IMG/VR virus record: IMGVR_UViG_3300029305_001816
Location: 1 to 64,000 of that record
From: an uncultured virus (IMG/VR IMGVR_UViG_3300029305_001816)
Taxonomy: Duplodnaviria > Heunggongvirae > Uroviricota > Caudoviricetes
Reading direction: 5' to 3' (one strand)
Length of the DNA: 64,000 nucleotides
Under the pieces are notes generated by a model. The model searched no databases and was not told the DNA's origin. It worked only from the letters and a program-made list of their open reading frames with translations. This document shows, piece after piece, positions 1-64,000 of this stretch. Every line of letters starts with the position of its first letter. Position 1 is the stretch's first letter. Both the position numbers and the translations under genes were made by a program.

Positions 1-2
1 CT

Positions 3-185
3 AATTATACCAGAAAGAATGTAAATGAGATTTGCGATAGTATTCGCAAAACGCCTCAGTCTCTTAAGTTTGCAATTTGCAATAAGATTAAGAGCTTGGT
101 TTCTTCTGGTGAAATTTCTGATATTCTCATTCTTCGTGAAATCGAAAAGAGTCTCAATATTGATTTAATCCCTTTGATTGGATAA
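3..185 (+). CDS. 3' end of a head-region hypothetical protein (partial)
   Basis: Open frame from the window start (NYTRKNVNEICDSIRK...LIPLIG*) ending at TAA 183-185, co-directional with the operon. Confidence 0.7.
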   Translation, partial: NYTRKNVNEICDSIRKTPQSLKFAICNKIKSLVSSGEISDILILREIEKSLNIDLIPLIG

Positions 186-200
186 GTAAAAATATGAGAG

Positions 201-677
201 GTGGATTTAGGTATGCCGACTCCATATGAAAAACTTTATGAGAATCTTTTACCTAAATTCCGTAGTTATGAAATTCCTCTTATGTCTACCGAAGAAGTAA
301 AAGATTATCTTCACGATTTTATTATACCAGCAACTGCAAGGTTTCATATTTGTCGAAAGGATTTAACTGATAGGGACGATATTATTCAAAGATTCAATGT
401 CGAGTTATCCGATATTGAAATAGAGATTTTGAGTAACTATATGCTTATTGAGTATATTGACTCTGAGTATATTAGAACGCCAAGTCTATTGAAGGTTCAA
501 TTACCTTCAAGTGACTTTAAGGCGTTCTCTCCTGCGAACTTTCTTGATAAGTTGATGGCAATGCATAAAACTTATAAGACTGAGAATGAAACCCTCCTCT
601 CTCGTTATGCGTGGATGGGAGCTAAAGAATCAGGTGTTAAACTTGGTGCTGGATATAAGAAAAATAATAGATTTTAA
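201..677 (+). CDS. Putative head-tail adaptor/connector protein
   Basis: 158-aa ORF (likely start ATG 213). Function inferred from position between head and tail genes in SPbeta-like gene order. Confidence 0.55.
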   Translation: MDLGMPTPYEKLYENLLPKFRSYEIPLMSTEEVKDYLHDFIIPATARFHICRKDLTDRDDIIQRFNVELSDIEIEILSNYMLIEYIDSEYIRTPSLLKVQLPSSDFKAFSPANFLDKLMAMHKTYKTENETLLSRYAWMGAKESGVKLGAGYKKNNRF

Positions 678-694
678 TAATTATTTAATGAAAG

Positions 695-1792
695 GTGGTG
701 AGTCGTTTGCAGTGTTTGGATAGATTTAATAAGAGAATGTCTTATAGTGGTGGGTCTTTAAGAGAAGAGTATATTTTTAATACTAGAGAATTATTAAAGG
801 AAACATTTGCAGACGACCCATCATATATAACTGGTGTGTATTTTTGGCGACTTGGTTTAAAAGAATATAGACATGAAAAATCTGTTAGCATTCGTTTATA
901 TGGTAGAACTTATTCTGCTGCAAATGGCGTAACTGTCAAATTTCAAACGCTTTATAATACTCCTGTTAATGTAGGAGATATTATTTATGATACAAAGGCA
1001 GATGAATATTTGATTTGTACCGAGGCATTTGATATAGACGGTATAAATTATAAGGGTAAATTTACGCTTTGTAATTGGATATTGAAGTGGCAAAACAAGG
1101 ATGGAAAAATTCTTGAATATCCTTGTTATGATATGAATAGTACACAATATAACTCTGGTGAGCAATCAAATAGAAACTTTACAATTACTTCTTCGCAGCA
1201 TATGATTACTCTTCCTAGCGATAAAAATACTGTTGCATTGAGTAGTCCACAAAGATTTTATCTTGATAAAAATACAGAGAACCCTACATCATTTATTGTA
1301 ACTCAGAATGATACGACCAGTCATAATTATGGCAAAAAGGGTTTGGTTAAGATTACAGTGTATGAATATCCAAATAATCCTGAAACTGATAGACCTGATT
1401 TGGGTATTTGTGATTACATCGATGTATCAAATCAAAATATGATTGAAACTAATATATCTGATGATAATAGTATTAACTTATTTAAAGCGTCTAAGGCGAT
1501 TATTGAATATAATACAACAGTCATTAAATCTGGTGGAGATTCACAAATGTTTATTGGTAAATTCTATGATGATAAAGGAAATGAAATTACAAACATTGTA
1601 CCGCACTGGACGATAGCTTGTGATTTTTCAAAAATATTACAAGTAAAGGAATTTGAGGATGGTAGGTTGAGTATTGGAATTGACGACGACAATTACATTG
1701 ACGAAGAATTTAAACTAATTCTTTCGGCAGAAGATGATGAGAGCGGCGTTCTATCTTCTACTTTACTTATCAAAATTGAGTCACTATTGTAA
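695..1792 (+). CDS. Putative head closure/neck protein with C-terminal Ig-like region
   Basis: 365-aa beta-rich ORF coupled to the next gene (TAATG overlap). Function inferred from synteny. Confidence 0.5.
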   Translation: MVSRLQCLDRFNKRMSYSGGSLREEYIFNTRELLKETFADDPSYITGVYFWRLGLKEYRHEKSVSIRLYGRTYSAANGVTVKFQTLYNTPVNVGDIIYDTKADEYLICTEAFDIDGINYKGKFTLCNWILKWQNKDGKILEYPCYDMNSTQYNSGEQSNRNFTITSSQHMITLPSDKNTVALSSPQRFYLDKNTENPTSFIVTQNDTTSHNYGKKGLVKITVYEYPNNPETDRPDLGICDYIDVSNQNMIETNISDDNSINLFKASKAIIEYNTTVIKSGGDSQMFIGKFYDDKGNEITNIVPHWTIACDFSKILQVKEFEDGRLSIGIDDDNYIDEEFKLILSAEDDESGVLSSTLLIKIESLL

Positions 1793-2307
1793 TGTCTAAT
1801 AGTTCAATTGTTGGAAAAGCTAAAAATAAAATTATCAAAGAATTTATCAAAGACCCAGAAATTATAGCGGCTATTGATAGCAGCGAAATTAAACCAAATG
1901 AACCAGAAAAACTTATCAATAAACATATTTTTAACTTTAATCAGAATCCCCACACTCTGAATATAGTTGGAACATTTATAACGATACAGGTACATATACC
2001 TCAAAATTATTATACTGGATACCATGGCACTTCTACAATTCATGTGAAACCAACTATCGAGATATGGATTATATCTCATGAGAAACATATGGTTGTTGAT
2101 AATGTGCCAAAAGTTACCCAAAATCGAAATGATTATTTGTCAGAATTGATTGATATGAAGATTAATAAAAGAAGTGGTTTTGGTATTGGTGAAACTAAAT
2201 TGATAAGCAATGTAGAGGGCGCATTTCAAGCAGATTATTTATATAGAAAGCTAGTCTTTGAATGTTTGGATTTAAACGCTTCTATGTGTGGAAATGACGA
2301 TGGGTAA
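1792..2307 (+). CDS. Putative tail completion/terminator protein
   Basis: 171-aa ORF upstream of the major tail gene, with an RNDYLSELID motif typical of this position. Confidence 0.45.
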   Translation: MSNSSIVGKAKNKIIKEFIKDPEIIAAIDSSEIKPNEPEKLINKHIFNFNQNPHTLNIVGTFITIQVHIPQNYYTGYHGTSTIHVKPTIEIWIISHEKHMVVDNVPKVTQNRNDYLSELIDMKINKRSGFGIGETKLISNVEGAFQADYLYRKLVFECLDLNASMCGNDDG

Positions 2308-2328
2308 ATAAAATGAGGTTATGTAAAA

Positions 2329-3156
2329 ATGTTTGATATAGATGAACTAAAAATTTATAAAGGCAGTGATATCCCTATTACTGACAAAATAATTGTCATA
2401 CAACCAACAATAGACCAAATTATTGAATTTGGTGAGAAAAAATATTTTCAAGCTGTTCATACTTTGACTGGTGTTGGCGCTGATTTTAAATGGCAATTAT
2501 GGGACTATTTTGGAAGAGATTATACTACGATTGACGACTTTGAATTATTTAAGCTGATGATTTGGGGAAGTCTTTCTAGTAAAAAACATATCTATAAAGA
2601 GTTGACAGAAAATCGGGAAAAATATGCCGAAGAATTGAAAAAGATATCGGAAGAGGATTTGGCTGAAATGCTGGTCAACCCTCTTTCTTTAGTATTAAAA
2701 GATATTGATTTGGCTGATTTTGAAGAATATGAATCAGACAAAAATCAAGAAACTATTTTATATGATAAAGAACATGATATTACAATTGATAGATTTGTAT
2801 ATACAAGAATTGTTGATGCGGTTAGAAAAATTCATGGGTTTAAAAGGAATGGTGAGATTCCTGCAAATGAAAGAACCAAAATGGATTTGATTGAAGATGC
2901 AAGAGATGATGCTATGAGAGATTCCCAAAAACCTTATAAAAGTGTGTTAAAACCTCTTATTTCAGCTTTGGCTGTTAAGACAGGACAATTGGGAAGCGAT
3001 AGTATATGGAATACAAAAATCAACATGTTCTTTGATGCTATAAAAAGAATTAACAAAATTCAGGATGCAGAATTGTTATTGCAAGGTGCATATTCTGGAT
3101 TTGCCAGTTTGAAGGGTGTGGATAAGACACGCTTAGATTGGGCTGGCGATATTTAA
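2329..3156 (+). CDS. Phage hypothetical protein (tail assembly region)
   Basis: 275-aa ORF with RBS GAGG, directly upstream of the major tail gene. Confidence 0.6.
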   Translation: MFDIDELKIYKGSDIPITDKIIVIQPTIDQIIEFGEKKYFQAVHTLTGVGADFKWQLWDYFGRDYTTIDDFELFKLMIWGSLSSKKHIYKELTENREKYAEELKKISEEDLAEMLVNPLSLVLKDIDLADFEEYESDKNQETILYDKEHDITIDRFVYTRIVDAVRKIHGFKRNGEIPANERTKMDLIEDARDDAMRDSQKPYKSVLKPLISALAVKTGQLGSDSIWNTKINMFFDAIKRINKIQDAELLLQGAYSGFASLKGVDKTRLDWAGDI

Positions 3157-3205
3157 ACTTGATTGCAAGTTTTATTAAAATTAAATTTATAAAGGAGATT
3201 TTATT

Positions 3206-4018
3206 ATGGCTTTTAATAAAAACGAGGTTCTTATCGATAGAGTCAGAAGCCTGACTTGCCACGACCTTGAGACTAAGAAGATGTTCATGAGACTGACTTC
3301 TCTGGAAGATTCTAGCCTGAACTGCACTGCTGAGGGTGAAGAGATTGTTGACGCTATCGGTGCTCTGATTACTACTCTGTATCGTGCTAAGAAGGCCACC
3401 TTCTCTGCTTCTAACTCCCTTGTTTCTCTTGACCTTGCTGCTGCTCAGTATGGTGCTAAGAAGGAAGTTGTTGGCGAAAATGGTGTTGAGAAGATTGTTG
3501 ATTATACCTATGAAATTCTGCCCGTTGTCGCTCCTGCCGAGGAAGGTCAGTCTGCTACTGTAAAGTTAGCTCACGCTCCTATTAAGGATAGCATTAAGTG
3601 GATTTACACTATCGAGAACAATGAAATTGGCACTGCTTATGCAGTGGCTGCTGCTGCTTCCGCAACTGAGGCTGTTGTGTCTGAGGAAGGAGTTATTACT
3701 CTGCCTACTGGCGTGACTTCTGGCAAGGTTTATGTTGAGTATACTTACGAGACTGAGAACGCTGTCCGTGTGGTCAACAAGGCTTCTGAGTTCCCCACTG
3801 CTTGCAGCGTTGTTATCTATGCTTACTTCAGAGATGTCTGCAACGAGAACAAGGTTTACTCTGGCAAGATTATTTGCCCCAAGGCTAAGCTGAATCCTGA
3901 GTCTGTTGAGATGGCTCTGACTTCCACTGGCAAGCATCCCTTCGAGTTTGTCATTAACCGTGACTATTGCGCTGAAGAGGGCGAAGATGTCCTGTTCGAG
4001 ATTGTGCTGGCAGAATAA
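3206..4018 (+). CDS. Major tail (tube) protein
   Basis: Strong RBS AAAGGAG, high-expression codon bias (ctg/aag/gag), followed by a terminator; size and position fit a tail tube protein. Confidence 0.75.
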   Translation: MAFNKNEVLIDRVRSLTCHDLETKKMFMRLTSLEDSSLNCTAEGEEIVDAIGALITTLYRAKKATFSASNSLVSLDLAAAQYGAKKEVVGENGVEKIVDYTYEILPVVAPAEEGQSATVKLAHAPIKDSIKWIYTIENNEIGTAYAVAAAASATEAVVSEEGVITLPTGVTSGKVYVEYTYETENAVRVVNKASEFPTACSVVIYAYFRDVCNENKVYSGKIICPKAKLNPESVEMALTSTGKHPFEFVINRDYCAEEGEDVLFEIVLAE

Positions 4019-4038
4019 TTATAATTTATAATTTAGAT

Positions 4039-4057
4039 TATAATAATTAAAGTTATA
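4039..4057 (+). promoter_or_regulatory. TATAAC-N7-GTTATA element (1 mismatch)
   Basis: tataat-aattaaa-gttata, just upstream of a terminator. Confidence 0.6.
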
Positions 4058-4065
4058 AAAAATAT

Positions 4066-4097
4066 GAGTAGGGGTTTAAATCCCCTACTCTATTTTT
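4066..4097 (+). terminator. Intrinsic terminator after the major tail gene
   Basis: gagtagggg-tttaaat-cccctactc followed by tattttt. Confidence 0.8.
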
Positions 4098-4112
4098 GTT
4101 TGGAGGTAAACA

Positions 4113-4502
4113 ATGGCGGCAAAAAATAATGCTACTTGCAGTATCTGTGGAAGACCGTATCATATGTGTGCTTCTTGTAAAGATTCAATGCAAGTGAATC
4201 CTTGGAAGATGTTTACCGATACATCCGAACATTACAAAGTGTTTCAGGTTGTTAAAGGTTTCAATACTGGTGTATATACCAAGGATGAGGCTAAAATTAA
4301 ATTCAAAAATATTGACTTGAGTGATAAGGATTCTTTTCGACCACATATCAAACAAATTATTGATGATATTTTGTTTGAGCCTGTTGTCGAAAAGGTTGTT
4401 ACTCCTAAAAAGAGAAATAAAGTTAATAAAATTGAAGCAGAAGCAATCGACGATGTTAAAATTAACGAGATTGAAGTTGTCGAAGTTGTTGAAGCAGAGT
4501 AA
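4113..4502 (+). CDS. Cys-cluster hypothetical protein
   Basis: 129 aa, CSICG...HMCASC, RBS GGAGG. Confidence 0.7.
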   Translation: MAAKNNATCSICGRPYHMCASCKDSMQVNPWKMFTDTSEHYKVFQVVKGFNTGVYTKDEAKIKFKNIDLSDKDSFRPHIKQIIDDILFEPVVEKVVTPKKRNKVNKIEAEAIDDVKINEIEVVEVVEAE

Positions 4503-4524
4503 TCTGTTTTTTAAGTGTGTAAAT

Positions 4525-4647
4525 AAATATTAGTTTAGATAAATGTAAAAAGGAGTATTATTTCACACTTTTATAATTGTTATAGATAATTAGTTTAAGT
4601 TGGAAGTTAGTACTCCTTTTTTTTTACGCTTATCTAAGCTAATATTT
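4525..4647 (+). other. Long imperfect intergenic RNA hairpin
   Basis: aaatattagtttagataaatgtaaaaaggagtatta pairs with tagtactcctttttttttacgcttatctaagctaatattt using several G-U pairs. Confidence 0.6.
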
Positions 4648-4694
4648 GGAGTGCAAAAATGAATTGAAAGGTTAAATTTGAAGGTGAAAAGAAA

Positions 4695-4925
4695 ATGAAG
4701 ACTATAAGTGATGTAACTGGCATTGAATATGAAATGGAAGATGTAGTCCATTTCCGAAATTTATATCAATCAAGTTTTTATATTGGTCACAATGCGAAGA
4801 TTGTAGATGTGTTTACTGATAGTAAAGGAAAGTTAGTATTTGTCTTTTATCGCAATCAACATGAAGAGCTGATTAAGTTGTGGCTTGCTAATAAGAAAGA
4901 AGATAGTGAAACAAATAAAAACTAA
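4695..4925 (+). CDS. Small hypothetical protein
   Basis: 76-aa ORF with RBS AAGGTG. Confidence 0.7.
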   Translation: MKTISDVTGIEYEMEDVVHFRNLYQSSFYIGHNAKIVDVFTDSKGKLVFVFYRNQHEELIKLWLANKKEDSETNKN

Positions 4926-4945
4926 ATTTTAAATGGTGAAAATGA

Positions 4946-5482
4946 ATGACAAAGAAAGCAACCATCAACTATGGCAAGCGATTTGAAGAAGATTGGTCTT
5001 CCTCTCTTCCCTCTTATTGTTATGTTCACCGTCTTAGAGATTCTGCGCAATCTTATAATAACAGTAGTAAAACCCAGTTTTCATGGGATAATGAATGTGA
5101 TTTCTTTGTGTTAGACTCTCATACTCATTTATTCTATGCTATCGAGTGCAAGAGCACGAAATATAAAAGCATTTCAGTAGAATTAAGTAAAGATGAAAAA
5201 TCTAGTAAGATGATTAAATATCATCAAATTGAATCACTTAAAAAGATATCTGAATATGACGGTACTGTTGTAGGATTGATGCTTAATTTTCGTGGTGAAG
5301 ATAATGACAATCAGAGATTGTATTTTATAGATATAAAAAATTTTTGTAATATGATGAAACAGATTGATAAGTCTAGTTTTAATGAGCTAGACTTATTGAC
5401 TGTTGGTAGAGCTGTTAGAATACAAGGCGAGAAAAAACGTACTAGGTGGAAATGGAATCTTGAAGATTTTCTAAAGTCTTAA
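4946..5482 (+). CDS. recU: RecU-like Holliday junction resolvase (PD-(D/E)xK nuclease)
   Basis: GKRFEE, CDF, AIECKST and IKYHQIESL motifs match the RecU family. Confidence 0.75.
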   Translation: MTKKATINYGKRFEEDWSSSLPSYCYVHRLRDSAQSYNNSSKTQFSWDNECDFFVLDSHTHLFYAIECKSTKYKSISVELSKDEKSSKMIKYHQIESLKKISEYDGTVVGLMLNFRGEDNDNQRLYFIDIKNFCNMMKQIDKSSFNELDLLTVGRAVRIQGEKKRTRWKWNLEDFLKS

Positions 5483-5534
5483 TCTGCTCTTCCTCTCCCC
5501 TCCCTCAAATGAATGAAAAGAAAGGTGAAAATAC

Positions 5535-6143
5535 ATGGAAAATAAAAAGAACGTAATGACTGGTATGTATACACATAAAACTGACGACAATGAAGTTTCT
5601 CATAATTTCAATTTTTATACAAATCTCTCTACCGCTTCTAAATTGAGATTTGTTAATAATGTTACAAAACTTTTGGTAGATACTGATAAAAAGAGATATG
5701 ATTCTGTGTTAAGAAATTTGGTATTTGATTTTTTTATTGTTGAAGGGTTTACTTCTGTTAATGTAGATGAAATTATCAAGTCCAACTTTTTTGTTAATGA
5801 TGCTGAAAAATTCTTAGAGGAAACAAACATTGTGGATATTGTTAAGGCAAATATCGAAAATGGTGTGATTGAAGAGTTGAATCGTGCAGTAGATTTGAAT
5901 ATTCAATATATTACTGGCATCCATCCTAATCCTTTGAATGAAGCTCTGGCAAGACTGATTAATACTTTTGAAAAGAAAGTTAATGAAGTTGATTTGAGCA
6001 ATATGTCTGCAATGTTAGAAGCTTTTAATAATATGTCTGGCGAGTTTACTCCTGAGAATGTTGTGAAGGCATATATGAATACTGATTTTGCTAAGAAGAA
6101 TATGGCTGAGGTTATGGAGGCTAAAAATAAAAAGCAAGAATAA
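5535..6143 (+). CDS. Hypothetical protein, possible tail assembly chaperone
   Basis: 202-aa helical ORF between the major tail and tape measure genes. Confidence 0.5.
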   Translation: MENKKNVMTGMYTHKTDDNEVSHNFNFYTNLSTASKLRFVNNVTKLLVDTDKKRYDSVLRNLVFDFFIVEGFTSVNVDEIIKSNFFVNDAEKFLEETNIVDIVKANIENGVIEELNRAVDLNIQYITGIHPNPLNEALARLINTFEKKVNEVDLSNMSAMLEAFNNMSGEFTPENVVKAYMNTDFAKKNMAEVMEAKNKKQE

Positions 6144-6145
6144 GA

Positions 6146-6164
6146 TATAACTGATAGAGTTATA
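6146..6164 (+). promoter_or_regulatory. TATAAC-N7-GTTATA element (perfect arms)
   Basis: tataac-tgataga-gttata, just after the stop codon at 6143. Confidence 0.65.
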
Positions 6165-6175
6165 GGTGATTAAAA

Positions 6176-6601
6176 ATGAGAATAGAAAATATAGAGAAAA
6201 AACTATTGGCGGCATGTTTGGGCGCTATGGATGAAGTTGAGTATAAAGTACATAATGAGTTTTCTAAAAATTTAGATAATTTTTATGGAAGTTATACGCC
6301 AGCAGAATATATAAGAACTGGTGCTCTTCGTGGTTCATTGAATACCACTGGCGTAAAATCAACTGGAAATGGCGCTGAAGCGGAAGTGTATTTTACTACA
6401 CCTAGTTATCAAACTGGCTGGGTTCCGTTACAAAGTGGTGATTACGGATGGGCTGAATGGAGTGGTCAGAAGGTTCTTGATAACGCTATGGATGGTAGTC
6501 ATGGCGGTTGGGCACATTCTGCACCTATATGGTCAACAAGCATGAATAATCTTGGAGATTTAAAGGCATTATTGTTGGCTGAAGCAAAGTTTCGTCTTTA
6601 A
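6176..6601 (+). CDS. Putative minor tail/neck protein (HK97 gp10-like)
   Basis: YTPAEYIRTGALRGS motif resembles the R(T)GxL signature of this family. Confidence 0.5.
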   Translation: MRIENIEKKLLAACLGAMDEVEYKVHNEFSKNLDNFYGSYTPAEYIRTGALRGSLNTTGVKSTGNGAEAEVYFTTPSYQTGWVPLQSGDYGWAEWSGQKVLDNAMDGSHGGWAHSAPIWSTSMNNLGDLKALLLAEAKFRL

Positions 6602-6648
6602 TAGATGGCAATATGTTTATTTTATTTATTTAGGAAGGAGGATGATTT

Positions 6649-7683
6649 ATGGCAAAAAGTAGAAAAACATTTAGAAAAGTTATAACCTCAGAGTATTTGA
6701 CGGCTCAAATTAATAAAGAAAACATTCGGCTTATGGAGAGATTCTTAAAAAATTTTGCCACAAAACGCTCTCCTAAATCGGTTGTTGTATATAGAAGCAA
6801 TTTGACGATTTTTTTTACATGGAATTTGCTTGAAAATTCTAATAAACCATTTGCTAAAATTCGCAAGCTCGAAATGCTTGATTTCTTCGATTACGCTTTA
6901 AGTGAATTGAAATGGTCTCCAAACCGTTTCCACCAGTGTCATAGTTCGCTATCTAGTTTTTCAGATTGGGTTGAAAATTATTATGATGAAGTCGAGGGAT
7001 ATGAAAATTTCAGAAATATAGTTAAGAAAATTGAAAAGCCGTCAAAAGAAGCGGTTAGAGAAAAAACTGTTTTGAAAGAAGAGGACATTGACAAGATATT
7101 TGTAGTTCTTGAAGAAGAAAACAGAGTTCAAGAGCAATGTTTATTAGCTCTAGCCATCTCTTGTGGCGCAAGAGTTTCTGAATTGGCTCAGTTTACCACT
7201 TCCCTAATTGATGAGGATAATACTGTTTTTGAAGGATTGTTTTTGGAAACCACTGAAAAGATTCGCACGAAAGGTTCTGGAACTCAGGGAAAGATGCTTA
7301 AGAAATATATTTTAAAAGATATGTTTTTGCCATATTATCATAAGTGGTTAAAAGAAAGGGAAGAAATTATTAAAGAAACTGGTCAAGACCATGATTCTCT
7401 ATTTATTACGAGAGATGGAAATCCAGCAACCGCAGATAGACTAAGAGATTGGATTGGTACTTGGGGCGACATTGTTAATCAACCATCGTACCCTCATATG
7501 TATCGCCACTATCAAATAAGTTTGTTAAAGAGATTGGAAATTGACGATGATTTGATTGTGTATCTTACTGGTTGGGCAGAGGGCACTGGTCATACAATGA
7601 TTTCAATTTACAACGACAATGATTTAACTGAGACGCAGTTTGCGTGTCTTAGCAATCTAAAAGATTTTTTAAAAAATAAATAA
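6649..7683 (+). CDS. Tyrosine recombinase (integrase family) inside the tail module
   Basis: Catalytic set present: GAR(R), RTKG(K), PHMYRH (H-x-x-R), LTGW, ISIY(Y); N-terminal SAM-like domain. Confidence 0.9.
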   Translation: MAKSRKTFRKVITSEYLTAQINKENIRLMERFLKNFATKRSPKSVVVYRSNLTIFFTWNLLENSNKPFAKIRKLEMLDFFDYALSELKWSPNRFHQCHSSLSSFSDWVENYYDEVEGYENFRNIVKKIEKPSKEAVREKTVLKEEDIDKIFVVLEEENRVQEQCLLALAISCGARVSELAQFTTSLIDEDNTVFEGLFLETTEKIRTKGSGTQGKMLKKYILKDMFLPYYHKWLKEREEIIKETGQDHDSLFITRDGNPATADRLRDWIGTWGDIVNQPSYPHMYRHYQISLLKRLEIDDDLIVYLTGWAEGTGHTMISIYNDNDLTETQFACLSNLKDFLKNK

Positions 7684-7707
7684 TTTAAAAGGTTAATTTT
7701 AATACCT

Positions 7708-7726
7708 TATAACAAATAAAGTTATA
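7708..7726 (+). promoter_or_regulatory. TATAAC-N7-GTTATA element (perfect arms)
   Basis: tataac-aaataaa-gttata, 4 nt before a terminator stem. Confidence 0.65.
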
Positions 7727-7730
7727 CAAA

Positions 7731-7770
7731 GATAGGATTGGAGGATAACTACCTCCCTCCTGTCTTTTTT
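7731..7770 (+). terminator. Intrinsic terminator after the tyrosine recombinase
   Basis: gatagga..gagg / cctc..tcctgtc followed by tttttt. Confidence 0.65.
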
Positions 7771-7847
7771 AAATTTTAAATTAGAATATTACAGCACCTT
7801 TGTGGTGCGTTTCATTATGCACCTATAAAGGAGTGTGAAATATATAT

Positions 7848-10800
7848 ATGGCAGATTATAATGTTAGTCTTGGAATCGATTTTGACGACGATAGGTTATC
7901 AAAGATAAAGAATACCTTAGAAGAAATCGAAGGTAAAAAATATAATATTAAATTTGATATCGATGATGATGTTGATAATAAGATTGACAAGATTAAGTCT
8001 GGATTAAAAGAGTTAAATAAAAGCAATAAAGGTTCTATTGCTACAGAGTCTTTAGAAAAGTCTCTTACCGAAGTATCTCGTTTAATTGCAAATATTAGTC
8101 GTTCTATCGGTACGCTTAATACCAAAAAGGGAACGTCTATTGTTACTACCGTTAATCATGTTAACACTGCATTACAAAAGGCTTCAAAGCAGTTTGAACA
8201 AATAAACAAAACTATGTCCTCCTTTGCTGGAAAGGATTTTGTTATAAATTTTGACCTTAAAATGGGAAATGCTAATCCAGTAAAGGCAATGACCGATTAT
8301 GGTAGAGTGGCAAGAGAAAGCGCTATACCAGACTTAGAAAAACAAGTTGTATATTTAAAAAAATTATTGGGCAATACGCAACAAGCTGAAAAGGCAATAA
8401 ATAGTTACTTTTCTGCATATCATGGAGGATTCGAAGGATTAACTAAGAAGAATATTCTTTTGGATAGAATGAAGGGTCTTTCTGCTGATGGCGGAAAAGC
8501 AAGTATAGCCGACCAGATGAGCGCATATAAGCAGTTCGTTGGTTATTTAAAAGAGATAGCTCAGATGAGAGGCATTAATTTAGATGGCTTCGACATTCAA
8601 TTTCCAAAGACTGCTGATGAAATAATTGATGAGACTGTTAAAATTCAAAGTGGTGTTGACCAAACAGAAAAACAGTTTGAAAGATTAAAGCAAATTTTTG
8701 GTGGAAGCGGTGTTGATGCTGAAAAACTTTCTGCGCAACTTCAGCCAATTATTGATGATTTAGGCCAGATAAGAACTGCTCTTGTTGGCCTACCAGATGA
8801 TGCTGCTGGCGGTCTGGTTAATGGTTTAACTCAGAATTTCAATAAGCTGTCTGACGCATTGGATAAGTTTGTTTCCAATATTGATATTGTTAAGACTGCG
8901 CTTAATAGCGGTAATCTAGCTGGTGCTGACAGCGATGTAGCTGATATCGAAAGACAAGTGGAAAAATCTATCGAGAAGAAAAAGCAGGAAGCTAAACAGG
9001 CGCAGAAAACTGCTGATATTGTCGAACAAAGCGAAAAGCAGATACAACAAGCAAAGAAAAAGACAGATAGCGTTCATACTTTTGATATTGCCAGATTAGA
9101 CAAGCAGAATACACTAGAAAGCCATTTAGAAAAACTTCATTTTGATGATGCAGCTATAGAAAAAGTAACAAGCGACCTCAAAGAAATGAATGTCGTTGCA
9201 AAAAGTATAACCACTACTTTTGAAGATGGAAAACTTGTTAAGCTTGACATAGATGGAGTCCAAAAGACGGCAGATGGTCTTGAAAGAATCGTCAAAGTAA
9301 CAAGAACACTTGAAGGCGCAACTGTAGATACTGATATAACCAAGGTTAAAACTTCTCTCGAAGAATCTGATAGGTTTATTAAGCAAAGAAAAAAGGCTGT
9401 TGCAGATTTATCTAATCAAATTAAACAAGTAAATCGTTCGGCAATAGACCCAAATGCGGAAAGGTCAATTAAAGACAAATCTCATTTAGCTTCCTTAGAA
9501 ACCGAATATAATAAAATCACTGCTGCTATTCAAAGAATGCAGACTGCTTCAAGCGGCACTTTCGATGACGAGCAAATAAATGTTAAAAATTTAATATCTG
9601 ATTTTAAGAGTCTTGTAAGAGAATATAAAAATGCTGAGAATATTGCCTTAAAAAATAAAGGTGTGGATATTGACTCTGGCTTGGCTATAGCAAAGAATAA
9701 CTTGGATAAATTGAAGTCTGATGCAAAAGGTTATTCTCAAATTGCAGAAACTATAGAAAAGTTAGATGAAGCTATTACTGGGGTTGGAGATAAATCTTCT
9801 CTTGATAAATTTAATAATCAATTAAGAGTAGCTAGGTCTGAATTAGACAAAATTAAATCCGAGGAAAGAGCTTCAAACAGAGTTCAATCAGATTTGAGTA
9901 AAGATGCAAGAGACCTTGCTGCTCAACAGAAAAAAATTAGTGATTTAAGACTTGAGATTGAAAAGCTTCAAGATGCTGGTGGCAAATCTAATCAAATTGA
10001 AGTTTTAACTAAACAGCTAAATGAATATGAAGATGCCTATAATCGTGCTATGGGTTCTTTCATGAAAAAATTATCAGCAAATGCTGGTGATGCTCCTTTA
10101 GGAATTACCTCAAAGATTGAAGCCGAGATAGAGAAAGGCGAGGCCGCTCTCGAAAAATATAGAGCACTTGGGAAAGATATACAAGCTTTAAAGATTAGAG
10201 ATATTGAACTCAAGTTGGATAGCACTGGCGCAAATAGCTTCCATTCTCAAGTAGAGCAAATGCATAAAGATGCAGAAAAATTAAACTCTGCTTCTGTCGA
10301 TTTGGGAACGGCGCTAGACAAGCTTGACAATGCTTATGAAGAACTGCGTAATGCTCGTGGTGATACTAGTGACGATGGAGCAGAACGTTTAATTGTCGCA
10401 GAAGAAAAATATCAGAGAGCACTAGAAGAAACTGCAAATCAGTTAAAAGAAAATCAAAGAATTGAAAAGAATGCATTTGGTGAAAAAAGCCTAAACCTTG
10501 ATAAAGCAAAAGCTCAATTAAGACTAGATGGTATATTTGAAGAAAATTCTGCCGCTGCAAAAGTATTTGGAGAAAGACTAGATGAATTAAAGAGTAAGTT
10601 AAATAGTATTAAAAATGATGGTGATTTAAAATTATTTAACAAAGAAATTGACATTTTAGAAAAAGATGTAAAAAATTCTGGTCTCTCTACTCAGACTTTT
10701 GGCAGTAAGTTTAAAGAACAATTTCAGAAATATTCTCAATATTTTTCTGTTGCAGAAGTCTTCATGTATGTTGAAGAGGGCTTAAGAGATATGTTTGAGC

Positions 10801-11270
10801 AGGTCAAACTAATTGACTCTGCTATGACGGAACTTAAAAAAGTTACTAATGAGTCTGATGCGGCTTATAACCAGTTCTTAAGCAATGCTGCATCAAGGTC
10901 TAAAGAGATTGGTACTACTATTGACGGTCTTGTAAATTCTACTGCTGATTTTGCAAGGCTTGGCTATGATTTTGTTGATTCTCAAGGACTTGCTGAAGTA
11001 GCAAATATTTATGCAGTTGTTGGCGATGAAGTTGAGGGCGTTGAAGGCGCTACAGAGAGCTTAATTTCTACAATGGCTGCATTTAAGGGCGAAATGGATG
11101 GCATGAGCAACAGCGATTTCGCCATGAATATAATTGACAAATTTAATGAGATAGGTAACAACTTTGCTATCTCATCGGGCGGCATTGGTGAAGCATTAGA
11201 GAGAAGTGCTTCTTCTATGTATGCTGCAAATAATACTTTGGATGAAAGTATTGCCTTAATCACGGCAGCT
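7848..11270 (+). CDS. Tape measure protein, exon 1 (1141 aa)
   Basis: Coiled-coil protein ending in the TP901-type TMP core (IDSAMTELKKVT...ADFARLGY...DESIALITAA), broken by the intron. Confidence 0.9.
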
Positions 11271-11706
11271 ATGTAAAATTGGCTGTTCATATAGCAATAT
11301 ATGATTTGAATACATTTAATTGCTGGGAACTTCTTAGAGCTTTACACCACAATAACGGAGAAATCACGTTATGAAGGTTTGACAACGTAAAGATTGGATA
11401 ATCAGCAGCGAAGTACCCTAACGTATTCCGTAGACCATACGGTGTTTAGTCGAGGGTAAACGTTCAACGACCATTCCCAAGTCGGGGTTTAGAAATACCA
11501 ACAATGTTGGTTATAAAATAAAGGTGGAAATCCTGAATATCTAAACCATTAGAAGTAGGGCGCAATTGCAAAGGTGCAGGTGAGAATCCTTTAAATCGAA
11601 ATAGTGTACTCCTTATTTTTCGAGGATGAAGATATGGTCTTTTCAATATAGAAATATGTTGGTGTGTTTTATGATAAAAATATATTTGTAAATAGTCAGA
11701 AAATTC

Positions 11707-11735
11707 TTGACTTATAACAAATAATGTTATATAAT
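11707..11735 (+). promoter_or_regulatory. SigmaA-type promoter inside the intron, overlapped by a TATAAC-N7-GTTATA element (11713-11731)
   Basis: TTGACT-17 nt-TATAAT; spacer and -10 overlap tataac-aaataat-gttata. Confidence 0.8.
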
Positions 11736-11769
11736 ATAAATAAAATTATATAACTTGTAGGTGAAAACA

Positions 11770-11937
11770 ATGAAAAGATACGATAAAGAATATTCTACGC
11801 AACATACGCCAGAAAAAGAGTATTTGTTGCAAAATGGAATTAAGCCATCATTTGTAAAAATTATTGATGGTATTACAACTTATAAATATACAAAGACGGC
11901 GACATTATTTAAATTGTTGTCTGTTTTTTATGATTGA
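11770..11937 (+). CDS. 55-aa intron-encoded small protein (not in ORF track)
   Basis: MKRYDKEYSTQHTPEKEYLLQNGIKPSFVKIIDGITTYKYTKTATLFKLLSVFYD*, RBS AGGTG, downstream of the internal promoter. Confidence 0.7.
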   Translation: MKRYDKEYSTQHTPEKEYLLQNGIKPSFVKIIDGITTYKYTKTATLFKLLSVFYD

Positions 11938-11965
11938 AATAAAATGATAATATACGGGTGATAAT

Positions 11966-13120
11966 ATGGCTAAGAAAATTCATATATGTGTAAATTGTGG
12001 AGAAAAATTTGAAAGTTATGCAGATAATACAAAATTTTGCAGTAGAAAATGTTATGAAGAAAATAGACAATCAAATAGAAAAACGAAAAGGGTTGTTTGT
12101 CCTATTTGCAATGAAGAATTTCTTCAGATTCGTCCAGAACAAATATTTTGTAGTAATAAATGCAAGGTCAAATCAAGAGAAGATAAAATAAAGTGTGTTT
12201 GTGAGCATTGCGGTGTTTCATTTGAAAGAAAACGAAGTGAAGTTGATAAAAATCAAAGACATTATTGCTCTAACGAATGTAAGATAAATGGGATGTTTTG
12301 GAGCGAAGAAGATACGAATATTTTAATTTCTAATTACAAGAAATTGTCTTATAGAGAAATGAGTGAAAATGATATTTTTTCTGTTCATAAAACGATTGAT
12401 GAAATTAAAAGAAGAGCTATTTATATTGGCATTACTTCTTCAAGAGATTGGTCTGATGAAGAGATTGACGTATTAAAGAATAATTATTCGAAAGTTTCTA
12501 TGAATGAAATATTAAATATGCTGCCAAACAGAACAAGACCGTCTATATTGGGCAAGGCCCGCAGTTATGAGCTAAAGAGCAAATTTTATCTTACTCATAT
12601 GTATTCAAATGAAGAAAATGAATACATAAAAAATAATTATTTGCTTAAATCGAACGAAGAGATGGGAAAAGAATTAAATAGAAGTGTTCAAGGTATTGCC
12701 GAACATTTGTTAGTTCTTGATTTGCATAGACCAACTGAAATAGATAATTATAAAACACTGAAAAAGTATGTTAGATGTAGATTGACTACTTGGAGAGATA
12801 ATATAAGAGAATTAAATAATTATACTTGTCAGTTGACTGGCATAAGAACGAATATTGTAGTTCATCATATTCGTAGTTTTAATTTACTTTTTCTTGAAAC
12901 AATTAAGGCATTAAACTTCCCAATTTACGATGATATATCTAATTATAATCAAGAACAATTGGATGAATTTCTAAATATGTTTTTAGAGATTCAGGAAAAC
13001 TATAATAGTTATATTTGCATTAATGAAGATATACATAAAAGGTTTCATAAGGAATATGGCTATGGAGATAACACAGAAGAACAATGGGATGAATTTATAA
13101 ATAAATATTATAAGAAATAA
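11966..13120 (+). CDS. Intron-encoded HNH homing endonuclease with CxxC..F/YCS..C zinc repeats and Myb-like repeats
   Basis: Three CxxC-x-F-x-[FY]CSxxC units, three W/YS(E/D/N)EE/D helical repeats, C-terminal YTCQLTG..VHHI..CINEDIHKRFHKEYG. Confidence 0.85.
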   Translation: MAKKIHICVNCGEKFESYADNTKFCSRKCYEENRQSNRKTKRVVCPICNEEFLQIRPEQIFCSNKCKVKSREDKIKCVCEHCGVSFERKRSEVDKNQRHYCSNECKINGMFWSEEDTNILISNYKKLSYREMSENDIFSVHKTIDEIKRRAIYIGITSSRDWSDEEIDVLKNNYSKVSMNEILNMLPNRTRPSILGKARSYELKSKFYLTHMYSNEENEYIKNNYLLKSNEEMGKELNRSVQGIAEHLLVLDLHRPTEIDNYKTLKKYVRCRLTTWRDNIRELNNYTCQLTGIRTNIVVHHIRSFNLLFLETIKALNFPIYDDISNYNQEQLDEFLNMFLEIQENYNSYICINEDIHKRFHKEYGYGDNTEEQWDEFINKYYKK

Positions 13121-13127
13121 AGTTATA
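13109..13127 (+). promoter_or_regulatory. TATAAC-N7-GTTATA element (1 mismatch) at the 3' end of the intron cargo
   Basis: tataag-aaataaa-gttata overlapping the HNH stop codon. Confidence 0.6.
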
Positions 13128-13169
13128 ATACACACAACAAGAAGTTGCGATTCTTGTTAAAAACAAAAG

Positions 13170-16100
13170 AATACGGTTGTGCAAGACCCCGATACTGTAG
13201 GTACTGCCTTCAAGACCATAAGCATGAGAATTCGTGGTGCAAAAACTGAACTCGAAGAAGCAGGTCTTGAAACAGATGGTATGGTAGATTCCACTGCCAA
13301 ATTACGTGAAGAAATCCTCGCTCTTTCTGGCGTGGACATCATGGAAAATGATAATCAATTTAAATCAACATATGATATTTTAGATGAACTTGCTGCTAAG
13401 TGGGAACATCTTAGCGACATCCAACAGGCCACTGTTACAGAACTTATAGCAGGAAAGCGTCAAGGCAACATTATTTCCAGCTTAATGACTAACTTTGATA
13501 CCGCTCGTGAAGCACTCGAAGTTTCAATGAACTCTGAAGGCTCAGCCATGGAAGAACATGCTAAGTGGAGCGAGTCTTTAGAGGCCAAACTTTTAAAACT
13601 TAAATCTACATGGCAGTCTTTATCTCAGTCCTTTATGAGTTCTGGATTCTTAAAGGGCGGTGTTAGTGCTCTTACTGGCTTTGTAGATGTAATAGATACT
13701 TTAATAAGTAAATTAGGTGTAATACCTACTCTTTTGACAGGCTTATCCGCATTTCAATCGTTTAAAGGCAATGGTTTCTTTAAAGTAATTGAAGATGAGG
13801 CTGCTGCAAGCGGCAAAAGAATAGGGACAATATTCAGCACATCTCTTTCTAGCGTAACTAAGCAGTTTAACAATATGGGCATTGGAACTAATGCAGAGTT
13901 TAGGAATTTATTAGATTCAGACATCAATATTTTAAATAATTGGATGGATGAATTAAGCAAAGGCCCTCCTGTTGCCGATGCCTTTGATAATATATTTAAA
14001 AATGCCAGTAATAGCGCTAAAGAGTTTGCACAAAGCGGCAAACTTGCCTCAGAGGGCGTTGAAGGATTTGTTAAACAGCAGAAGACTGCTCAAGTCGCTA
14101 TAGTAGCGCAGAATAATAATCTTTCTTCTGCAAAAGCCATTATGAAAGAATATAACAGTGGTTGTAAAAATACCGCAATGTCTCAAGAGGATTTTATATC
14201 TGCTGTTAGTTCTGGTAATACTGGTCTTTCCAAATATCTATCTGGATTAAATGGCGCAAAAGCATCAACTAGTGGATATATTGCATCACTAGTTGGTGCT
14301 AAAATTGCTACGATTGCTTTGGAAGCCGCTACAATGGCATTAAATGCTGCTCTTACGATGGGCATTTCTCTTGCAATTTCTGCCGCAATTAAAGCATTCG
14401 ACGAATGGTATGTCTCTGCCAGTGAATTGGCAGAAAAAGTAGACGAGGTTACAACTAAATACCAAGAGCAACATGGCGAGTTAACAAAGCTCAAAGGCGA
14501 TTATGACACTACAAATGAAGATTCCATGATTTCCAAATATGGGGAACTTTCTAAGGGTGTTGATGCTTTTGGTAAAAACATTTCCTTAACTGCTGATGAG
14601 TATGCTGAATATCAGAGTATTGTTGAAACAATAGCTGGTCAAATTCCATCTCTTGTTTCTGGATATGATTCTCAAGGCAATGCTATTCTTAGCTGTGCTG
14701 GTAATGTACAACAACTTACTGCTGAATATGAAAAATTAATTAAAGCTCAAAATGATGAAATCTTAATAGGCTCATCTGGTGATATTAATAAGGATTTTCA
14801 AAATGCAGTAAAAGATGCCGAACATGATACTGCTGGTTTCTTTGGTTGGAATTGGACTAAGGAACTTGGTTTGGGCGATTCTAAATTATCAACTCAGTCG
14901 GCGGAAATTTATGAAAATATTTTAAATAGTGCAGATGCAGTCAAAGAGTTTAATAAAGCAATCAATACTGAGGGAAATGATTTAGAATCATTCTTAGATA
15001 ATTCAGATGTGGATGCCATGTCTGAATTATTAGAATCTGCCGGTTTTAAAAAAGAAGGAAGTTTTTGGAGCGGAAAAGAATCAAATGCGGAGCACATTAG
15101 AAGAGCGCTTGAGGAAGATGCGTCTAAGGTAAAAAATATTATAGACCAGTATTATGCAGGTTTGGAAGAAGAAGTAGAAGGTAAAAAATCTCAAGCCCAA
15201 GCTGCTTTAAGTAATGCTTTTGACCTTAGTGATTCTCAATATTATGGAATGAGCGATACTTTGAAGAATATTGCTCAACAAACTGCCAGTGGATTTGATT
15301 TTGAATTCTTTGCAGACCTTGAAGAACAAGGGATTAGCGTTGAAAAATATGTAAACAATATGCTTGACCAACTTCAAGCTCTTAGTGACAATCAAGAAAC
15401 TAAACTTGAGGCCGCTTTTAATCTTAGAACGCAATTTAACGATGATGAAATTTCTTACGGTGAATATGTTAGTGGCCTTGAAGATGCCGCTAGTATGGTT
15501 GATAAATTAAATTTACAACCAGAAGTTAAAAGTCAAATTAAATTAAGTCTTGGTTTAAATGAGGAAGGTTTAGTTGAAGAATATGAAAATCTCGCATCTC
15601 GTCTATCTGAAACAGAAACTGCTACTGGTAATGTTATAGGTTTTAGTAGTAAAGAAGTTGCAAAAGATTTTCTTGATGGGTTATCTTCTGATGAAGCTTC
15701 TGTTACATGGGATATCGTTACTGACCCGAACTTTGTCATACCAGAAGGTGCTACTGACGAAGTAAAGCAAGAGATACTTCAGCAAGCTATCGACCTTGAA
15801 ATGATGCTTCAGGGTTTAAACTTTGACTTAAATCTTGAAGTTGAGGCCGCTGGTATCGAAGCCCTTAATACTGCTTTGTCAGAATCTGTAACAGCTACTG
15901 GTTTGTCTTCTGAATCTATTTCTGCACTGAGGTCTCGGTATGCTGGACTTGAGAATCAAGGTTTTGACCTCTCTTCTATGTTTGAAGAAACTTCTCATGG
16001 CATACGCATTAACAGACAAGAGTTTAAGAGATTTGAAAATGAACTTGCTTCTCAAAAAATAGCCGAAGTTGATGGCGAATTAGAGAGAATGAAAAAGACC

Positions 16101-19100
16101 TATGACGAGCTTGGTGAAGCTATGGACGGTGCAAGTCCTGAAAGAAAAGCCGAACTATTTAGTCAGAGGAATTTACTTGCTCAAAGAATTGCCGAAGCTG
16201 GTGAATTAGCTGCTCAGTATGACGGTCTAACATCTTCTTATAATCAATGGTTAACCGCTGAATCTGCTGGCAATGAACGAGATATGTATGAGAATGTCAT
16301 TAGTGGTTTTGAGACCGTTAAAGACGAACTGTCTCGTGGTTGGGCTGATGATAGTACTATTGAGTTTCTTGAATTAGTTACTGGACGTACAGATTTAGCT
16401 AGTAAGTCTGGCAAGGAACTAAAGGAAGTCTATGATGGTTTAGATAAGACTATTAAAAATACTAAATACAGTGTTAAAGATTTCTTTACTGTTGATGATG
16501 AGGGCAATTCTACTAGTAAAGGCGTTTATAATTTCTTAGATGCTGTTGGTCAATTAGAAGAAGAGGCTTTTGGTGGATTAGATGTTGTCAAGAGAGATAA
16601 GGGTGGCAATGTCATAGGTTTCGACTTCGAAATTGCTGGCGGAGATGAAGCTATTGCAGAAGCTCTTGGTATTAGTGAAGAACTTGTTCAGATTATGGTT
16701 CGTGCTGCTGACGATGCTGGTTTTGTCGTTAATATGGAGGGTACTTATACTCAATATGCAGACATGGCATCTGAAGCAGAAAATGCATCTAATAAATTAA
16801 AAGAGTTAAGTCAAGTAAATGATGATTTAGGTAAAAGGTTAAAGGCAACTGGTAGCGACTTTGAATTTGATTTTAATTCTACCAATGTAAAAACAGTTAA
16901 GAGCGAACTTGAAGAAGCTAATAAAATATTAGATACTTTCAAGAATAAAGACGGCACTATTAATATGGAAGCCGATGGCGCTGTTGAAGCTATGCAGATA
17001 GTTTCCACTCTTCAGGCAAGGCTTGATAGTTTAGAAAGCGAAAAGTATGGTATTGGTCTTACGGTTGAAGACAAAGAATTTGAAGAGCCGTTGGAGCAAC
17101 TTCAAAACTATGGACATACCGTAGCCGAATTGAATCAGCTTGAAATCAATCCGAAAGCTAATGCAGAAGAAATAAAAGTATTAGAAGGCGAACTTGATAA
17201 TATAGCAGAATATTTTGCCAATCTCGACAAAGATACAAAGATTAAACTTGGTTTCGAGGCAAGTGATGACGTTGAAGATGTTAAGAAAAAGATTGAATCT
17301 GGTGAAGTAAAGATTCCTACTACTCTTGATATCCAGACGAATATGGATAAAAATCTTTCAGATTTGAGAGATTTGGCTCTGCTTAATTCTGGTCTTCTAT
17401 CTCCTGAGCAAGAAGAAACTATTAAGATTAGATTAGGTATCGAAGTTGAAAGCGATGTTAAAACAGAAGGTGTTAAAGAAGACATTAATAATGCTGTTGA
17501 CAATGCCGTTGGCAACAATAGTAGTACTAAAACAGAAATCAAGACAAATGTAAATGTTAAGGCTGGCGAAGTTGATGCTTCTGATGTCGATGATAATGTC
17601 GAGAAAACTCTTAATGGTCGTGGTAGAAGTGGAGTTGCAAAGGGCGCAAATGGTCGTAGACAATATTCAATCGGCACTGTAGAACCAAAAGCTGATAACG
17701 TTGACACTTCTAATTTAGAAAAAGAAACAAAAGAAAAAACCGAAGAAGCTGTTGGTGATGGTGAAACAATCAAGGCCAAAACCAACGTTGAGATAAATGC
17801 CGAAACTACTCTTTCTGAACTTACCGACATCTTAGAAGATGTTGAGAAGATTGAAGATAAAAGTGCAACTATAGATGTTGAGGCTAATCTTGATGGTAAT
17901 ATTGGCAGTGCAGAAGATATCAAGAATCTAATCGAGTTTGCTGAAGGTGCTAAGGCATTGGAAGGTGTGGAATCTTCTGATATTTCTGTTGATGTAGATT
18001 TTGACAGCAATCTTGGCGAAGCTGTAGGACTTGACCAATTAGCTAAATTTGCAGAGGGCGCTAAGGCGCTTGACGGTGTTGAAGATGCAGATGTTTCTGT
18101 CAAAGTGGAACTGGAATGTGAGTTTAACAATGGAAACTTTGATTCTTTAGCTAAATTTGCAGATAGCGCAACAAAACTTCAAGGCGTTGAATCTTCTGAT
18201 GTTTCTGTTGAAGTTGAACTAGATGGAAACCTTAGTGAATGGAAAGGCAATCTTGAAGATTTAGGTAAATTTGCTGATAATGCTTCTAAGTTAAAGGGTG
18301 TTGAAGACGCAAATGTTTCCGTTAGGGCAACTTTAGTAACAGAATTTAATGAATCGAATTTAGATGATTTAGCTAAATTTGTTGATAATGCGGCTAAATT
18401 ACAAGGTGTCAAGGATTCCGATGTTTCTATCAATACCAATCTTGAGGGAAACTTGGGCGAAAATGCTAATATAGGAAATCTTGAGAAGTTTGTTAATGCG
18501 GCAACTAATCTACAAGGTGTTAAAGGAAAAGAAGTTAAACTTACAACTAATCTTTTTGGTAATTTAGTCGGAAATCCCAACCTTTATAACCTAGAAGCGT
18601 TCGCAGAAGGAGCTAATGCTTTACAAGATGCCAAGAGCAAAGAAGTAGAAATTAAGGCTAATCTTTATGGTAATCTAGTTGGTAATCCTAATTTGTATAG
18701 TCTTGACGCATTTGCTGAGGGTGCTAACGCACTGCAAGATGCAGAAAGTAAAGATGTTAAATTAACAACCAATCTTTTTGGCAATCTGATTGGCAATGGC
18801 AATCTTTATAGTTTGGAGTCGTTCGCAGAAGGAGCTAACGAACTTCAAGGCGTTGAAAGTAAAGATATAAAAATCAATGCTAACCTTTACGGAAATCTAA
18901 TTGGAAACAATAATCTTTATAGTTTGGAAGCATTTGCAGATGGCGCAAATGAATTGCAAGATGTAGAGAGTAAAGATATCAAGATTACAACTAATTTATA
19001 TGGTAATTTAGTTGGAAACCCCAATCTTTACAGTCTTGAAACTTTCGCTGATAGTGCAGATGAATTGCAAGATGTTGAATCTAAAGACATTAGTATTACT

Positions 19101-22100
19101 ACTAATCTTTATGGAAACTTGGTTGGTAATCCTAATTTATATAATCTTGAAGCGTTTGCTGACGGGGCTAGTGAGTTACAAGGCGTAGAATCTAAAAATG
19201 TTAGAATTGATGCTAATCTTTACGGAAATTTGATTGGTAATGGTAACTTATACAGCTTAGAAGCTTTTGCAAATGGAGCCGAAGATTTACAAAATGTAAA
19301 TAGCAAAAATGTTAGAATTGATGCGAATTTATATGGCAATCTAATTGGTAATGGAAATCTTAGTAATTTAGCAACCTTTGCCGCAAGAGCAAAAGAACTA
19401 CAAGGTATAGGAGACGTTAAAGTTAGTGTCACTGCAAATGTTGATTCTGGCGCAATAAACAATGCAATCAATGTATTAAGCAATGTTGCCAATAGTGGAT
19501 TGTTTAAAGATTATAATGCAACTGTTACAGCAATTGTTAATTATAATAAGGGTACTCAAACTCCACCAGATGATAAGACTGCAAAAGTAAATTATGAACT
19601 TGGTTCTCAGGATGCTCCTAAAAATAAAACTGCAAAAGTTAATTATGCTTTAGGTAGTCAAGCTGCACCAGAAAGCAAAACTGTTTATGTTAATTATGTT
19701 GGCATTGGCCCTGCTGCTGGTACAGCGCATACTGAAGGTTCTGCATTTGCAGATGGTACTGCTAGTTCTTCTGGTCGTGCTTTTGCTCGTGGTGACTGGG
19801 GTATTAAGGGCAATGGCGTTGCTCTGGGCGGCGAGTTAGGGAGAGAGCTAGTCGTTAGAGACGGAAAGTTCTTTACTATAGGCGATAAAGGCGCAGAGTT
19901 TTTCCGTTATAAAAAGAATGATATAGTGTTTAACGCAGCGCAAACAGAATCGCTCTTTAAATATGGCGGTATTAAAGGTGCTAATCCAAGAGGTAAGATG
20001 CTTGCTTCTGGTACTGCTTTTGCTTCTGGTTCTGCATTTTCTAGTGGTTCTGGCGGTGGATTCTGGTCGAATTCTTCTTCTGGCAAAAATTCTTCTACCG
20101 GAAAATCTTACAACTCCTCCTCTTCTTCTGGCGACGCAGACAAATTCGAAGAAACAATTGATTGGATTGAAATGGCTATTGACCGTATTGAACGTTCAAT
20201 AGACCAGCTTGATACAAAGGCAAATAGTGTTTATCGTTCTTGGTCTGAGAGAAATAAAAGCCTTACAGCTGAACTTTCTAGTATAGGCACGGAAATTGAG
20301 TTGCAGGAGCGAGCATATGATAGATATATGTCTGCTGCATATGGTACTGGTCTTAGCTATTATTGGCAAGCAAAAGTACAAAATGGTCAAATTGATATTT
20401 CAACTATTACAGATGAAGCTCTAGCCAAACAGATAGAGGATTATCGTACATATTATGAAGCAGCTCTTGATTGCAAGGATGCAATTCTTGAATTGCAAGA
20501 GACCGAATCTGAACTCTATGCACAACAATTCGAAAATATTCAAGCAAGGTATGACGGTATTATTCAAGGATATGAACATACTGAAAAAATGCTGAATGAG
20601 TATATTTCTCAGGCTGAAGAACAGGGTTACATAATAAGTAAAAAGTATTATGAGGCTTTAATTTCTAACGAAAAATCCAACATTACCGAATTAAGGAAAG
20701 AACAAGCTAATTTGATTGCCGCTCGTGATGAAGCTGTTGAAATCGGTGTTATTACTAAAGGTTCAGAAGCTTGGATGGAGCAATGCGCAGCAATTGATGA
20801 AGTTACACAAGCAATCGAAGAATCACAAACTGCTTTATTAGAATTTGATAATGCTATGCGTGAAATTGATTGGGGTATTTTCGACCTAATTCAAGAACGT
20901 ATTTCTGGTGTTACTGAAGAAGCGGATTTCTTGATTGAACTAATGAGTAATAAGAAGCTCTTTGACGACAATGGCAAGTTAACAAGTCAAGGTTTCGCCA
21001 CTATGGGATTACATGCGCAGAATTATAATTCTTATATGTACCAAAGTGACGAATATGCCGCTGAGGTTGAAAAACTTGACGGTCAAATAGCAAGCGACCC
21101 ATATGACCAAGAGTTAATCAACCGCAGAAACGAACTGCTTGAATTACAGCGTGAGTCTATCCTTGCCGCAGAAGACGAAAAGAATGCCATTACCGATTTA
21201 ATATCTGATGGTATTGAAGCAGAATTAGACGCATTGCAAGAACTCATTGATAAAAAGAATGAGCAGTTAGAAAGTGAAAGAGATTTGTATGAGTACTCTA
21301 AAAAGGTAAAAGAGCAGACTTCTGAGATTGCCTCTCTTGAGAAACAGCTTAGCGCATATTCTGGCGACGATAGCGAAGAGGCTAAGCAGAAAATACAACA
21401 AATTAAAGTTGATTTAGAAACTGCTCGTGATAATTTAGAGGAAACTGAATACGAAAAACTTATTGGCGATTCTGAAATTTTATTAAACTCGCTTTATGAT
21501 GAGTACGAACTTATACTCAACCAACGTCTTGATAATGTAGACGCACTTCTTGAACAAGTAATCGAAAGTATAAATATTGCTACAAGTGCAGATGGCAACA
21601 TAGCAGCCGCTCTTGGTACTGAGGGTGCGATAGCAATTGCTGTAAGCAATAACGCTACTTCTATTAAGAGTACATTGGAATCCGAGACAAATAAAGTGGG
21701 AATTGCTCTGTCAAATGCAATGAACAATATTTGGAACACAGGAGAAGGCAACGCTAAATCCGTGTTAACAATGTATGGCGAAGATTTTAAATCAAAATCT
21801 ACAACCATAATTACAACATTAAATGGTATAAAGTCTAGTGTTAATAGTATGGTTTCTTCTTTGAATAAGGAAGCAGCGAAAAAAGTTTCGGCAAATAAAA
21901 CTACTACTTCTGCCAAGAAGAATCCTACTACAACTTCTTCTAGCAAAACTACTAGCACAACTAAAAAGCCTACCGGAGATGGTGTGCCTAAGATTGGCGA
22001 TAAGGTTACGTATGTAAGCGGTCAATATTATTATGATTCTGAGGGCAAGAAACCTCTTGGTTCTCAAAAAAGAGGCGAACAAGTTTATATTACTAATATT

Positions 22101-22619
22101 AATACAAGGGATTGGGCTACTCATGGTTATCATATTAGTAGAGGAAATAAGCTTGGCAAGGGTGACTTGGGTTGGTTAAAATTAAGTCAGCTTAGTGGTT
22201 ATGCAACTGGCAAACAAGATATCTCAGAGGATGAGGTTGCTTGGACGCAAGAAGGCAGGAAGCGAGAGTTTATTGTTCGTCCTTCTGATGGGGCTATTCT
22301 TACTCCTGTTGCTAAGGGCGATAGTATTCTTACTTCTACTGCAAGCAATAATATTTGGAATATGGCTAACTCTCCTGCTGAGTTTATTAAAGAAAACTTA
22401 AAGCTGGATACCTCTAATGTTCCTAGCGCCCCAAATGTTAGCAATGTATATACTCAGAACTTTGAGAATGTCACATTCAGTATGCCTAATGTCCATGGAT
22501 ATAGTGATTTGCTGACAGAGATGCAGAAAGACCCCAAATTTGAAAAACTGATATTATCAATGACTATTGATAGAATTGCTGGTAAAAGCAGTCTCGCAAA
22601 AGGTAAGTCTATTAGATAA
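13170..22619 (+). CDS. Tape measure protein, exon 2 (3149 aa; spliced product ~4290 aa)
   Basis: Continues the TMP core (NTVVQDPDTVGTAFKTISMRIRG...IAGKRQGN); coiled coils, tandem repeats, an SH3-like domain and a C-terminal GYATG..AWTQE motif. Confidence 0.9.
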   Translation, partial: NTVVQDPDTVGTAFKTISMRIRGAKTELEEAGLETDGMVDSTAKLREEILALSGVDIMENDNQFKSTYDILDELAAKWEHLSDIQQATVTELIAGKRQGNIISSLMTNFDTAREALEVSMNSEGSAMEEHAKWSESLEAKLLKLKSTWQSLSQSFMSSGFLKGGVSALTGFVDVIDTLISKLGVIPTLLTGLSAFQSFKGNGFFKVIEDEAAASGKRIGTIFSTSLSSVTKQFNNMGIGTNAEFRNLLDSDINILNNWMDELSKGPPVADAFDNIFKNASNSAKEFAQSGKLASEGVEGFVKQQKTAQVAIVAQNNNLSSAKAIMKEYNSGCKNTAMSQEDFISAVSSGNTGLSKYLSGLNGAKASTSGYIASLVGAKIATIALEAATMALNAALTMGISLAISAAIKAFDEWYVSASELAEKVDEVTTKYQEQHGELTKLKGDYDTTNEDSMISKYGELSKGVDAFGKNISLTADEYAEYQSIVETIAGQIPSLVSGYDSQGNAILSCAGNVQQLTAEYEKLIKAQNDEILIGSSGDINKDFQNAVKDAEHDTAGFFGWNWTKELGLGDSKLSTQSAEIYENILNSADAVKEFNKAINTEGNDLESFLDNSDVDAMSELLESAGFKKEGSFWSGKESNAEHIRRALEEDASKVKNIIDQYYAGLEEEVEGKKSQAQAALSNAFDLSDSQYYGMSDTLKNIAQQTASGFDFEFFADLEEQGISVEKYVNNMLDQLQALSDNQETKLEAAFNLRTQFNDDEISYGEYVSGLEDAASMVDKLNLQPEVKSQIKLSLGLNEEGLVEEYENLASRLSETETATGNVIGFSSKEVAKDFLDGLSSDEASVTWDIVTDPNFVIPEGATDEVKQEILQQAIDLEMMLQGLNFDLNLEVEAAGIEALNTALSESVTATGLSSESISALRSRYAGLENQGFDLSSMFEETSHGIRINRQEFKRFENELASQKIAEVDGELERMKKTYDELGEAMDGASPERKAELFSQRNLLAQRIAEAGELAAQYDGLTSSYNQWLTAESAGNERDMYENVISGFETVKDELSRGWADDSTIEFLELVTGRTDLASKSGKELKEVYDGLDKTIKNTKYSVKDFFTVDDEGNSTSKGVYNFLDAVGQLEEEAFGGLDVVKRDKGGNVIGFDFEIAGGDEAIAEALGISEELVQIMVRAADDAGFVVNMEGTYTQYADMASEAENASNKLKELSQVNDDLGKRLKATGSDFEFDFNSTNVKTVKSELEEANKILDTFKNKDGTINMEADGAVEAMQIVSTLQARLDSLESEKYGIGLTVEDKEFEEPLEQLQNYGHTVAELNQLEINPKANAEEIKVLEGELDNIAEYFANLDKDTKIKLGFEASDDVEDVKKKIESGEVKIPTTLDIQTNMDKNLSDLRDLALLNSGLLSPEQEETIKIRLGIEVESDVKTEGVKEDINNAVDNAVGNNSSTKTEIKTNVNVKAGEVDASDVDDNVEKTLNGRGRSGVAKGANGRRQYSIGTVEPKADNVDTSNLEKETKEKTEEAVGDGETIKAKTNVEINAETTLSELTDILEDVEKIEDKSATIDVEANLDGNIGSAEDIKNLIEFAEGAKALEGVESSDISVDVDFDSNLGEAVGLDQLAKFAEGAKALDGVEDADVSVKVELECEFNNGNFDSLAKFADSATKLQGVESSDVSVEVELDGNLSEWKGNLEDLGKFADNASKLKGVEDANVSVRATLVTEFNESNLDDLAKFVDNAAKLQGVKDSDVSINTNLEGNLGENANIGNLEKFVNAATNLQGVKGKEVKLTTNLFGNLVGNPNLYNLEAFAEGANALQDAKSKEVEIKANLYGNLVGNPNLYSLDAFAEGANALQDAESKDVKLTTNLFGNLIGNGNLYSLESFAEGANELQGVESKDIKINANLYGNLIGNNNLYSLEAFADGANELQDVESKDIKITTNLYGNLVGNPNLYSLETFADSADELQDVESKDISITTNLYGNLVGNPNLYNLEAFADGASELQGVESKNVRIDANLYGNLIGNGNLYSLEAFANGAEDLQNVNSKNVRIDANLYGNLIGNGNLSNLATFAARAKELQGIGDVKVSVTANVDSGAINNAINVLSNVANSGLFKDYNATVTAIVNYNKGTQTPPDDKTAKVNYELGSQDAPKNKTAKVNYALGSQAAPESKTVYVNYVGIGPAAGTAHTEGSAFADGTASSSGRAFARGDWGIKGNGVALGGELGRELVVRDGKFFTIGDKGAEFFRYKKNDIVFNAAQTESLFKYGGIKGANPRGKMLASGTAFASGSAFSSGSGGGFWSNSSSGKNSSTGKSYNSSSSSGDADKFEETIDWIEMAIDRIERSIDQLDTKANSVYRSWSERNKSLTAELSSIGTEIELQERAYDRYMSAAYGTGLSYYWQAKVQNGQIDISTITDEALAKQIEDYRTYYEAALDCKDAILELQETESELYAQQFENIQARYDGIIQGYEHTEKMLNEYISQAEEQGYIISKKYYEALISNEKSNITELRKEQANLIAARDEAVEIGVITKGSEAWMEQCAAIDEVTQAIEESQTALLEFDNAMREIDWGIFDLIQERISGVTEEADFLIELMSNKKLFDDNGKLTSQGFATMGLHAQNYNSYMYQSDEYAAEVEKLDGQIASDPYDQELINRRNELLELQRESILAAEDEKNAITDLISDGIEAELDALQELIDKKNEQLESERDLYEYSKKVKEQTSEIASLEKQLSAYSGDDSEEAKQKIQQIKVDLETARDNLEETEYEKLIGDSEILLNSLYDEYELILNQRLDNVDALLEQVIESINIATSADGNIAAALGTEGAIAIAVSNNATSIKSTLESETNKVGIALSNAMNNIWNTGEGNAKSVLTMYGEDFKSKSTTIITTLNGIKSSVNSMVSSLNKEAAKKVSANKTTTSAKKNPTTTSSSKTTSTTKKPTGDGVPKIGDKVTYVSGQYYYDSEGKKPLGSQKRGEQVYITNINTRDWATHGYHISRGNKLGKGDLGWLKLSQLSGYATGKQDISEDEVAWTQEGRKREFIVRPSDGAILTPVAKGDSILTSTASNNIWNMANSPAEFIKENLKLDTSNVPSAPNVSNVYTQNFENVTFSMPNVHGYSDLLTEMQKDPKFEKLILSMTIDRIAGKSSLAKGKSIR
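17886..19436 (+). repeat. ~14 copies of a 36-38 aa repeat in TMP; last 8 in exact 111-bp register
   Basis: NL[YF]GNL[VI]GNxNLYxLEAFAxGAxxLQxVESK units start at 18549, 18660, 18771, 18882, 18993, 19104, 19215, 19326; six degenerate copies upstream. Confidence 0.9.
19536..19698 (+). repeat. Three 17-aa repeats (VNYxxG[ST]QxxPxxKT) in TMP
   Basis: VNYNKGTQTPPDDKTAK / VNYELGSQDAPKNKTAK / VNYALGSQAAPESKTVY. Confidence 0.85.
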
Positions 22620-22680
22620 TTAAAGTCGGAATAGAGACTTAAACATATTCGTGTGCAGAGTAAACTGTGAAAAATCATGT

Positions 22681-22713
22681 GGGAGGTAGAATTATATCTA
22701 CCTCCCTCCTTTT
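22681..22713 (+). terminator. Terminator-like hairpin after TMP
   Basis: gggaggtaga-attata-tctacctccc followed by tcctttt. Confidence 0.7.
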
Positions 22714-22741
22714 AAAAATAAAATAGGGAGGTGATAAGTAA

Positions 22742-23863
22742 ATGTTTAAGACTTATAAATATAGAATTTTTCCAAACAAGCAACAAGAAGAGCTAATACA
22801 AAAAACATTTGGTTGTTGCAGATTTGTTTATAATCAAACTCTCGCTTACAAAAAACAATTATACGAAACAGAAAAGAAATTTGTTAGTAAATTTGATTGT
22901 AACAATTATAAAAATAGCGTCCTTAAAAAACAATATGAATGGTTGAAGGAAGTAGATAAATTTGCATTAGAAAATTCTATATATAATATGGATTCTGCTT
23001 TCCAGAATTTTTTTAAAGGACGTGCTAGTTTTCCAAGATTTAAAAGTAAAAAAACAAATAAGAAATCATATAAAACTAATTTTACTAATAATACTGCTGG
23101 TGGAAATATCAGGGTAGATTTTGATGACGATAAAATATTATTGCCAAAACTTAGTTGGGTTAAAATCAAAATAAGTAGACGGTTTAATGGCAAAATTAAA
23201 TCTGCTACTATATCGCAAGTTCCAAGCGGCAAATATTATGTGTCTATTCTTGTTAAAACAGAACATATTCCTGCTGAATCTACTGGCCGTGTGATTGGTA
23301 TAGATTTGGGCATTAAAGATTTACTTATTACCTCTGATGGGGACAAATTTGAAAATATTCGTACTACTAAAAAATATGAAGAAAAGTTAGCAAAAGAACA
23401 AAGAAAACTTTCTCATAAACAAAAAGGTAGTAAGAATTATGAAAAACAAAGAATTAAAGTAGCAAGAATATATGAGAAAATACATAACACTAGAATTGAT
23501 TATTTGCATAAAATCTCTCATAAATTAATTAACGAAAACCAAGTTATAGTTTCTGAAGATTTAGCGATAAGCAATATGGTTAAAAATCATAATCTTGCAA
23601 AATCAATTCTTGATTGTGGTTGGTATGAATTAACACGACAGTTGCAATACAAATCTGAATGGAATAATCGTCAATATGTAAAGATTGGGCGATTTACGAA
23701 ATCCAGTCAACCTTGCAATATTTGTGGCTATATCAATGCTGAAACAAAGAATCTGGCTGTAAGAGAATGGATTTGCCCTAATTGTGGAGCTGTTCATGAT
23801 AGGGATATAAATGCTGCCATTAATATTTTAAACGAAGGATTAAGGTTACTTAGTATATCTTAA
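22742..23863 (+). CDS. tnpB: IS200/IS605-family RNA-guided endonuclease TnpB
   Basis: N-terminal HTH ([23 protein letters not shown]), RuvC-I GIDLGIK, RuvC-II VSEDL, Zn finger CNIC/CPNC, RuvC-III DRDINAA. Confidence 0.95.
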
Positions 23864-23945
23864 TTTGGAGTACATTTAGTACGGCAGGAATTGTCGGAAT
23901 TCACGCTTGTGGAGTTAGTAGGTTACGAGGACGAAGAAGCAAGAA
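23864..23945 (+). ncRNA. Partial omegaRNA/right-end scaffold of the tnpB element
   Basis: acggcaggaattgtcggaattcacgcttgtggag...gaagcaagaa resembles the post-tnpB sequence of Firmicutes IS605-like elements; the terminal hairpin is not visible. Confidence 0.6.
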
Positions 23946-23973
23946 ATTGTATCGTTTGAAAGCGAGGAATACA

Positions 23974-24276
23974 ATGTTTCAAAAGAAATATGAAAAGCGA
24001 CTTGAAACTCAAAGTAAAATGATTTCAAGGCAATCAAACCAAATTGAAGATTTAGAACAACAAGTTAGAGAACTTATGTTGGAAATCGAAGAAAAAAATA
24101 AAATAATCAATTCTATTTCTCCTTTAAGAGAGGAGTTGGCTCAGAATATTGTTGAAGTTAAAAAATATAAAAACGAGTACAAAGAATTGATTGGCGAACT
24201 TAGAAAAATGAAGGAAACGATGAATCAGACTGTTTATAAAAATAGATGGAATCTGGTGAAATTCCTTATAAAATAA
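23974..24276 (+). CDS. Coiled-coil hypothetical protein
   Basis: RBS GAGG before ATG 23974, in frame with the track ORF 23947-24276. Confidence 0.7.
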   Translation: MFQKKYEKRLETQSKMISRQSNQIEDLEQQVRELMLEIEEKNKIINSISPLREELAQNIVEVKKYKNEYKELIGELRKMKETMNQTVYKNRWNLVKFLIK

Positions 24277-24299
24277 ATTAAATTTAATTATGAAACGAG

Positions 24300-25106
24300 G
24301 TGAGGAACATGAAGGCTTTTGATTTTATATACGGGGAGCGTACTTTAAGTAGTTTTGGATTTACAATCTGTCAATTTGATGGTTCAAAAGGATTCGACAC
24401 AATATCTAATGGAGCGGAAATTACATTCAATACTATATCAACTTTAAATGGACAAAAATACGAGCTTACCAGTACTCAGTATGAGGATTGTTTAGAAGCT
24501 ACAATCCAGATTTGTAAATATCATTGTAATAGTGATGTTGAAGAGATTTCTTCTGATGAATTTCGTGAATTAACAAAATGGTTAAACAGACGTAAATTCT
24601 TAAAATTTAAGTTGCTTGACGAAGACCATATCGATATATTTTATGAGGCCGCTTTTAATATAAGTCGTATTGAAATTGATGGTCGTTTATATGGTTTAGA
24701 ATTAAATATGGTTACAAATCATCCTTTTGCATTAAAAGAGTCGAAAACTATTGTAATTAAAAATACTATACAAAACGGCAAACACTCAATAAACGATGAA
24801 TCTTATGAAGAAGGTCATATTTATCCTTATACAGAAATTACTATTAACGAAAGCGGCAATCTGAATATACACAATGCTATAGAAGACAGAGATACTTATA
24901 TTGCTAATTGTGTTGCTGGCGAAGTCATTATTATGGATTACCCAATCATACAGTCTTCTGTTTCATCTCATAGCATACAAAATGATTTTAATTGGAACTT
25001 CTTTAGGGTTGCAAATACCTATGAAAATAGTAGAAACGATTTAACTGTTTCTATCCCCTGCACAATTAAAGTCAAGTATTCTCCAATTGTCAAAGTTGGA
25101 TTGTAA
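24300..25106 (+). CDS. Distal tail (Dit)-like protein
   Basis: Follows TMP. DFIYGERTLSSFG start, LTKWLNRR, MVTNHPFA and NDFNWNFFR motifs typical of siphophage Dit. Confidence 0.75.
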   Translation: MRNMKAFDFIYGERTLSSFGFTICQFDGSKGFDTISNGAEITFNTISTLNGQKYELTSTQYEDCLEATIQICKYHCNSDVEEISSDEFRELTKWLNRRKFLKFKLLDEDHIDIFYEAAFNISRIEIDGRLYGLELNMVTNHPFALKESKTIVIKNTIQNGKHSINDESYEEGHIYPYTEITINESGNLNIHNAIEDRDTYIANCVAGEVIIMDYPIIQSSVSSHSIQNDFNWNFFRVANTYENSRNDLTVSIPCTIKVKYSPIVKVGL

Positions 25107-25118
25107 GGCGGTGAAATT

Positions 25119-28100
25119 ATGGCTATAGATATCAAATTTGATTTGATTGGCAATCCAGAACCGCCCACTATAATACTAGCTAATAGAAACGGTAATAAAC
25201 TTGGACAATTAAAAGTTAATACTGAAAGCATCGAATTGACCGATAAATTTAATGATGTCTCTGAATTTAGTTTTACAATAAATAAATATATAGACAATGA
25301 ACCAACACATTTATGGGATAAAGTTATTGATTTTAAACTTGTATATTGCAAAGAATGGGATATGTGGTTTGAAATTAAAGTTGAACTAGATGAAGCTACT
25401 GAAACTGTCAAAACAATATTTTGTACTCAGTTAGGTCAGGCGGAACTTTCTCAAATCATGCTTTACAATATTGAGATTAATACAGAGGATGATATCGCTA
25501 GAGACGATTACAAGGTTAGTGTTCTATATAATGTAGATGATACTGAAGCATCTATATTACATAGGATTTTAAAAGATAAAGCGCCCCACTATTCTATTGC
25601 AGATGTTTCACCTACTATAGCTAAGATACAAAGAAGCTTCTCTTTTGACGGCATCTCTATATATGATGCGTTTCAAGAAATTGGTGAAGAAGTGGGATGT
25701 TTATTTATTTTTCATTCTAATTCAGATGAAAATGGGAAAATTCAAAGAACTATATCCGTATATGATTTACAACAATATTGTAATGATTGTGGTTATAGGG
25801 GAGAATTTACAGATAAGTGTCCTAAATGCAATAGTACAAGCATAACGAATGGTTATGGCGAAGATACGTTGATTTTTGTCACTTCTGATGAATTGGCTTC
25901 TGGCGGCATCCAATTAGTTACTGACGTTGATTCGGTTAAGAGTTGTTTTAAGTTAGAAGCTGGCGATGATTTGATGACATCGACAGTCCGCAATTGTAAT
26001 CCAAACGGAACTGATTATATATGGTACTTTTCGGACGACATTAAAGAAGATATGTCTGATGAATTAGTCGAAAAACTAGAATCTTATGATAAAAATTATC
26101 GGTATTACAGCAACGAATATATTGTAAATATAGACCAAGAATTATTAGATAGTTACAATGCGCTTGTTAATAAATATAAAGAATATAATTATGATTTGAA
26201 TTATATTTTTCCTCCAATTAAGGGTTATTCATCTTTAATGAATGCGTATTATGATACTGTAGATTTGGCTTTGTTTTTAAAATCCTCTCTGATGCCTACT
26301 TACGATGAATATACTAGTGCCGAAGATATCTATTTGATTGATGAATTAGATAACTTTCTAACAGACGAGTCAGACAATCTATTGACATATAGAAGAGGAA
26401 TTAGAGAAAAGACAAATGCCGAGGAACAAGCAAGTCTATTAACGGTCTCTGCCCTCTCCCCTGTTTCTGTATCTAATATAAGTATTGCTTCGGCAGCAAC
26501 AATTGACAGTACCGTTTTATCTGTGGCAAAGATTGTTGTTAAATCAACATACAAAGTAGAAGTAAATGCGTCTAATATAGTTGATAATGGTGATACAAAA
26601 ATATGGACTGGCAGTTTTATAGTTACAAGCTATGTTGACGAAGAAGATAGAGCTATAAGCAAAACTGTATCTGTTGTAGTAAATGATAATTATGAAAACT
26701 TTGTTAAGCAAAAAATAGAAAAAGCACTAAGCAAAGGAAATACAGAAGATTTAAGTATCACTGGCTTATTCTCAAAGGGAATTTATAGTTTTAGAAGTGA
26801 TTTGAAGCATTATTCATTAAATTCTCTTCTGAGTTTTCGTGATGCTTGTCAAGCATGTATTGACATTTTAATAGAACAAGGTATTGGCAGTGATACTAAT
26901 AGCGATTTGTATAAAAATTTATACAGCCCTTATCTTGAAAAGCTGCAAGCTATTGAAGCAGAGATAAAAGTCAGAGAAGATGAAATAAACTCTATAACAG
27001 GAGCTTATGATTCAGATGGCAATTTAATTTCCAAAGGTATACAAAATTATATTGACAAATATAGAACTGAAATACAAAAGATACTTAACTTCGAAGAATA
27101 TTTGGGTGAAGAATTGTGGTTAGAATTTTGCTCTTATCGCAGAGAAGATAAGTATTCGAATGAAAATTATATCTCAAATGGACTAGATAATGCAGAGCTA
27201 TTTAAAAAGGCGCTAGAGTTCTTCGAGGTTGCAGAGAATGAAATTTATAAATCATCTGAATTACAACATTCTATTTCAACTACTTTAAATAATTTATTAG
27301 CGATTCCGAAGTTTGAACCGCTGGTCAAAATGTTTAAGGTTGGCAATTGGATTAGGGTTCAAATTGATAATAAGATATATAAATTAAGATTGCTTGAGTA
27401 TGGAATTGATTATAGCAAGTTTGATAGTATTCCCGTTGAATTTTCAGATGTAACCAAAGTTAAAAATGGAGTTACTGATGTTGAAAGTATTTTGTCTCAG
27501 GCGGCTAATATGGCTACCTCTTATAGCACTGTTAAGAGACAGGCAAGTCAAGGAGAGAAAAGTAATGCCACCTTAAATGACATAATCGAAAGTGGATTAA
27601 ATGTAGAAGACACTAAAATTATTGGAACAGTTAACCAGAATCAAACATGGGATAAAAACGGAATTTTATGTCGTGAATATGACCCTATTACTGAAACATA
27701 TAGCGATGAGCAATTAAAAATTATTAACTCTACTATTGCTATTACAGATGATAGTTGGGACACGACAAAGACTGCTATTGGAAAATATTACTATACAGAC
27801 CCTACAACTAAGGAACTAAAAAGTGTTTACGGTGTTAATGGTGAAACAATAGTGGGCAGATTGCTTATCGGTGAACAGCTTAACATTACCAATGATAAAA
27901 ATAGTCTGCAATTTACTGATGACGGACTTGTTATTAAAAATGATGTAAATACTATATCTATAAATCCAAACAATGAATCTTTGTTTAATATAACTAGTGA
28001 TAATGGTAATATATTCCATTTAAATGATGAGGGAGAATTAGCAATCACTGGAAATATCACTGCTAAAAGTTTGACCTTATTGGGCAATACAACTATTGGT

Positions 28101-28652
28101 TCTAATGAGATTGAGGGATTACATGACGTAGCTATTACTGGTTCTTATTATGATTTGGAAAATTTGCCAGAGTTATCCCCCGTTGCTATTAGCGGCTCTT
28201 ACAAAGATTTGGTCGATTTTCCAAAATTTGCTCTTGTTGCTACCAGTGGTTCTTATTATGACTTGATGAATAAGCCAACAAAATTAAGTGATTTTGAAGA
28301 TGATGGTGTATTTGATAGTGTTTTAGAAAATTATTATAATACATCTCAGGTCGATAATTTATTAGATTCAAAAGTTGATAAAACTAGTTTAGCTTCTGTT
28401 GCAACATCTGGTTCTTATAATGATTTAAAGAATTTACCAGAATTAGCATCTGTGGCTCTCACTGGCAAATATACAAGTTTATCTGATACGCCGACTATTC
28501 CAGAAAAATTAAGCGAATTAGAAAATGATAGTGCGTTTGTGACAAATAGCGTAGACAACTTAACAAATTATTATAGTAAAGCTGAAGTTGACGCTAAAAT
28601 AGAAGAATTGAAAAGTTGGGTATTGAGTCAAATACAAGGAACGGCAACTTAA
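25119..28652 (+). CDS. Tail-associated (Tal/baseplate hub-spike) protein
   Basis: 1177 aa after Dit. FKVGNWIRV..RLLEY OB-like motif, CNDC/CPKC zinc site, C-terminal VA(T/I)SGSYxDL fibre repeats. Confidence 0.75.
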   Translation: MAIDIKFDLIGNPEPPTIILANRNGNKLGQLKVNTESIELTDKFNDVSEFSFTINKYIDNEPTHLWDKVIDFKLVYCKEWDMWFEIKVELDEATETVKTIFCTQLGQAELSQIMLYNIEINTEDDIARDDYKVSVLYNVDDTEASILHRILKDKAPHYSIADVSPTIAKIQRSFSFDGISIYDAFQEIGEEVGCLFIFHSNSDENGKIQRTISVYDLQQYCNDCGYRGEFTDKCPKCNSTSITNGYGEDTLIFVTSDELASGGIQLVTDVDSVKSCFKLEAGDDLMTSTVRNCNPNGTDYIWYFSDDIKEDMSDELVEKLESYDKNYRYYSNEYIVNIDQELLDSYNALVNKYKEYNYDLNYIFPPIKGYSSLMNAYYDTVDLALFLKSSLMPTYDEYTSAEDIYLIDELDNFLTDESDNLLTYRRGIREKTNAEEQASLLTVSALSPVSVSNISIASAATIDSTVLSVAKIVVKSTYKVEVNASNIVDNGDTKIWTGSFIVTSYVDEEDRAISKTVSVVVNDNYENFVKQKIEKALSKGNTEDLSITGLFSKGIYSFRSDLKHYSLNSLLSFRDACQACIDILIEQGIGSDTNSDLYKNLYSPYLEKLQAIEAEIKVREDEINSITGAYDSDGNLISKGIQNYIDKYRTEIQKILNFEEYLGEELWLEFCSYRREDKYSNENYISNGLDNAELFKKALEFFEVAENEIYKSSELQHSISTTLNNLLAIPKFEPLVKMFKVGNWIRVQIDNKIYKLRLLEYGIDYSKFDSIPVEFSDVTKVKNGVTDVESILSQAANMATSYSTVKRQASQGEKSNATLNDIIESGLNVEDTKIIGTVNQNQTWDKNGILCREYDPITETYSDEQLKIINSTIAITDDSWDTTKTAIGKYYYTDPTTKELKSVYGVNGETIVGRLLIGEQLNITNDKNSLQFTDDGLVIKNDVNTISINPNNESLFNITSDNGNIFHLNDEGELAITGNITAKSLTLLGNTTIGSNEIEGLHDVAITGSYYDLENLPELSPVAISGSYKDLVDFPKFALVATSGSYYDLMNKPTKLSDFEDDGVFDSVLENYYNTSQVDNLLDSKVDKTSLASVATSGSYNDLKNLPELASVALTGKYTSLSDTPTIPEKLSELENDSAFVTNSVDNLTNYYSKAEVDAKIEELKSWVLSQIQGTAT

Positions 28653-28654
28653 TA

Positions 28655-28673
28655 AATAACTAATAAAGTTATA
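28655..28673 (+). promoter_or_regulatory. TATAAC-N7-GTTATA element (1 mismatch)
   Basis: aataac-taataaa-gttata, right after the Tal stop codon. Confidence 0.6.
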
Positions 28674-28693
28674 TATGTTTTAATAAAATTAAG

Positions 28694-29512
28694 GTGATAA
28701 ATATGAAATGTGGAGCAATATTTTCTGGATATGACGCAAGGGATTATAAGCTTATTTGTGCAGCACGAGATTATGATTTTCCAGAAGAGTTTGAACTAAA
28801 TACTGTTAGAATCAAGAATCAAATGGATGTTGGAAGTTGTGTTGCTCACTCCCTTTCCAGCATTCTTGAGTATTATAATAATAAACAAAATAACAATCCC
28901 ACTGAAATGAGTGTTGGTTATATTTATGGTAATCGTAGCACTTCTGAGTATGAAGGCGAAGGTATGATTATGCGTGATGCTTTAGAAGTGGTTAGGAAAT
29001 ACGGTGACGTTTATAAGACTGATTTCAGTAATGGCATTGTTGATAATGTTGAAGTGCCAACGATAACTTTTTTGTATGAAATGCAAAAAGATGCTTTGTA
29101 TGATAAAGGTTACCCCCATCGTATTTCACAGTATTGCAGAGTAAATTCTGTAAATGCTATTAAGGCTTCTTTGTATGCTGGCAATCCTGTTCTTATGGCA
29201 ATGATGTGGTATGACGATATGGAAGTTGTTGATGGCATTTTAACTACTTCCTATGAAGGTTGTGCTGGCGGTCATTGCATGTTTATTTATGGCTGGGATG
29301 AGACAGGCTGGAAAGTCCAGAACAGTTGGGGCGAAGATTGGGGAAACAATGGATGTATGATTGTTCCTTATGAAATGCCAATTGAAGAATTTTGGACTTT
29401 AACCGACGACATTATTGAAGGTACTTATGTTAAGAAGCCATTCCAATCTAAAATTGGTAAGTTGTTAGCAAAGGTTCTTAATAAAGCAGCCAACAAGGTT
29501 GGTGGCAAATAA
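28694..29512 (+). CDS. Papain-family (C1) cysteine peptidase
   Basis: IKNQMDVGSCVAH (oxyanion Q, catalytic C), GGHCM (H), VQNSWGEDWG (N). Confidence 0.9.
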   Translation: MINMKCGAIFSGYDARDYKLICAARDYDFPEEFELNTVRIKNQMDVGSCVAHSLSSILEYYNNKQNNNPTEMSVGYIYGNRSTSEYEGEGMIMRDALEVVRKYGDVYKTDFSNGIVDNVEVPTITFLYEMQKDALYDKGYPHRISQYCRVNSVNAIKASLYAGNPVLMAMMWYDDMEVVDGILTTSYEGCAGGHCMFIYGWDETGWKVQNSWGEDWGNNGCMIVPYEMPIEEFWTLTDDIIEGTYVKKPFQSKIGKLLAKVLNKAANKVGGK

Positions 29513-29907
29513 TGGTTTATATGACCAAAAATCAATACGATTCTAAATTAGCGAAGCTACAAAAAAGAAATGAAAATATTGAACGTCGTAGAAAATTGCG
29601 TGAAGAGCGTATGAAATATTGGCCTAAATTTGTTTTGCCATCTACAAGTAAGATTGTGTTGGGAATATCAGGACTTCTATGTTTAGAGGTGCTAATATTT
29701 TGCCAGTATATGATTATTGTAACTGGTGACACAAATTCTTTGTATGCTATGGTTGGCGCTTTGTTTACTTTTATGGGGACGGTAATTTCATATTATGTTA
29801 AGTCAACACGAGAGAATACGAAATCGGGAATTGTATATGAAACTGCTATGGCTCAAATACAGCAACCTGTTATAAATCATGCTAATACGGAACAAGCGGT
29901 AGGTTAG
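29512..29907 (+). CDS. Two-TM membrane protein, holin-like
   Basis: Basic N-terminus, two hydrophobic helices, in the lysis cluster. Confidence 0.6.
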   Translation: MVYMTKNQYDSKLAKLQKRNENIERRRKLREERMKYWPKFVLPSTSKIVLGISGLLCLEVLIFCQYMIIVTGDTNSLYAMVGALFTFMGTVISYYVKSTRENTKSGIVYETAMAQIQQPVINHANTEQAVG

Positions 29908-29921
29908 ATGAGGTTCTAGTT

Positions 29922-31079
29922 ATGACAAAAATTATTGAAAATGGTTGTTGGTCTGTCTACGTTCACACCAACAAAATAAATAACAAACGTTATGTAGGAA
30001 TCACCAGTAAAAAGCCAGAAGACCGATGGCAAAATGGATTTGGTTATAGCGGACAGGTGTTTTATAAAGCCATTCAAAAATATGGTTGGGATAATTTTGA
30101 CCATGAAATTATTGCAAGTAATCTTACAAGAGAAGAAGCTGAAAATTTTGAAAGAATTTTAATTTTAAAATTAGATTCATTAGTCAAACATAATGGGTAT
30201 AATGTTGCTATTGGTGGTCATACGTCAACATCCGAAACAACGCCAATATACCAATTTGATATACACGGCAATTTAATCAAAGCATATGACGGAATGTACC
30301 AAGTTGAACGTGAGCTAAACATACCATCATCAAATCTTACTGCTTGCTGCCAAGGTTTAGTCAAACAAGCATTTGGTTTTATTTGGAAATACCAAAAAGA
30401 TGTGCCAGACATAGAAAAATTTAAGGAATCAATAAATTTTTCTGATTATGATATTTGGGAGCCGGTATATCAATTTGACATGGAACAAAATTTTATTGCA
30501 GAATATAAAAATGCTTCAGATGCTATGAAACATAATCCTAAATGGTTTAGTAGCTCCGTTTTAGAGAACTGTAGAGGAAATCTTAAACATGCTTGCGGTT
30601 ATATATGGCGATTCAAAAAAGATGTTCCCGATATCGAGGGATTTAAAAATGTGCAAATTGATATGAAAAAGAAACATTATAAAGGTCAACCAGTTCTTCA
30701 ATTTGACTTAGATGGTAATTTCATTAGAGAATTTGAAACGGCAAAAGAAGCTGCTGAATTATATAATTGCACACGATGTACCATCACCTACGCTTGTACT
30801 GGGAGAACCAGAATGGGCGTAGGTTTTTTGTGGAGATATAAAAAGGATTATTATGGTGAAAAAATAACATATAATCCATATGTTCCTAAAACAAAGTCTA
30901 TACTTCAGTATGATTTAGAAAACAATCTTATTGCAGAATATGAATCTATGGCTCAGATTGAAGAAATGTTTGGTTATAATGGTACAAATATAAGAGGAGT
31001 TTGCAACGGCAGACAGAAAACAGCGTATGGTTTTAAATGGAAATATGCAGATAAAGTTATGGAAGAAGCCGTAGGTTAA
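29922..31079 (+). CDS. Free-standing GIY-YIG homing endonuclease with four NUMOD1-like repeats
   Basis: SVYVHTNKINNKRYVGIT (GIY-YIG variant), then repeated P[IV]xQ[FY]D..GN.I..[YF]...A....C.G....A.G[FY].W.[YF]. Confidence 0.9.
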   Translation: MTKIIENGCWSVYVHTNKINNKRYVGITSKKPEDRWQNGFGYSGQVFYKAIQKYGWDNFDHEIIASNLTREEAENFERILILKLDSLVKHNGYNVAIGGHTSTSETTPIYQFDIHGNLIKAYDGMYQVERELNIPSSNLTACCQGLVKQAFGFIWKYQKDVPDIEKFKESINFSDYDIWEPVYQFDMEQNFIAEYKNASDAMKHNPKWFSSSVLENCRGNLKHACGYIWRFKKDVPDIEGFKNVQIDMKKKHYKGQPVLQFDLDGNFIREFETAKEAAELYNCTRCTITYACTGRTRMGVGFLWRYKKDYYGEKITYNPYVPKTKSILQYDLENNLIAEYESMAQIEEMFGYNGTNIRGVCNGRQKTAYGFKWKYADKVMEEAVG

Positions 31080-31090
31080 GGAGAATTTTT

Positions 31091-31396
31091 ATGAATATAA
31101 CATTGTTTATTGCTTTATTGGTTGCTTTCTCTACAATTACAAGTTTATGTACGGAAGCTGCTAAGAAAATTTTAAATGAATTAAATGTTAAGTATGCAAC
31201 TAATATTTTAGTTGTTATCCTATCTTTAATTATTGGTATTGTAGGCACAGGTGTTTATTATGTTTTATTTTCTATTGAATTTAATTTAGTAAACATTGTA
31301 TGTATGCCATTAATGGGTTTGACAACTGCCGTCGGTTCAATGGTCGGATATGATAAAGTTATTCAAACTATCGAACAATTAAAAAATAAGTTTTAA
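31091..31396 (+). CDS. Holin
   Basis: 101 aa, three TM segments, SMVGYDKVIQ motif, directly upstream of the endolysin. Confidence 0.75.
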   Translation: MNITLFIALLVAFSTITSLCTEAAKKILNELNVKYATNILVVILSLIIGIVGTGVYYVLFSIEFNLVNIVCMPLMGLTTAVGSMVGYDKVIQTIEQLKNKF

Positions 31397-31425
31397 AAAT
31401 TTATAAAATAGCAATTTTAAATGTT

Positions 31426-31451
31426 GAGGGTGGATACTTCCACCCTCTTTT
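31426..31451 (+). terminator. Terminator-like hairpin before the endolysin
   Basis: gagggtgga-tact-tccaccctc followed by tttt. Confidence 0.65.
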
Positions 31452-31476
31452 CTATGTATAAGGAGGTTGATGGCTT

Positions 31477-32859
31477 ATGTTAATTGGTAGTTCAAATGAA
31501 GAAAAAATATGGAACTTCCTAAGAAGTAAAGGTTTGAATAATTATGGGGTATCTGGGCTTATGGGTAATTTGTTGGCAGAGTCTGGATTGAAGCCAAACA
31601 ATCTTCAAGATACTGGTAATGTAAAATTAGGCATGACAGACGATGAATACACCAGAGCTGTCGATAATGGCGCATATACTAAAGAACAATTTATTCATGA
31701 TGGATTCGGCTACTCATTGCCACAATGGACATGGCATAAGCGTAAGAAGAATTATTATGAATATGCAAAATCTAAGAATAAATCAATCGGAGATTTAGAG
31801 ACTTCGTTAGAATATCTCTATAAAGAACTAACTGAAGGCTATCCTTCTGTTCTAAATACACTTAAAACTGCAACTTCTGTTTTGGAAGCATCTAATGCGG
31901 TGTTGTTAAAATTTGAATGTCCAGCAGACCAGAGTATATCTATGCAAAATAAAAGAGCTAGTTATGGTCAAAGTTATTATAATAAATATGCCAAAAATGG
32001 CAATACGGAGAGTGAAAAAATCGTGGGTGTTAAAACATATCAAGAAAACAATAGAATTCAATTAAGTAAAAACTTTAATTCTTATGAGTTCAGATGTGGA
32101 TTAGGAAGTCCTTGTTCTTGCTCTACTATTCTAATTGATAGTAAATTAGTTGAATATTTACAGAAAATTAGAGACCATTTTGGCAAGTCTATAACTATTA
32201 CAAGTGCGTATAGATGCCCCTCTTATAATAAGCGAATTGGTGGTGCGACTGGTTCCTATCATTCAAAAGGTATGGCTGCTGACATTGTTGTTAGTGGCGT
32301 AGCTCCTAGAGAAGTTGCTAAATATGCCGAAAGCATCGGAATTCTTGGGATAGGCTTGTACGAGTCATCTGCCGATGGTTATTTTGTTCATATTGACACT
32401 CGTACTACTAAGAGTTTCTGGTATGGACAAGCACAAGCATATCGTTCTACTTTCGGGGCATCTTCTGTGAGCAGTTCTACAACTACAACTACAACTACAA
32501 CTACGAATACAACGTCTTCTTCTGACGATACAATTTATACTGTTAAGAGCGGAGATACTTTGTATAAAATTGCTACCAAATATGGTATTACATATCAAAC
32601 GCTCGCTAAATATAACAATATTTCTAATCCTAGTAAAATTGGTGTTGGTCAAAAAATAAAGATTCCAAGTAATGCGTCTGGCGGCACAAAAATCAAGGTA
32701 ACTGCAAATCTTCTTAATGTCAGAGCAGGAGCTGGAACGAATTTTAAAATAGTTGCAACTATTAAAAAAGACTCGACTCACAAACTATTAGAAGAAAAAG
32801 ATGGTTGGGGTAGAATTTCGGGTGGTTGGATTAGTGCGGCATACTATAAGAAAATTTAA
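31477..32859 (+). CDS. Multi-domain endolysin: phage lysozyme-2 + peptidase M15 + LysM + SH3b
   Basis: [17 protein letters not shown] (lysozyme); [27 protein letters not shown] (M15); [13 protein letters not shown] (LysM); [13 protein letters not shown] (SH3b). Confidence 0.9.
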
Positions 32860-32942
32860 CTATTAAATTTATAAGCAAAAGGGATTTACATCATCCCTTT
32901 TGCAAAGTACTTGAAAGTATTATATGAAAGGGATGATGTAAA

Positions 32943-33641
32943 TTGAAATTTGAGGAGTTGGAGCAACTTACACAAATAGATTGGTGGCAAGTGTTCATTG
33001 GTTTGTGTCTTTTGCTCTTTTTTGTAAAGGCCATTTGGTCTGTTCTTGATTGGTTATTATTTGAAAAGCTTGGAATTGAAACAAAGAAAATGAAGCAGAA
33101 ACGGCAGGAAAGCGAATTGCTTAAAACTACTTATGATTTGGCGAAAACGACTGCCGAAAATTTGGATAAGCTTCAAAAGAGACATACAAAAGATGAAGAA
33201 GAGTTTAGAAATAATCTTAATAATTATATGGAAGAGAGTCGTAAAGACCGCAAGGCCTTACATGATGAAATGACGAAGTTCACAGACAACAGGGTTAACG
33301 ATAGAAAGCAGAGTTTAGAAATTCAAAAAGAGTTAAAGGATTCCATTAAAAATTTAATTGATGGTCAACAAGACAGAGATAAGAAGATTAATGACCTTAC
33401 CGACATGTTTGTTGACAAAGAAATAGACGATTTACGATTTAAGATTTTAGACTTTGCTTCTTCTATTTCTTCTGGTATGAAATATAACAGAGAATCTTAT
33501 GACCACATTTTGAAAATATATGGCAAATACGAAAAAATATTAGAAGAACATAATATGGAAAATGGGTTAGTCGAAGAAAGTGTTAAATATATTCAAAGTT
33601 CTTATCAAGAACTTTTAAAAACTGGTGTAGTTGATTACTGA
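32943..33641 (+). CDS. Membrane-anchored coiled-coil protein (lysis-associated)
   Basis: N-terminal TM helix and long coiled coil, TTG start, follows the endolysin. Confidence 0.65.
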   Translation: MKFEELEQLTQIDWWQVFIGLCLLLFFVKAIWSVLDWLLFEKLGIETKKMKQKRQESELLKTTYDLAKTTAENLDKLQKRHTKDEEEFRNNLNNYMEESRKDRKALHDEMTKFTDNRVNDRKQSLEIQKELKDSIKNLIDGQQDRDKKINDLTDMFVDKEIDDLRFKILDFASSISSGMKYNRESYDHILKIYGKYEKILEEHNMENGLVEESVKYIQSSYQELLKTGVVDY

Positions 33642-33684
33642 TTTATTTTTATTATTTTAAAAGCCATATATTTGAGGTGGTGAT

Positions 33685-35655
33685 TTGATGGCTTTAGAAA
33701 CTACTACAAAAATAAATGTTGATTTTCATGACAAAAAATATATTATGATTAACGCCAAGCAATATGACCATAATTCAAGATGGATTGCGGTTACTTGTTA
33801 TGACGATGGCAATCTTTTCAATCTTAGTGCTAGTAAGCATACTGCCTACATTAGATATAGAAAAGCCGATGGTTATGGTGTTTTAAATACTTGTAGAATA
33901 AATTATAAAGGTGAAGTTTTAGTTGAATTGACTGAGCAGATGCTTTCTGCTGTTGGAATTTGTTATGTAGATTTGATAATTGTCAATAGAGGCTCTGCAA
34001 TTGTCAATATTGAGACTGGTGAAATTATCACAACTGATGGCTCTGCAATTATTTCTACTATGGCATTTTGTATAAACGTATGTGAAGCCGCAGTTGATAA
34101 TTCTTTGATTGAGTCTTCCTATGAATATGAAGTTAATGCTCTTAATGATTTATTGCAAAAGGCTAACTCGGAATATAAAGAAGTTATTCAGTTGGCTAGG
34201 TCTTATGCCATTGGCGACGCTGATGATGTAAGAGAAAATGAAGATTATGATAATTCGAAATACTACTCTTTGCTATCAAAATCTTATGCTATTGGCGATT
34301 TAGACGGCAGCACAGAAACAAAAGATAGAGAAAACGAGGGTGTTGACAATGCCGAATATTATTCTCGTTTGGCGAAATCATATGCCAAGGGAGATTTAAG
34401 CGGAAGTACTGGTACGAGAAGTGAAGAAGGTATTGATAATGCTCAGTACTATTCTCAGATGTCAAAATCATTTGCTATGGGCGGTACAGGTCTTGAAGCA
34501 AGAAGTGGTGAGGATGTTGACAATTCAGAATATTATTCTCAAATGTCTAAGTCCTATGCTATGGGTGGCACTGGACTTGAAGCAAGAGATGGCGAAGATA
34601 TTGATAATGCTGAATATTATTCTCGGCTATCTAAGTCATATGCAAAAGGCGGAACTAATATTGCTGAAAGAAATGTTGATGGCGAAGATGAAAACATTGA
34701 TAATGCCGAATACTATTCTCGTTTAGCCAAATCGTATACTATGGGCAGTTTTGACGGAAGTACTGGAACTAGAAGTGATGAAAGTACTGAAAATGCAAAG
34801 ACTTATATGGAAACTACCAAGTCTCATATGGATACTACCGACGGTTTTATGAAAACAACAGAAGAGTACATGGAAACAACTGAGGGTTACATGAATACTA
34901 CCGATGGTTTTATGGATAAGGCTGAAGAGTATATGAATACCACTAATGGTTATATGGGTACTACTGAAGGTTATATGAATAAAACTGAAGAGTATATGAA
35001 TATTACCGATGGCTATATGAAAACAACTGACGGTTATATGAAAACAACCGAGAGTTACATGAATGCTACTGAAGGTTATATGAATAAGACTGAAGGGTTC
35101 ATGAATACTACTGACGGTTATATGAGCGCAACCAAAGGTTATATGGAGACAGCTCAGGGTTACATGGATACGGCTGAGTCTCACATGAATAACGCAGAGA
35201 CATATATGAATAATGCCGCTACTAGCGAGACTAATGCTAAAACAAGTGAAACAAATGCTGCTACTAGTGAGACTAATGCTTATGATTATTCTATAATTGC
35301 TCAAAGGTATGCAATTGGCGGTACTGGAACGGTATCTGGCGAAGATACAGATAACGCTAGATATTATTACCAGCAAGTGAAAGGAATTCAAGATAGCTTA
35401 AGTGGAACGCTTTCTCCTCAAGGTACTATTTCTTTTGGAGAATTGGCAACGGCAGAAAAATTTACTGGTTATATGTATCTTATTGATGAGAGTTTTACTA
35501 CTGATGAGACGTTTGCTGATGGTGGAGGCGTTCAATATCCTGCTGGTACACTTGTTTATTATACTGCCGATGGCTATTGGGCCTGTCTTGATACTTTTGG
35601 CTCAAGCGTGGCTACGGCTGATGAAGTAAAAGAATATTTAGGCTTGTTAATGTGA
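33685..35655 (+). CDS. BppU-like baseplate/fibre protein with internal repeats
   Basis: AKQYD..SRWI..KADG..VELTEQML N-terminal BppU-like domain; DNAEYYS..KSYA.G repeats; Met-rich heptads. Confidence 0.75.
   Translation: MMALETTTKINVDFHDKKYIMINAKQYDHNSRWIAVTCYDDGNLFNLSASKHTAYIRYRKADGYGVLNTCRINYKGEVLVELTEQMLSAVGICYVDLIIVNRGSAIVNIETGEIITTDGSAIISTMAFCINVCEAAVDNSLIESSYEYEVNALNDLLQKANSEYKEVIQLARSYAIGDADDVRENEDYDNSKYYSLLSKSYAIGDLDGSTETKDRENEGVDNAEYYSRLAKSYAKGDLSGSTGTRSEEGIDNAQYYSQMSKSFAMGGTGLEARSGEDVDNSEYYSQMSKSYAMGGTGLEARDGEDIDNAEYYSRLSKSYAKGGTNIAERNVDGEDENIDNAEYYSRLAKSYTMGSFDGSTGTRSDESTENAKTYMETTKSHMDTTDGFMKTTEEYMETTEGYMNTTDGFMDKAEEYMNTTNGYMGTTEGYMNKTEEYMNITDGYMKTTDGYMKTTESYMNATEGYMNKTEGFMNTTDGYMSATKGYMETAQGYMDTAESHMNNAETYMNNAATSETNAKTSETNAATSETNAYDYSIIAQRYAIGGTGTVSGEDTDNARYYYQQVKGIQDSLSGTLSPQGTISFGELATAEKFTGYMYLIDESFTTDETFADGGGVQYPAGTLVYYTADGYWACLDTFGSSVATADEVKEYLGLLM
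34804..35217 (+). repeat. ~20 tandem 7-aa (21-nt) Met-rich heptads [YFH]MxTT[ED]G
   Basis: YMETTKS HMDTTDG FMKTTEE YMETTEG YMNTTDG ... Confidence 0.9.
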
Positions 35656-35665
35656 GGTGAGTTAA

Positions 35666-36439
35666 ATGTCCTATGTAATATTAGTAAATCCCGATGATAC
35701 CTTGTATGGTTCGAAAAAATGCAGAATTGTACAAAGACAGAAGTTAGTGAATACACTAGTTTTCGTTGTAGACCCTATTTACAATGGTATTGATATGACG
35801 AGCGCAACGGTTATGCTAGAATATGTCTTGCCTGTTTCTCGTGAATACAAAACAGTTATCCTTACTCTTTCGGATGAGAGATATGATGATTGTTTTTTAC
35901 AATATAAGTTGCCGTTTGATATAGACCTCACATCCCAAGCTGGTGACCTAGAGCTTCAATTGACTTTTGCCTATGTTGAAATGACTCATAGTGGTATTGG
36001 TATTCAGCGTATTAGAAAGACTTCTTCTACTATTATTGAAATTACACCAATAACTGCATGGAGCGATATTATTCCTGACTCTGCGCTGAGTGGATTAGAC
36101 CAAAGACTTATAAAATTGGACGCTTCCATGAGAGCAATGAATGATTATCTCAATATCCTTGATGATAACAAAGTAGATAACCTTGTGTATAATTCTACGG
36201 AAGATACTCTTCAGCTTTCTGCGAATGGCAAAGGTATTGGTGATAAAGTCTTTGTCAAAGATATGTTGAGTGATGGAGTTCCAGTTATTGAATTAGGTTC
36301 TAGTTCCGACGATAATTCCGAACCAGACAATAATGATGGTTGTGATTGTGGATGTGAAAATAACGTTGTTGAGTTTGGAGATTACTTAGACGGCACTAAT
36401 GACAATAATACAAACGATGATAATGTTGTTGAATTTTAA
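35666..36439 (+). CDS. BppU-like baseplate-associated protein
   Basis: 257 aa, LPFDIDLTSQAGDLELQL motif, acidic tail ending NVVEF. Confidence 0.6.
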   Translation: MSYVILVNPDDTLYGSKKCRIVQRQKLVNTLVFVVDPIYNGIDMTSATVMLEYVLPVSREYKTVILTLSDERYDDCFLQYKLPFDIDLTSQAGDLELQLTFAYVEMTHSGIGIQRIRKTSSTIIEITPITAWSDIIPDSALSGLDQRLIKLDASMRAMNDYLNILDDNKVDNLVYNSTEDTLQLSANGKGIGDKVFVKDMLSDGVPVIELGSSSDDNSEPDNNDGCDCGCENNVVEFGDYLDGTNDNNTNDDNVVEF

Positions 36440-36450
36440 TTTGAAAATAC

Positions 36451-36478
36451 AAGAGGATGATAAGTCCATCCTCTTTTT
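36451..36478 (+). terminator. Terminator-like hairpin
   Basis: aagaggatg-ataagtc-catcctctt followed by ttt. Confidence 0.6.
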
Positions 36479-36497
36479 ATAGAAAGGAGGAAAACTT

Positions 36498-39400
36498 ATG
36501 GCTTTATCATTCGCAGATTCTCTTAAGAATCATACAGAACCCTTAACGATAGAATCTGAACCTGTTATTGCGGATACTTCTTTGATGACTCTTGAAGAAG
36601 ATTACGGATTTGAAGCTTATTCTGGCGATGATGGTAATTGGCAACAGCATACTGATTATGTGAGATATTATTCTTTTTCTGACGACAATATTTCTGTTAT
36701 TAATGATAACAAAGATATTGCTTTAAATGAAAAGCAATTTAATATAACTCAAGAGGAAAATTCTCAGTACATCCCATTTGAAATGAATAGATATTACGAT
36801 GGTTTTGACTTGGTGAGCACTGTTCTTTCTGTTCATTATGTGACTAAAAATGGGCGACATGGGTCTGCCAAACCAGTTAATGTGACATTTAATGATAAAA
36901 AAATAAGATTTGGTTGGCTCGTCGATGCTGGTGCAACCGTTGACGCTGGAACTCTTGAGTTTGAAATTCATGCTTATGGCAGTGTTACTGGTAGTGATGG
37001 TGTTGCTAGAGGTTATGTTTGGAAAACTAAGAGTAATAAAAAATTAAACGTTCTTCAATCTTTGTGCGATTGTGAAGAAGTTGTTAATAATATAGACGAT
37101 TCTTGGATGCAGGAATTAGTTACAGATATAGCCAAAAAGGTTGCAGACGAAATTAAGGATGTTGCAGTTGGCGAACAAGTTGAAGCTGCTGAGAAAGCTG
37201 CTGCTGAGGCAGAACAATTTGCAAGCGATGCAAAATTATATGCAAGTAATGCGTCTTCTGCTGCTGTTGATGCTGTTAATGTCGTACTTAAGAAATATGC
37301 AACAACTGATTATGTAGATAAAGCTGTTGCAGGTGTTGATGTAACAGAACAATTAGCTAGTTATGTGAAAACATCTGATTTAGAAGCTAATTATTATACT
37401 AAAACCGATACAGAGCAAAGAGTAACAAATATACTTGAGGGTTATGCCACAAAAGATGATGTTGCAAATGCAATTGATTCTGCCGAGTTGGATAACTATT
37501 ATAAGAAAGATGAAACTTATAGTAAAGCTGAAGTAGACGAAAAGGTTTCTAATGTGAAAGTTGACTTAACTGGTTACGCTACTGAAACTTATGTGGATAA
37601 TAAAACTGGCATTTTAAGCTCTTCTATTTCTACTAATGCGGAAAATGTTTCTAAATTAAGTACAACGGTTGGCAACTTACAGAATACTGTAAATTCCATA
37701 GATACTTCCCCTCGTCTTACTTATGATGTGGCATATAATGATACTGAAGATGCAGATGTTGGTGAAAATGTATTTGTTTTCTATGAAATTGAAAACGAGG
37801 GTAAAGAAAATGAAGTAAGAGAAGCAAAGAAAAAGTTCACTATTACTGGTGGTAGTGGCGGTGGTGGCACAAGTAGTTCGTTGAAAATTGGATATGTAAC
37901 TACTTCTCCACTTGTTGTTACAATTGATGATAAGGCAATTATCAAATATACATTCTCTGGCACAGACTCTTCCGGTGATGCTGTTCCTGAAGGTACTGCA
38001 ACATGGAAGGTTGCTGGTAGAATTGTAGCTACGAACACCGCTATTAATGGCGAAAACTCTTTTGATGTTACTGATTATCTCTCTGTTGGCACTCAAAAAG
38101 TTAACTTGTCTATCGTAGATGAAGCTGGTAGCTTAGTCACAAAAACTTGGACTGTACAAAAAATTGATGTAAGACTTGAATCTACTTTTAACGATAAATT
38201 AACTTATCCTATGGGCAAGGTATCTTTTGACTATACTCCTTATGGAGCTATTTCCAAGGATATTCATTTTGTTTTAGATGGTAAGGAAATTGGCAAGGTT
38301 ACTACCTCTTCTTCTGGTATCCCAATGGCATATGAAATTCCTGCACAGACGCATGGCGCTCATTTGCTGGAAGTTTATATGACTGCCGAAGTTAATGGTA
38401 ACACGCTTGGTGTTGAAGAAATAATCGATGAAGAAAGCGGCGAAATTGTTGGATATAATCATACTATAAAAATTGTTAAAGATATTATTTGGTATGATTC
38501 TACATCTACTGTTCCTGTGATTAGTACTGTTTATCAGTCTTTTACTGCAAGACAATATGATGCTACTAATATTGAGTATACTGTGTATGACCCAACTACT
38601 GAAACTCCTACAGTGGAAATTGCTGTAGATGGTGAAGTTGTATCTACTCCTACATTAAGCGAAGCAACTAATGTTTATGCGTTTAAGACAGATGTTGTTG
38701 GCGAACATACTATTACAATTACTTGTGGCGAGACAGTGAAGACATTGATTGCCACTGTTGAAAAATTAGATATTGAAGTATCTCCTGTAACTGCTGGCCT
38801 TGTTTTTGATTTTAACCCTACTGGTTATTCAAATAATGATGCTGATAGAGTTTGGACTAATGGCACTGTTTCTATGGCTGTATCTGATAATTTTGACTGG
38901 GTTAATGGCGGTTATCAGATTGATGGCAATGGTGACCAATATTTCTGTATTAAAGCTGGTACATCTGCTACTATTGATTATCAATTATTTGCAGACGATG
39001 CAAAGCAATTTGGTAAAGAATTTAAGCTGGTATTTAAAACCACGAATGTTGCGTCTTCTGATGCTACTTTCTTACATTGTATGGACAATACTACTGGGGA
39101 TAATCATATTGGTATCCAAATGGATGTTCAAGAAGCTAATATCTATGCTCAATCTGGTTGCTTAAATTTGCCATATTCTGAAGATGACGTTATTGAGTTT
39201 GAATTCAATATTAGTAAAAATACCGAAACAATTCCTATGATTTCTGGATATGAAGATGGTGTTTCTACAAGACATTTTGTATATGATGATTCACACAACT
39301 TTACACAAACCAATAAAAAGATAATTTCTTTGGGAAGTACGGATTGCGATTTGCATATTTATAGATTCAAGGTTTATAACACTTCTTTGACTGATAGAGG

Positions 39401-42400
39401 TATTTTGAATAACTTTATTGCCGACGCTCGCAATGCGGAAGAAATGGTTTCTCGTTATGACCGTAACCAGATTTATGACGAGAACAGTCAGTTAGACCCT
39501 GATGTTCTTGCAGAAAAATGTCCTTGGTTAAGAGTATATAAACTTTCTGCTCCTTATTTTACGAATAATAAGAGCGATAAAGTTCCTCATACTACTATTC
39601 AGCAGATTTATAAAGATGGAGACCCTATTTTAGATAACTGGACTTGTTATGATTGTTCTCATAGTGGTCAGGGTACTAGCTCTAACAACTACGGTCTTGC
39701 TGGTCGAAATCTTGATTTTATTATGAATAAATCTCAAATTGAGGGAGTTGAGCCATACTTTATTCTTGGAGATGGAAGTAGGGCTACTGAGATTACACAG
39801 ACTCGTACGTCTGTTCCTGTTGCGTATTTGAATGCAAAAGTAAATATAGCTTCTGCAAACAATATGACCAATGCTATGTTGGCGAATCGATATAATAAAT
39901 TCAATCCATATAATAGACCTTTTGTTAGAACAGCAAGTTTGTCAGACGTATATACAGATGAAGAAATTGCTGCAATGACAGAAGACGAACAGGCTAGTGC
40001 TTTGGCAGAACTTCAGGCTGTAGTAGACGCTGAAACTGCTTATGTCAAAGATACTATGGAGTTCTATAACTGTGTAATTTTCGTTCAAGAAACAAACGAA
40101 GATTTATCAACTCATAGAGAGTTTAATGATACAAATTATCATCTATACGCTATTGGTAACATAGGCGACTCGAAGAAGACAGATAAAACTCGTTTAACAG
40201 ATATGGACGACCCATATGAATGTTGTATCGAAATCATGGATGTTAACCTTCCCCTTTCTGACTTCCCTAAAGACACAATGATGAATGCAATGGGATATGT
40301 AGAAGACGAAGTTACACATGAAATTACATATACATGGGCAAAAGATGAAAATCTTGGTATTCTTTATGAATTGATTGATGGCAAATATGTTTTGACATCT
40401 GATACCACAATTGATTTAACCAAGACTTATTATGTTGATATCCTTGAACATGACGACTTTAGTGAAGATTACACATATGGTTGGAGATATATTTCCGATG
40501 ATGAAGATGAAGAAATCGTAAATTATTGTCATCAAAAGTGGATTGAGTTTTATAGATTTGTAACAACTTCTACCGATGAAGAATTCAAAACAAATCTCAA
40601 AGATTATTTTGTTGTTGATTCTGCCTTGTATTATTACTTGTTTACGACAAGATATTGCCAAGTCGATAATAGGGCCAAGAATTCATTTTGGCATTATGGC
40701 TGGACTGGCGAATACGACACGGATGGAAATAAGATTCGCAAGTTTGACCTTGCGTGGGGATATGATATGGACACTAGCTTGGGTCTTAACAACTACGGTC
40801 TTATGGCTTATCGTTATGGTCTTGAAGATACGGATGTTGATGAAAAGGGCGAAGAAATATTCAGAGAAATGGATAGCACATTCTTCTGTCGTATCCGTGA
40901 TTTATTCCCAAATGAACTCAAGACGATGTACAATACTTTGGAATCTCAGAATGCATGGCACGCAGAAAGCTTCATTAATGACGCAGACGCATGGCAAGAA
41001 CAATTTCCAGAAGAATTGTGGAGATTAGATATTGAGCGCAAGTACATTCGTCCATATGGTTCTGCCTCTACCACTCAGAGTGCAACCACAGACAATGCGA
41101 TTGCAAAAGATAAGGACGCACAATTCCTTGTTAACATGGCTAATGGCAGAATGAAATACCATCGTAGACAATGGGAAAGAAATCAAGAGAAGTACATGGC
41201 ATCAAAATATCAGAGTTCTATCGCTGCTAATGATAATGCTGTATTAAGATGTTCTGCTCCCGATGGTGAGTTGGTAGTTCCAAAGAATTATAAGTTGAAA
41301 CTTACTCCTTATGGATATATGTACTTAAATGTGCAATATAGTACAGGTGCTCCTATTCAGGTTAAGGGTTATCCAAATGTAGAAGTTGAAATTCCGTTTA
41401 CTGGCGATGCAACTGATATTATTAGCGTTTATAGTGCATCTTTTTTGAAGTCTCTCGGAGATTTGTCCACTTGTTATCCGACAACTGTTGATGCTGGCAA
41501 AGCAACAAAGTTAAAAGAGTTGATTATCGGTAATGAAACTGAAGGATATGACAACCCATATTTAACAACTTTAACGACTGGTGCAAACTATTTGTTAGAA
41601 AAATTAAATGTTGAAAATGTATCTGGGTTAACACAGTCTCTGAATTTATCGCTCTTAAATAACCTTGAAGAATTGTATGCACATGGTTCAAATATTACTG
41701 GTGTTACATTCGCTGATGGTGGCAATATCGAAATTGCCGAACTGCCAGCTATTAATGCTATGACGATGAAGAATTTGATTTATTTAACTACTTTGGATGT
41801 TACTTCGTTTGATAAGCTAACTACTCTTACTGTTGAAAATTGCAACACTGTTGATTTAGTTGCAATACTTGAAGCTGCTCCTAATTTGAATCGTGTAAGA
41901 ATTGTTGGCATTGATTGGGTTCTTAAAGACACTTCTTTGTTAGAACAGCTTTATAAGATGTCTGGTATTGACAAGAATGGTTATAACACAGACAAATCTG
42001 TATTGACTGGCAAGATTCATGTTCCTGTTATTAAACAGCAACAGCTATATGAATATCAAAAAGTATGGACTGATTTGGAAATTATCGCCAATACAATAAT
42101 TGAACAATTCGCAGTGACTTTCATGAATGCTGACGGGACTGTTTTGGAAGTTCAATATATAGACAAGGGTGAAGATGCAGTTGACCCAACAAAGAGAACT
42201 GACAATCCTCTATCTCCTACTATTGCAAGTACAATTAGTCATGATTTTACATTTGCAGGTTGGGACAGTAGTTTGTTAGATATCTTTAGTGAGAGGACGA
42301 TTACTGCCACATATACTGAATCTCTTAGAAGCTATACTATCAAGTATGTTTCTAAGGGCGTAACCATGCAAGAATCTACTGGTCTATACGGAGAGAACAT

Positions 42401-43778
42401 TTCTTACACTGGTGTAGACCCCACTTATACTGCCGAAGAAGGCGGTTATGTTTATTATTTGTTTAATAGATGGGATAAGTCTGGCTTTATTGACGGCGAA
42501 AAGATTGTTAATGCAATTTTCGACAGATTTGAGTATACTGCTACCTCTTTCGATGGCAAAGAGTTAGCAGACCTTTCTCCAGTTGAAATTTATGCTATGA
42601 ACAAGCTTGGCCTTGCAGAAAGTATTATCACCAATAAAGACCCTTATACAATTATTGTAGGCAACGACGTTGATTATGATGATATTGATTCCGAATTATT
42701 GATTTCTGAAAAGACATCTTTTGATGGAACTAACTATATTGATACTGGCATTCAGTTGTTTGATGTAGATAAAGATTTTGTGTTGGCTATGGACTATGAG
42801 TTCTTGTCAGGTAATACAGCTAATGCAGTATTGGCACAGTGCTTCCAAGCAAATGGTACTAATGGCTTTAAGCTTTGGTATAGTAATGGAGCAAGATTAA
42901 CTTGGGGTACATCTTATGACAATGTTGTCGAAGTTAATAAGCGTGAAATTCTGGTTGTTCGCCATAAGAAAGGCGATAATAATTTGTATATTTACAAGTC
43001 TAATCTTGATGGTGATGAAGTTTTGACTGTCGAATTAACGAGAACTAAAACAACTATTGGTACAAGTACTTTAGTGTTTGGTTGCGCCAAAGCAGATGAC
43101 GGTTATTATGAAAATCATGCCATTGGTAATATTAATTGGGCTAAAGTTTGGTATGCTGATTTGGGAGACGACGTTTGTAAGGATTTGGCTATATGGACAC
43201 ATGAATTTATTACCTTGGAAGCTTGTGGTTTTAGAAAGTATTATTTGAGTGATAATACCTCTAAAAGATGTTCTTTTAGTCTTCTCGCTTCTCACTTGCT
43301 AGGAAGAACTAAAATGTGGAATGCTACAAACATTAATGATGGTGGTTGGGCTGCTTCTACATTAAATAAGTCTTTAAATACAAGATTATATAATGCTATG
43401 CCAACACAGATTAGAGCACTGATGAAACAAGTAATTGTTTATTCTAATGACGGCTTAGAGAACACTGCTGTTACACCAACAACGTATTACAAAGAAGTTA
43501 CTCCCTCTAACTGTTATATCACAATTCCTGCTCTTATTGAAGTAGACCCAACTCAGACTTCTGAGCCATATAACAGCGAAGGTATTTCTATTTCTTATTT
43601 GAGTACGAACGAATCAAGAAAGAGAACTTTCGATAACGGTGATTATAATGCTTATTGGTTAAGGTCTCCCAATGCTGCTTATGCACATTATATTTGGCGA
43701 GTAGACGAGAATGGTCAAACTCAAGGCATTACAAACGCACAGACTCCTTTGGGCGTTTTGATTGAGTTGTCTTTCTAA
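36498..43778 (+). CDS. Giant (2426 aa) multidomain tail/receptor-binding protein
   Basis: BppU-like N-terminus, YATxxYVD fibre repeats, Ig/lectin-like domains, CotH-kinase-like motifs (VDNRAKN, YDMDTSLG), leucine-rich repeats, B-repeat, C-terminal YWLRSP C-lectin-like domain. Confidence 0.75.
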   Translation: MALSFADSLKNHTEPLTIESEPVIADTSLMTLEEDYGFEAYSGDDGNWQQHTDYVRYYSFSDDNISVINDNKDIALNEKQFNITQEENSQYIPFEMNRYYDGFDLVSTVLSVHYVTKNGRHGSAKPVNVTFNDKKIRFGWLVDAGATVDAGTLEFEIHAYGSVTGSDGVARGYVWKTKSNKKLNVLQSLCDCEEVVNNIDDSWMQELVTDIAKKVADEIKDVAVGEQVEAAEKAAAEAEQFASDAKLYASNASSAAVDAVNVVLKKYATTDYVDKAVAGVDVTEQLASYVKTSDLEANYYTKTDTEQRVTNILEGYATKDDVANAIDSAELDNYYKKDETYSKAEVDEKVSNVKVDLTGYATETYVDNKTGILSSSISTNAENVSKLSTTVGNLQNTVNSIDTSPRLTYDVAYNDTEDADVGENVFVFYEIENEGKENEVREAKKKFTITGGSGGGGTSSSLKIGYVTTSPLVVTIDDKAIIKYTFSGTDSSGDAVPEGTATWKVAGRIVATNTAINGENSFDVTDYLSVGTQKVNLSIVDEAGSLVTKTWTVQKIDVRLESTFNDKLTYPMGKVSFDYTPYGAISKDIHFVLDGKEIGKVTTSSSGIPMAYEIPAQTHGAHLLEVYMTAEVNGNTLGVEEIIDEESGEIVGYNHTIKIVKDIIWYDSTSTVPVISTVYQSFTARQYDATNIEYTVYDPTTETPTVEIAVDGEVVSTPTLSEATNVYAFKTDVVGEHTITITCGETVKTLIATVEKLDIEVSPVTAGLVFDFNPTGYSNNDADRVWTNGTVSMAVSDNFDWVNGGYQIDGNGDQYFCIKAGTSATIDYQLFADDAKQFGKEFKLVFKTTNVASSDATFLHCMDNTTGDNHIGIQMDVQEANIYAQSGCLNLPYSEDDVIEFEFNISKNTETIPMISGYEDGVSTRHFVYDDSHNFTQTNKKIISLGSTDCDLHIYRFKVYNTSLTDRGILNNFIADARNAEEMVSRYDRNQIYDENSQLDPDVLAEKCPWLRVYKLSAPYFTNNKSDKVPHTTIQQIYKDGDPILDNWTCYDCSHSGQGTSSNNYGLAGRNLDFIMNKSQIEGVEPYFILGDGSRATEITQTRTSVPVAYLNAKVNIASANNMTNAMLANRYNKFNPYNRPFVRTASLSDVYTDEEIAAMTEDEQASALAELQAVVDAETAYVKDTMEFYNCVIFVQETNEDLSTHREFNDTNYHLYAIGNIGDSKKTDKTRLTDMDDPYECCIEIMDVNLPLSDFPKDTMMNAMGYVEDEVTHEITYTWAKDENLGILYELIDGKYVLTSDTTIDLTKTYYVDILEHDDFSEDYTYGWRYISDDEDEEIVNYCHQKWIEFYRFVTTSTDEEFKTNLKDYFVVDSALYYYLFTTRYCQVDNRAKNSFWHYGWTGEYDTDGNKIRKFDLAWGYDMDTSLGLNNYGLMAYRYGLEDTDVDEKGEEIFREMDSTFFCRIRDLFPNELKTMYNTLESQNAWHAESFINDADAWQEQFPEELWRLDIERKYIRPYGSASTTQSATTDNAIAKDKDAQFLVNMANGRMKYHRRQWERNQEKYMASKYQSSIAANDNAVLRCSAPDGELVVPKNYKLKLTPYGYMYLNVQYSTGAPIQVKGYPNVEVEIPFTGDATDIISVYSASFLKSLGDLSTCYPTTVDAGKATKLKELIIGNETEGYDNPYLTTLTTGANYLLEKLNVENVSGLTQSLNLSLLNNLEELYAHGSNITGVTFADGGNIEIAELPAINAMTMKNLIYLTTLDVTSFDKLTTLTVENCNTVDLVAILEAAPNLNRVRIVGIDWVLKDTSLLEQLYKMSGIDKNGYNTDKSVLTGKIHVPVIKQQQLYEYQKVWTDLEIIANTIIEQFAVTFMNADGTVLEVQYIDKGEDAVDPTKRTDNPLSPTIASTISHDFTFAGWDSSLLDIFSERTITATYTESLRSYTIKYVSKGVTMQESTGLYGENISYTGVDPTYTAEEGGYVYYLFNRWDKSGFIDGEKIVNAIFDRFEYTATSFDGKELADLSPVEIYAMNKLGLAESIITNKDPYTIIVGNDVDYDDIDSELLISEKTSFDGTNYIDTGIQLFDVDKDFVLAMDYEFLSGNTANAVLAQCFQANGTNGFKLWYSNGARLTWGTSYDNVVEVNKREILVVRHKKGDNNLYIYKSNLDGDEVLTVELTRTKTTIGTSTLVFGCAKADDGYYENHAIGNINWAKVWYADLGDDVCKDLAIWTHEFITLEACGFRKYYLSDNTSKRCSFSLLASHLLGRTKMWNATNINDGGWAASTLNKSLNTRLYNAMPTQIRALMKQVIVYSNDGLENTAVTPTTYYKEVTPSNCYITIPALIEVDPTQTSEPYNSEGISISYLSTNESRKRTFDNGDYNAYWLRSPNAAYAHYIWRVDENGQTQGITNAQTPLGVLIELSF

Positions 43779-43795
43779 CATTTTAGGCAATAGAT

Positions 43796-43828
43796 GGAGA
43801 GAGAATTAAGTTCTCTCTCCTCTTTTTT
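43796..43828 (+). terminator. Intrinsic terminator
   Basis: ggagagagaa-ttaag-ttctctctcc followed by tctttttt. Confidence 0.75.
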
Positions 43829-43841
43829 GTGAGGTATAAAT

Positions 43842-44156
43842 ATGTATTATAAGGTTTTAAAAAATAATAAGGTAATAGATGTTTTGGATAACCTCATTTA
43901 TCTAAAATGGGAGCCAAAACATAAAATCATGGTTTTAAGTGATATTAACGAGGCACAGGCCATTCTTTCTTCTGACCAGAATGATATTTGGCATGAGAGA
44001 ACTTTATATAATGTACCTGTTGATGGATATGAAACTGTGGACATTGAAGAAATCGATAAACATGAATATAAGCAATTAAAGATGCTGAATTTATCTACAC
44101 CAGAAGAGATTATTGACAATTTTGTTCTTTCTCTCCTTGAAAATAAAATTATTTAA
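43842..44156 (+). CDS. Putative fibre chaperone (XkdW-like position)
   Basis: 104 aa, follows the giant adhesin and precedes an XkdX-like ORF. Confidence 0.55.
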   Translation: MYYKVLKNNKVIDVLDNLIYLKWEPKHKIMVLSDINEAQAILSSDQNDIWHERTLYNVPVDGYETVDIEEIDKHEYKQLKMLNLSTPEEIIDNFVLSLLENKII

Positions 44157-44167
44157 GGAGGATACAT

Positions 44168-44299
44168 ATGAATGTTTTTATTGAGTCATTAAAACGTCTG
44201 TATTCCAATGGTAAACTTAGTACTGAAAAAGTTATAGAATTATTTGAAAGTGGAAAGATTTCAGAACAAGAAAAGTGGGAAATTTTAAACGCCCATTAA
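44168..44299 (+). CDS. XkdX-like small protein (43 aa, not in ORF track)
   Basis: RBS AAGGAGG; MNVFIESLKRLYSNGKLSTEKVIELFESGKISEQEKWEILNAH*. Confidence 0.75.
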   Translation: MNVFIESLKRLYSNGKLSTEKVIELFESGKISEQEKWEILNAH

Positions 44300-44366
44300 T
44301 GGGACTTTGATGCAAAAGTGTCAAAGTTTTTATATATAAATATTTTTATAAAAGGAGGAAACGAAT

Positions 44367-45263
44367 ATGGCTGAAAGAGCTAAACATGCTCATGGTAGCA
44401 GAAAAAATTTAGAAGCAGCAATTGCTTCTAAGGCTATTGATGCGTTTGATGTCTTGTTTCTAAGCGGTGAAGACGAAAATCCTGCCATGGGATGGTTGGA
44501 TAAAAACGGAAACCCAATTATTTTATCTCCTGCGGATGAAGTAGCCGAATTAAAAACTCAGGTCGAAACTACAATTGCTGGCAAAGCTGATGCTGCTGTG
44601 GTTGAAGAAATCAAGACAGAAATGGCAACTAAGGTCACTGCCGAGGAAGTCGATGCAAAGGTTGAAGCAGCGGTTGAGAATGCTGTTGCTGAAATTGGGA
44701 ACACTCCTGAGAAGGTTGAGTATGAAATCACTGATGTTCCTGTTGGTACACTAGTAGACTATCGTGAGGAAGAAATCAGAATCATGATTCCTCATGATTT
44801 CCAGTACATGAAGCAGAATGTTGGTGCTGGTGGAGACCCCAATACTTATTATATAACCTTTAAGAGCTATGTTCCAAGCGATGCTGTTACTGGCTACAAG
44901 AAAGATTTGGGTGGTAAAGCCGACACTGAAATCAAAACAGAGTTATGCACTGATAGCTATGGTCGCAGATACAAGGTAATTTGGTTGAATGTGGCTGTTT
45001 ATGATGAGAACACTGATACATGGTCTTATTTTGGTAAGGGTTCTACCAAGGAGCACATGATTGGATGGGATTACAAAATCGACTGGTACAATGCTGATGG
45101 TGTTGTGATTGCATCTGATAGCATTAGAATTAACCTGTCCAATGAAGATTGCCACTCTGTTGTCGAACCTTATTATGTCGGTAAGGTGATGACTGAAGTT
45201 GATGAAAAGATTGCTAAGGCAGTTGAAGAAGCTGTTGGTGTAGTAGAGATTGTTGAATTCTAA
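44367..45263 (+). CDS. Tail appendage-associated structural protein
   Basis: 298 aa, strong RBS AAAGGAGG, ends IVEF. Confidence 0.6.
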   Translation: MAERAKHAHGSRKNLEAAIASKAIDAFDVLFLSGEDENPAMGWLDKNGNPIILSPADEVAELKTQVETTIAGKADAAVVEEIKTEMATKVTAEEVDAKVEAAVENAVAEIGNTPEKVEYEITDVPVGTLVDYREEEIRIMIPHDFQYMKQNVGAGGDPNTYYITFKSYVPSDAVTGYKKDLGGKADTEIKTELCTDSYGRRYKVIWLNVAVYDENTDTWSYFGKGSTKEHMIGWDYKIDWYNADGVVIASDSIRINLSNEDCHSVVEPYYVGKVMTEVDEKIAKAVEEAVGVVEIVEF

Positions 45264-45289
45264 GATGTCCTAATTGATGGAGGTGTGAC

Positions 45290-45796
45290 ATGGCGGATAC
45301 AACTACTAAACAAGTTATGTCCTTGGTGGCAACTTCCTCCTCTCGAATAAGAGAGCTTCTGATTAAAGACGGACAACTGATTTTTATTCAGGACTTAGGG
45401 CGAATCGCCTTTGACTTTAAAGGTCAAAGAGTTTTTTATAATCAGATTGTCGAATTAGAATCTGAAGCCGAGAGATGGGCTTTGGAGAATCCTCTTGGTG
45501 GTTATTATTTTGTTATTGGTTCTGCGTGTCTTTGGTTTTATAAAGAAGACAAAAAAGAGTGGATTCAGATTACAGAAAAGCCCCAAGAGATTTTGTTCGT
45601 GGGAGTGGAGCTTCCAGAACTAGGACAAGAAGGAACCTTGTATGTAGACAAGGATGATAAAGAAATTTCTGTATGGGATGAAGAAACTGGTGAGTATATC
45701 ACAGTTGCTAATTACATTGGAGAAGTTTCTACTGAAGATATCGAAGGTTTGTTCAAAGTTTCTACAAGCGAAGGCGAAAACAAAACTGAGAACTAA
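45290..45796 (+). CDS. Tail fibre-associated protein
   Basis: 168 aa; LPELGQEGTLYV and EVSTEDIEGLF motifs. Confidence 0.6.
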   Translation: MADTTTKQVMSLVATSSSRIRELLIKDGQLIFIQDLGRIAFDFKGQRVFYNQIVELESEAERWALENPLGGYYFVIGSACLWFYKEDKKEWIQITEKPQEILFVGVELPELGQEGTLYVDKDDKEISVWDEETGEYITVANYIGEVSTEDIEGLFKVSTSEGENKTEN

Positions 45797-45888
45797 TTAA
45801 ATTAATGTTTATTATTTTTTGTTAATAAACACCGTATTAAAACGGTGATTTTATTATCTTTATTAAATTTGCAAATTAAAAGGAGATT

Positions 45889-47349
45889 ATGATTATGCCT
45901 AATACTAAGAAATATGTTTCTCTTGCTAAACTGACTAAGTACGACGAGCTGTTGAAGGCTAAGATGGCTGCGGATGATGCTAAGGTGCTGTCCGATGCAA
46001 AGAGCTTTGCCGAGGGTCTGGCTGGTAATTACGAAGCTGCTGGCGCTGTTGCTACTGCAAAGACTGAGCTTCAGGGCAATATCAACGCTCTGGCTAATGG
46101 CGCTGTCAAGCAAAATACCGATGCCATTGCTAAGTTGAATGGTGATGCTACAACTGATGGTTCTGTTGCTAAGGCCGTTGCTGATGCAAAGGCTCTGGTC
46201 GATGCAGATGTAGACGCTGTTGAGTCTGTTGCCAACCAGAATAAAACTGACATTGCCGCTATTAATAATACTGAAACTGGCATTCTGGCTCAGGCTAAGA
46301 AGTTTGCTTCTGATGAGGATGCAAAGGTTCAGGCTAATGTCGATAAGCTGAGCGAGTATGTTGGCACTATCCCCGAAGGCGCTACCGCTACAGATGTTGT
46401 TGGTTATGTTGTTGAGCGTACCAGCGGTATTGCTACAAATACTGCACTTGCCGAGCTTCAGGCTGCTGTTGATGCCAACAAGGAAGACATTTCTGGCCTG
46501 AAGACCAAGGATGGTGAGCTGGTTGCTAAGGATGAAGAGCTGGCTCAGGCTATTGCCGCTGTGAAGGAAGATGTCGATGCTTTCTTTGCAGATGCCGATA
46601 TGACTGAATCCGCTAAAGACACTCTGAAGGAGCTTCAGACCTACATCGCTTCCGACGAGACTGCTGCTTCTCAGATGGCTGCTTCCATCAAGGCAAACTC
46701 TGATGCAATCAGTGCTCTTGAGACTGCTGGTGTTACTCAGGACGAAAAGATTGCCGCTCTGGAAGCTAAGTTTGGCGAAGGTGACGGTTCTGTTGAGGAT
46801 ATGATTGCTGCCGCTAAGCAGGAAGCAGTAGATACTGCCGCTGCTGATGCTACAACTAAGGCAAATCAGGCACTGACTGATTCTAAAGCATATACTGATA
46901 CTGAAGTTGGCAAGGATAGAACTCGTCTGGATGCTTTGGAAGCTGTTACTCACTCTCATGCTAACAAGGCTGAGCTTGACCTGATTGCTACTGGCGATAA
47001 GGCTAAGTGGGATGACGCTGCTGCTAAGGCTCACGAGCATGGCAACAAGGATGTTCTGGATGGCATTACCGCTACTAAGATTTCTGCTTGGGATGCTGCT
47101 GAGGCTAATGCAATCGCAAAGGCTAACGAGCTGAATACCGCTATGACCACTAAGGTTGATGACGCTATCACTCGTATTGGTGCTAACGAGACTGCAATTT
47201 CTGGTCTTCAGACTTCCGTTGCTGGTAAGGCTGCTCAGGCTGACCTCGATGCTGCTGTGGCTCGTATTGCCGCAAATGAGTCTGCGATTGCATCTTTTGT
47301 GGAAGTGAGCGAATCTGAGATTAACGCTTTGTTTGGCATTACAGTTTAA
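45889..47349 (+). CDS. Abundant Ala-rich coiled-coil fibre/whisker protein
   Basis: 486 aa, DTLKELQTYI and HSHANK fibre motifs, codon bias like the major tail gene. Confidence 0.7.
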   Translation: MIMPNTKKYVSLAKLTKYDELLKAKMAADDAKVLSDAKSFAEGLAGNYEAAGAVATAKTELQGNINALANGAVKQNTDAIAKLNGDATTDGSVAKAVADAKALVDADVDAVESVANQNKTDIAAINNTETGILAQAKKFASDEDAKVQANVDKLSEYVGTIPEGATATDVVGYVVERTSGIATNTALAELQAAVDANKEDISGLKTKDGELVAKDEELAQAIAAVKEDVDAFFADADMTESAKDTLKELQTYIASDETAASQMAASIKANSDAISALETAGVTQDEKIAALEAKFGEGDGSVEDMIAAAKQEAVDTAAADATTKANQALTDSKAYTDTEVGKDRTRLDALEAVTHSHANKAELDLIATGDKAKWDDAAAKAHEHGNKDVLDGITATKISAWDAAEANAIAKANELNTAMTTKVDDAITRIGANETAISGLQTSVAGKAAQADLDAAVARIAANESAIASFVEVSESEINALFGITV

Positions 47350-47391
47350 TAATAAATTATTTACAATTTCTTAATAAATAAAGTTATATAA

Positions 47392-47420
47392 AAGGGAGAG
47401 GGTGACCTCTCCCTTAATTT
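47392..47420 (+). terminator. Hairpin after the fibre gene, preceded by a half TATAAC-N7-GTTATA element (47370-47388)
   Basis: aagggagagg-gtga-cctctccctt; weak U tract. Confidence 0.6.
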
Positions 47421-47516
47421 AATTAAACAACAATTAATTGTACACATTGCGCAAGTGTACAAAGATTGAACTGAACAAACTAATAAATTATATTTTGAAA
47501 GGAGATGCTTTTCAAA

Positions 47517-48848
47517 ATGGCACAGAAAAAATACGCAAGTCTTTCTACCTTGCAAACATTTTTAGAAAAATTAAAAAATCTGTTTGCAACAAAGACAGAA
47601 CTCGATAGCAAGGCAAATTCATCTCACACTCACACTATTGCCAATGTGACAAATCTTCAGACTACACTAGACGGCAAAGTTCCTACTTCTCGCACTATTA
47701 ACAGCAAGCCGCTTTCTGATGATATTACTCTCACCGCTTCTGATGTCGGCCTTGGCAATGTAAACAACACGAGCGATGCTAACAAGCCTGTTTCTACAGC
47801 GCAGCAAACGGCTATTAACACTTCTCTTGCAACTGCAAAAGAATACACAGATACAAAAGTTGCCGCTCTTGTCAATGGCGCACCTGAAACTTTAAACACC
47901 TTAGATGAACTTGCCGCAGCCCTTAATGATAATGCTGATATTGTTGATGTGTTAAATGATTCTATCGCAACAAAAGCAAATGCGTCTGATTTAACTGCTC
48001 ATACTGGCGATACAGCAATTCATGTGACTTCCACTGATAAATCTAATTGGAATACGGCATATACGCATTCTCAAGCTGCTCATGCTAGAACAGATGCGAC
48101 TAAGGTAGCCGACTCTACAACTAATGGTAATATTCTTATCAACGGCACAGAAACCAATGTTTATACCCTCCCTTCCGCTGGTTCTGAGTTGGGCGGCGTT
48201 AAGTCTGGCGGTGACGTAACCATTTCTGGTGGAGTAATTACTGTAAATGATGATTCTCATAATCATACTATCGCAAATATTGATAACTTACAAAATACAC
48301 TGGATTCAATGCAGAACGATATTGATGGTAAAGCCGCAAGTGGTCATACCCATAACTATGCTGGTTCTTCTTCTGTTGGTGGAGCGGCTACTTCTGCAAA
48401 TAAGCTAAATGTCAATGATGGTTCTGCAATTCAACCTGTGTATTTTGCAAATGGTATACCTGTCAAAACAACTTATACGCTTGAAAAATCCGTTCCAAGT
48501 GATGCGTTGTTTACAGATACAAACACCCATTATGCTACAGGCATTACTGCTGGCGCATCTGGCACAACAACAAATGCCGCAACAGCTAATCCTTATGTAA
48601 AAATCAAAGATGACAGTACTCATAGAAGTCAAATTCGTTTTGTTGGTAGTGGCGCTACAACTGTGTCTAGTGATGCAAGTGGTAATATCACTATTTCTTC
48701 TACTGATAATAATACAACTTATAAAGCTGCTGGTTCTTCACTTGGCCTTGTTAAAACTGGTGGCGATGTAACAATTAGTTCTGGTGTAATTACTGTTAAC
48801 GATATAGAACTAATTACAGTTGAAGATATTGACGAAATTTGCAGCTAA
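47517..48848 (+). CDS. Tail fibre protein
   Basis: APETLNTLDELAAAL, DVGLGNVNNTSDANKPVS, LGGVKSGG and HxH motifs; ATG 47517 fits RBS AAGGAG. Confidence 0.8.
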   Translation: MAQKKYASLSTLQTFLEKLKNLFATKTELDSKANSSHTHTIANVTNLQTTLDGKVPTSRTINSKPLSDDITLTASDVGLGNVNNTSDANKPVSTAQQTAINTSLATAKEYTDTKVAALVNGAPETLNTLDELAAALNDNADIVDVLNDSIATKANASDLTAHTGDTAIHVTSTDKSNWNTAYTHSQAAHARTDATKVADSTTNGNILINGTETNVYTLPSAGSELGGVKSGGDVTISGGVITVNDDSHNHTIANIDNLQNTLDSMQNDIDGKAASGHTHNYAGSSSVGGAATSANKLNVNDGSAIQPVYFANGIPVKTTYTLEKSVPSDALFTDTNTHYATGITAGASGTTTNAATANPYVKIKDDSTHRSQIRFVGSGATTVSSDASGNITISSTDNNTTYKAAGSSLGLVKTGGDVTISSGVITVNDIELITVEDIDEICS

Positions 48849-48951
48849 CTAATTAGACGGTAACAAGAACCGATAATAAGAACAATGATAATAATGTAAT
48901 GCAATATAAAACAAAATAAAAAATATGTCGGATTTTAAAGGAGGACATTTT

Positions 48952-51870
48952 ATGAGCGAAAATTTTGACGTTGTGTTGACAGCATCTGACAACCCCAATT
49001 TCATTCCGTTAACATCATCTGATGAAATTTATCTTGGTCAGGATGTAGAAACTTGTGTAACCGATGCGATTTATGATTTGATTCAAAATAAAGCCAATCT
49101 GAATCATACTCATTCTGAATATGCTGAACAGTCAGATTTTGAATTGTTAGAAGATGTGGTGAATACTAAGGCTGATTTGACACATACACATACAGAGTAC
49201 GCTTCTACATCTCACACTCATAGCGATTACGCAACCGTTGTGGCGCTTGATACTCTTGAGACAAAGGTTAATGGCAAGGCTAATGTAAATCATAATCATA
49301 CAGAGTATGCATCAATTTCTCATACTCATGACGAATATGCGCCTGTTTCTCATACTCATACTGAATATGCTCTTTCTTCTCATGCTCATGATGATTATGC
49401 GTCCTCCTCACATATCCATAGTGAGTATTCAGTTGTTGGTCACGACCATGATGAGGACTATTCCGCAATTAGTCATACTCACAGTGATTATGCGACTACA
49501 ACTGCCCTAGATGAAGTTTCTGCTGTGGTTTCTGGTAAAGCAAATGCATCTCATAATCACGATAATGTTTATTACACAGAGACTGAGGTGGATGCTAAGC
49601 TTGCTACTAAGGCAAATGCTTCTCATACTCATGATAATGTATATGATGTAAGCGGTGCTGCCGCTAATGCTTTGACATCTGCCAATGCTTATACGGATTC
49701 TAAGATTAATGCTTTAGTTGGAGAAGGTGCAAGCACTACTCTTGATACAATTGGCGAAATTTCTTCTGCAATTGAAGAGAATCAGGACATGATTGATACT
49801 CTTAATGCGGCAATTGCAAATAAAGCAAATGTATCTGATTTAACTGCTCATACTGGCAATACAACAATTCATGTGACTTCCACAGAGAGAAACAATTGGG
49901 ATATTGCAAAAGTTCATGCTGATTCTGCTCACGCTCCTTCTAATGCAGAAGCAAACCAGAATGCTTTTAGCAATATTGTTGTCGGAAATACGACTATTGC
50001 TGCCGACACAAAGACCGATACTCTTACATTGATAGCTGGTAATAATGTGACATTAACAGCAAATGCTAGTGGCGATAGCGTTACAATTGCATCTGCTAAT
50101 ACGACTTATTCACTTGCTACACAGGCTGCTTCTGGTCTTATGAGTGCAACAGATAAAGGCAAGTTGGATAGCATTGCAGAGGGTGCTAATAATTATACCC
50201 TCCCTTCCGCTGGTACTTCCCTTGGTGGTGTAAAAACTGGTGGTGACGTAACCATTTCTTCTGGTGTTATTACCGTCAATGATGATTCTCATAATCATAT
50301 TATCTCTAATATTGATGGTTTGCAGAGTGCATTAGATGGTAAGGCCGCAAGTGGTCATAACCATGACAGTGTTTATTATACTCAAGCTGAAGTAGACACT
50401 CTTCTTTCTGGTAAAGCAGCTAGTTCTCATACCCATAGTTACGCTGGCTCTTCTTCTGCTGGTGGCGCAGCTACAAGTGCAAATAAATTGAACACGAATG
50501 CTGGCTCTGCAACTCAACCAGTTTATTTTGCAAATGGTGTGCCTGTCAAAACAACTTATACATTGGGTGCATCTGTTCCAAGTGGTGCTAAGTTTACAGA
50601 TACAACATATGGTGTTGCTACTACTTCTGCTGCTGGTCTAATGAGCAAGGAAGATAAGGCTAAATTAAATGGCATTGCAAGTGGTGCTAATGCATATTCT
50701 TTACCTGCTGCTGGCTCTTCTTTGGGCGGTGTTAAGTCTGGTGGCGATGTTACAATTTCAAGTGGTACAATTACCGTTAACGACGATTCTCACAATCATA
50801 TTATTTCTAACGTTGACGGATTACAGTCTGCTCTTGATAACAAAGCAGCGACTAGTCACTCTCATACAAATTATGCCAATGTTTCTCACAAGCATTATGC
50901 AGTTGGCACTTCTCAAACAGGATTAGATTTGAACAACTATACAGATGCAGGTGTTTATACATTTACAAATGCGTCTGCTCCTACTAATGTCCCAGCAGGA
51001 ACAAATGGTTGGCTCGTTGTAATGCCTTGGGAAGAGGGTTCTGATACAATTAAGCAGTTGTGGTTCAGACATGGTACTGTTGGAAGTAATGACTTTGAAA
51101 CATATGTAAGAACCAGAATTGGAACAAATGAATGGGGTTCTTGGAGTAAGTATTATACAACAAGCAATCCTCCTACATATGCAGAAGTCGGCGCTTCTCC
51201 TGCATTTACTAATACTAATGGTGGCGTAAAGTATTCTTATAACACCAGCTCTGGAAAGAATCTGTTAGATGAAATTAACGTTATGCCACAGGGAGTGCAC
51301 ACCATATATTCTCAAGCTGGCGTTGCAGGAAATCCAAAGACAACAGAGGCATGGAGACTTTTAGTTCATAAAACTTCTGCCACAATCGGATGGATTACTG
51401 GTTTTGGCTCTTCTGGTAGTATTTATACCAATTATCAAAATGCGGCTGGCTCTTTCACTGGCTGGGTTTGTTTGCATGAAGCAACAAATAGTATGATTCT
51501 TTGGAGCGGAACGTCTTATTTGACAAGCACAGATGGAACTCCTCAGACAGTAACTCCATCCAAACCCTTGTCTGAATGTCGTGCTGGTTGGATGTTATTG
51601 TGGTCTGACTACGACCCCGGTAGCGGTGCTAACGACACTGACTTCTCTACCACATTTATTCCCAAGTTCAATCCTTCTGGTGGCACATGGGGTGGTAAGG
51701 CATTCTATTGTTCTATTCCTACTTATGTCGGCGGCGATGCAAGTGATGTTAGTACGGAAATTAGAGTTATTAAACCAGTATATGTACATGATAATAAATT
51801 AGTGGGTAGCTATCAAAATACAAGCGGTGGTAGAAACGACGTTGTATTGCGAGCAGTTTATGAAATTTAA
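48952..51870 (+). CDS. Long tail fibre with His-rich repeats and pyocin-knob-like domains
   Basis: Many HxH units, LDTIGEIS, GLMS..DK.KL, DLNNYT.AGVY..P.GTNGWL; RBS AAGGAGG before ATG 48952. Confidence 0.8.
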   Translation: MSENFDVVLTASDNPNFIPLTSSDEIYLGQDVETCVTDAIYDLIQNKANLNHTHSEYAEQSDFELLEDVVNTKADLTHTHTEYASTSHTHSDYATVVALDTLETKVNGKANVNHNHTEYASISHTHDEYAPVSHTHTEYALSSHAHDDYASSSHIHSEYSVVGHDHDEDYSAISHTHSDYATTTALDEVSAVVSGKANASHNHDNVYYTETEVDAKLATKANASHTHDNVYDVSGAAANALTSANAYTDSKINALVGEGASTTLDTIGEISSAIEENQDMIDTLNAAIANKANVSDLTAHTGNTTIHVTSTERNNWDIAKVHADSAHAPSNAEANQNAFSNIVVGNTTIAADTKTDTLTLIAGNNVTLTANASGDSVTIASANTTYSLATQAASGLMSATDKGKLDSIAEGANNYTLPSAGTSLGGVKTGGDVTISSGVITVNDDSHNHIISNIDGLQSALDGKAASGHNHDSVYYTQAEVDTLLSGKAASSHTHSYAGSSSAGGAATSANKLNTNAGSATQPVYFANGVPVKTTYTLGASVPSGAKFTDTTYGVATTSAAGLMSKEDKAKLNGIASGANAYSLPAAGSSLGGVKSGGDVTISSGTITVNDDSHNHIISNVDGLQSALDNKAATSHSHTNYANVSHKHYAVGTSQTGLDLNNYTDAGVYTFTNASAPTNVPAGTNGWLVVMPWEEGSDTIKQLWFRHGTVGSNDFETYVRTRIGTNEWGSWSKYYTTSNPPTYAEVGASPAFTNTNGGVKYSYNTSSGKNLLDEINVMPQGVHTIYSQAGVAGNPKTTEAWRLLVHKTSATIGWITGFGSSGSIYTNYQNAAGSFTGWVCLHEATNSMILWSGTSYLTSTDGTPQTVTPSKPLSECRAGWMLLWSDYDPGSGANDTDFSTTFIPKFNPSGGTWGGKAFYCSIPTYVGGDASDVSTEIRVIKPVYVHDNKLVGSYQNTSGGRNDVVLRAVYEI

Positions 51871-51904
51871 TTTATATTTTTTTAATTATTAAAGTTATAC
51901 AAAT

Positions 51905-51937
51905 AATGGCGGTAGTTGTATTTAACTACCGCCATTT
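51905..51937 (+). terminator. Hairpin terminator preceded by a half element (51881-51899)
   Basis: aatggcggtagtt-gtattt-aactaccgccatt. Confidence 0.7.
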
Positions 51938-51972
51938 GAATAAAACAATTTAAATAAGGAGGTAAAAATAAG

Positions 51973-52623
51973 ATGGCAAATACATCGATTTTAGCTGCCT
52001 TTGAAAGAATGTGGCAACACGTAGTAACTGCATTAAGTAATAAGTCAGATACGAATCACTCTCATGACAATGCGACACAAGTTGTATCTGGTTTTTTAAG
52101 TGCAGAAGATAAAACACAATTAGATTATGGTGGTACTTCAATTGTTACAACTTCTGGTAATGGTGCGGCTTATACTGCCACAGTAGATGGAGTAAGCGCT
52201 CTTACTTCTGGTATGAAACTTGTAGTTATTCCTCATACAGTAAGTACAACAACAAATCCGACATTGAATGTTAATGGTTTTGGAGCAAAATACATTCGTA
52301 TGCCTGTTACATATAATACCTCTGCTTCATCTGGCGGAGCATTAAATTCATGGTTAACTGCCAACAAACCGATTACATTGCAGTATGATGGAACATATTG
52401 GAAGACAATTAGTATGCCTCGTCCATCTGCTCAATATTTATATGGCACTGTACCTATTGCAAATGGTGGCACGGGGGCAACAGATGCCGCAACTGCTAGA
52501 ACAAAGCTTGGTATTGTCGATATTCCAGCCGTTACTGCTGATAATGATGGTGCGTTCTTAAGAGTTGTAGACGGTGTTTGGGCTGTATCTACAGTTACCA
52601 ACGCCGAGGAGGTGAGTGTCTAA
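51973..52623 (+). CDS. Short tail fibre protein
   Basis: PTLNVNGFGAK and VPIANGGTGAT..ARTKLG motifs. Confidence 0.7.
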   Translation: MANTSILAAFERMWQHVVTALSNKSDTNHSHDNATQVVSGFLSAEDKTQLDYGGTSIVTTSGNGAAYTATVDGVSALTSGMKLVVIPHTVSTTTNPTLNVNGFGAKYIRMPVTYNTSASSGGALNSWLTANKPITLQYDGTYWKTISMPRPSAQYLYGTVPIANGGTGATDAATARTKLGIVDIPAVTADNDGAFLRVVDGVWAVSTVTNAEEVSV

Positions 52624-53861
52624 TGGCTGAATATTTAATTCAAGATACGACACTTACTGCCATTGGTGATGCAATTCGTACAAAAACCGAGAAGACTAAT
52701 TTGATTCCTGTGTCTGGTATGGCTGATGAAATATTACAGATTTCAAGTGGTGCGGAATTGAATTTTGAAGTTGTTGGTGGCACGACAAAGCCTGCGAATC
52801 CTATTGAGAATACAATCTGGGTCAATACGGAGAATGAAATTACTAGCTGGATTTTCAGTGCCACAGAGCCGTATGGTAATTCTCTTGTAATATCTGCAAA
52901 TCACAGTATCAATAGCAGTTCTACGAAAGTATCCATTGTGGACAACAGTAATAATGCAATTATAGCTTCGCAGACAGTTACAGGCACAACCTATTATTCC
53001 GTATTCACCGATGTAGTAATTTCCTTCACAACTGCGGATGGTTCAAAAGGTACACTGACTTGCTCGGTAAGACAGAACACAACCCCGTTCTTCGTTGGCA
53101 CGGTTGTTGTAGACGGTGTTGCTGTAGGTACTGTTAGTATAGGTACAGGTACAAACAGTTCCTATGCGTGGAACGGTGCACAGACAATTTCTTACACAAA
53201 AAACAGCGCAGAAGACGGTATGGTGTGGATTGTTACCTCTGCTGTATCAGATTTCGAGTTCAATGCCCTGAAAAAGAATGCTGTTCAAGTTTATCCTAAC
53301 TCATTGAAACAATATGTTTCAGGAGAATGGGTGGAAAAGCCTACAGAGTTGTATCAGAACGGTGCATGGACTCAGTTTATCGATAAAGGATATCTGTATT
53401 ATTACAGCCAGCAAAGTTATGAATGGGAAGCGGTAGCGCAAAAATGTGTAAATGCCTCCAACAATGCCGCAGTTGCTCCCGTGCCCTATTATAATTCCGA
53501 TGGTTCTGTAAAAATATCCTTTACTCCCCTAAGCGGTTCTAGGTGCTCAGGTATTTTCTGGCTTGCCGAGGATTTTGATTTAACAAATTACTCTACATTG
53601 GAAATATCGTTAGGAGAATGCTACAAACCAAGTGTTCAGATTATGCTGGTTGTTACCAAACGTAACACATACTGGGGAACTGACTCGACCTATAGCTCTG
53701 GAACAGCTTACGCATATCTTAATATTACCACTGCACTGTCCAATACAATCCAAACGCTTGATGTGTCTGGCATTTCCGGAGAAAAGTGTATCGGAATCGG
53801 ATTCAATGAAGGCTCTGCATGTTACGCAACGATGAATTATCTTAAAGCAAAATCTGATTAA
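52623..53861 (+). CDS. Receptor-binding/adhesin protein
   Basis: Likely start ATG 52623 (TAATG overlap): MAEYLIQDTTLTAIGDAIR; beta-rich; DLTNYSTL C-terminal motif. Confidence 0.7.
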   Translation: MAEYLIQDTTLTAIGDAIRTKTEKTNLIPVSGMADEILQISSGAELNFEVVGGTTKPANPIENTIWVNTENEITSWIFSATEPYGNSLVISANHSINSSSTKVSIVDNSNNAIIASQTVTGTTYYSVFTDVVISFTTADGSKGTLTCSVRQNTTPFFVGTVVVDGVAVGTVSIGTGTNSSYAWNGAQTISYTKNSAEDGMVWIVTSAVSDFEFNALKKNAVQVYPNSLKQYVSGEWVEKPTELYQNGAWTQFIDKGYLYYYSQQSYEWEAVAQKCVNASNNAAVAPVPYYNSDGSVKISFTPLSGSRCSGIFWLAEDFDLTNYSTLEISLGECYKPSVQIMLVVTKRNTYWGTDSTYSSGTAYAYLNITTALSNTIQTLDVSGISGEKCIGIGFNEGSACYATMNYLKAKSD

Positions 53862-53876
53862 GCGAGGTATATTATT

Positions 53877-54164
53877 ATGTTTTACATTGATTCTGAATAT
53901 AAATGCCACGCAACAAATCCCAATGGCGAGTACAGAGCTATAGATAAGGAACTGTTTAATGGCATGAGCGACACCTTCATTGAGGGCTATCGGTATATCC
54001 CTGAAGGTGAAAGCTGGACACGCTCTGACGGTGTTACCTTCAAGGGCGAAATGGTTGCACCGTGGAAGCCCTACAATGAACTGGATACGGCACAGCGAGA
54101 ATATGAAAGAGAAAAACTTACTGAATGCACAGAAGCGTTACAGGTACTGGGGGTAGAAGTATGA
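53877..54164 (+). CDS. Fibre-associated small protein
   Basis: 95 aa, directly follows the adhesin gene. Confidence 0.7.
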   Translation: MFYIDSEYKCHATNPNGEYRAIDKELFNGMSDTFIEGYRYIPEGESWTRSDGVTFKGEMVAPWKPYNELDTAQREYEREKLTECTEALQVLGVEV

Positions 54165-54601
54165 CGATTTTAGAACAAGTTCAGGCAATTAGAGACGCTA
54201 TGGATAAGGCAGGTATTTTTCTAACCTCTGCACAGGCTGCAAGTGTAAAATACTTATTCAAGCCTTGGAGAGCAATTGATGACAACGACGTTGCAATCCA
54301 TTTTAACGTTGGTGATAGACGTAGATATGGCGAGTTTGTGTACGAGTGCCGTCAGGAGCATGATGCTGAAGCACACAACACTCCTGACATGATTCCTGCG
54401 TTGTGGTTGAAACTTGATGTTGAACACGCTGGCACTTTAGAAGACCCAATTCCATACTCTACTGGTATGGAGATTTTCAACGGTAAATATTATATTGAAA
54501 ATGAGATTCTATATCTATGCAACAGAGATAGCGGTACTCCTCTTTATCACGACATGTCTGCATTGGTTGGTCTATATGTCGAAGTGGTCGTGGCTGAATA
54601 A
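54161..54601 (+). CDS. Small protein with carbohydrate-binding (CBM5/12-like) repeats
   Basis: W..F.VGDRR.Y..YECRQ.H..TPD..PALW and DPIPY..GM..GKYY..YLC; ATGA overlap start at 54161. Confidence 0.65.
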   Translation: MTILEQVQAIRDAMDKAGIFLTSAQAASVKYLFKPWRAIDDNDVAIHFNVGDRRRYGEFVYECRQEHDAEAHNTPDMIPALWLKLDVEHAGTLEDPIPYSTGMEIFNGKYYIENEILYLCNRDSGTPLYHDMSALVGLYVEVVVAE

Positions 54602-54645
54602 TATTTGTAAAATAGATTGATAACTAATAAATTAATAAAGTTATA

Positions 54646-54677
54646 AGGGTGGCATATTTAATGCCACCCTGTTTTTT
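54646..54677 (+). terminator. Intrinsic terminator abutting a half element (54627-54645)
   Basis: agggtggcat-attta-atgccaccct followed by gtttttt. Confidence 0.8.
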
Positions 54678-54725
54678 GTTAAAATAAAAGGCTTTGTTAA
54701 AAGTTTGAAAAGGAGTGTGAATTAA

Positions 54726-55211
54726 ATGCCTCGTTTATACGTAAATGAAGGAGAAGGTACAAAGGTCAAAGTCAAAAGAACATGGTCAAACCATAGTTAT
54801 CACGAAGGTGGCTGGGGTACTAGCAATTTTTGTGATGGTATTATGTATAATGATGGCGAATATGTCAGAGATAACACAATTTGGTATGGAACAGACGTAT
54901 TTATGTTTTATGTTGAAGCAAAAGAAGGATATGAGCTTGATTATTATAGCTTTGGATTACAAGAGTGGCCTTTTTTGCTTAAGAATTTTTCTTATGCTCC
55001 AAGTACGGACGGTTTAATAAGATATACATTGACATATGACGGTGATGCTAGTATCACTACTAGTGCAACACCTATTGCAACTACTCGCATTTATGATGGG
55101 AATAGTTCTAGTTGGAATAGATATGCTATTTATATATACGATGCAAGTTCTGGTTGGCAAAGATATACTCCATATGTTTATGATGGTTCTGATTGGAGTA
55201 GATATAGTTAA
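54726..55211 (+). CDS. Aromatic-rich hypothetical fibre-tip protein
   Basis: 161 aa, C-terminal YD.SS.W.RY repeats. Confidence 0.6.
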   Translation: MPRLYVNEGEGTKVKVKRTWSNHSYHEGGWGTSNFCDGIMYNDGEYVRDNTIWYGTDVFMFYVEAKEGYELDYYSFGLQEWPFLLKNFSYAPSTDGLIRYTLTYDGDASITTSATPIATTRIYDGNSSSWNRYAIYIYDASSGWQRYTPYVYDGSDWSRYS

Positions 55212-55229
55212 GTAATCGAGGGTGTATAT

Positions 55230-55469
55230 ATGTTATTAACAAAAATAACAAATTATATTAAACAGATGTTTTGTCGTCCTAAGTATTATAATGAAAAATA
55301 TGGTTTGTATAATATTGTTGGCATCAAATATCGAATTGATTATTTAAAGGCAGATGCATTAATCGTTACAGATGATGGAATATGGTATAAAGTACCTTAT
55401 ATTTGGTTAATAAAAAACTCAATGGATGAAAATGGACATCCTGTTCAGATAAATAATAAATGGATTTAA
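55230..55469 (+). CDS. Hypothetical protein
   Basis: 79 aa, RBS GAGGG. Confidence 0.55.
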   Translation: MLLTKITNYIKQMFCRPKYYNEKYGLYNIVGIKYRIDYLKADALIVTDDGIWYKVPYIWLIKNSMDENGHPVQINNKWI

Positions 55470-55556
55470 TTATTTATAAAATATAAATATATAACTAATA
55501 AAAAATGAAATTATGAAACTGCCATAAGCAAAACTATAAATAAAATGGAAGGGTGA

Positions 55557-55841
55557 TTGATAATGGCAGAGACTAAAGACAAAGTTGTTACTGTAGAATC
55601 TTTGTCAGTTTTACATGAACACAATAAAGGGACTTACATGCCAATGGTTAACCCTGTTGGCAGTGGAACAATGACAATAGATGGTGATGGGAGCTTTTCT
55701 GGAAATTTAAATGTAAGCTCTATAACCATAAGTTCAAATGTGAAATTAATTCCCAATGAAGATGGGATTGAAATAGTATTCTTAAATCAAAATACAACAA
55801 CAGAAGAAACGTCTGAAGAAGAAATTGTAGAAGAAAGTTGA
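55557..55841 (+). CDS. Small fibre-associated protein
   Basis: 94 aa with acidic tail. Confidence 0.6.
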   Translation: MIMAETKDKVVTVESLSVLHEHNKGTYMPMVNPVGSGTMTIDGDGSFSGNLNVSSITISSNVKLIPNEDGIEIVFLNQNTTTEETSEEEIVEES

Positions 55842-55853
55842 TGGTGATGTTTA

Positions 55854-57356
55854 ATGGCAACTGTTTCTAAGTGGACTCCATTTGGAGTTGCTTTAAATAT
55901 TACTGCAACTGGCAGCACTGTAACTAGAAAATCTGCTACTCAATATACAGTGAAAATTAATGTTTCTTGGGAGACTTATTGGGATGGAGCTAAAACAAAT
56001 TACGGTATGACAGCTTCATCTGGTGGCGTTACTAAAACTATAAGTGCATTTGATGGCACTAAAAGAAGTAGTGGAAGCAGTTCTTTTACAGGTACATATT
56101 CTATTAGCGGAAATGGTTCTGCAACAAAAACAATTACTGTTACTTTTAAAAACTTTAATACGGATAACGATGATTCAGCTACTAAGACCGTAAGTTTTAG
56201 CGTAGCCGTTCCTGCTTGGACTTCTTACACAGTTAAATACAACGCCAATGGTGGCTCTGGCGCTCCTTCTAGTCAAACAAAATGGAAAGACCAAACTCTT
56301 AAACTTTCAACTACTAAACCGACAAGAACTGGATATACCTTTCAAGGCTGGGGAACTTCCACTAGCGATACAAGTATAGACTATGCTGCTGGTGCAAATT
56401 ATACAACGAACGCAAGTATTACTTTGTATGCCATCTGGAAAGCGATTACTTACACAGTTAAATACAACGCCAATGGTGGCTCTGGTGCTCCTGCTAGTCA
56501 AACAAAAACATACGGTAAGTCCTTGACTTTAAGCACGACAAAGCCAACAAGAACGTCTGTAGATGATAATGGTACTTTGACAACATACACATTTAAAGGT
56601 TGGGCTACTTCCGCTACATCAACTTCTGTCGCTTATAAAGCTGGTGCGAGTTATACAGCAAATGCCGCAATTACTTTATATGCTGTTTGGAGTAAAACAG
56701 TTTCTACAAGTACGTTCGATGTTTCATATAACACCAATGGTGGCTCAGAAGTTATATCTCAAATAAAAATTAATGGAGAAACACTTGTATTAAGAAGTAC
56801 GGTTCCTGTTAAAAATGGATATACATTTGTTGGATGGGGCTTATCTGCTGATTCTACCACTGTTTCTTATTCTGCTGGCGGAGATTATACGCTAGATGAA
56901 GACATTGTTTTATATGCTATTTGGACTCCTTGGAGTCATACAGTTGCTTTCGATGCAAATGGTGGAACAGGAAGTTTGCCAGAAAGCTTTATTGCAACTA
57001 CTGGAACAGACGATATAATAATTCCAAATTGTTCTCTTACTAATGGAAATTATGTGTTTAAATATTGGTCTACTACCCCTAGTGGTTCTGGCGGAAAGAA
57101 GTATTATGTTGGCGACGGTTATACTGGTGTAAAAAATGGTGGAACAGTTACTCTTTATGCGGTTTGGGATGAAACCAATATCTATTTATATGCCAATGGA
57201 CAATGTAAGGCAAGTGAATTCATTGAAGATAATTCGTATAGTTTTAATAGTGATGGCACAATTCATTATGCCCAATTTATAGAGGGTAGTCCGTCTATTA
57301 ATTTTAATTCAACGGCTTTTTATGCGGCAGAATTATTGGAGCGCATCATTGTGTAA
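55854..57356 (+). CDS. Adhesin-like protein with four InlB B-repeat (Listeria-Bacteroides repeat) domains
   Basis: YTVKYNANGGSGAP...PTRTGYTFQGW...ITLYAIW repeated four times. Confidence 0.85.
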   Translation: MATVSKWTPFGVALNITATGSTVTRKSATQYTVKINVSWETYWDGAKTNYGMTASSGGVTKTISAFDGTKRSSGSSSFTGTYSISGNGSATKTITVTFKNFNTDNDDSATKTVSFSVAVPAWTSYTVKYNANGGSGAPSSQTKWKDQTLKLSTTKPTRTGYTFQGWGTSTSDTSIDYAAGANYTTNASITLYAIWKAITYTVKYNANGGSGAPASQTKTYGKSLTLSTTKPTRTSVDDNGTLTTYTFKGWATSATSTSVAYKAGASYTANAAITLYAVWSKTVSTSTFDVSYNTNGGSEVISQIKINGETLVLRSTVPVKNGYTFVGWGLSADSTTVSYSAGGDYTLDEDIVLYAIWTPWSHTVAFDANGGTGSLPESFIATTGTDDIIIPNCSLTNGNYVFKYWSTTPSGSGGKKYYVGDGYTGVKNGGTVTLYAVWDETNIYLYANGQCKASEFIEDNSYSFNSDGTIHYAQFIEGSPSINFNSTAFYAAELLERIIV

Positions 57357-57381
57357 TAATATATTTTATGGAGGTATATGA

Positions 57382-57834
57382 ATGGCGAATAAAAGAATAA
57401 CAGATGTTGATTATATAGATAAATTAGACCCAAACGATTCTATTTTTGTAAACTCAGATAATGCTATTAAACAGGTTCCCAGCGGAAGTATTATTATCCC
57501 TGTTGAGAACGGCGGAACTGGTGTCAGCACTACAGAAGAAATTATAGAAACGCTCGGTTTAAGTCCACTTGCTACTACAAACATTGTGCCTGTCACAAAG
57601 GGAGGTACTGGCGCTGTCAATGCTACTGCTGCCAGAGCTAATTTAGGATTAGGCCCTCTTGCCGCCATAGACGTAGTACCAGTTGCTAATGGTGGTACTG
57701 GTGCGGCTGAAGGAAACGTTGGTCTTGCAAATTTATTTGCTTCTGGCATTACAACTTTAACATATGGCTTGCAATATGGTGACACTCTCCCCTCTTCTGG
57801 TATTGAGGGGCAAATTTTCTTTGTGAAAATTTAA
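57382..57834 (+). CDS. Short fibre protein with VPVxxGGTG repeats
   Basis: Three [IV]PVxxGGTG units; MANKRITD N-terminus. Confidence 0.7.
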   Translation: MANKRITDVDYIDKLDPNDSIFVNSDNAIKQVPSGSIIIPVENGGTGVSTTEEIIETLGLSPLATTNIVPVTKGGTGAVNATAARANLGLGPLAAIDVVPVANGGTGAAEGNVGLANLFASGITTLTYGLQYGDTLPSSGIEGQIFFVKI

Positions 57835-57848
57835 CTTAAAGAGGTGAT

Positions 57849-58445
57849 TTGGCAATGGCACAATTAAAAGATAGTATAATTGATGGAAACTTAGAAGTTA
57901 CTGGTGAAGTAATTTTAAAAACAAATAACAATGGTATAAAAAGCATTCATCCTGATACTGGTGAAGTGCATAAATTGCTTCATATGAGTCAATTTGGCAA
58001 TACAATACTTGGTTATGACGGATATGTCAATGCAAATGGAAACTCTCATATATATGGAAATGATATCGTTAATTATATTGCATCTGCTGGCAATGTAGAG
58101 TTTAGACCTTATTATAGAGCCGGGGATGTTTTAAGTTTTCAATATAGAGGCGCAGGATATGTTACTAATAGCGGAAAAAATGTAGTGTTTACAATTCCGA
58201 TTACAAAGCCTGTAATTGGCGCTCCTACAGCAACTGCTGAAAGTGGCAGCGGTTTTGTGTTAAGACAGAATAATAATTATACTCATGGTTCTGCTGCGAG
58301 TACTTATGTGAAGCCTACGAGCTATTCTATAGATGCAAATTATAATAGTGGATTTATCGTAACAGCAGTTTTTGATGATACGACAAATGTTATTAATAAT
58401 AATGCTATCGGTATTTATTGGGATGGTACTATAACATTAAGTTAA
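57849..58445 (+). CDS. Fibre tip/receptor-binding domain protein
   Basis: 198 aa, beta-rich, last gene of the late operon. Confidence 0.6.
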   Translation: MAMAQLKDSIIDGNLEVTGEVILKTNNNGIKSIHPDTGEVHKLLHMSQFGNTILGYDGYVNANGNSHIYGNDIVNYIASAGNVEFRPYYRAGDVLSFQYRGAGYVTNSGKNVVFTIPITKPVIGAPTATAESGSGFVLRQNNNYTHGSAASTYVKPTSYSIDANYNSGFIVTAVFDDTTNVINNNAIGIYWDGTITLS

Positions 58446-58462
58446 AATTAAGATAAAATTTT

Positions 58463-58497
58463 AGGAAACATGATAATATTCATGTTTCCTTTTTTTT
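58463..58497 (+). terminator. Terminator ending the late region
   Basis: aggaaacatg-ataatatt-catgtttcct followed by ttttttt. Confidence 0.85.
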
Positions 58498-58624
58498 ACG
58501 ATTTTTCATTTTGTTTATTTATGTTTTTCTCACCATATTTTCTTGCAAAGTATTCAGCTAGTCTATTTATATTTATTTTTTTATTTTCTATAACTTTAAT
58601 TGTTATTTCTCTTTCTTTTCGCAT
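58496..58624 (-). CDS. 42-aa basic protein divergent from the serine integrase (candidate RDF)
   Basis: Minus-strand RBS AAGGAGAAGGA; MRKEREITIKVIENKKININRLAEYFARKYGEKNINKQNEKS*. Confidence 0.6.
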   Translation of the reverse strand: MRKEREITIKVIENKKININRLAEYFARKYGEKNINKQNEKS

Positions 58625-58779
58625 AGTCCTTCTCCTTATCCTCTCTTTATTTTATATAACCTTATTGGTTATGTATTTAAGTAAATATCAGACATTGATT
58701 AACTTTTGTCGGATATTTACTTAAGTGTGTATTTGTGAATGTATGCATATTTATTATATTAAAATAATAATTTTATATT

Positions 58780-58815
58780 GTCAATATACGGGCTATAGTC
58801 AATATACGGGCTATA
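58780..58815. repeat. Perfect 18-bp tandem duplication
   Basis: gtcaatatacgggctata twice. Confidence 0.95.
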
Positions 58816-58904
58816 TTTTTATTTTTATCAGACCTTTTTATTTCTCTTATTGTGAATATTATGTTAATATTAAATTAAGCAATAGGAGGTGGTTATCATG
58901 TGAT

Positions 58905-58923
58905 TATAACTAAGAAAGTTATA
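58905..58923 (+). promoter_or_regulatory. TATAAC-N7-GTTATA element (perfect arms) upstream of the integrase
   Basis: tataac-taagaaa-gttata; inverted near-copies at 58589-58607 and 58655-58673. Confidence 0.65.
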
Positions 58924-58956
58924 ACTTATAACCATATTTATTAAAGGAGTGGTACT

Positions 58957-60597
58957 ATGGCAAGTATGACGAGAACAATAGAACGAGATAGGCGAAGAAA
59001 AGTTGCAGTTGCTTACGCTCGGTTCTCTTCCAACAATCAACGTGAAGAAAGTATTGACGCTCAATTAAGGGCAATCCGTGAGTATTGTGAAAAAGAGAAT
59101 ATCGAGTTAATAGCAGAGTTTACAGATGAAGCTCAAAGTGGTAAAACGGATAACCGTGAAGACTTCCAAAACATGATTAACAAATTGCTTAAAGGTCATA
59201 TCCAAGCTGATTATGTTTTGGTTCATAAGTTTAATCGTTTTGCTAGAAACAAATTTGACAGTGCTTTATATAAGAAGAAACTAAGAGATATAGATGTTAA
59301 GGTTGTTTCTGTATCTCAAAAGATTGATGATACCCCAGAGGGCGAATTGCTTGAAGGTTTTCTTGAAACTATTGACCAATATTATAGTGCTAACCTTGCT
59401 GCTGAGGTAAGGAAAGGTCTTAGAGAAAACGCATTAAAAGGTAAACACGCTGGTGGTCAAGTGTTGTTCGGGTACTCTCTTGACAAAGATGGCTATTATG
59501 TTCCAAATGAAAATGCTAAGATTGTTAAACGCATTTTTGAAGAATATGTAGCTGGATATCCTAAAACAGAAATCTGCGAAAGACTTAATAAAGAAGGTTA
59601 TCGCAATCAGCGTGGCAAGCTGTTTAATACTCGCACACTATATGACCTTTTAAGAAATGAAAAGTATATTGGCAACTATGTGTATACAATAGACAAGAAA
59701 GAAACAGTTCGACTTGATGGGATTATCAAAGACCACCCTATCGACATGAAGCTTTGGAATGAAGCACAGGAATTGTGTAAAAACGCAAGTGAAAAAGCGC
59801 AAGCTAGACAAAGAACACAAAAGCGTTTTTACCATCTAACTGGAAAAGCTTATTGTAAAGAATGTGGTAGCAAGATTTGTGCTAATGGTTCTAAACGTTC
59901 AAATGGCAATGGCAAGTTAAATTACTATTACCAATGCGTGGGAAAAGTAAAGCACAAGAATGGATGTAAAAATCCTGCGCTCAATAAAGACTGGGTAGAG
60001 CCAAAAGTTTTAAAGACAATTATGAATGTTGTTATGAATGAAGAAATGGTCAAACAGATTGCTCAGGTTGCTTTTGAAGAAATTATTGCGATGAGAGATG
60101 CACCTGTTGTGACTACTGCTCAACTTAAAAAAGAGCTTGCTCAAATCGATAAGAAACAAGAGAGATTAAGAGATTTGTATATCGACGGAAATATGAGCAA
60201 AGAAATACTTGATGAAAAAAACGGTGAGTTGGCAAGACGAAGATATCAAATCGAAGATGAGTTAGAAAAGAGAAAAAATATCTTTGAAGCTGAGGATATT
60301 TCACCAGAAGACATTGAAAAATTCATCATCCAATATGTCGAAGATATTCAAGAAGAATATGACCAATCAGATGATGAATTTAAGAGAATCATGATTAGTA
60401 CTTTTGTAGAAAGGATTGATGTGAGCAGAGAGAAAGTAACTGTTCATGTCCATACTCCATTTGGTCGTATGGACAGAAATTTTTTTGAAGACAGAGGTGA
60501 TAAGCCGTGTTATACGGGAGTGATACACCGCTTATCAACCGTCAAAGTAGAGCGGTCTTTCCCTCGCAAAAAGAATATTCACGGCAGATTAGACTAA
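58957..60597 (+). CDS. Large serine recombinase (phage integrase)
   Basis: YARFSS catalytic Ser, KFNRFARN, recombinase domain (LRNEKYIG), zinc ribbon CKECG...YYQC...C, coiled coil. Confidence 0.95.
   Translation: MASMTRTIERDRRRKVAVAYARFSSNNQREESIDAQLRAIREYCEKENIELIAEFTDEAQSGKTDNREDFQNMINKLLKGHIQADYVLVHKFNRFARNKFDSALYKKKLRDIDVKVVSVSQKIDDTPEGELLEGFLETIDQYYSANLAAEVRKGLRENALKGKHAGGQVLFGYSLDKDGYYVPNENAKIVKRIFEEYVAGYPKTEICERLNKEGYRNQRGKLFNTRTLYDLLRNEKYIGNYVYTIDKKETVRLDGIIKDHPIDMKLWNEAQELCKNASEKAQARQRTQKRFYHLTGKAYCKECGSKICANGSKRSNGNGKLNYYYQCVGKVKHKNGCKNPALNKDWVEPKVLKTIMNVVMNEEMVKQIAQVAFEEIIAMRDAPVVTTAQLKKELAQIDKKQERLRDLYIDGNMSKEILDEKNGELARRRYQIEDELEKRKNIFEAEDISPEDIEKFIIQYVEDIQEEYDQSDDEFKRIMISTFVERIDVSREKVTVHVHTPFGRMDRNFFEDRGDKPCYTGVIHRLSTVKVERSFPRKKNIHGRLD
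60498..60537. other. Candidate attP site within the integrase 3' end
   Basis: Imperfect 18-bp inverted arms tgataagccgtgttatac / gtgatacaccgcttatca around a central ggga. Confidence 0.5.
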
Positions 60598-60656
60598 TAT
60601 TAAGTTAACAAAGATTATAACACACCACAGCGTAAAAGGAAGTGAAAATATTTCAC

Positions 60657-60697
60657 ACAAAGTTATCGCAAGGTTTGACCCCTTGTGGTAACTTTGT
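60657..60697 (+). other. 17-bp RNA hairpin downstream of the integrase
   Basis: acaaagttatcgcaagg-tttgacc-ccttgtggtaactttgt with two G-U pairs. Confidence 0.6.
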
Positions 60698-60728
60698 ATC
60701 ATATCAAACTTTCAGGTAGGTGTAACTT

Positions 60729-60962
60729 ATGAAGAGCGAAAAAGAATTATTTGACCTTGCTAAAAGATATGCGCATTTAGAAGACCAGTTTCAAATAGCA
60801 GCCATAGAATTTGAGATAGAAGAAATCAAAGAAGCAATGGAAGAAATATTGAATACTCTTTTAGAGAAAAGATATGACCCTGATAAATTTGTAGCCTATA
60901 AAAAGATGTACAAAGAAATGACTATCGGAGAATATTTTGAATTTATAAAAACACTTGAATAG
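60729..60962 (+). CDS. Hypothetical protein
   Basis: 77 aa, RBS AGGTG. Confidence 0.7.
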   Translation: MKSEKELFDLAKRYAHLEDQFQIAAIEFEIEEIKEAMEEILNTLLEKRYDPDKFVAYKKMYKEMTIGEYFEFIKTLE

Positions 60963-61353
60963 GAGATGGAGCATCATGGAAGCCACACAATATATTAGAA
61001 GGAACAAAAAAGAAAGAGCTGTAATTTATGTCCGAGGTGAAAATGAAGCAGCGCAAGAATTAAAGTGTAGAGCGTATGCAGCCGATAAAGGTTATAAGGT
61101 TTCATTTGTAACAAGACATATTGAAGATGTAAATCTTTGTGATGTACTGTTGGTTGCACATCCTACAAGAATTAGTCGTAAGCAAATGACATTTGTTAAG
61201 ACTTATAAGTTGTTTAAGGCAAGAGGTATTAGAATAGAAAGTGCAAATGGATGTGATATCGGTTCTCTGTTTTCTGCAAAAGATATGTATGAACAAATTG
61301 AAAAATTAAAGAAAGAATATGCAGAACGAGAAAAGAATAAGCAACAAGATTAA
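60955..61353 (+). CDS. Degenerate serine-resolvase catalytic domain lacking the nucleophile
   Basis: RAVIYVRG (G where V-S is expected), Q..C..YA..KGY, DVLLV...RISR, ARGIRIES. Confidence 0.65.
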   Translation: MNRRWSIMEATQYIRRNKKERAVIYVRGENEAAQELKCRAYAADKGYKVSFVTRHIEDVNLCDVLLVAHPTRISRKQMTFVKTYKLFKARGIRIESANGCDIGSLFSAKDMYEQIEKLKKEYAEREKNKQQD

Positions 61354-61361
61354 AAAGGTAA

Positions 61362-61390
61362 TTGACCTTAAATTGTTATGCTAGTATAAT
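61362..61390 (+). promoter_or_regulatory. SigmaA-type promoter
   Basis: TTGACC-17 nt-TATAAT. Confidence 0.75.
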
Positions 61391-61395
61391 AAAAA

Positions 61396-61464
61396 CACCC
61401 TTTTAAGTGCCTTTGGTATGGATATAGTTTTAGCCCTGTAGAACATTCTACAGGGCTATTTTTT
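61396..61464 (+). ncRNA. Candidate ~70-nt small RNA
   Basis: Lies between the promoter above and the terminator tagccctgtagaa-ca-ttctacagggcta-tttttt; no complete ORF. Confidence 0.55.
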
Positions 61465-61535
61465 ACTATGACACTGGATGTACGAGCAGCCATGATGTCT
61501 AGTACTAGCTTATCCAGCGATTTAAATTTTATACA

Positions 61536-61799
61536 TTAATCTACTGTCATTGTAAGCGCATTAAGATTTGCTCCGAAATGATACTTAATAAATTCACCGA
61601 TTTCATCGATAGCAACATTTTCATTCGCAATCTGTTCGGCGTAATCAACAAACTTTAGACCATAGATTCCATAACATCTTGCCTTGTCAGCCATTGCAAT
61701 AGGGTTCTTACAAACGACAGTCATATTGTTTTCTTTGGCTGCTACAAGCATTTTTCTTGTTTTGCCAGTACTATTTTTGTCAACAATGTATCCATTCAT
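61536..61799 (-). CDS. Small degenerate P-loop-like protein
   Basis: NSTGKT and VAIDE motifs in 87 aa; RBS GAGG. Confidence 0.6.
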   Translation of the reverse strand: MNGYIVDKNSTGKTRKMLVAAKENNMTVVCKNPIAMADKARCYGIYGLKFVDYAEQIANENVAIDEIGEFIKYHFGANLNALTMTVD

Positions 61800-61897
61800 T
61801 TTCTTACCTCTTTATTAATTAGTCATTTAATGTATATATTTATATGCATTAAGCGTAATTTTGTATATAATAATATACATTATAACTTTATTACTTG

Positions 61898-62170
61898 TTA
61901 ATCACATAAGTTCTCTTCAAGTTCTTTTATCCTTCTGTCAATATACCATCTGGCTTTTTTGAGGTCATTAATTGCCTTTTCTTTATCGCTTTTATCAGCA
62001 GAATGTTTTTTGCCAGCTCTTGACACATACTTAATTACATTTCCGAGACAAAATCCCAAATTTTTATCCTCTATGTAATCTATTACTTCTATATTTGTGT
62101 CAGTATAGTGCTTAGGATTTTGAACATCGTCGTAAGTCGAATAAACTTTTTCAATAGCAATATCGCCCAT
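61898..62170 (-). CDS. DUF3310-like protein
   Basis: VQNPKHY..IEVIDYI..FCLGNVIKYVSRAGKK..DLKKARWY. Confidence 0.85.
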   Translation of the reverse strand: MGDIAIEKVYSTYDDVQNPKHYTDTNIEVIDYIEDKNLGFCLGNVIKYVSRAGKKHSADKSDKEKAINDLKKARWYIDRRIKELEENLCD

Positions 62171-62182
62171 ATTTACACATCC

Positions 62183-62380
62183 TTACAGTACATATAATCT
62201 AATGCATCCAGATTCTAGTTCAATCATTGTAACGTCTAATTCTTTCATCTCATAAGGAAAGTTAAAATAAAAATTACCATAAAGTTCTTGGTTAGAACAG
62301 GCGCTAGTCAAAATTGTATACTTAGAATCGCCATCTTTAATATGAGACATTAGTTCTTTGACTGTTGTTAGAGTAGCCAT
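62183..62380 (-). CDS. Hypothetical protein
   Basis: 65 aa, coupled to neighbouring genes. Confidence 0.6.
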   Translation of the reverse strand: MATLTTVKELMSHIKDGDSKYTILTSACSNQELYGNFYFNFPYEMKELDVTMIELESGCIRLYVL

Positions 62381-62949
62381 TAGATACTCTCCTCTCCCAG
62401 AACCAATTCCTTAAAGTAAGGCAGTTGTTCAATCTGAGTGCAGAATTCACGCCATTCAGGAAGTCTGTGTGTTCTCCTCTGATAGTAAATTGTCTTAAGC
62501 TGTCTATAATTAGTTGTCATGGCGGCAGTCAGTTTGAAACCACAAGGATTGGAATAAAGTAGTCTAAGATAATCTTCTTTATCTTTTGTTTCATTGTACT
62601 TATCCTTAAGCTCGTTCATTATCTCAATCATTCGTGGGTCAACATATTCGATATACTGATTACTTAAATCAAACTGACTAATTCTATGCATTGTAGACTG
62701 ACTAGAAATGAAATCAAAGAAGTGATATCTTTCAGCTTCTGTCCATGCCTTTACTGTAAAAGTTAAATCGAATTGAACAATGATACCCGTAAGAAATTGG
62801 TCGTGAGCTGCACCAACAGGACTATTACCAAGCTTCTTTGTAGTCTTTGTAATTTCTGAATTCAGTGAAGTCACATCTGTAGCCATGGGAAATTTGCTTC
62901 CTCTGATTGCGTTCTCAAGTCCATAAACATGAATATTTTCAATTACCAT
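62380..62949 (-). CDS. Divergent ThyX-like (flavin-dependent thymidylate synthase fold) protein
   Basis: H.QFL, EAERYH, SQSTMH and NYRQL..IY.QR..H..PEW motifs resemble phage ThyX-like proteins. Confidence 0.5.
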   Translation of the reverse strand: MVIENIHVYGLENAIRGSKFPMATDVTSLNSEITKTTKKLGNSPVGAAHDQFLTGIIVQFDLTFTVKAWTEAERYHFFDFISSQSTMHRISQFDLSNQYIEYVDPRMIEIMNELKDKYNETKDKEDYLRLLYSNPCGFKLTAAMTTNYRQLKTIYYQRRTHRLPEWREFCTQIEQLPYFKELVLGEESI

Positions 62950-62970
62950 TTTACTCGTCTCCTTTAATGT

Positions 62971-63012
62971 TGGGGAACTTTATTGTCTTATTCAATGTAA
63001 TAAAGTTCCCCA
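62971..63012 (-). terminator. Intergenic hairpin in the minus-strand operon, abutting a half element (63013-63031)
   Basis: tggggaactttattg ... taataaagttcccca. Confidence 0.55.
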
Positions 63013-63019
63013 TATAACC

Positions 63020-63523
63020 TTAATAATCTATCGCTTCAAAAGGGATAAATGTAGAATAATAATTATTACTAACAATTACTTCATACTGTTCATCGCACTG
63101 TTCATCGCATTCATATCTATTAACTCCGACATATAAGTTGCCACATTCAGTTTCCCAATGATATTCATTTTTGTTCTTTCTAAAATATTCAATACCACGT
63201 TTAATATCATTTTTTATTTCTTCATTATTGCATCTATCAACAGCGCCGTTTTCCTTGCAAGTATGCCAGAAATGAGTAGGAAATTCTACGTTGTCGGCAG
63301 TTAAAGCAACACTATTCTCATTATCGTCAAGATAGTTAACGCATCCGCATAAAGGACAGGTAATGGTTGCGCAGCCAAAAGCGCCCACTTCTAAGTCAGA
63401 CTTTTCGTATTCAATTTCTGAATCGCATCCATCACAAATAAGAATACGAGGATAGGGTTTTACATTCTTGACTTCTTTAACCACTTCTTCCTCATAATTA
63501 TAATTATTCTTTAAAACTTTCAT
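63020..63523 (-). CDS. Zinc-ribbon hypothetical protein
   Basis: CDGC...CPLC. Confidence 0.75.
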   Translation of the reverse strand: MKVLKNNYNYEEEVVKEVKNVKPYPRILICDGCDSEIEYEKSDLEVGAFGCATITCPLCGCVNYLDDNENSVALTADNVEFPTHFWHTCKENGAVDRCNNEEIKNDIKRGIEYFRKNKNEYHWETECGNLYVGVNRYECDEQCDEQYEVIVSNNYYSTFIPFEAIDY

Positions 63524-63535
63524 ATTTTTACCTCT

Positions 63536-63886
63536 TTAACATTTATCCCAAGTTTCATAATGGTTTGGTTTCATTTTTTCAAAAAATTCATCCATAAATT
63601 CCTCAACTTTTCCTAGCGTCCAACTAGAAAAGAAATGAAGATTTATCGGCCTCTCGTCTTCTCCCATTTCCACTTGCACCTCGTACTCATAAGAAAAAGG
63701 CTCATACCATTTACCTCTGTGAGACATTGGAATGAATTCATTTGACCACTTTACTACATCAATAAAGTATCGCTTTCCGATGCTATCATCAAAGCGCTTT
63801 TGAAATCTTGTAACAATATGTTCGCTATCAAGTGGAGTTGGAGAATATTCTTTATATCCACGCTCTAAAATATATTCGTCAGTCAT
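63536..63886 (-). CDS. Hypothetical protein
   Basis: 116 aa, RBS AAAGGAG. Confidence 0.75.
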   Translation of the reverse strand: MTDEYILERGYKEYSPTPLDSEHIVTRFQKRFDDSIGKRYFIDVVKWSNEFIPMSHRGKWYEPFSYEYEVQVEMGEDERPINLHFFSSWTLGKVEEFMDEFFEKMKPNHYETWDKC

Positions 63887-63999
63887 TTTTGTTCTCCTTT
63901 ACAAAAACGTTCATAGCCGTAATCGGCAGGATTCAGACCGTTTTCAATCATTGTATCGACTAACTGTTGCCGATAATATTCGTGCATCTTAAGATGGAT
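63883..63999 (-). CDS. 3' end of a hypothetical protein (partial)
   Basis: Open frame ...MHEYYRQQLVDTMIENGLNPADYGYERFCKGEQK* with ATGA overlap. Confidence 0.6.
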   Translation of the reverse strand: MHLKMHEYYRQQLVDTMIENGLNPADYGYERFCKGEQK

Positions 64000-64000
64000 T

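What the first reader, a model, noticed from the sequence alone, without database searches (positions are those of the whole stretch)
4039..63031. Dispersed, transcription-oriented 19-bp element TATAAC-N7-GTTATA at gene ends, terminators and promoters (stoperator-like network)
Seen: perfect arms at 6146, 7708, 11713, 58905; one mismatch at 4039, 13109, 28655, 58589, 58655; half sites with the same spacer at 47370, 51881, 54627, 55490, 61881 and 63013. The spacer is asymmetric (about wAATAAA) and flips with transcription direction: 58589, 58655, 61881 and 63013 are inverted and lie in minus-strand units. Nearly all copies are intergenic or overlap stop codons. Six lie 0-10 nt upstream of stem-loops (4066, 7731, 47392, 51905, 54646, 62971). 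One fills the -35/-10 spacer of a promoter, and three cluster at the integrase/divergent-ORF region. A rough hand estimate gives well under one perfect 12-base match by chance in 64 kb. Known analogues are the oriented repressor 'stoperators' of cluster A mycobacteriophages, nut-like antitermination sites, and tyrosine-recombinase core sites (inverted arms around an asymmetric 6-8 bp spacer). Inference: one phage protein acts at all these sites, either as an elongation roadblock/repressor or as a recombinase.
Basis: partly seen in the sequence, partly recalled or inferred. Interest (0 to 1): 0.85.

Follow-up and report, generated by a model that had tools for sequence, protein, structure and literature searches.

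The report
One-way repressor boxes, SPbeta-like gut phage
A 19-letter DNA word repeated along this large gut phage, pointing the way the genes are read, is most likely the docking site of the phage's integrase-shaped master repressor, a switch known from Bacillus phages SPbeta and phi3T, but here it also sits among the late genes and just before transcription stop signals.

Summary
The element is real: 9 copies with at most 1 mismatch against 0.33 expected. It is an asymmetric box, nnwAAYwrwTAARGTTATA, not a palindrome. Relatives carry 21-36 copies, and 125 of 127 intergenic copies point with transcription. The window is the late arm of an SPbeta-like phage. The best candidate binder lies outside this contig: a 317-aa homologue of the integrase-fold repressor SroF/MrpR. 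It is followed by an SOS-like box in 6 of 7 relatives and by a small gene whose product is modelled to bind it. The window's 6649-7683 recombinase is not needed: a complete relative without it has 33 copies. Published SPbeta and phi3T boxes are also co-oriented. New here: copies in the late arm and just before hairpins (34 of 105 gene-end copies against 56 of 637 controls; 0 of 40 in SPbeta and phi3T). Binding and any roadblock effect are untested. One repressor-less relative keeps 8 variant copies, so a second recombinase stays a minor rival. The scan found SPBRE-type arrays before on other DNA.

The parts
4039..4057 (+). box, 20 nt after stop of 3206-4018, before hairpin at about 4066-4090
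   Evidence: same position kept in 3 of 9 relatives with the orthologue
6146..6164 (+). box between stop of 5535-6143 and ribosome-binding site of 6176-6601
   Evidence: position not kept in 8 of 8 relatives
6649..7683 (+). YomM-like tyrosine recombinase with an intact active site (R175, K208, H283, R286, W309, Y321); not required for the box
7685..7702 (.). second, unrelated palindrome WTAAAA-N6-TTTTAW (motif B) directly after the recombinase stop
7708..7726 (+). box before hairpin 7728-7767
   Evidence: position kept in 4 of 7 relatives
11271..13169 (+). group I intron in the tape-measure gene, carrying two boxes
   Evidence: Rfam RF00028 at 11261-11661, 62.5 bits; removal restores the frame seen in G002
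11713..11731 (+). box filling the spacer of a sigma-A promoter (TTGACT 11707-11712, TATAAT 11730-11735) upstream of the intron ORF
   Evidence: same register as 4 of 13 SPBRE copies
11966..13120 (+). intron-encoded ORF with a weak HNH match (probable homing endonuclease)
13109..13127 (+). box overlapping the stop codon of the intron ORF
28655..28673 (+). box 2 nt after stop of 25119-28652
47370..47388 (+). box before terminator-like hairpin 47392-47415
51881..51899 (+). box before hairpin 51905-51936
54627..54645 (+). box abutting terminator-like hairpin 54646-54670
58496..58624 (-). 42-aa ORF divergent from the integrase; similar small ORFs with an upstream box occur in G002 and G007
58589..58607 (-). 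box inside the 42-aa minus-strand ORF
58655..58673 (-). box 30 nt upstream of the 42-aa ORF
58905..58923 (+). box 33 nt upstream of the serine integrase
   Evidence: kept in 4 of 4 relatives
58957..60597 (+). large serine integrase (SprA-like)
61881..61899 (-). box overlapping stop of 61898-62170 and a sigma-A-like promoter
63013..63031 (-). weak box before hairpin 62971-63012

Best explanation
The 19-mer is the operator of the phage's SroF/MrpR-type master repressor, a catalytically dead tyrosine-recombinase-fold protein that binds an asymmetric A-tract box as a monomer. In the lysogen it occupies some 25-35 boxes per genome. Boxes in promoter spacers and 5' leaders block initiation, including at the integrase, the divergent small ORF and the intron ORF. 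Boxes at gene ends and before terminators probably damp read-through into lytic genes. On DNA damage, LexA releases the small gene behind the repressor, whose product binds the repressor and frees all boxes. Shown here: the motif, its polarity and placement, the repressor homology, and co-occurrence. Inferred: DNA binding, repression, the antirepressor role, any elongation block, and that this phage's own repressor gene lies in the unassembled part.
For: The genome plan is SPbeta-like. The motif is confined to phage DNA: 22 of 28 matches in the 2.7-Mb genome G007 lie on its 160-kb phage contig. The family profile of P0002 hits only SroF and YopR/MrpR in the PDB (4 hits, E about 1e-16), and the top 7 fold matches are these proteins. 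The catalytic R and HxxR are absent. The motif is in 5 of 5 phages with a 64-100% homologue and 0 of 8 with distant ones. Motif-first test: 3 of 4 motif-rich records (the fourth 60% complete) and 0 of 11 motif-poor records have a close homologue. G823 has a diverged repressor (branch 1.46, its Rec257 branch 0.33), no copy of the motif, and its own oriented box (12 copies, 10 of 11 co-oriented). An SOS-like box lies between the repressor gene and a conserved 117-124-aa gene in 6 of 7 relatives. The modelled complex of the two proteins scores 0.84 against a best control of 0.00; 116 of 157 solved and 2 of 215 mismatched pairs reach the mark; runs agree in at least 89% of contacts; partner pLDDT is at least 78; a like complex (SroF-Sar) is solved, so the pass may be from likeness. 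Known boxes share the layout: SPBRE 12 of 12 and phi3T 23 of 24 co-oriented, in promoter spacers, before ribosome-binding sites and at stops.
Against: No binding data exist. The repressor gene is not in G000 or in the two records identical to it in their overlaps. G821, a complete record with no detectable SroF-like gene, keeps 8 variant copies against 15 in its 90%-identical relative G820. Rec257, a catalytic-domain-only tyrosine recombinase, is present in all near-complete motif-rich genomes. Motif similarity to SPBRE is not significant (p = 0.12). Direct comparisons with MrpR failed with the narrow alignment, and the fold TM-scores are only about 0.38. Seven of the 8 negatives are GC-richer (43-54%) and partly short stretches. 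Promoter overlap is only mildly enriched (20 of 133 against 50 of 600, p = 0.02). No strong box lies in the repressor's own promoter.
Confidence: 0.78

Rival explanations
1. The box is bound by Rec257, the catalytic-domain-only tyrosine recombinase of the early region, as a regulator or recombinase.
For: Present at 53-68% identity in all near-complete motif-rich genomes. A box-like sequence lies in the 5' end of its gene in G006 and G007. G821 has it, lacks the SroF-like gene and keeps 8 variant copies.
Against: At the same Rec257 identity (44-50%), 5 of 5 records with a distant or undetected SroF-like gene have 0-2 pattern matches, against 5-9 in 9 of 9 with a 48-51% homologue (several of the latter are close to their reversed-pattern controls). 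G823 has an ordinary Rec257 and no copy.
Confidence: 0.08
2. The box is a promoter or activator site for the phage's YonO-like RNA polymerase or for the neighbouring winged-helix protein.
For: Relatives encode a YonO-like polymerase. The box is polar, ends in TATA and occurs in the late arm.
Against: G007 and G804 carry a polymerase only 23% like that of G002 yet have 36 and 33 copies; G130 has a 45% one and none. G804 has no detectable winged-helix homologue. Eight copies end at or overlap the next start codon and 19 end 10-16 nt before it, too close for a promoter.
Confidence: 0.05
3. The box acts in RNA, as a nut-like antitermination, processing or translational-operator site.
For: Strict co-orientation, overlap with stop codons (30 of 133 at -5 or -12), adjacency to ribosome-binding sites and placement just before hairpins.
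Against: Copies fill -35/-10 spacers and divergent gaps. There is no stable fold and no compensatory pairing at positions 6/14. Proven DNA operators of phi3T show the same polarity and stop-codon overlap.
Confidence: 0.05
4. The box is the crossover site of the window's 6649-7683 (YomM-like) recombinase.
For: The enzyme looks active, the 6-7-6 layout recalls lambda-type cores (recalled), and a copy follows the gene in 4 of 7 relatives.
Against: G804 (complete, direct terminal repeats) has 33 copies and no such gene. The arms are asymmetric, and there are 10 different spacers among 18 copies. Direct repeats would delete essential genes, yet the late genes stay colinear. SPbeta and G005 have the gene and no copy.
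Confidence: 0.02

Closest known systems
SPBRE bound by MrpR (YopR/SroF), master repressor of Bacillus phage SPbeta (PMC10516654)
   Same: SPbeta-like genome; homologous integrase-fold protein in relatives; asymmetric A-rich box ending in TATA; 12 of 12 co-oriented; same promoter register as 11713.
   Different: Different sequence (similarity p = 0.12). 13 copies in SPbeta against 25-36 here. None in SPbeta's late arm or before hairpins. The repressor gene is not in a six-gene sro operon here.
phi3T SroF box with the LexA-controlled antirepressor Sar (10.1101/2025.11.27.690993)
   Same: Monomeric repressor on a long A-tract box; 27 boxes by my scan, 23 of 24 co-oriented, several at stops and ribosome-binding sites; repressor gene, SOS box and small gene in sequence.
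   Different: 0 of 27 boxes before hairpins and none in the late arm. The small gene directly follows the repressor here and matches no named family.
Operator/stoperator system of cluster A mycobacteriophages such as L5 (PMC9283540)
   Same: More than twenty asymmetric sites, oriented with transcription, in promoters and short intergenic gaps; monomeric two-domain repressor.
   Different: Unrelated protein fold (HTH plus Stoperator domain) and 13-bp site. An orientation-dependent elongation block is shown for L5 and not tested here.
Tyrovirus gp50 / SPbeta YomM tail-module recombinase with a putative 11-6-11 site (PMC9703825)
   Same: 6649-7683 is this kind of gene, before the tape measure, and a 6-bp-spacer palindrome follows its stop.
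   Different: That palindrome is motif B, a separate element. The 19-mer does not depend on this gene.

Membership tests
SroF/MrpR operator (SPBRE-type) | SPbeta-like temperate phage | tested here: met
SroF/MrpR operator (SPBRE-type) | Phage encodes an integrase-fold repressor without catalytic residues | tested here: inconclusive
   Met in relatives; the gene is not in G000 or its overlapping records, which leave a gap
SroF/MrpR operator (SPBRE-type) | Asymmetric A-tract box in many dispersed intergenic copies | tested here: met
SroF/MrpR operator (SPBRE-type) | Box changes with the repressor allele | tested here: inconclusive
   Supported; G821 keeps 8 copies without the gene
SroF/MrpR operator (SPBRE-type) | Sequence similarity to SPBRE | tested here: not met
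   p = 0.12; not required, since SPbeta and phi3T boxes also differ
SroF/MrpR operator (SPBRE-type) | SOS-controlled small antirepressor gene behind the repressor | tested here: met
   SOS-like box in 6 of 7 relatives; complex model passes; function not shown
SroF/MrpR operator (SPBRE-type) | Repressor binds the box and represses | not testable with these tools
   needs EMSA, ChIP or reporter
SroF/MrpR operator (SPBRE-type) | Link to an arbitrium (AimR/AimP) system | not tested
   no dedicated search was run
Cluster A stoperator | Many asymmetric sites oriented with transcription in short gaps | tested here: met
   125 of 127 against a null of 76%, p = 7e-13
Cluster A stoperator | HTH plus Stoperator-domain repressor | tested here: not met
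   the candidate has an integrase fold
Cluster A stoperator | Orientation-dependent block of elongation | not testable with these tools
   no RNA data laid
Tyrosine-recombinase core site of 6649-7683 | Two equivalent inverted arms | tested here: not met
Tyrosine-recombinase core site of 6649-7683 | Co-occurrence with the enzyme | tested here: not met
   G804
YonO-type polymerase promoter | Motif follows the polymerase type and lies at promoter distance from genes | tested here: not met

The most novel reading that the evidence does not exclude
The SroF-type repressor of this clade is a polar transcription roadblock: a dead tyrosine recombinase that, clamped on boxes at gene ends and directly before intrinsic terminators of the late operon, stops elongating host polymerase or enforces termination in one direction only. 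That would be a second, independent invention of the stoperator principle, and the near-perfect polarity of the phi3T and SPbeta boxes suggests it may hold for SroF generally.
Probability: 0.3. Interest if true: 0.68.

Novelty: new variant of a known kind. Interest (0 to 1): 0.42.

Why it matters
It assigns a probable master repressor, operator and SOS-controlled antirepressor to a widespread clade of uncultured 130-160-kb gut phages (1,037 repressor homologues; one prophage-sized contig lies in a Lachnospiraceae genome), so immunity groups and induction could be read from sequence. It also raises a question testable now in B. subtilis: whether SroF stops elongation in one direction. The words orientation, roadblock, terminator and elongation do not occur in the MrpR paper's main text, and orientation does not occur in the SroF-DNA preprint. 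Brady et al. 2023 and Lazarevic et al. 1999 (recalled) were not available to check.

Tried and rejected
Direct sequence or profile matches of P0002 to MrpR with the narrow alignment failed; only the 86-row alignment reached it. The first de novo motif script timed out. A faster one found no clear dispersed box in seven distant prophage regions or G005, so allele-specific boxes were shown only for SPbeta, phi3T and G823. Sequencing runs: no RNA holder was listed. Contigs of 4 of 6 runs showed no joint from one box to another among the 15 joints listed (10 more not shown); contigs drop rare variants, so this is not counted as evidence. A class-wide genome search found the repressor family in no new genome of 399 scored. 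Rfam at gathering threshold found nothing in the whole window; the intron appeared only in the local search. The search for this phage's own repressor gene failed: G831 overlaps the contig end but stops about 3.6 kb beyond it. The 53-copy repeat of G821 first looked like a replacement operator but is a clustered non-coding array. A host transcription factor was rejected because the copies cluster on the phage contig. Literature searches for an SroF roadblock or a YomM site found nothing to the point.
Full report
Observation. The excess holds against AT-matched intergenic shuffles: 16 against 0.135. A matrix refined on 114 distinct sites from six phages gives nnwAAYwrwTAARGTTATA. The right ten bases and AA at 4-5 carry the information, and the left arm is perfect in only 21 of 201 sites. 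The element is therefore an asymmetric box with a partly palindromic look. 55490 is not a member, 63013 is weak, and 32855 and 58927 are additional members.

Context. The window is the late arm of an SPbeta-like phage. It holds a YomM-like recombinase before an intron-split tape-measure gene, DUF6558 tail genes, an endolysin, a serine integrase and then the opposite early arm. The contig G000 is 72.7 kb and about 52% complete. G001 is identical over 42,872 bp and extends it upstream; G831 extends it 3.6 kb downstream. Relatives share 66-77% nucleotide identity over parts of G000, and larger records carry 21-36 copies, against 0-3 for the reversed matrix where that control was run. In G007, 22 of 28 matches lie on the phage contig of a 2.7-Mb genome.

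Placement. Across eight records, 125 of 127 intergenic copies between co-directional genes point with transcription, against 76% in strand-preserving shuffles (p = 7e-13). Of 133 intergenic copies, 30 overlap a stop codon at -5 or -12, 20 touch a sigma-A-like promoter (control 50 of 600), and 28 have a strong hairpin just downstream against 7 upstream (control 48 and 49 of 600). After merging orthologous copies the figures are 28 against 6 among 133 clusters. Among gene-end positions, 34 of 105 copies precede a hairpin against 56 of 637 positions without a copy. In G000, 7 of 16 hairpin-bearing gaps have a copy in front. Late-arm copies number 10 of 18 in G000, 8 of 34, 10 of 36, 7 of 26 and 3 of 25 in four relatives.

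The binder. The complete relative G002 encodes a 317-aa protein, P0002, with a weak match to the MrpR core-binding domain. Narrow comparisons with MrpR failed. A broad family profile hits only SroF and YopR/MrpR in the PDB, and the predicted structure retrieves them first, with low TM-scores of about 0.38. The catalytic arginine and HxxR motif are missing. The motif is in 5 of 5 phages with a close homologue and 0 of 8 with distant ones (seven of the negatives are GC-richer partial regions). Chosen motif-first, 3 of 4 motif-rich and 0 of 11 motif-poor records carry a close homologue. In 6 of 7 relatives an SOS-like box and promoter follow the gene and precede a conserved small gene, as described for sroF and sar (10.1101/2025.11.27.690993; parts 1-2 of 8 and passages read). 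A model of the two proteins scores 0.84 against 0.00 for the best control. 116 of 157 solved and 2 of 215 mismatched pairs reach the mark, the runs agree in at least 89% of contacts, and partner pLDDT is at least 78. A like complex is solved, so this supports binding and does not show it.

Excluding other candidates. G804 is complete with terminal repeats and has 33 copies, but no YomM-like gene, no detectable winged-helix homologue, and a polymerase of a different type. G007 also has that other polymerase type (23%), while G130 has a 45% one and no copy. Rec257, a catalytic-domain-only recombinase, remains. Among 14 records with Rec257 at 44-50%, nine with a 48-51% repressor have 5-9 pattern matches (several near their controls) and five without have 0-2. 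G823 has a long-branch repressor, an ordinary Rec257, no copy, and a different oriented box. Against this, G821 lacks the repressor gene yet keeps 8 variant copies where G820 has 15. That fits decay after repressor loss but also fits Rec257.

Comparison with known systems. MrpR binds SPBRE in ten promoter regions (PMC10516654; abstract, passages and Discussion read). My scan finds 13 SPBRE copies, 12 of 12 co-oriented, four in the same promoter register as 11713, none in the late arm and none before a hairpin. For phi3T I find 27 boxes, 23 of 24 co-oriented, several at stops and ribosome-binding sites, none in the late arm and none before a hairpin. Polarity and dispersal are thus ordinary for SroF boxes; late-arm and terminator-proximal placement is what differs here. 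The L5 stoperators (PMC9283540, passages) are the functional analogue with an unrelated protein. The YonO promoter was undetermined in PMC5467207 (passages). PMC9703825 and 10.1101/2021.11.22.469490 were read as passages. No supplements were read, and bioRxiv supplements, which may list phi3T boxes, were closed. Brady 2023 and Lazarevic 1999 are recalled, not seen.

Mechanism. Inferred: repressor monomers clamp the boxes in the lysogen. Promoter-spacer and leader copies block initiation. Gene-end copies would meet an elongating polymerase before the hairpin is made, so box and terminator would be two successive barriers against read-through. An SOS-induced antirepressor clears all boxes at once, and the phage polymerase then transcribes the late arm. 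The two copies around the intron ORF suggest that even an acquired nuclease gene has been placed under this control. Polarity alone does not prove a roadblock, since promoter and leader copies may be polar for other reasons.

A second element. TAAAA-N6-TTTTA (motif B) occurs 11 times in G000 and 44-60 times in five larger relatives, 34 times in SPbeta and 30 in phi3T, against 0-11 for other spacers. It is also in Tsamsa, Perkons, phi36 and RQ1 (23, 17, 27, 10; five-base control 0-2). It is low in G804 (7-8), which lacks YomM, but also low in two partial records that have it (2 each). It cannot be the allele-specific SroF box, since it is shared across phages with different repressors. It is the better candidate site for 6649-7683, unproven.

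Verdict. This is a real, conserved operator array of the SroF/MrpR kind (about 0.78), in a denser variant that reaches into the late arm and terminators. Earlier notes of this scan reached similar readings on other genomes; my reading was stated before I saw them, and they are not counted as support.

Noticed in passing
window 4915, 7685, 27652, 31379, 31403, 37600, 43921, 45837, 58759, 61389: Second palindrome WTAAAA-N6-TTTTAW with a free 6-bp spacer. In relatives it has 44-60 copies, often holding the stop of one small early gene and the ribosome-binding site of the next. It is shared with SPbeta, phi3T, Tsamsa, Perkons, phi36 and RQ1, and is a candidate site of the YomM-like recombinase, with an imperfect correlation.
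   Followed up: partly
window 11271-13169: Group I intron in the tape-measure gene with an ORF (weak HNH match) that has its own sigma-A promoter and boxes at both ends; low-identity contigs join across about this interval.
   Followed up: partly
window 58496-58624 (-): 42-aa basic ORF divergent from the serine integrase, with similar ORFs in G002 and G007; candidate directionality factor or regulator.
   Followed up: partly
G002 94-115 kb; G821 64.6-74.4 kb: Non-coding tracts with about 50-60 clustered copies of an AT-rich word between early promoters; the word differs between phages.
   Followed up: no
G821:C1:86300-87400: Complete record lacking the SroF-like gene and its small neighbour while keeping half of the boxes; possibly a natural repressor-less derivative.
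   Followed up: partly
G007:C55:79290-81938 and G804: A YonO-like polymerase of a different type (23% to that of G002) sits in otherwise close relatives, so this gene has been exchanged.
   Followed up: no
G007:C55 about 63050-63300: Apparent hybrids of the left part of the box and the right part of motif B.
   Followed up: no
window 22742-23863 and 29922-31079: TnpB-like (IS605 OrfB) gene after the tape measure and a GIY-YIG homing endonuclease gene in the lysis region.
   Followed up: no
L001:7555-11442 (beyond the window end): Eleven tRNA genes interleaved with two endonuclease-like ORFs.
   Followed up: no
G023:C175:13236-16400: Two SroF-like genes flank a tyrosine recombinase gene, recalling the SPbeta repressor operon.
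   Followed up: no
window 34900-35200: 21-bp-period repeats inside ORF 33685-35655 give chance near-matches to the motif.
   Followed up: no
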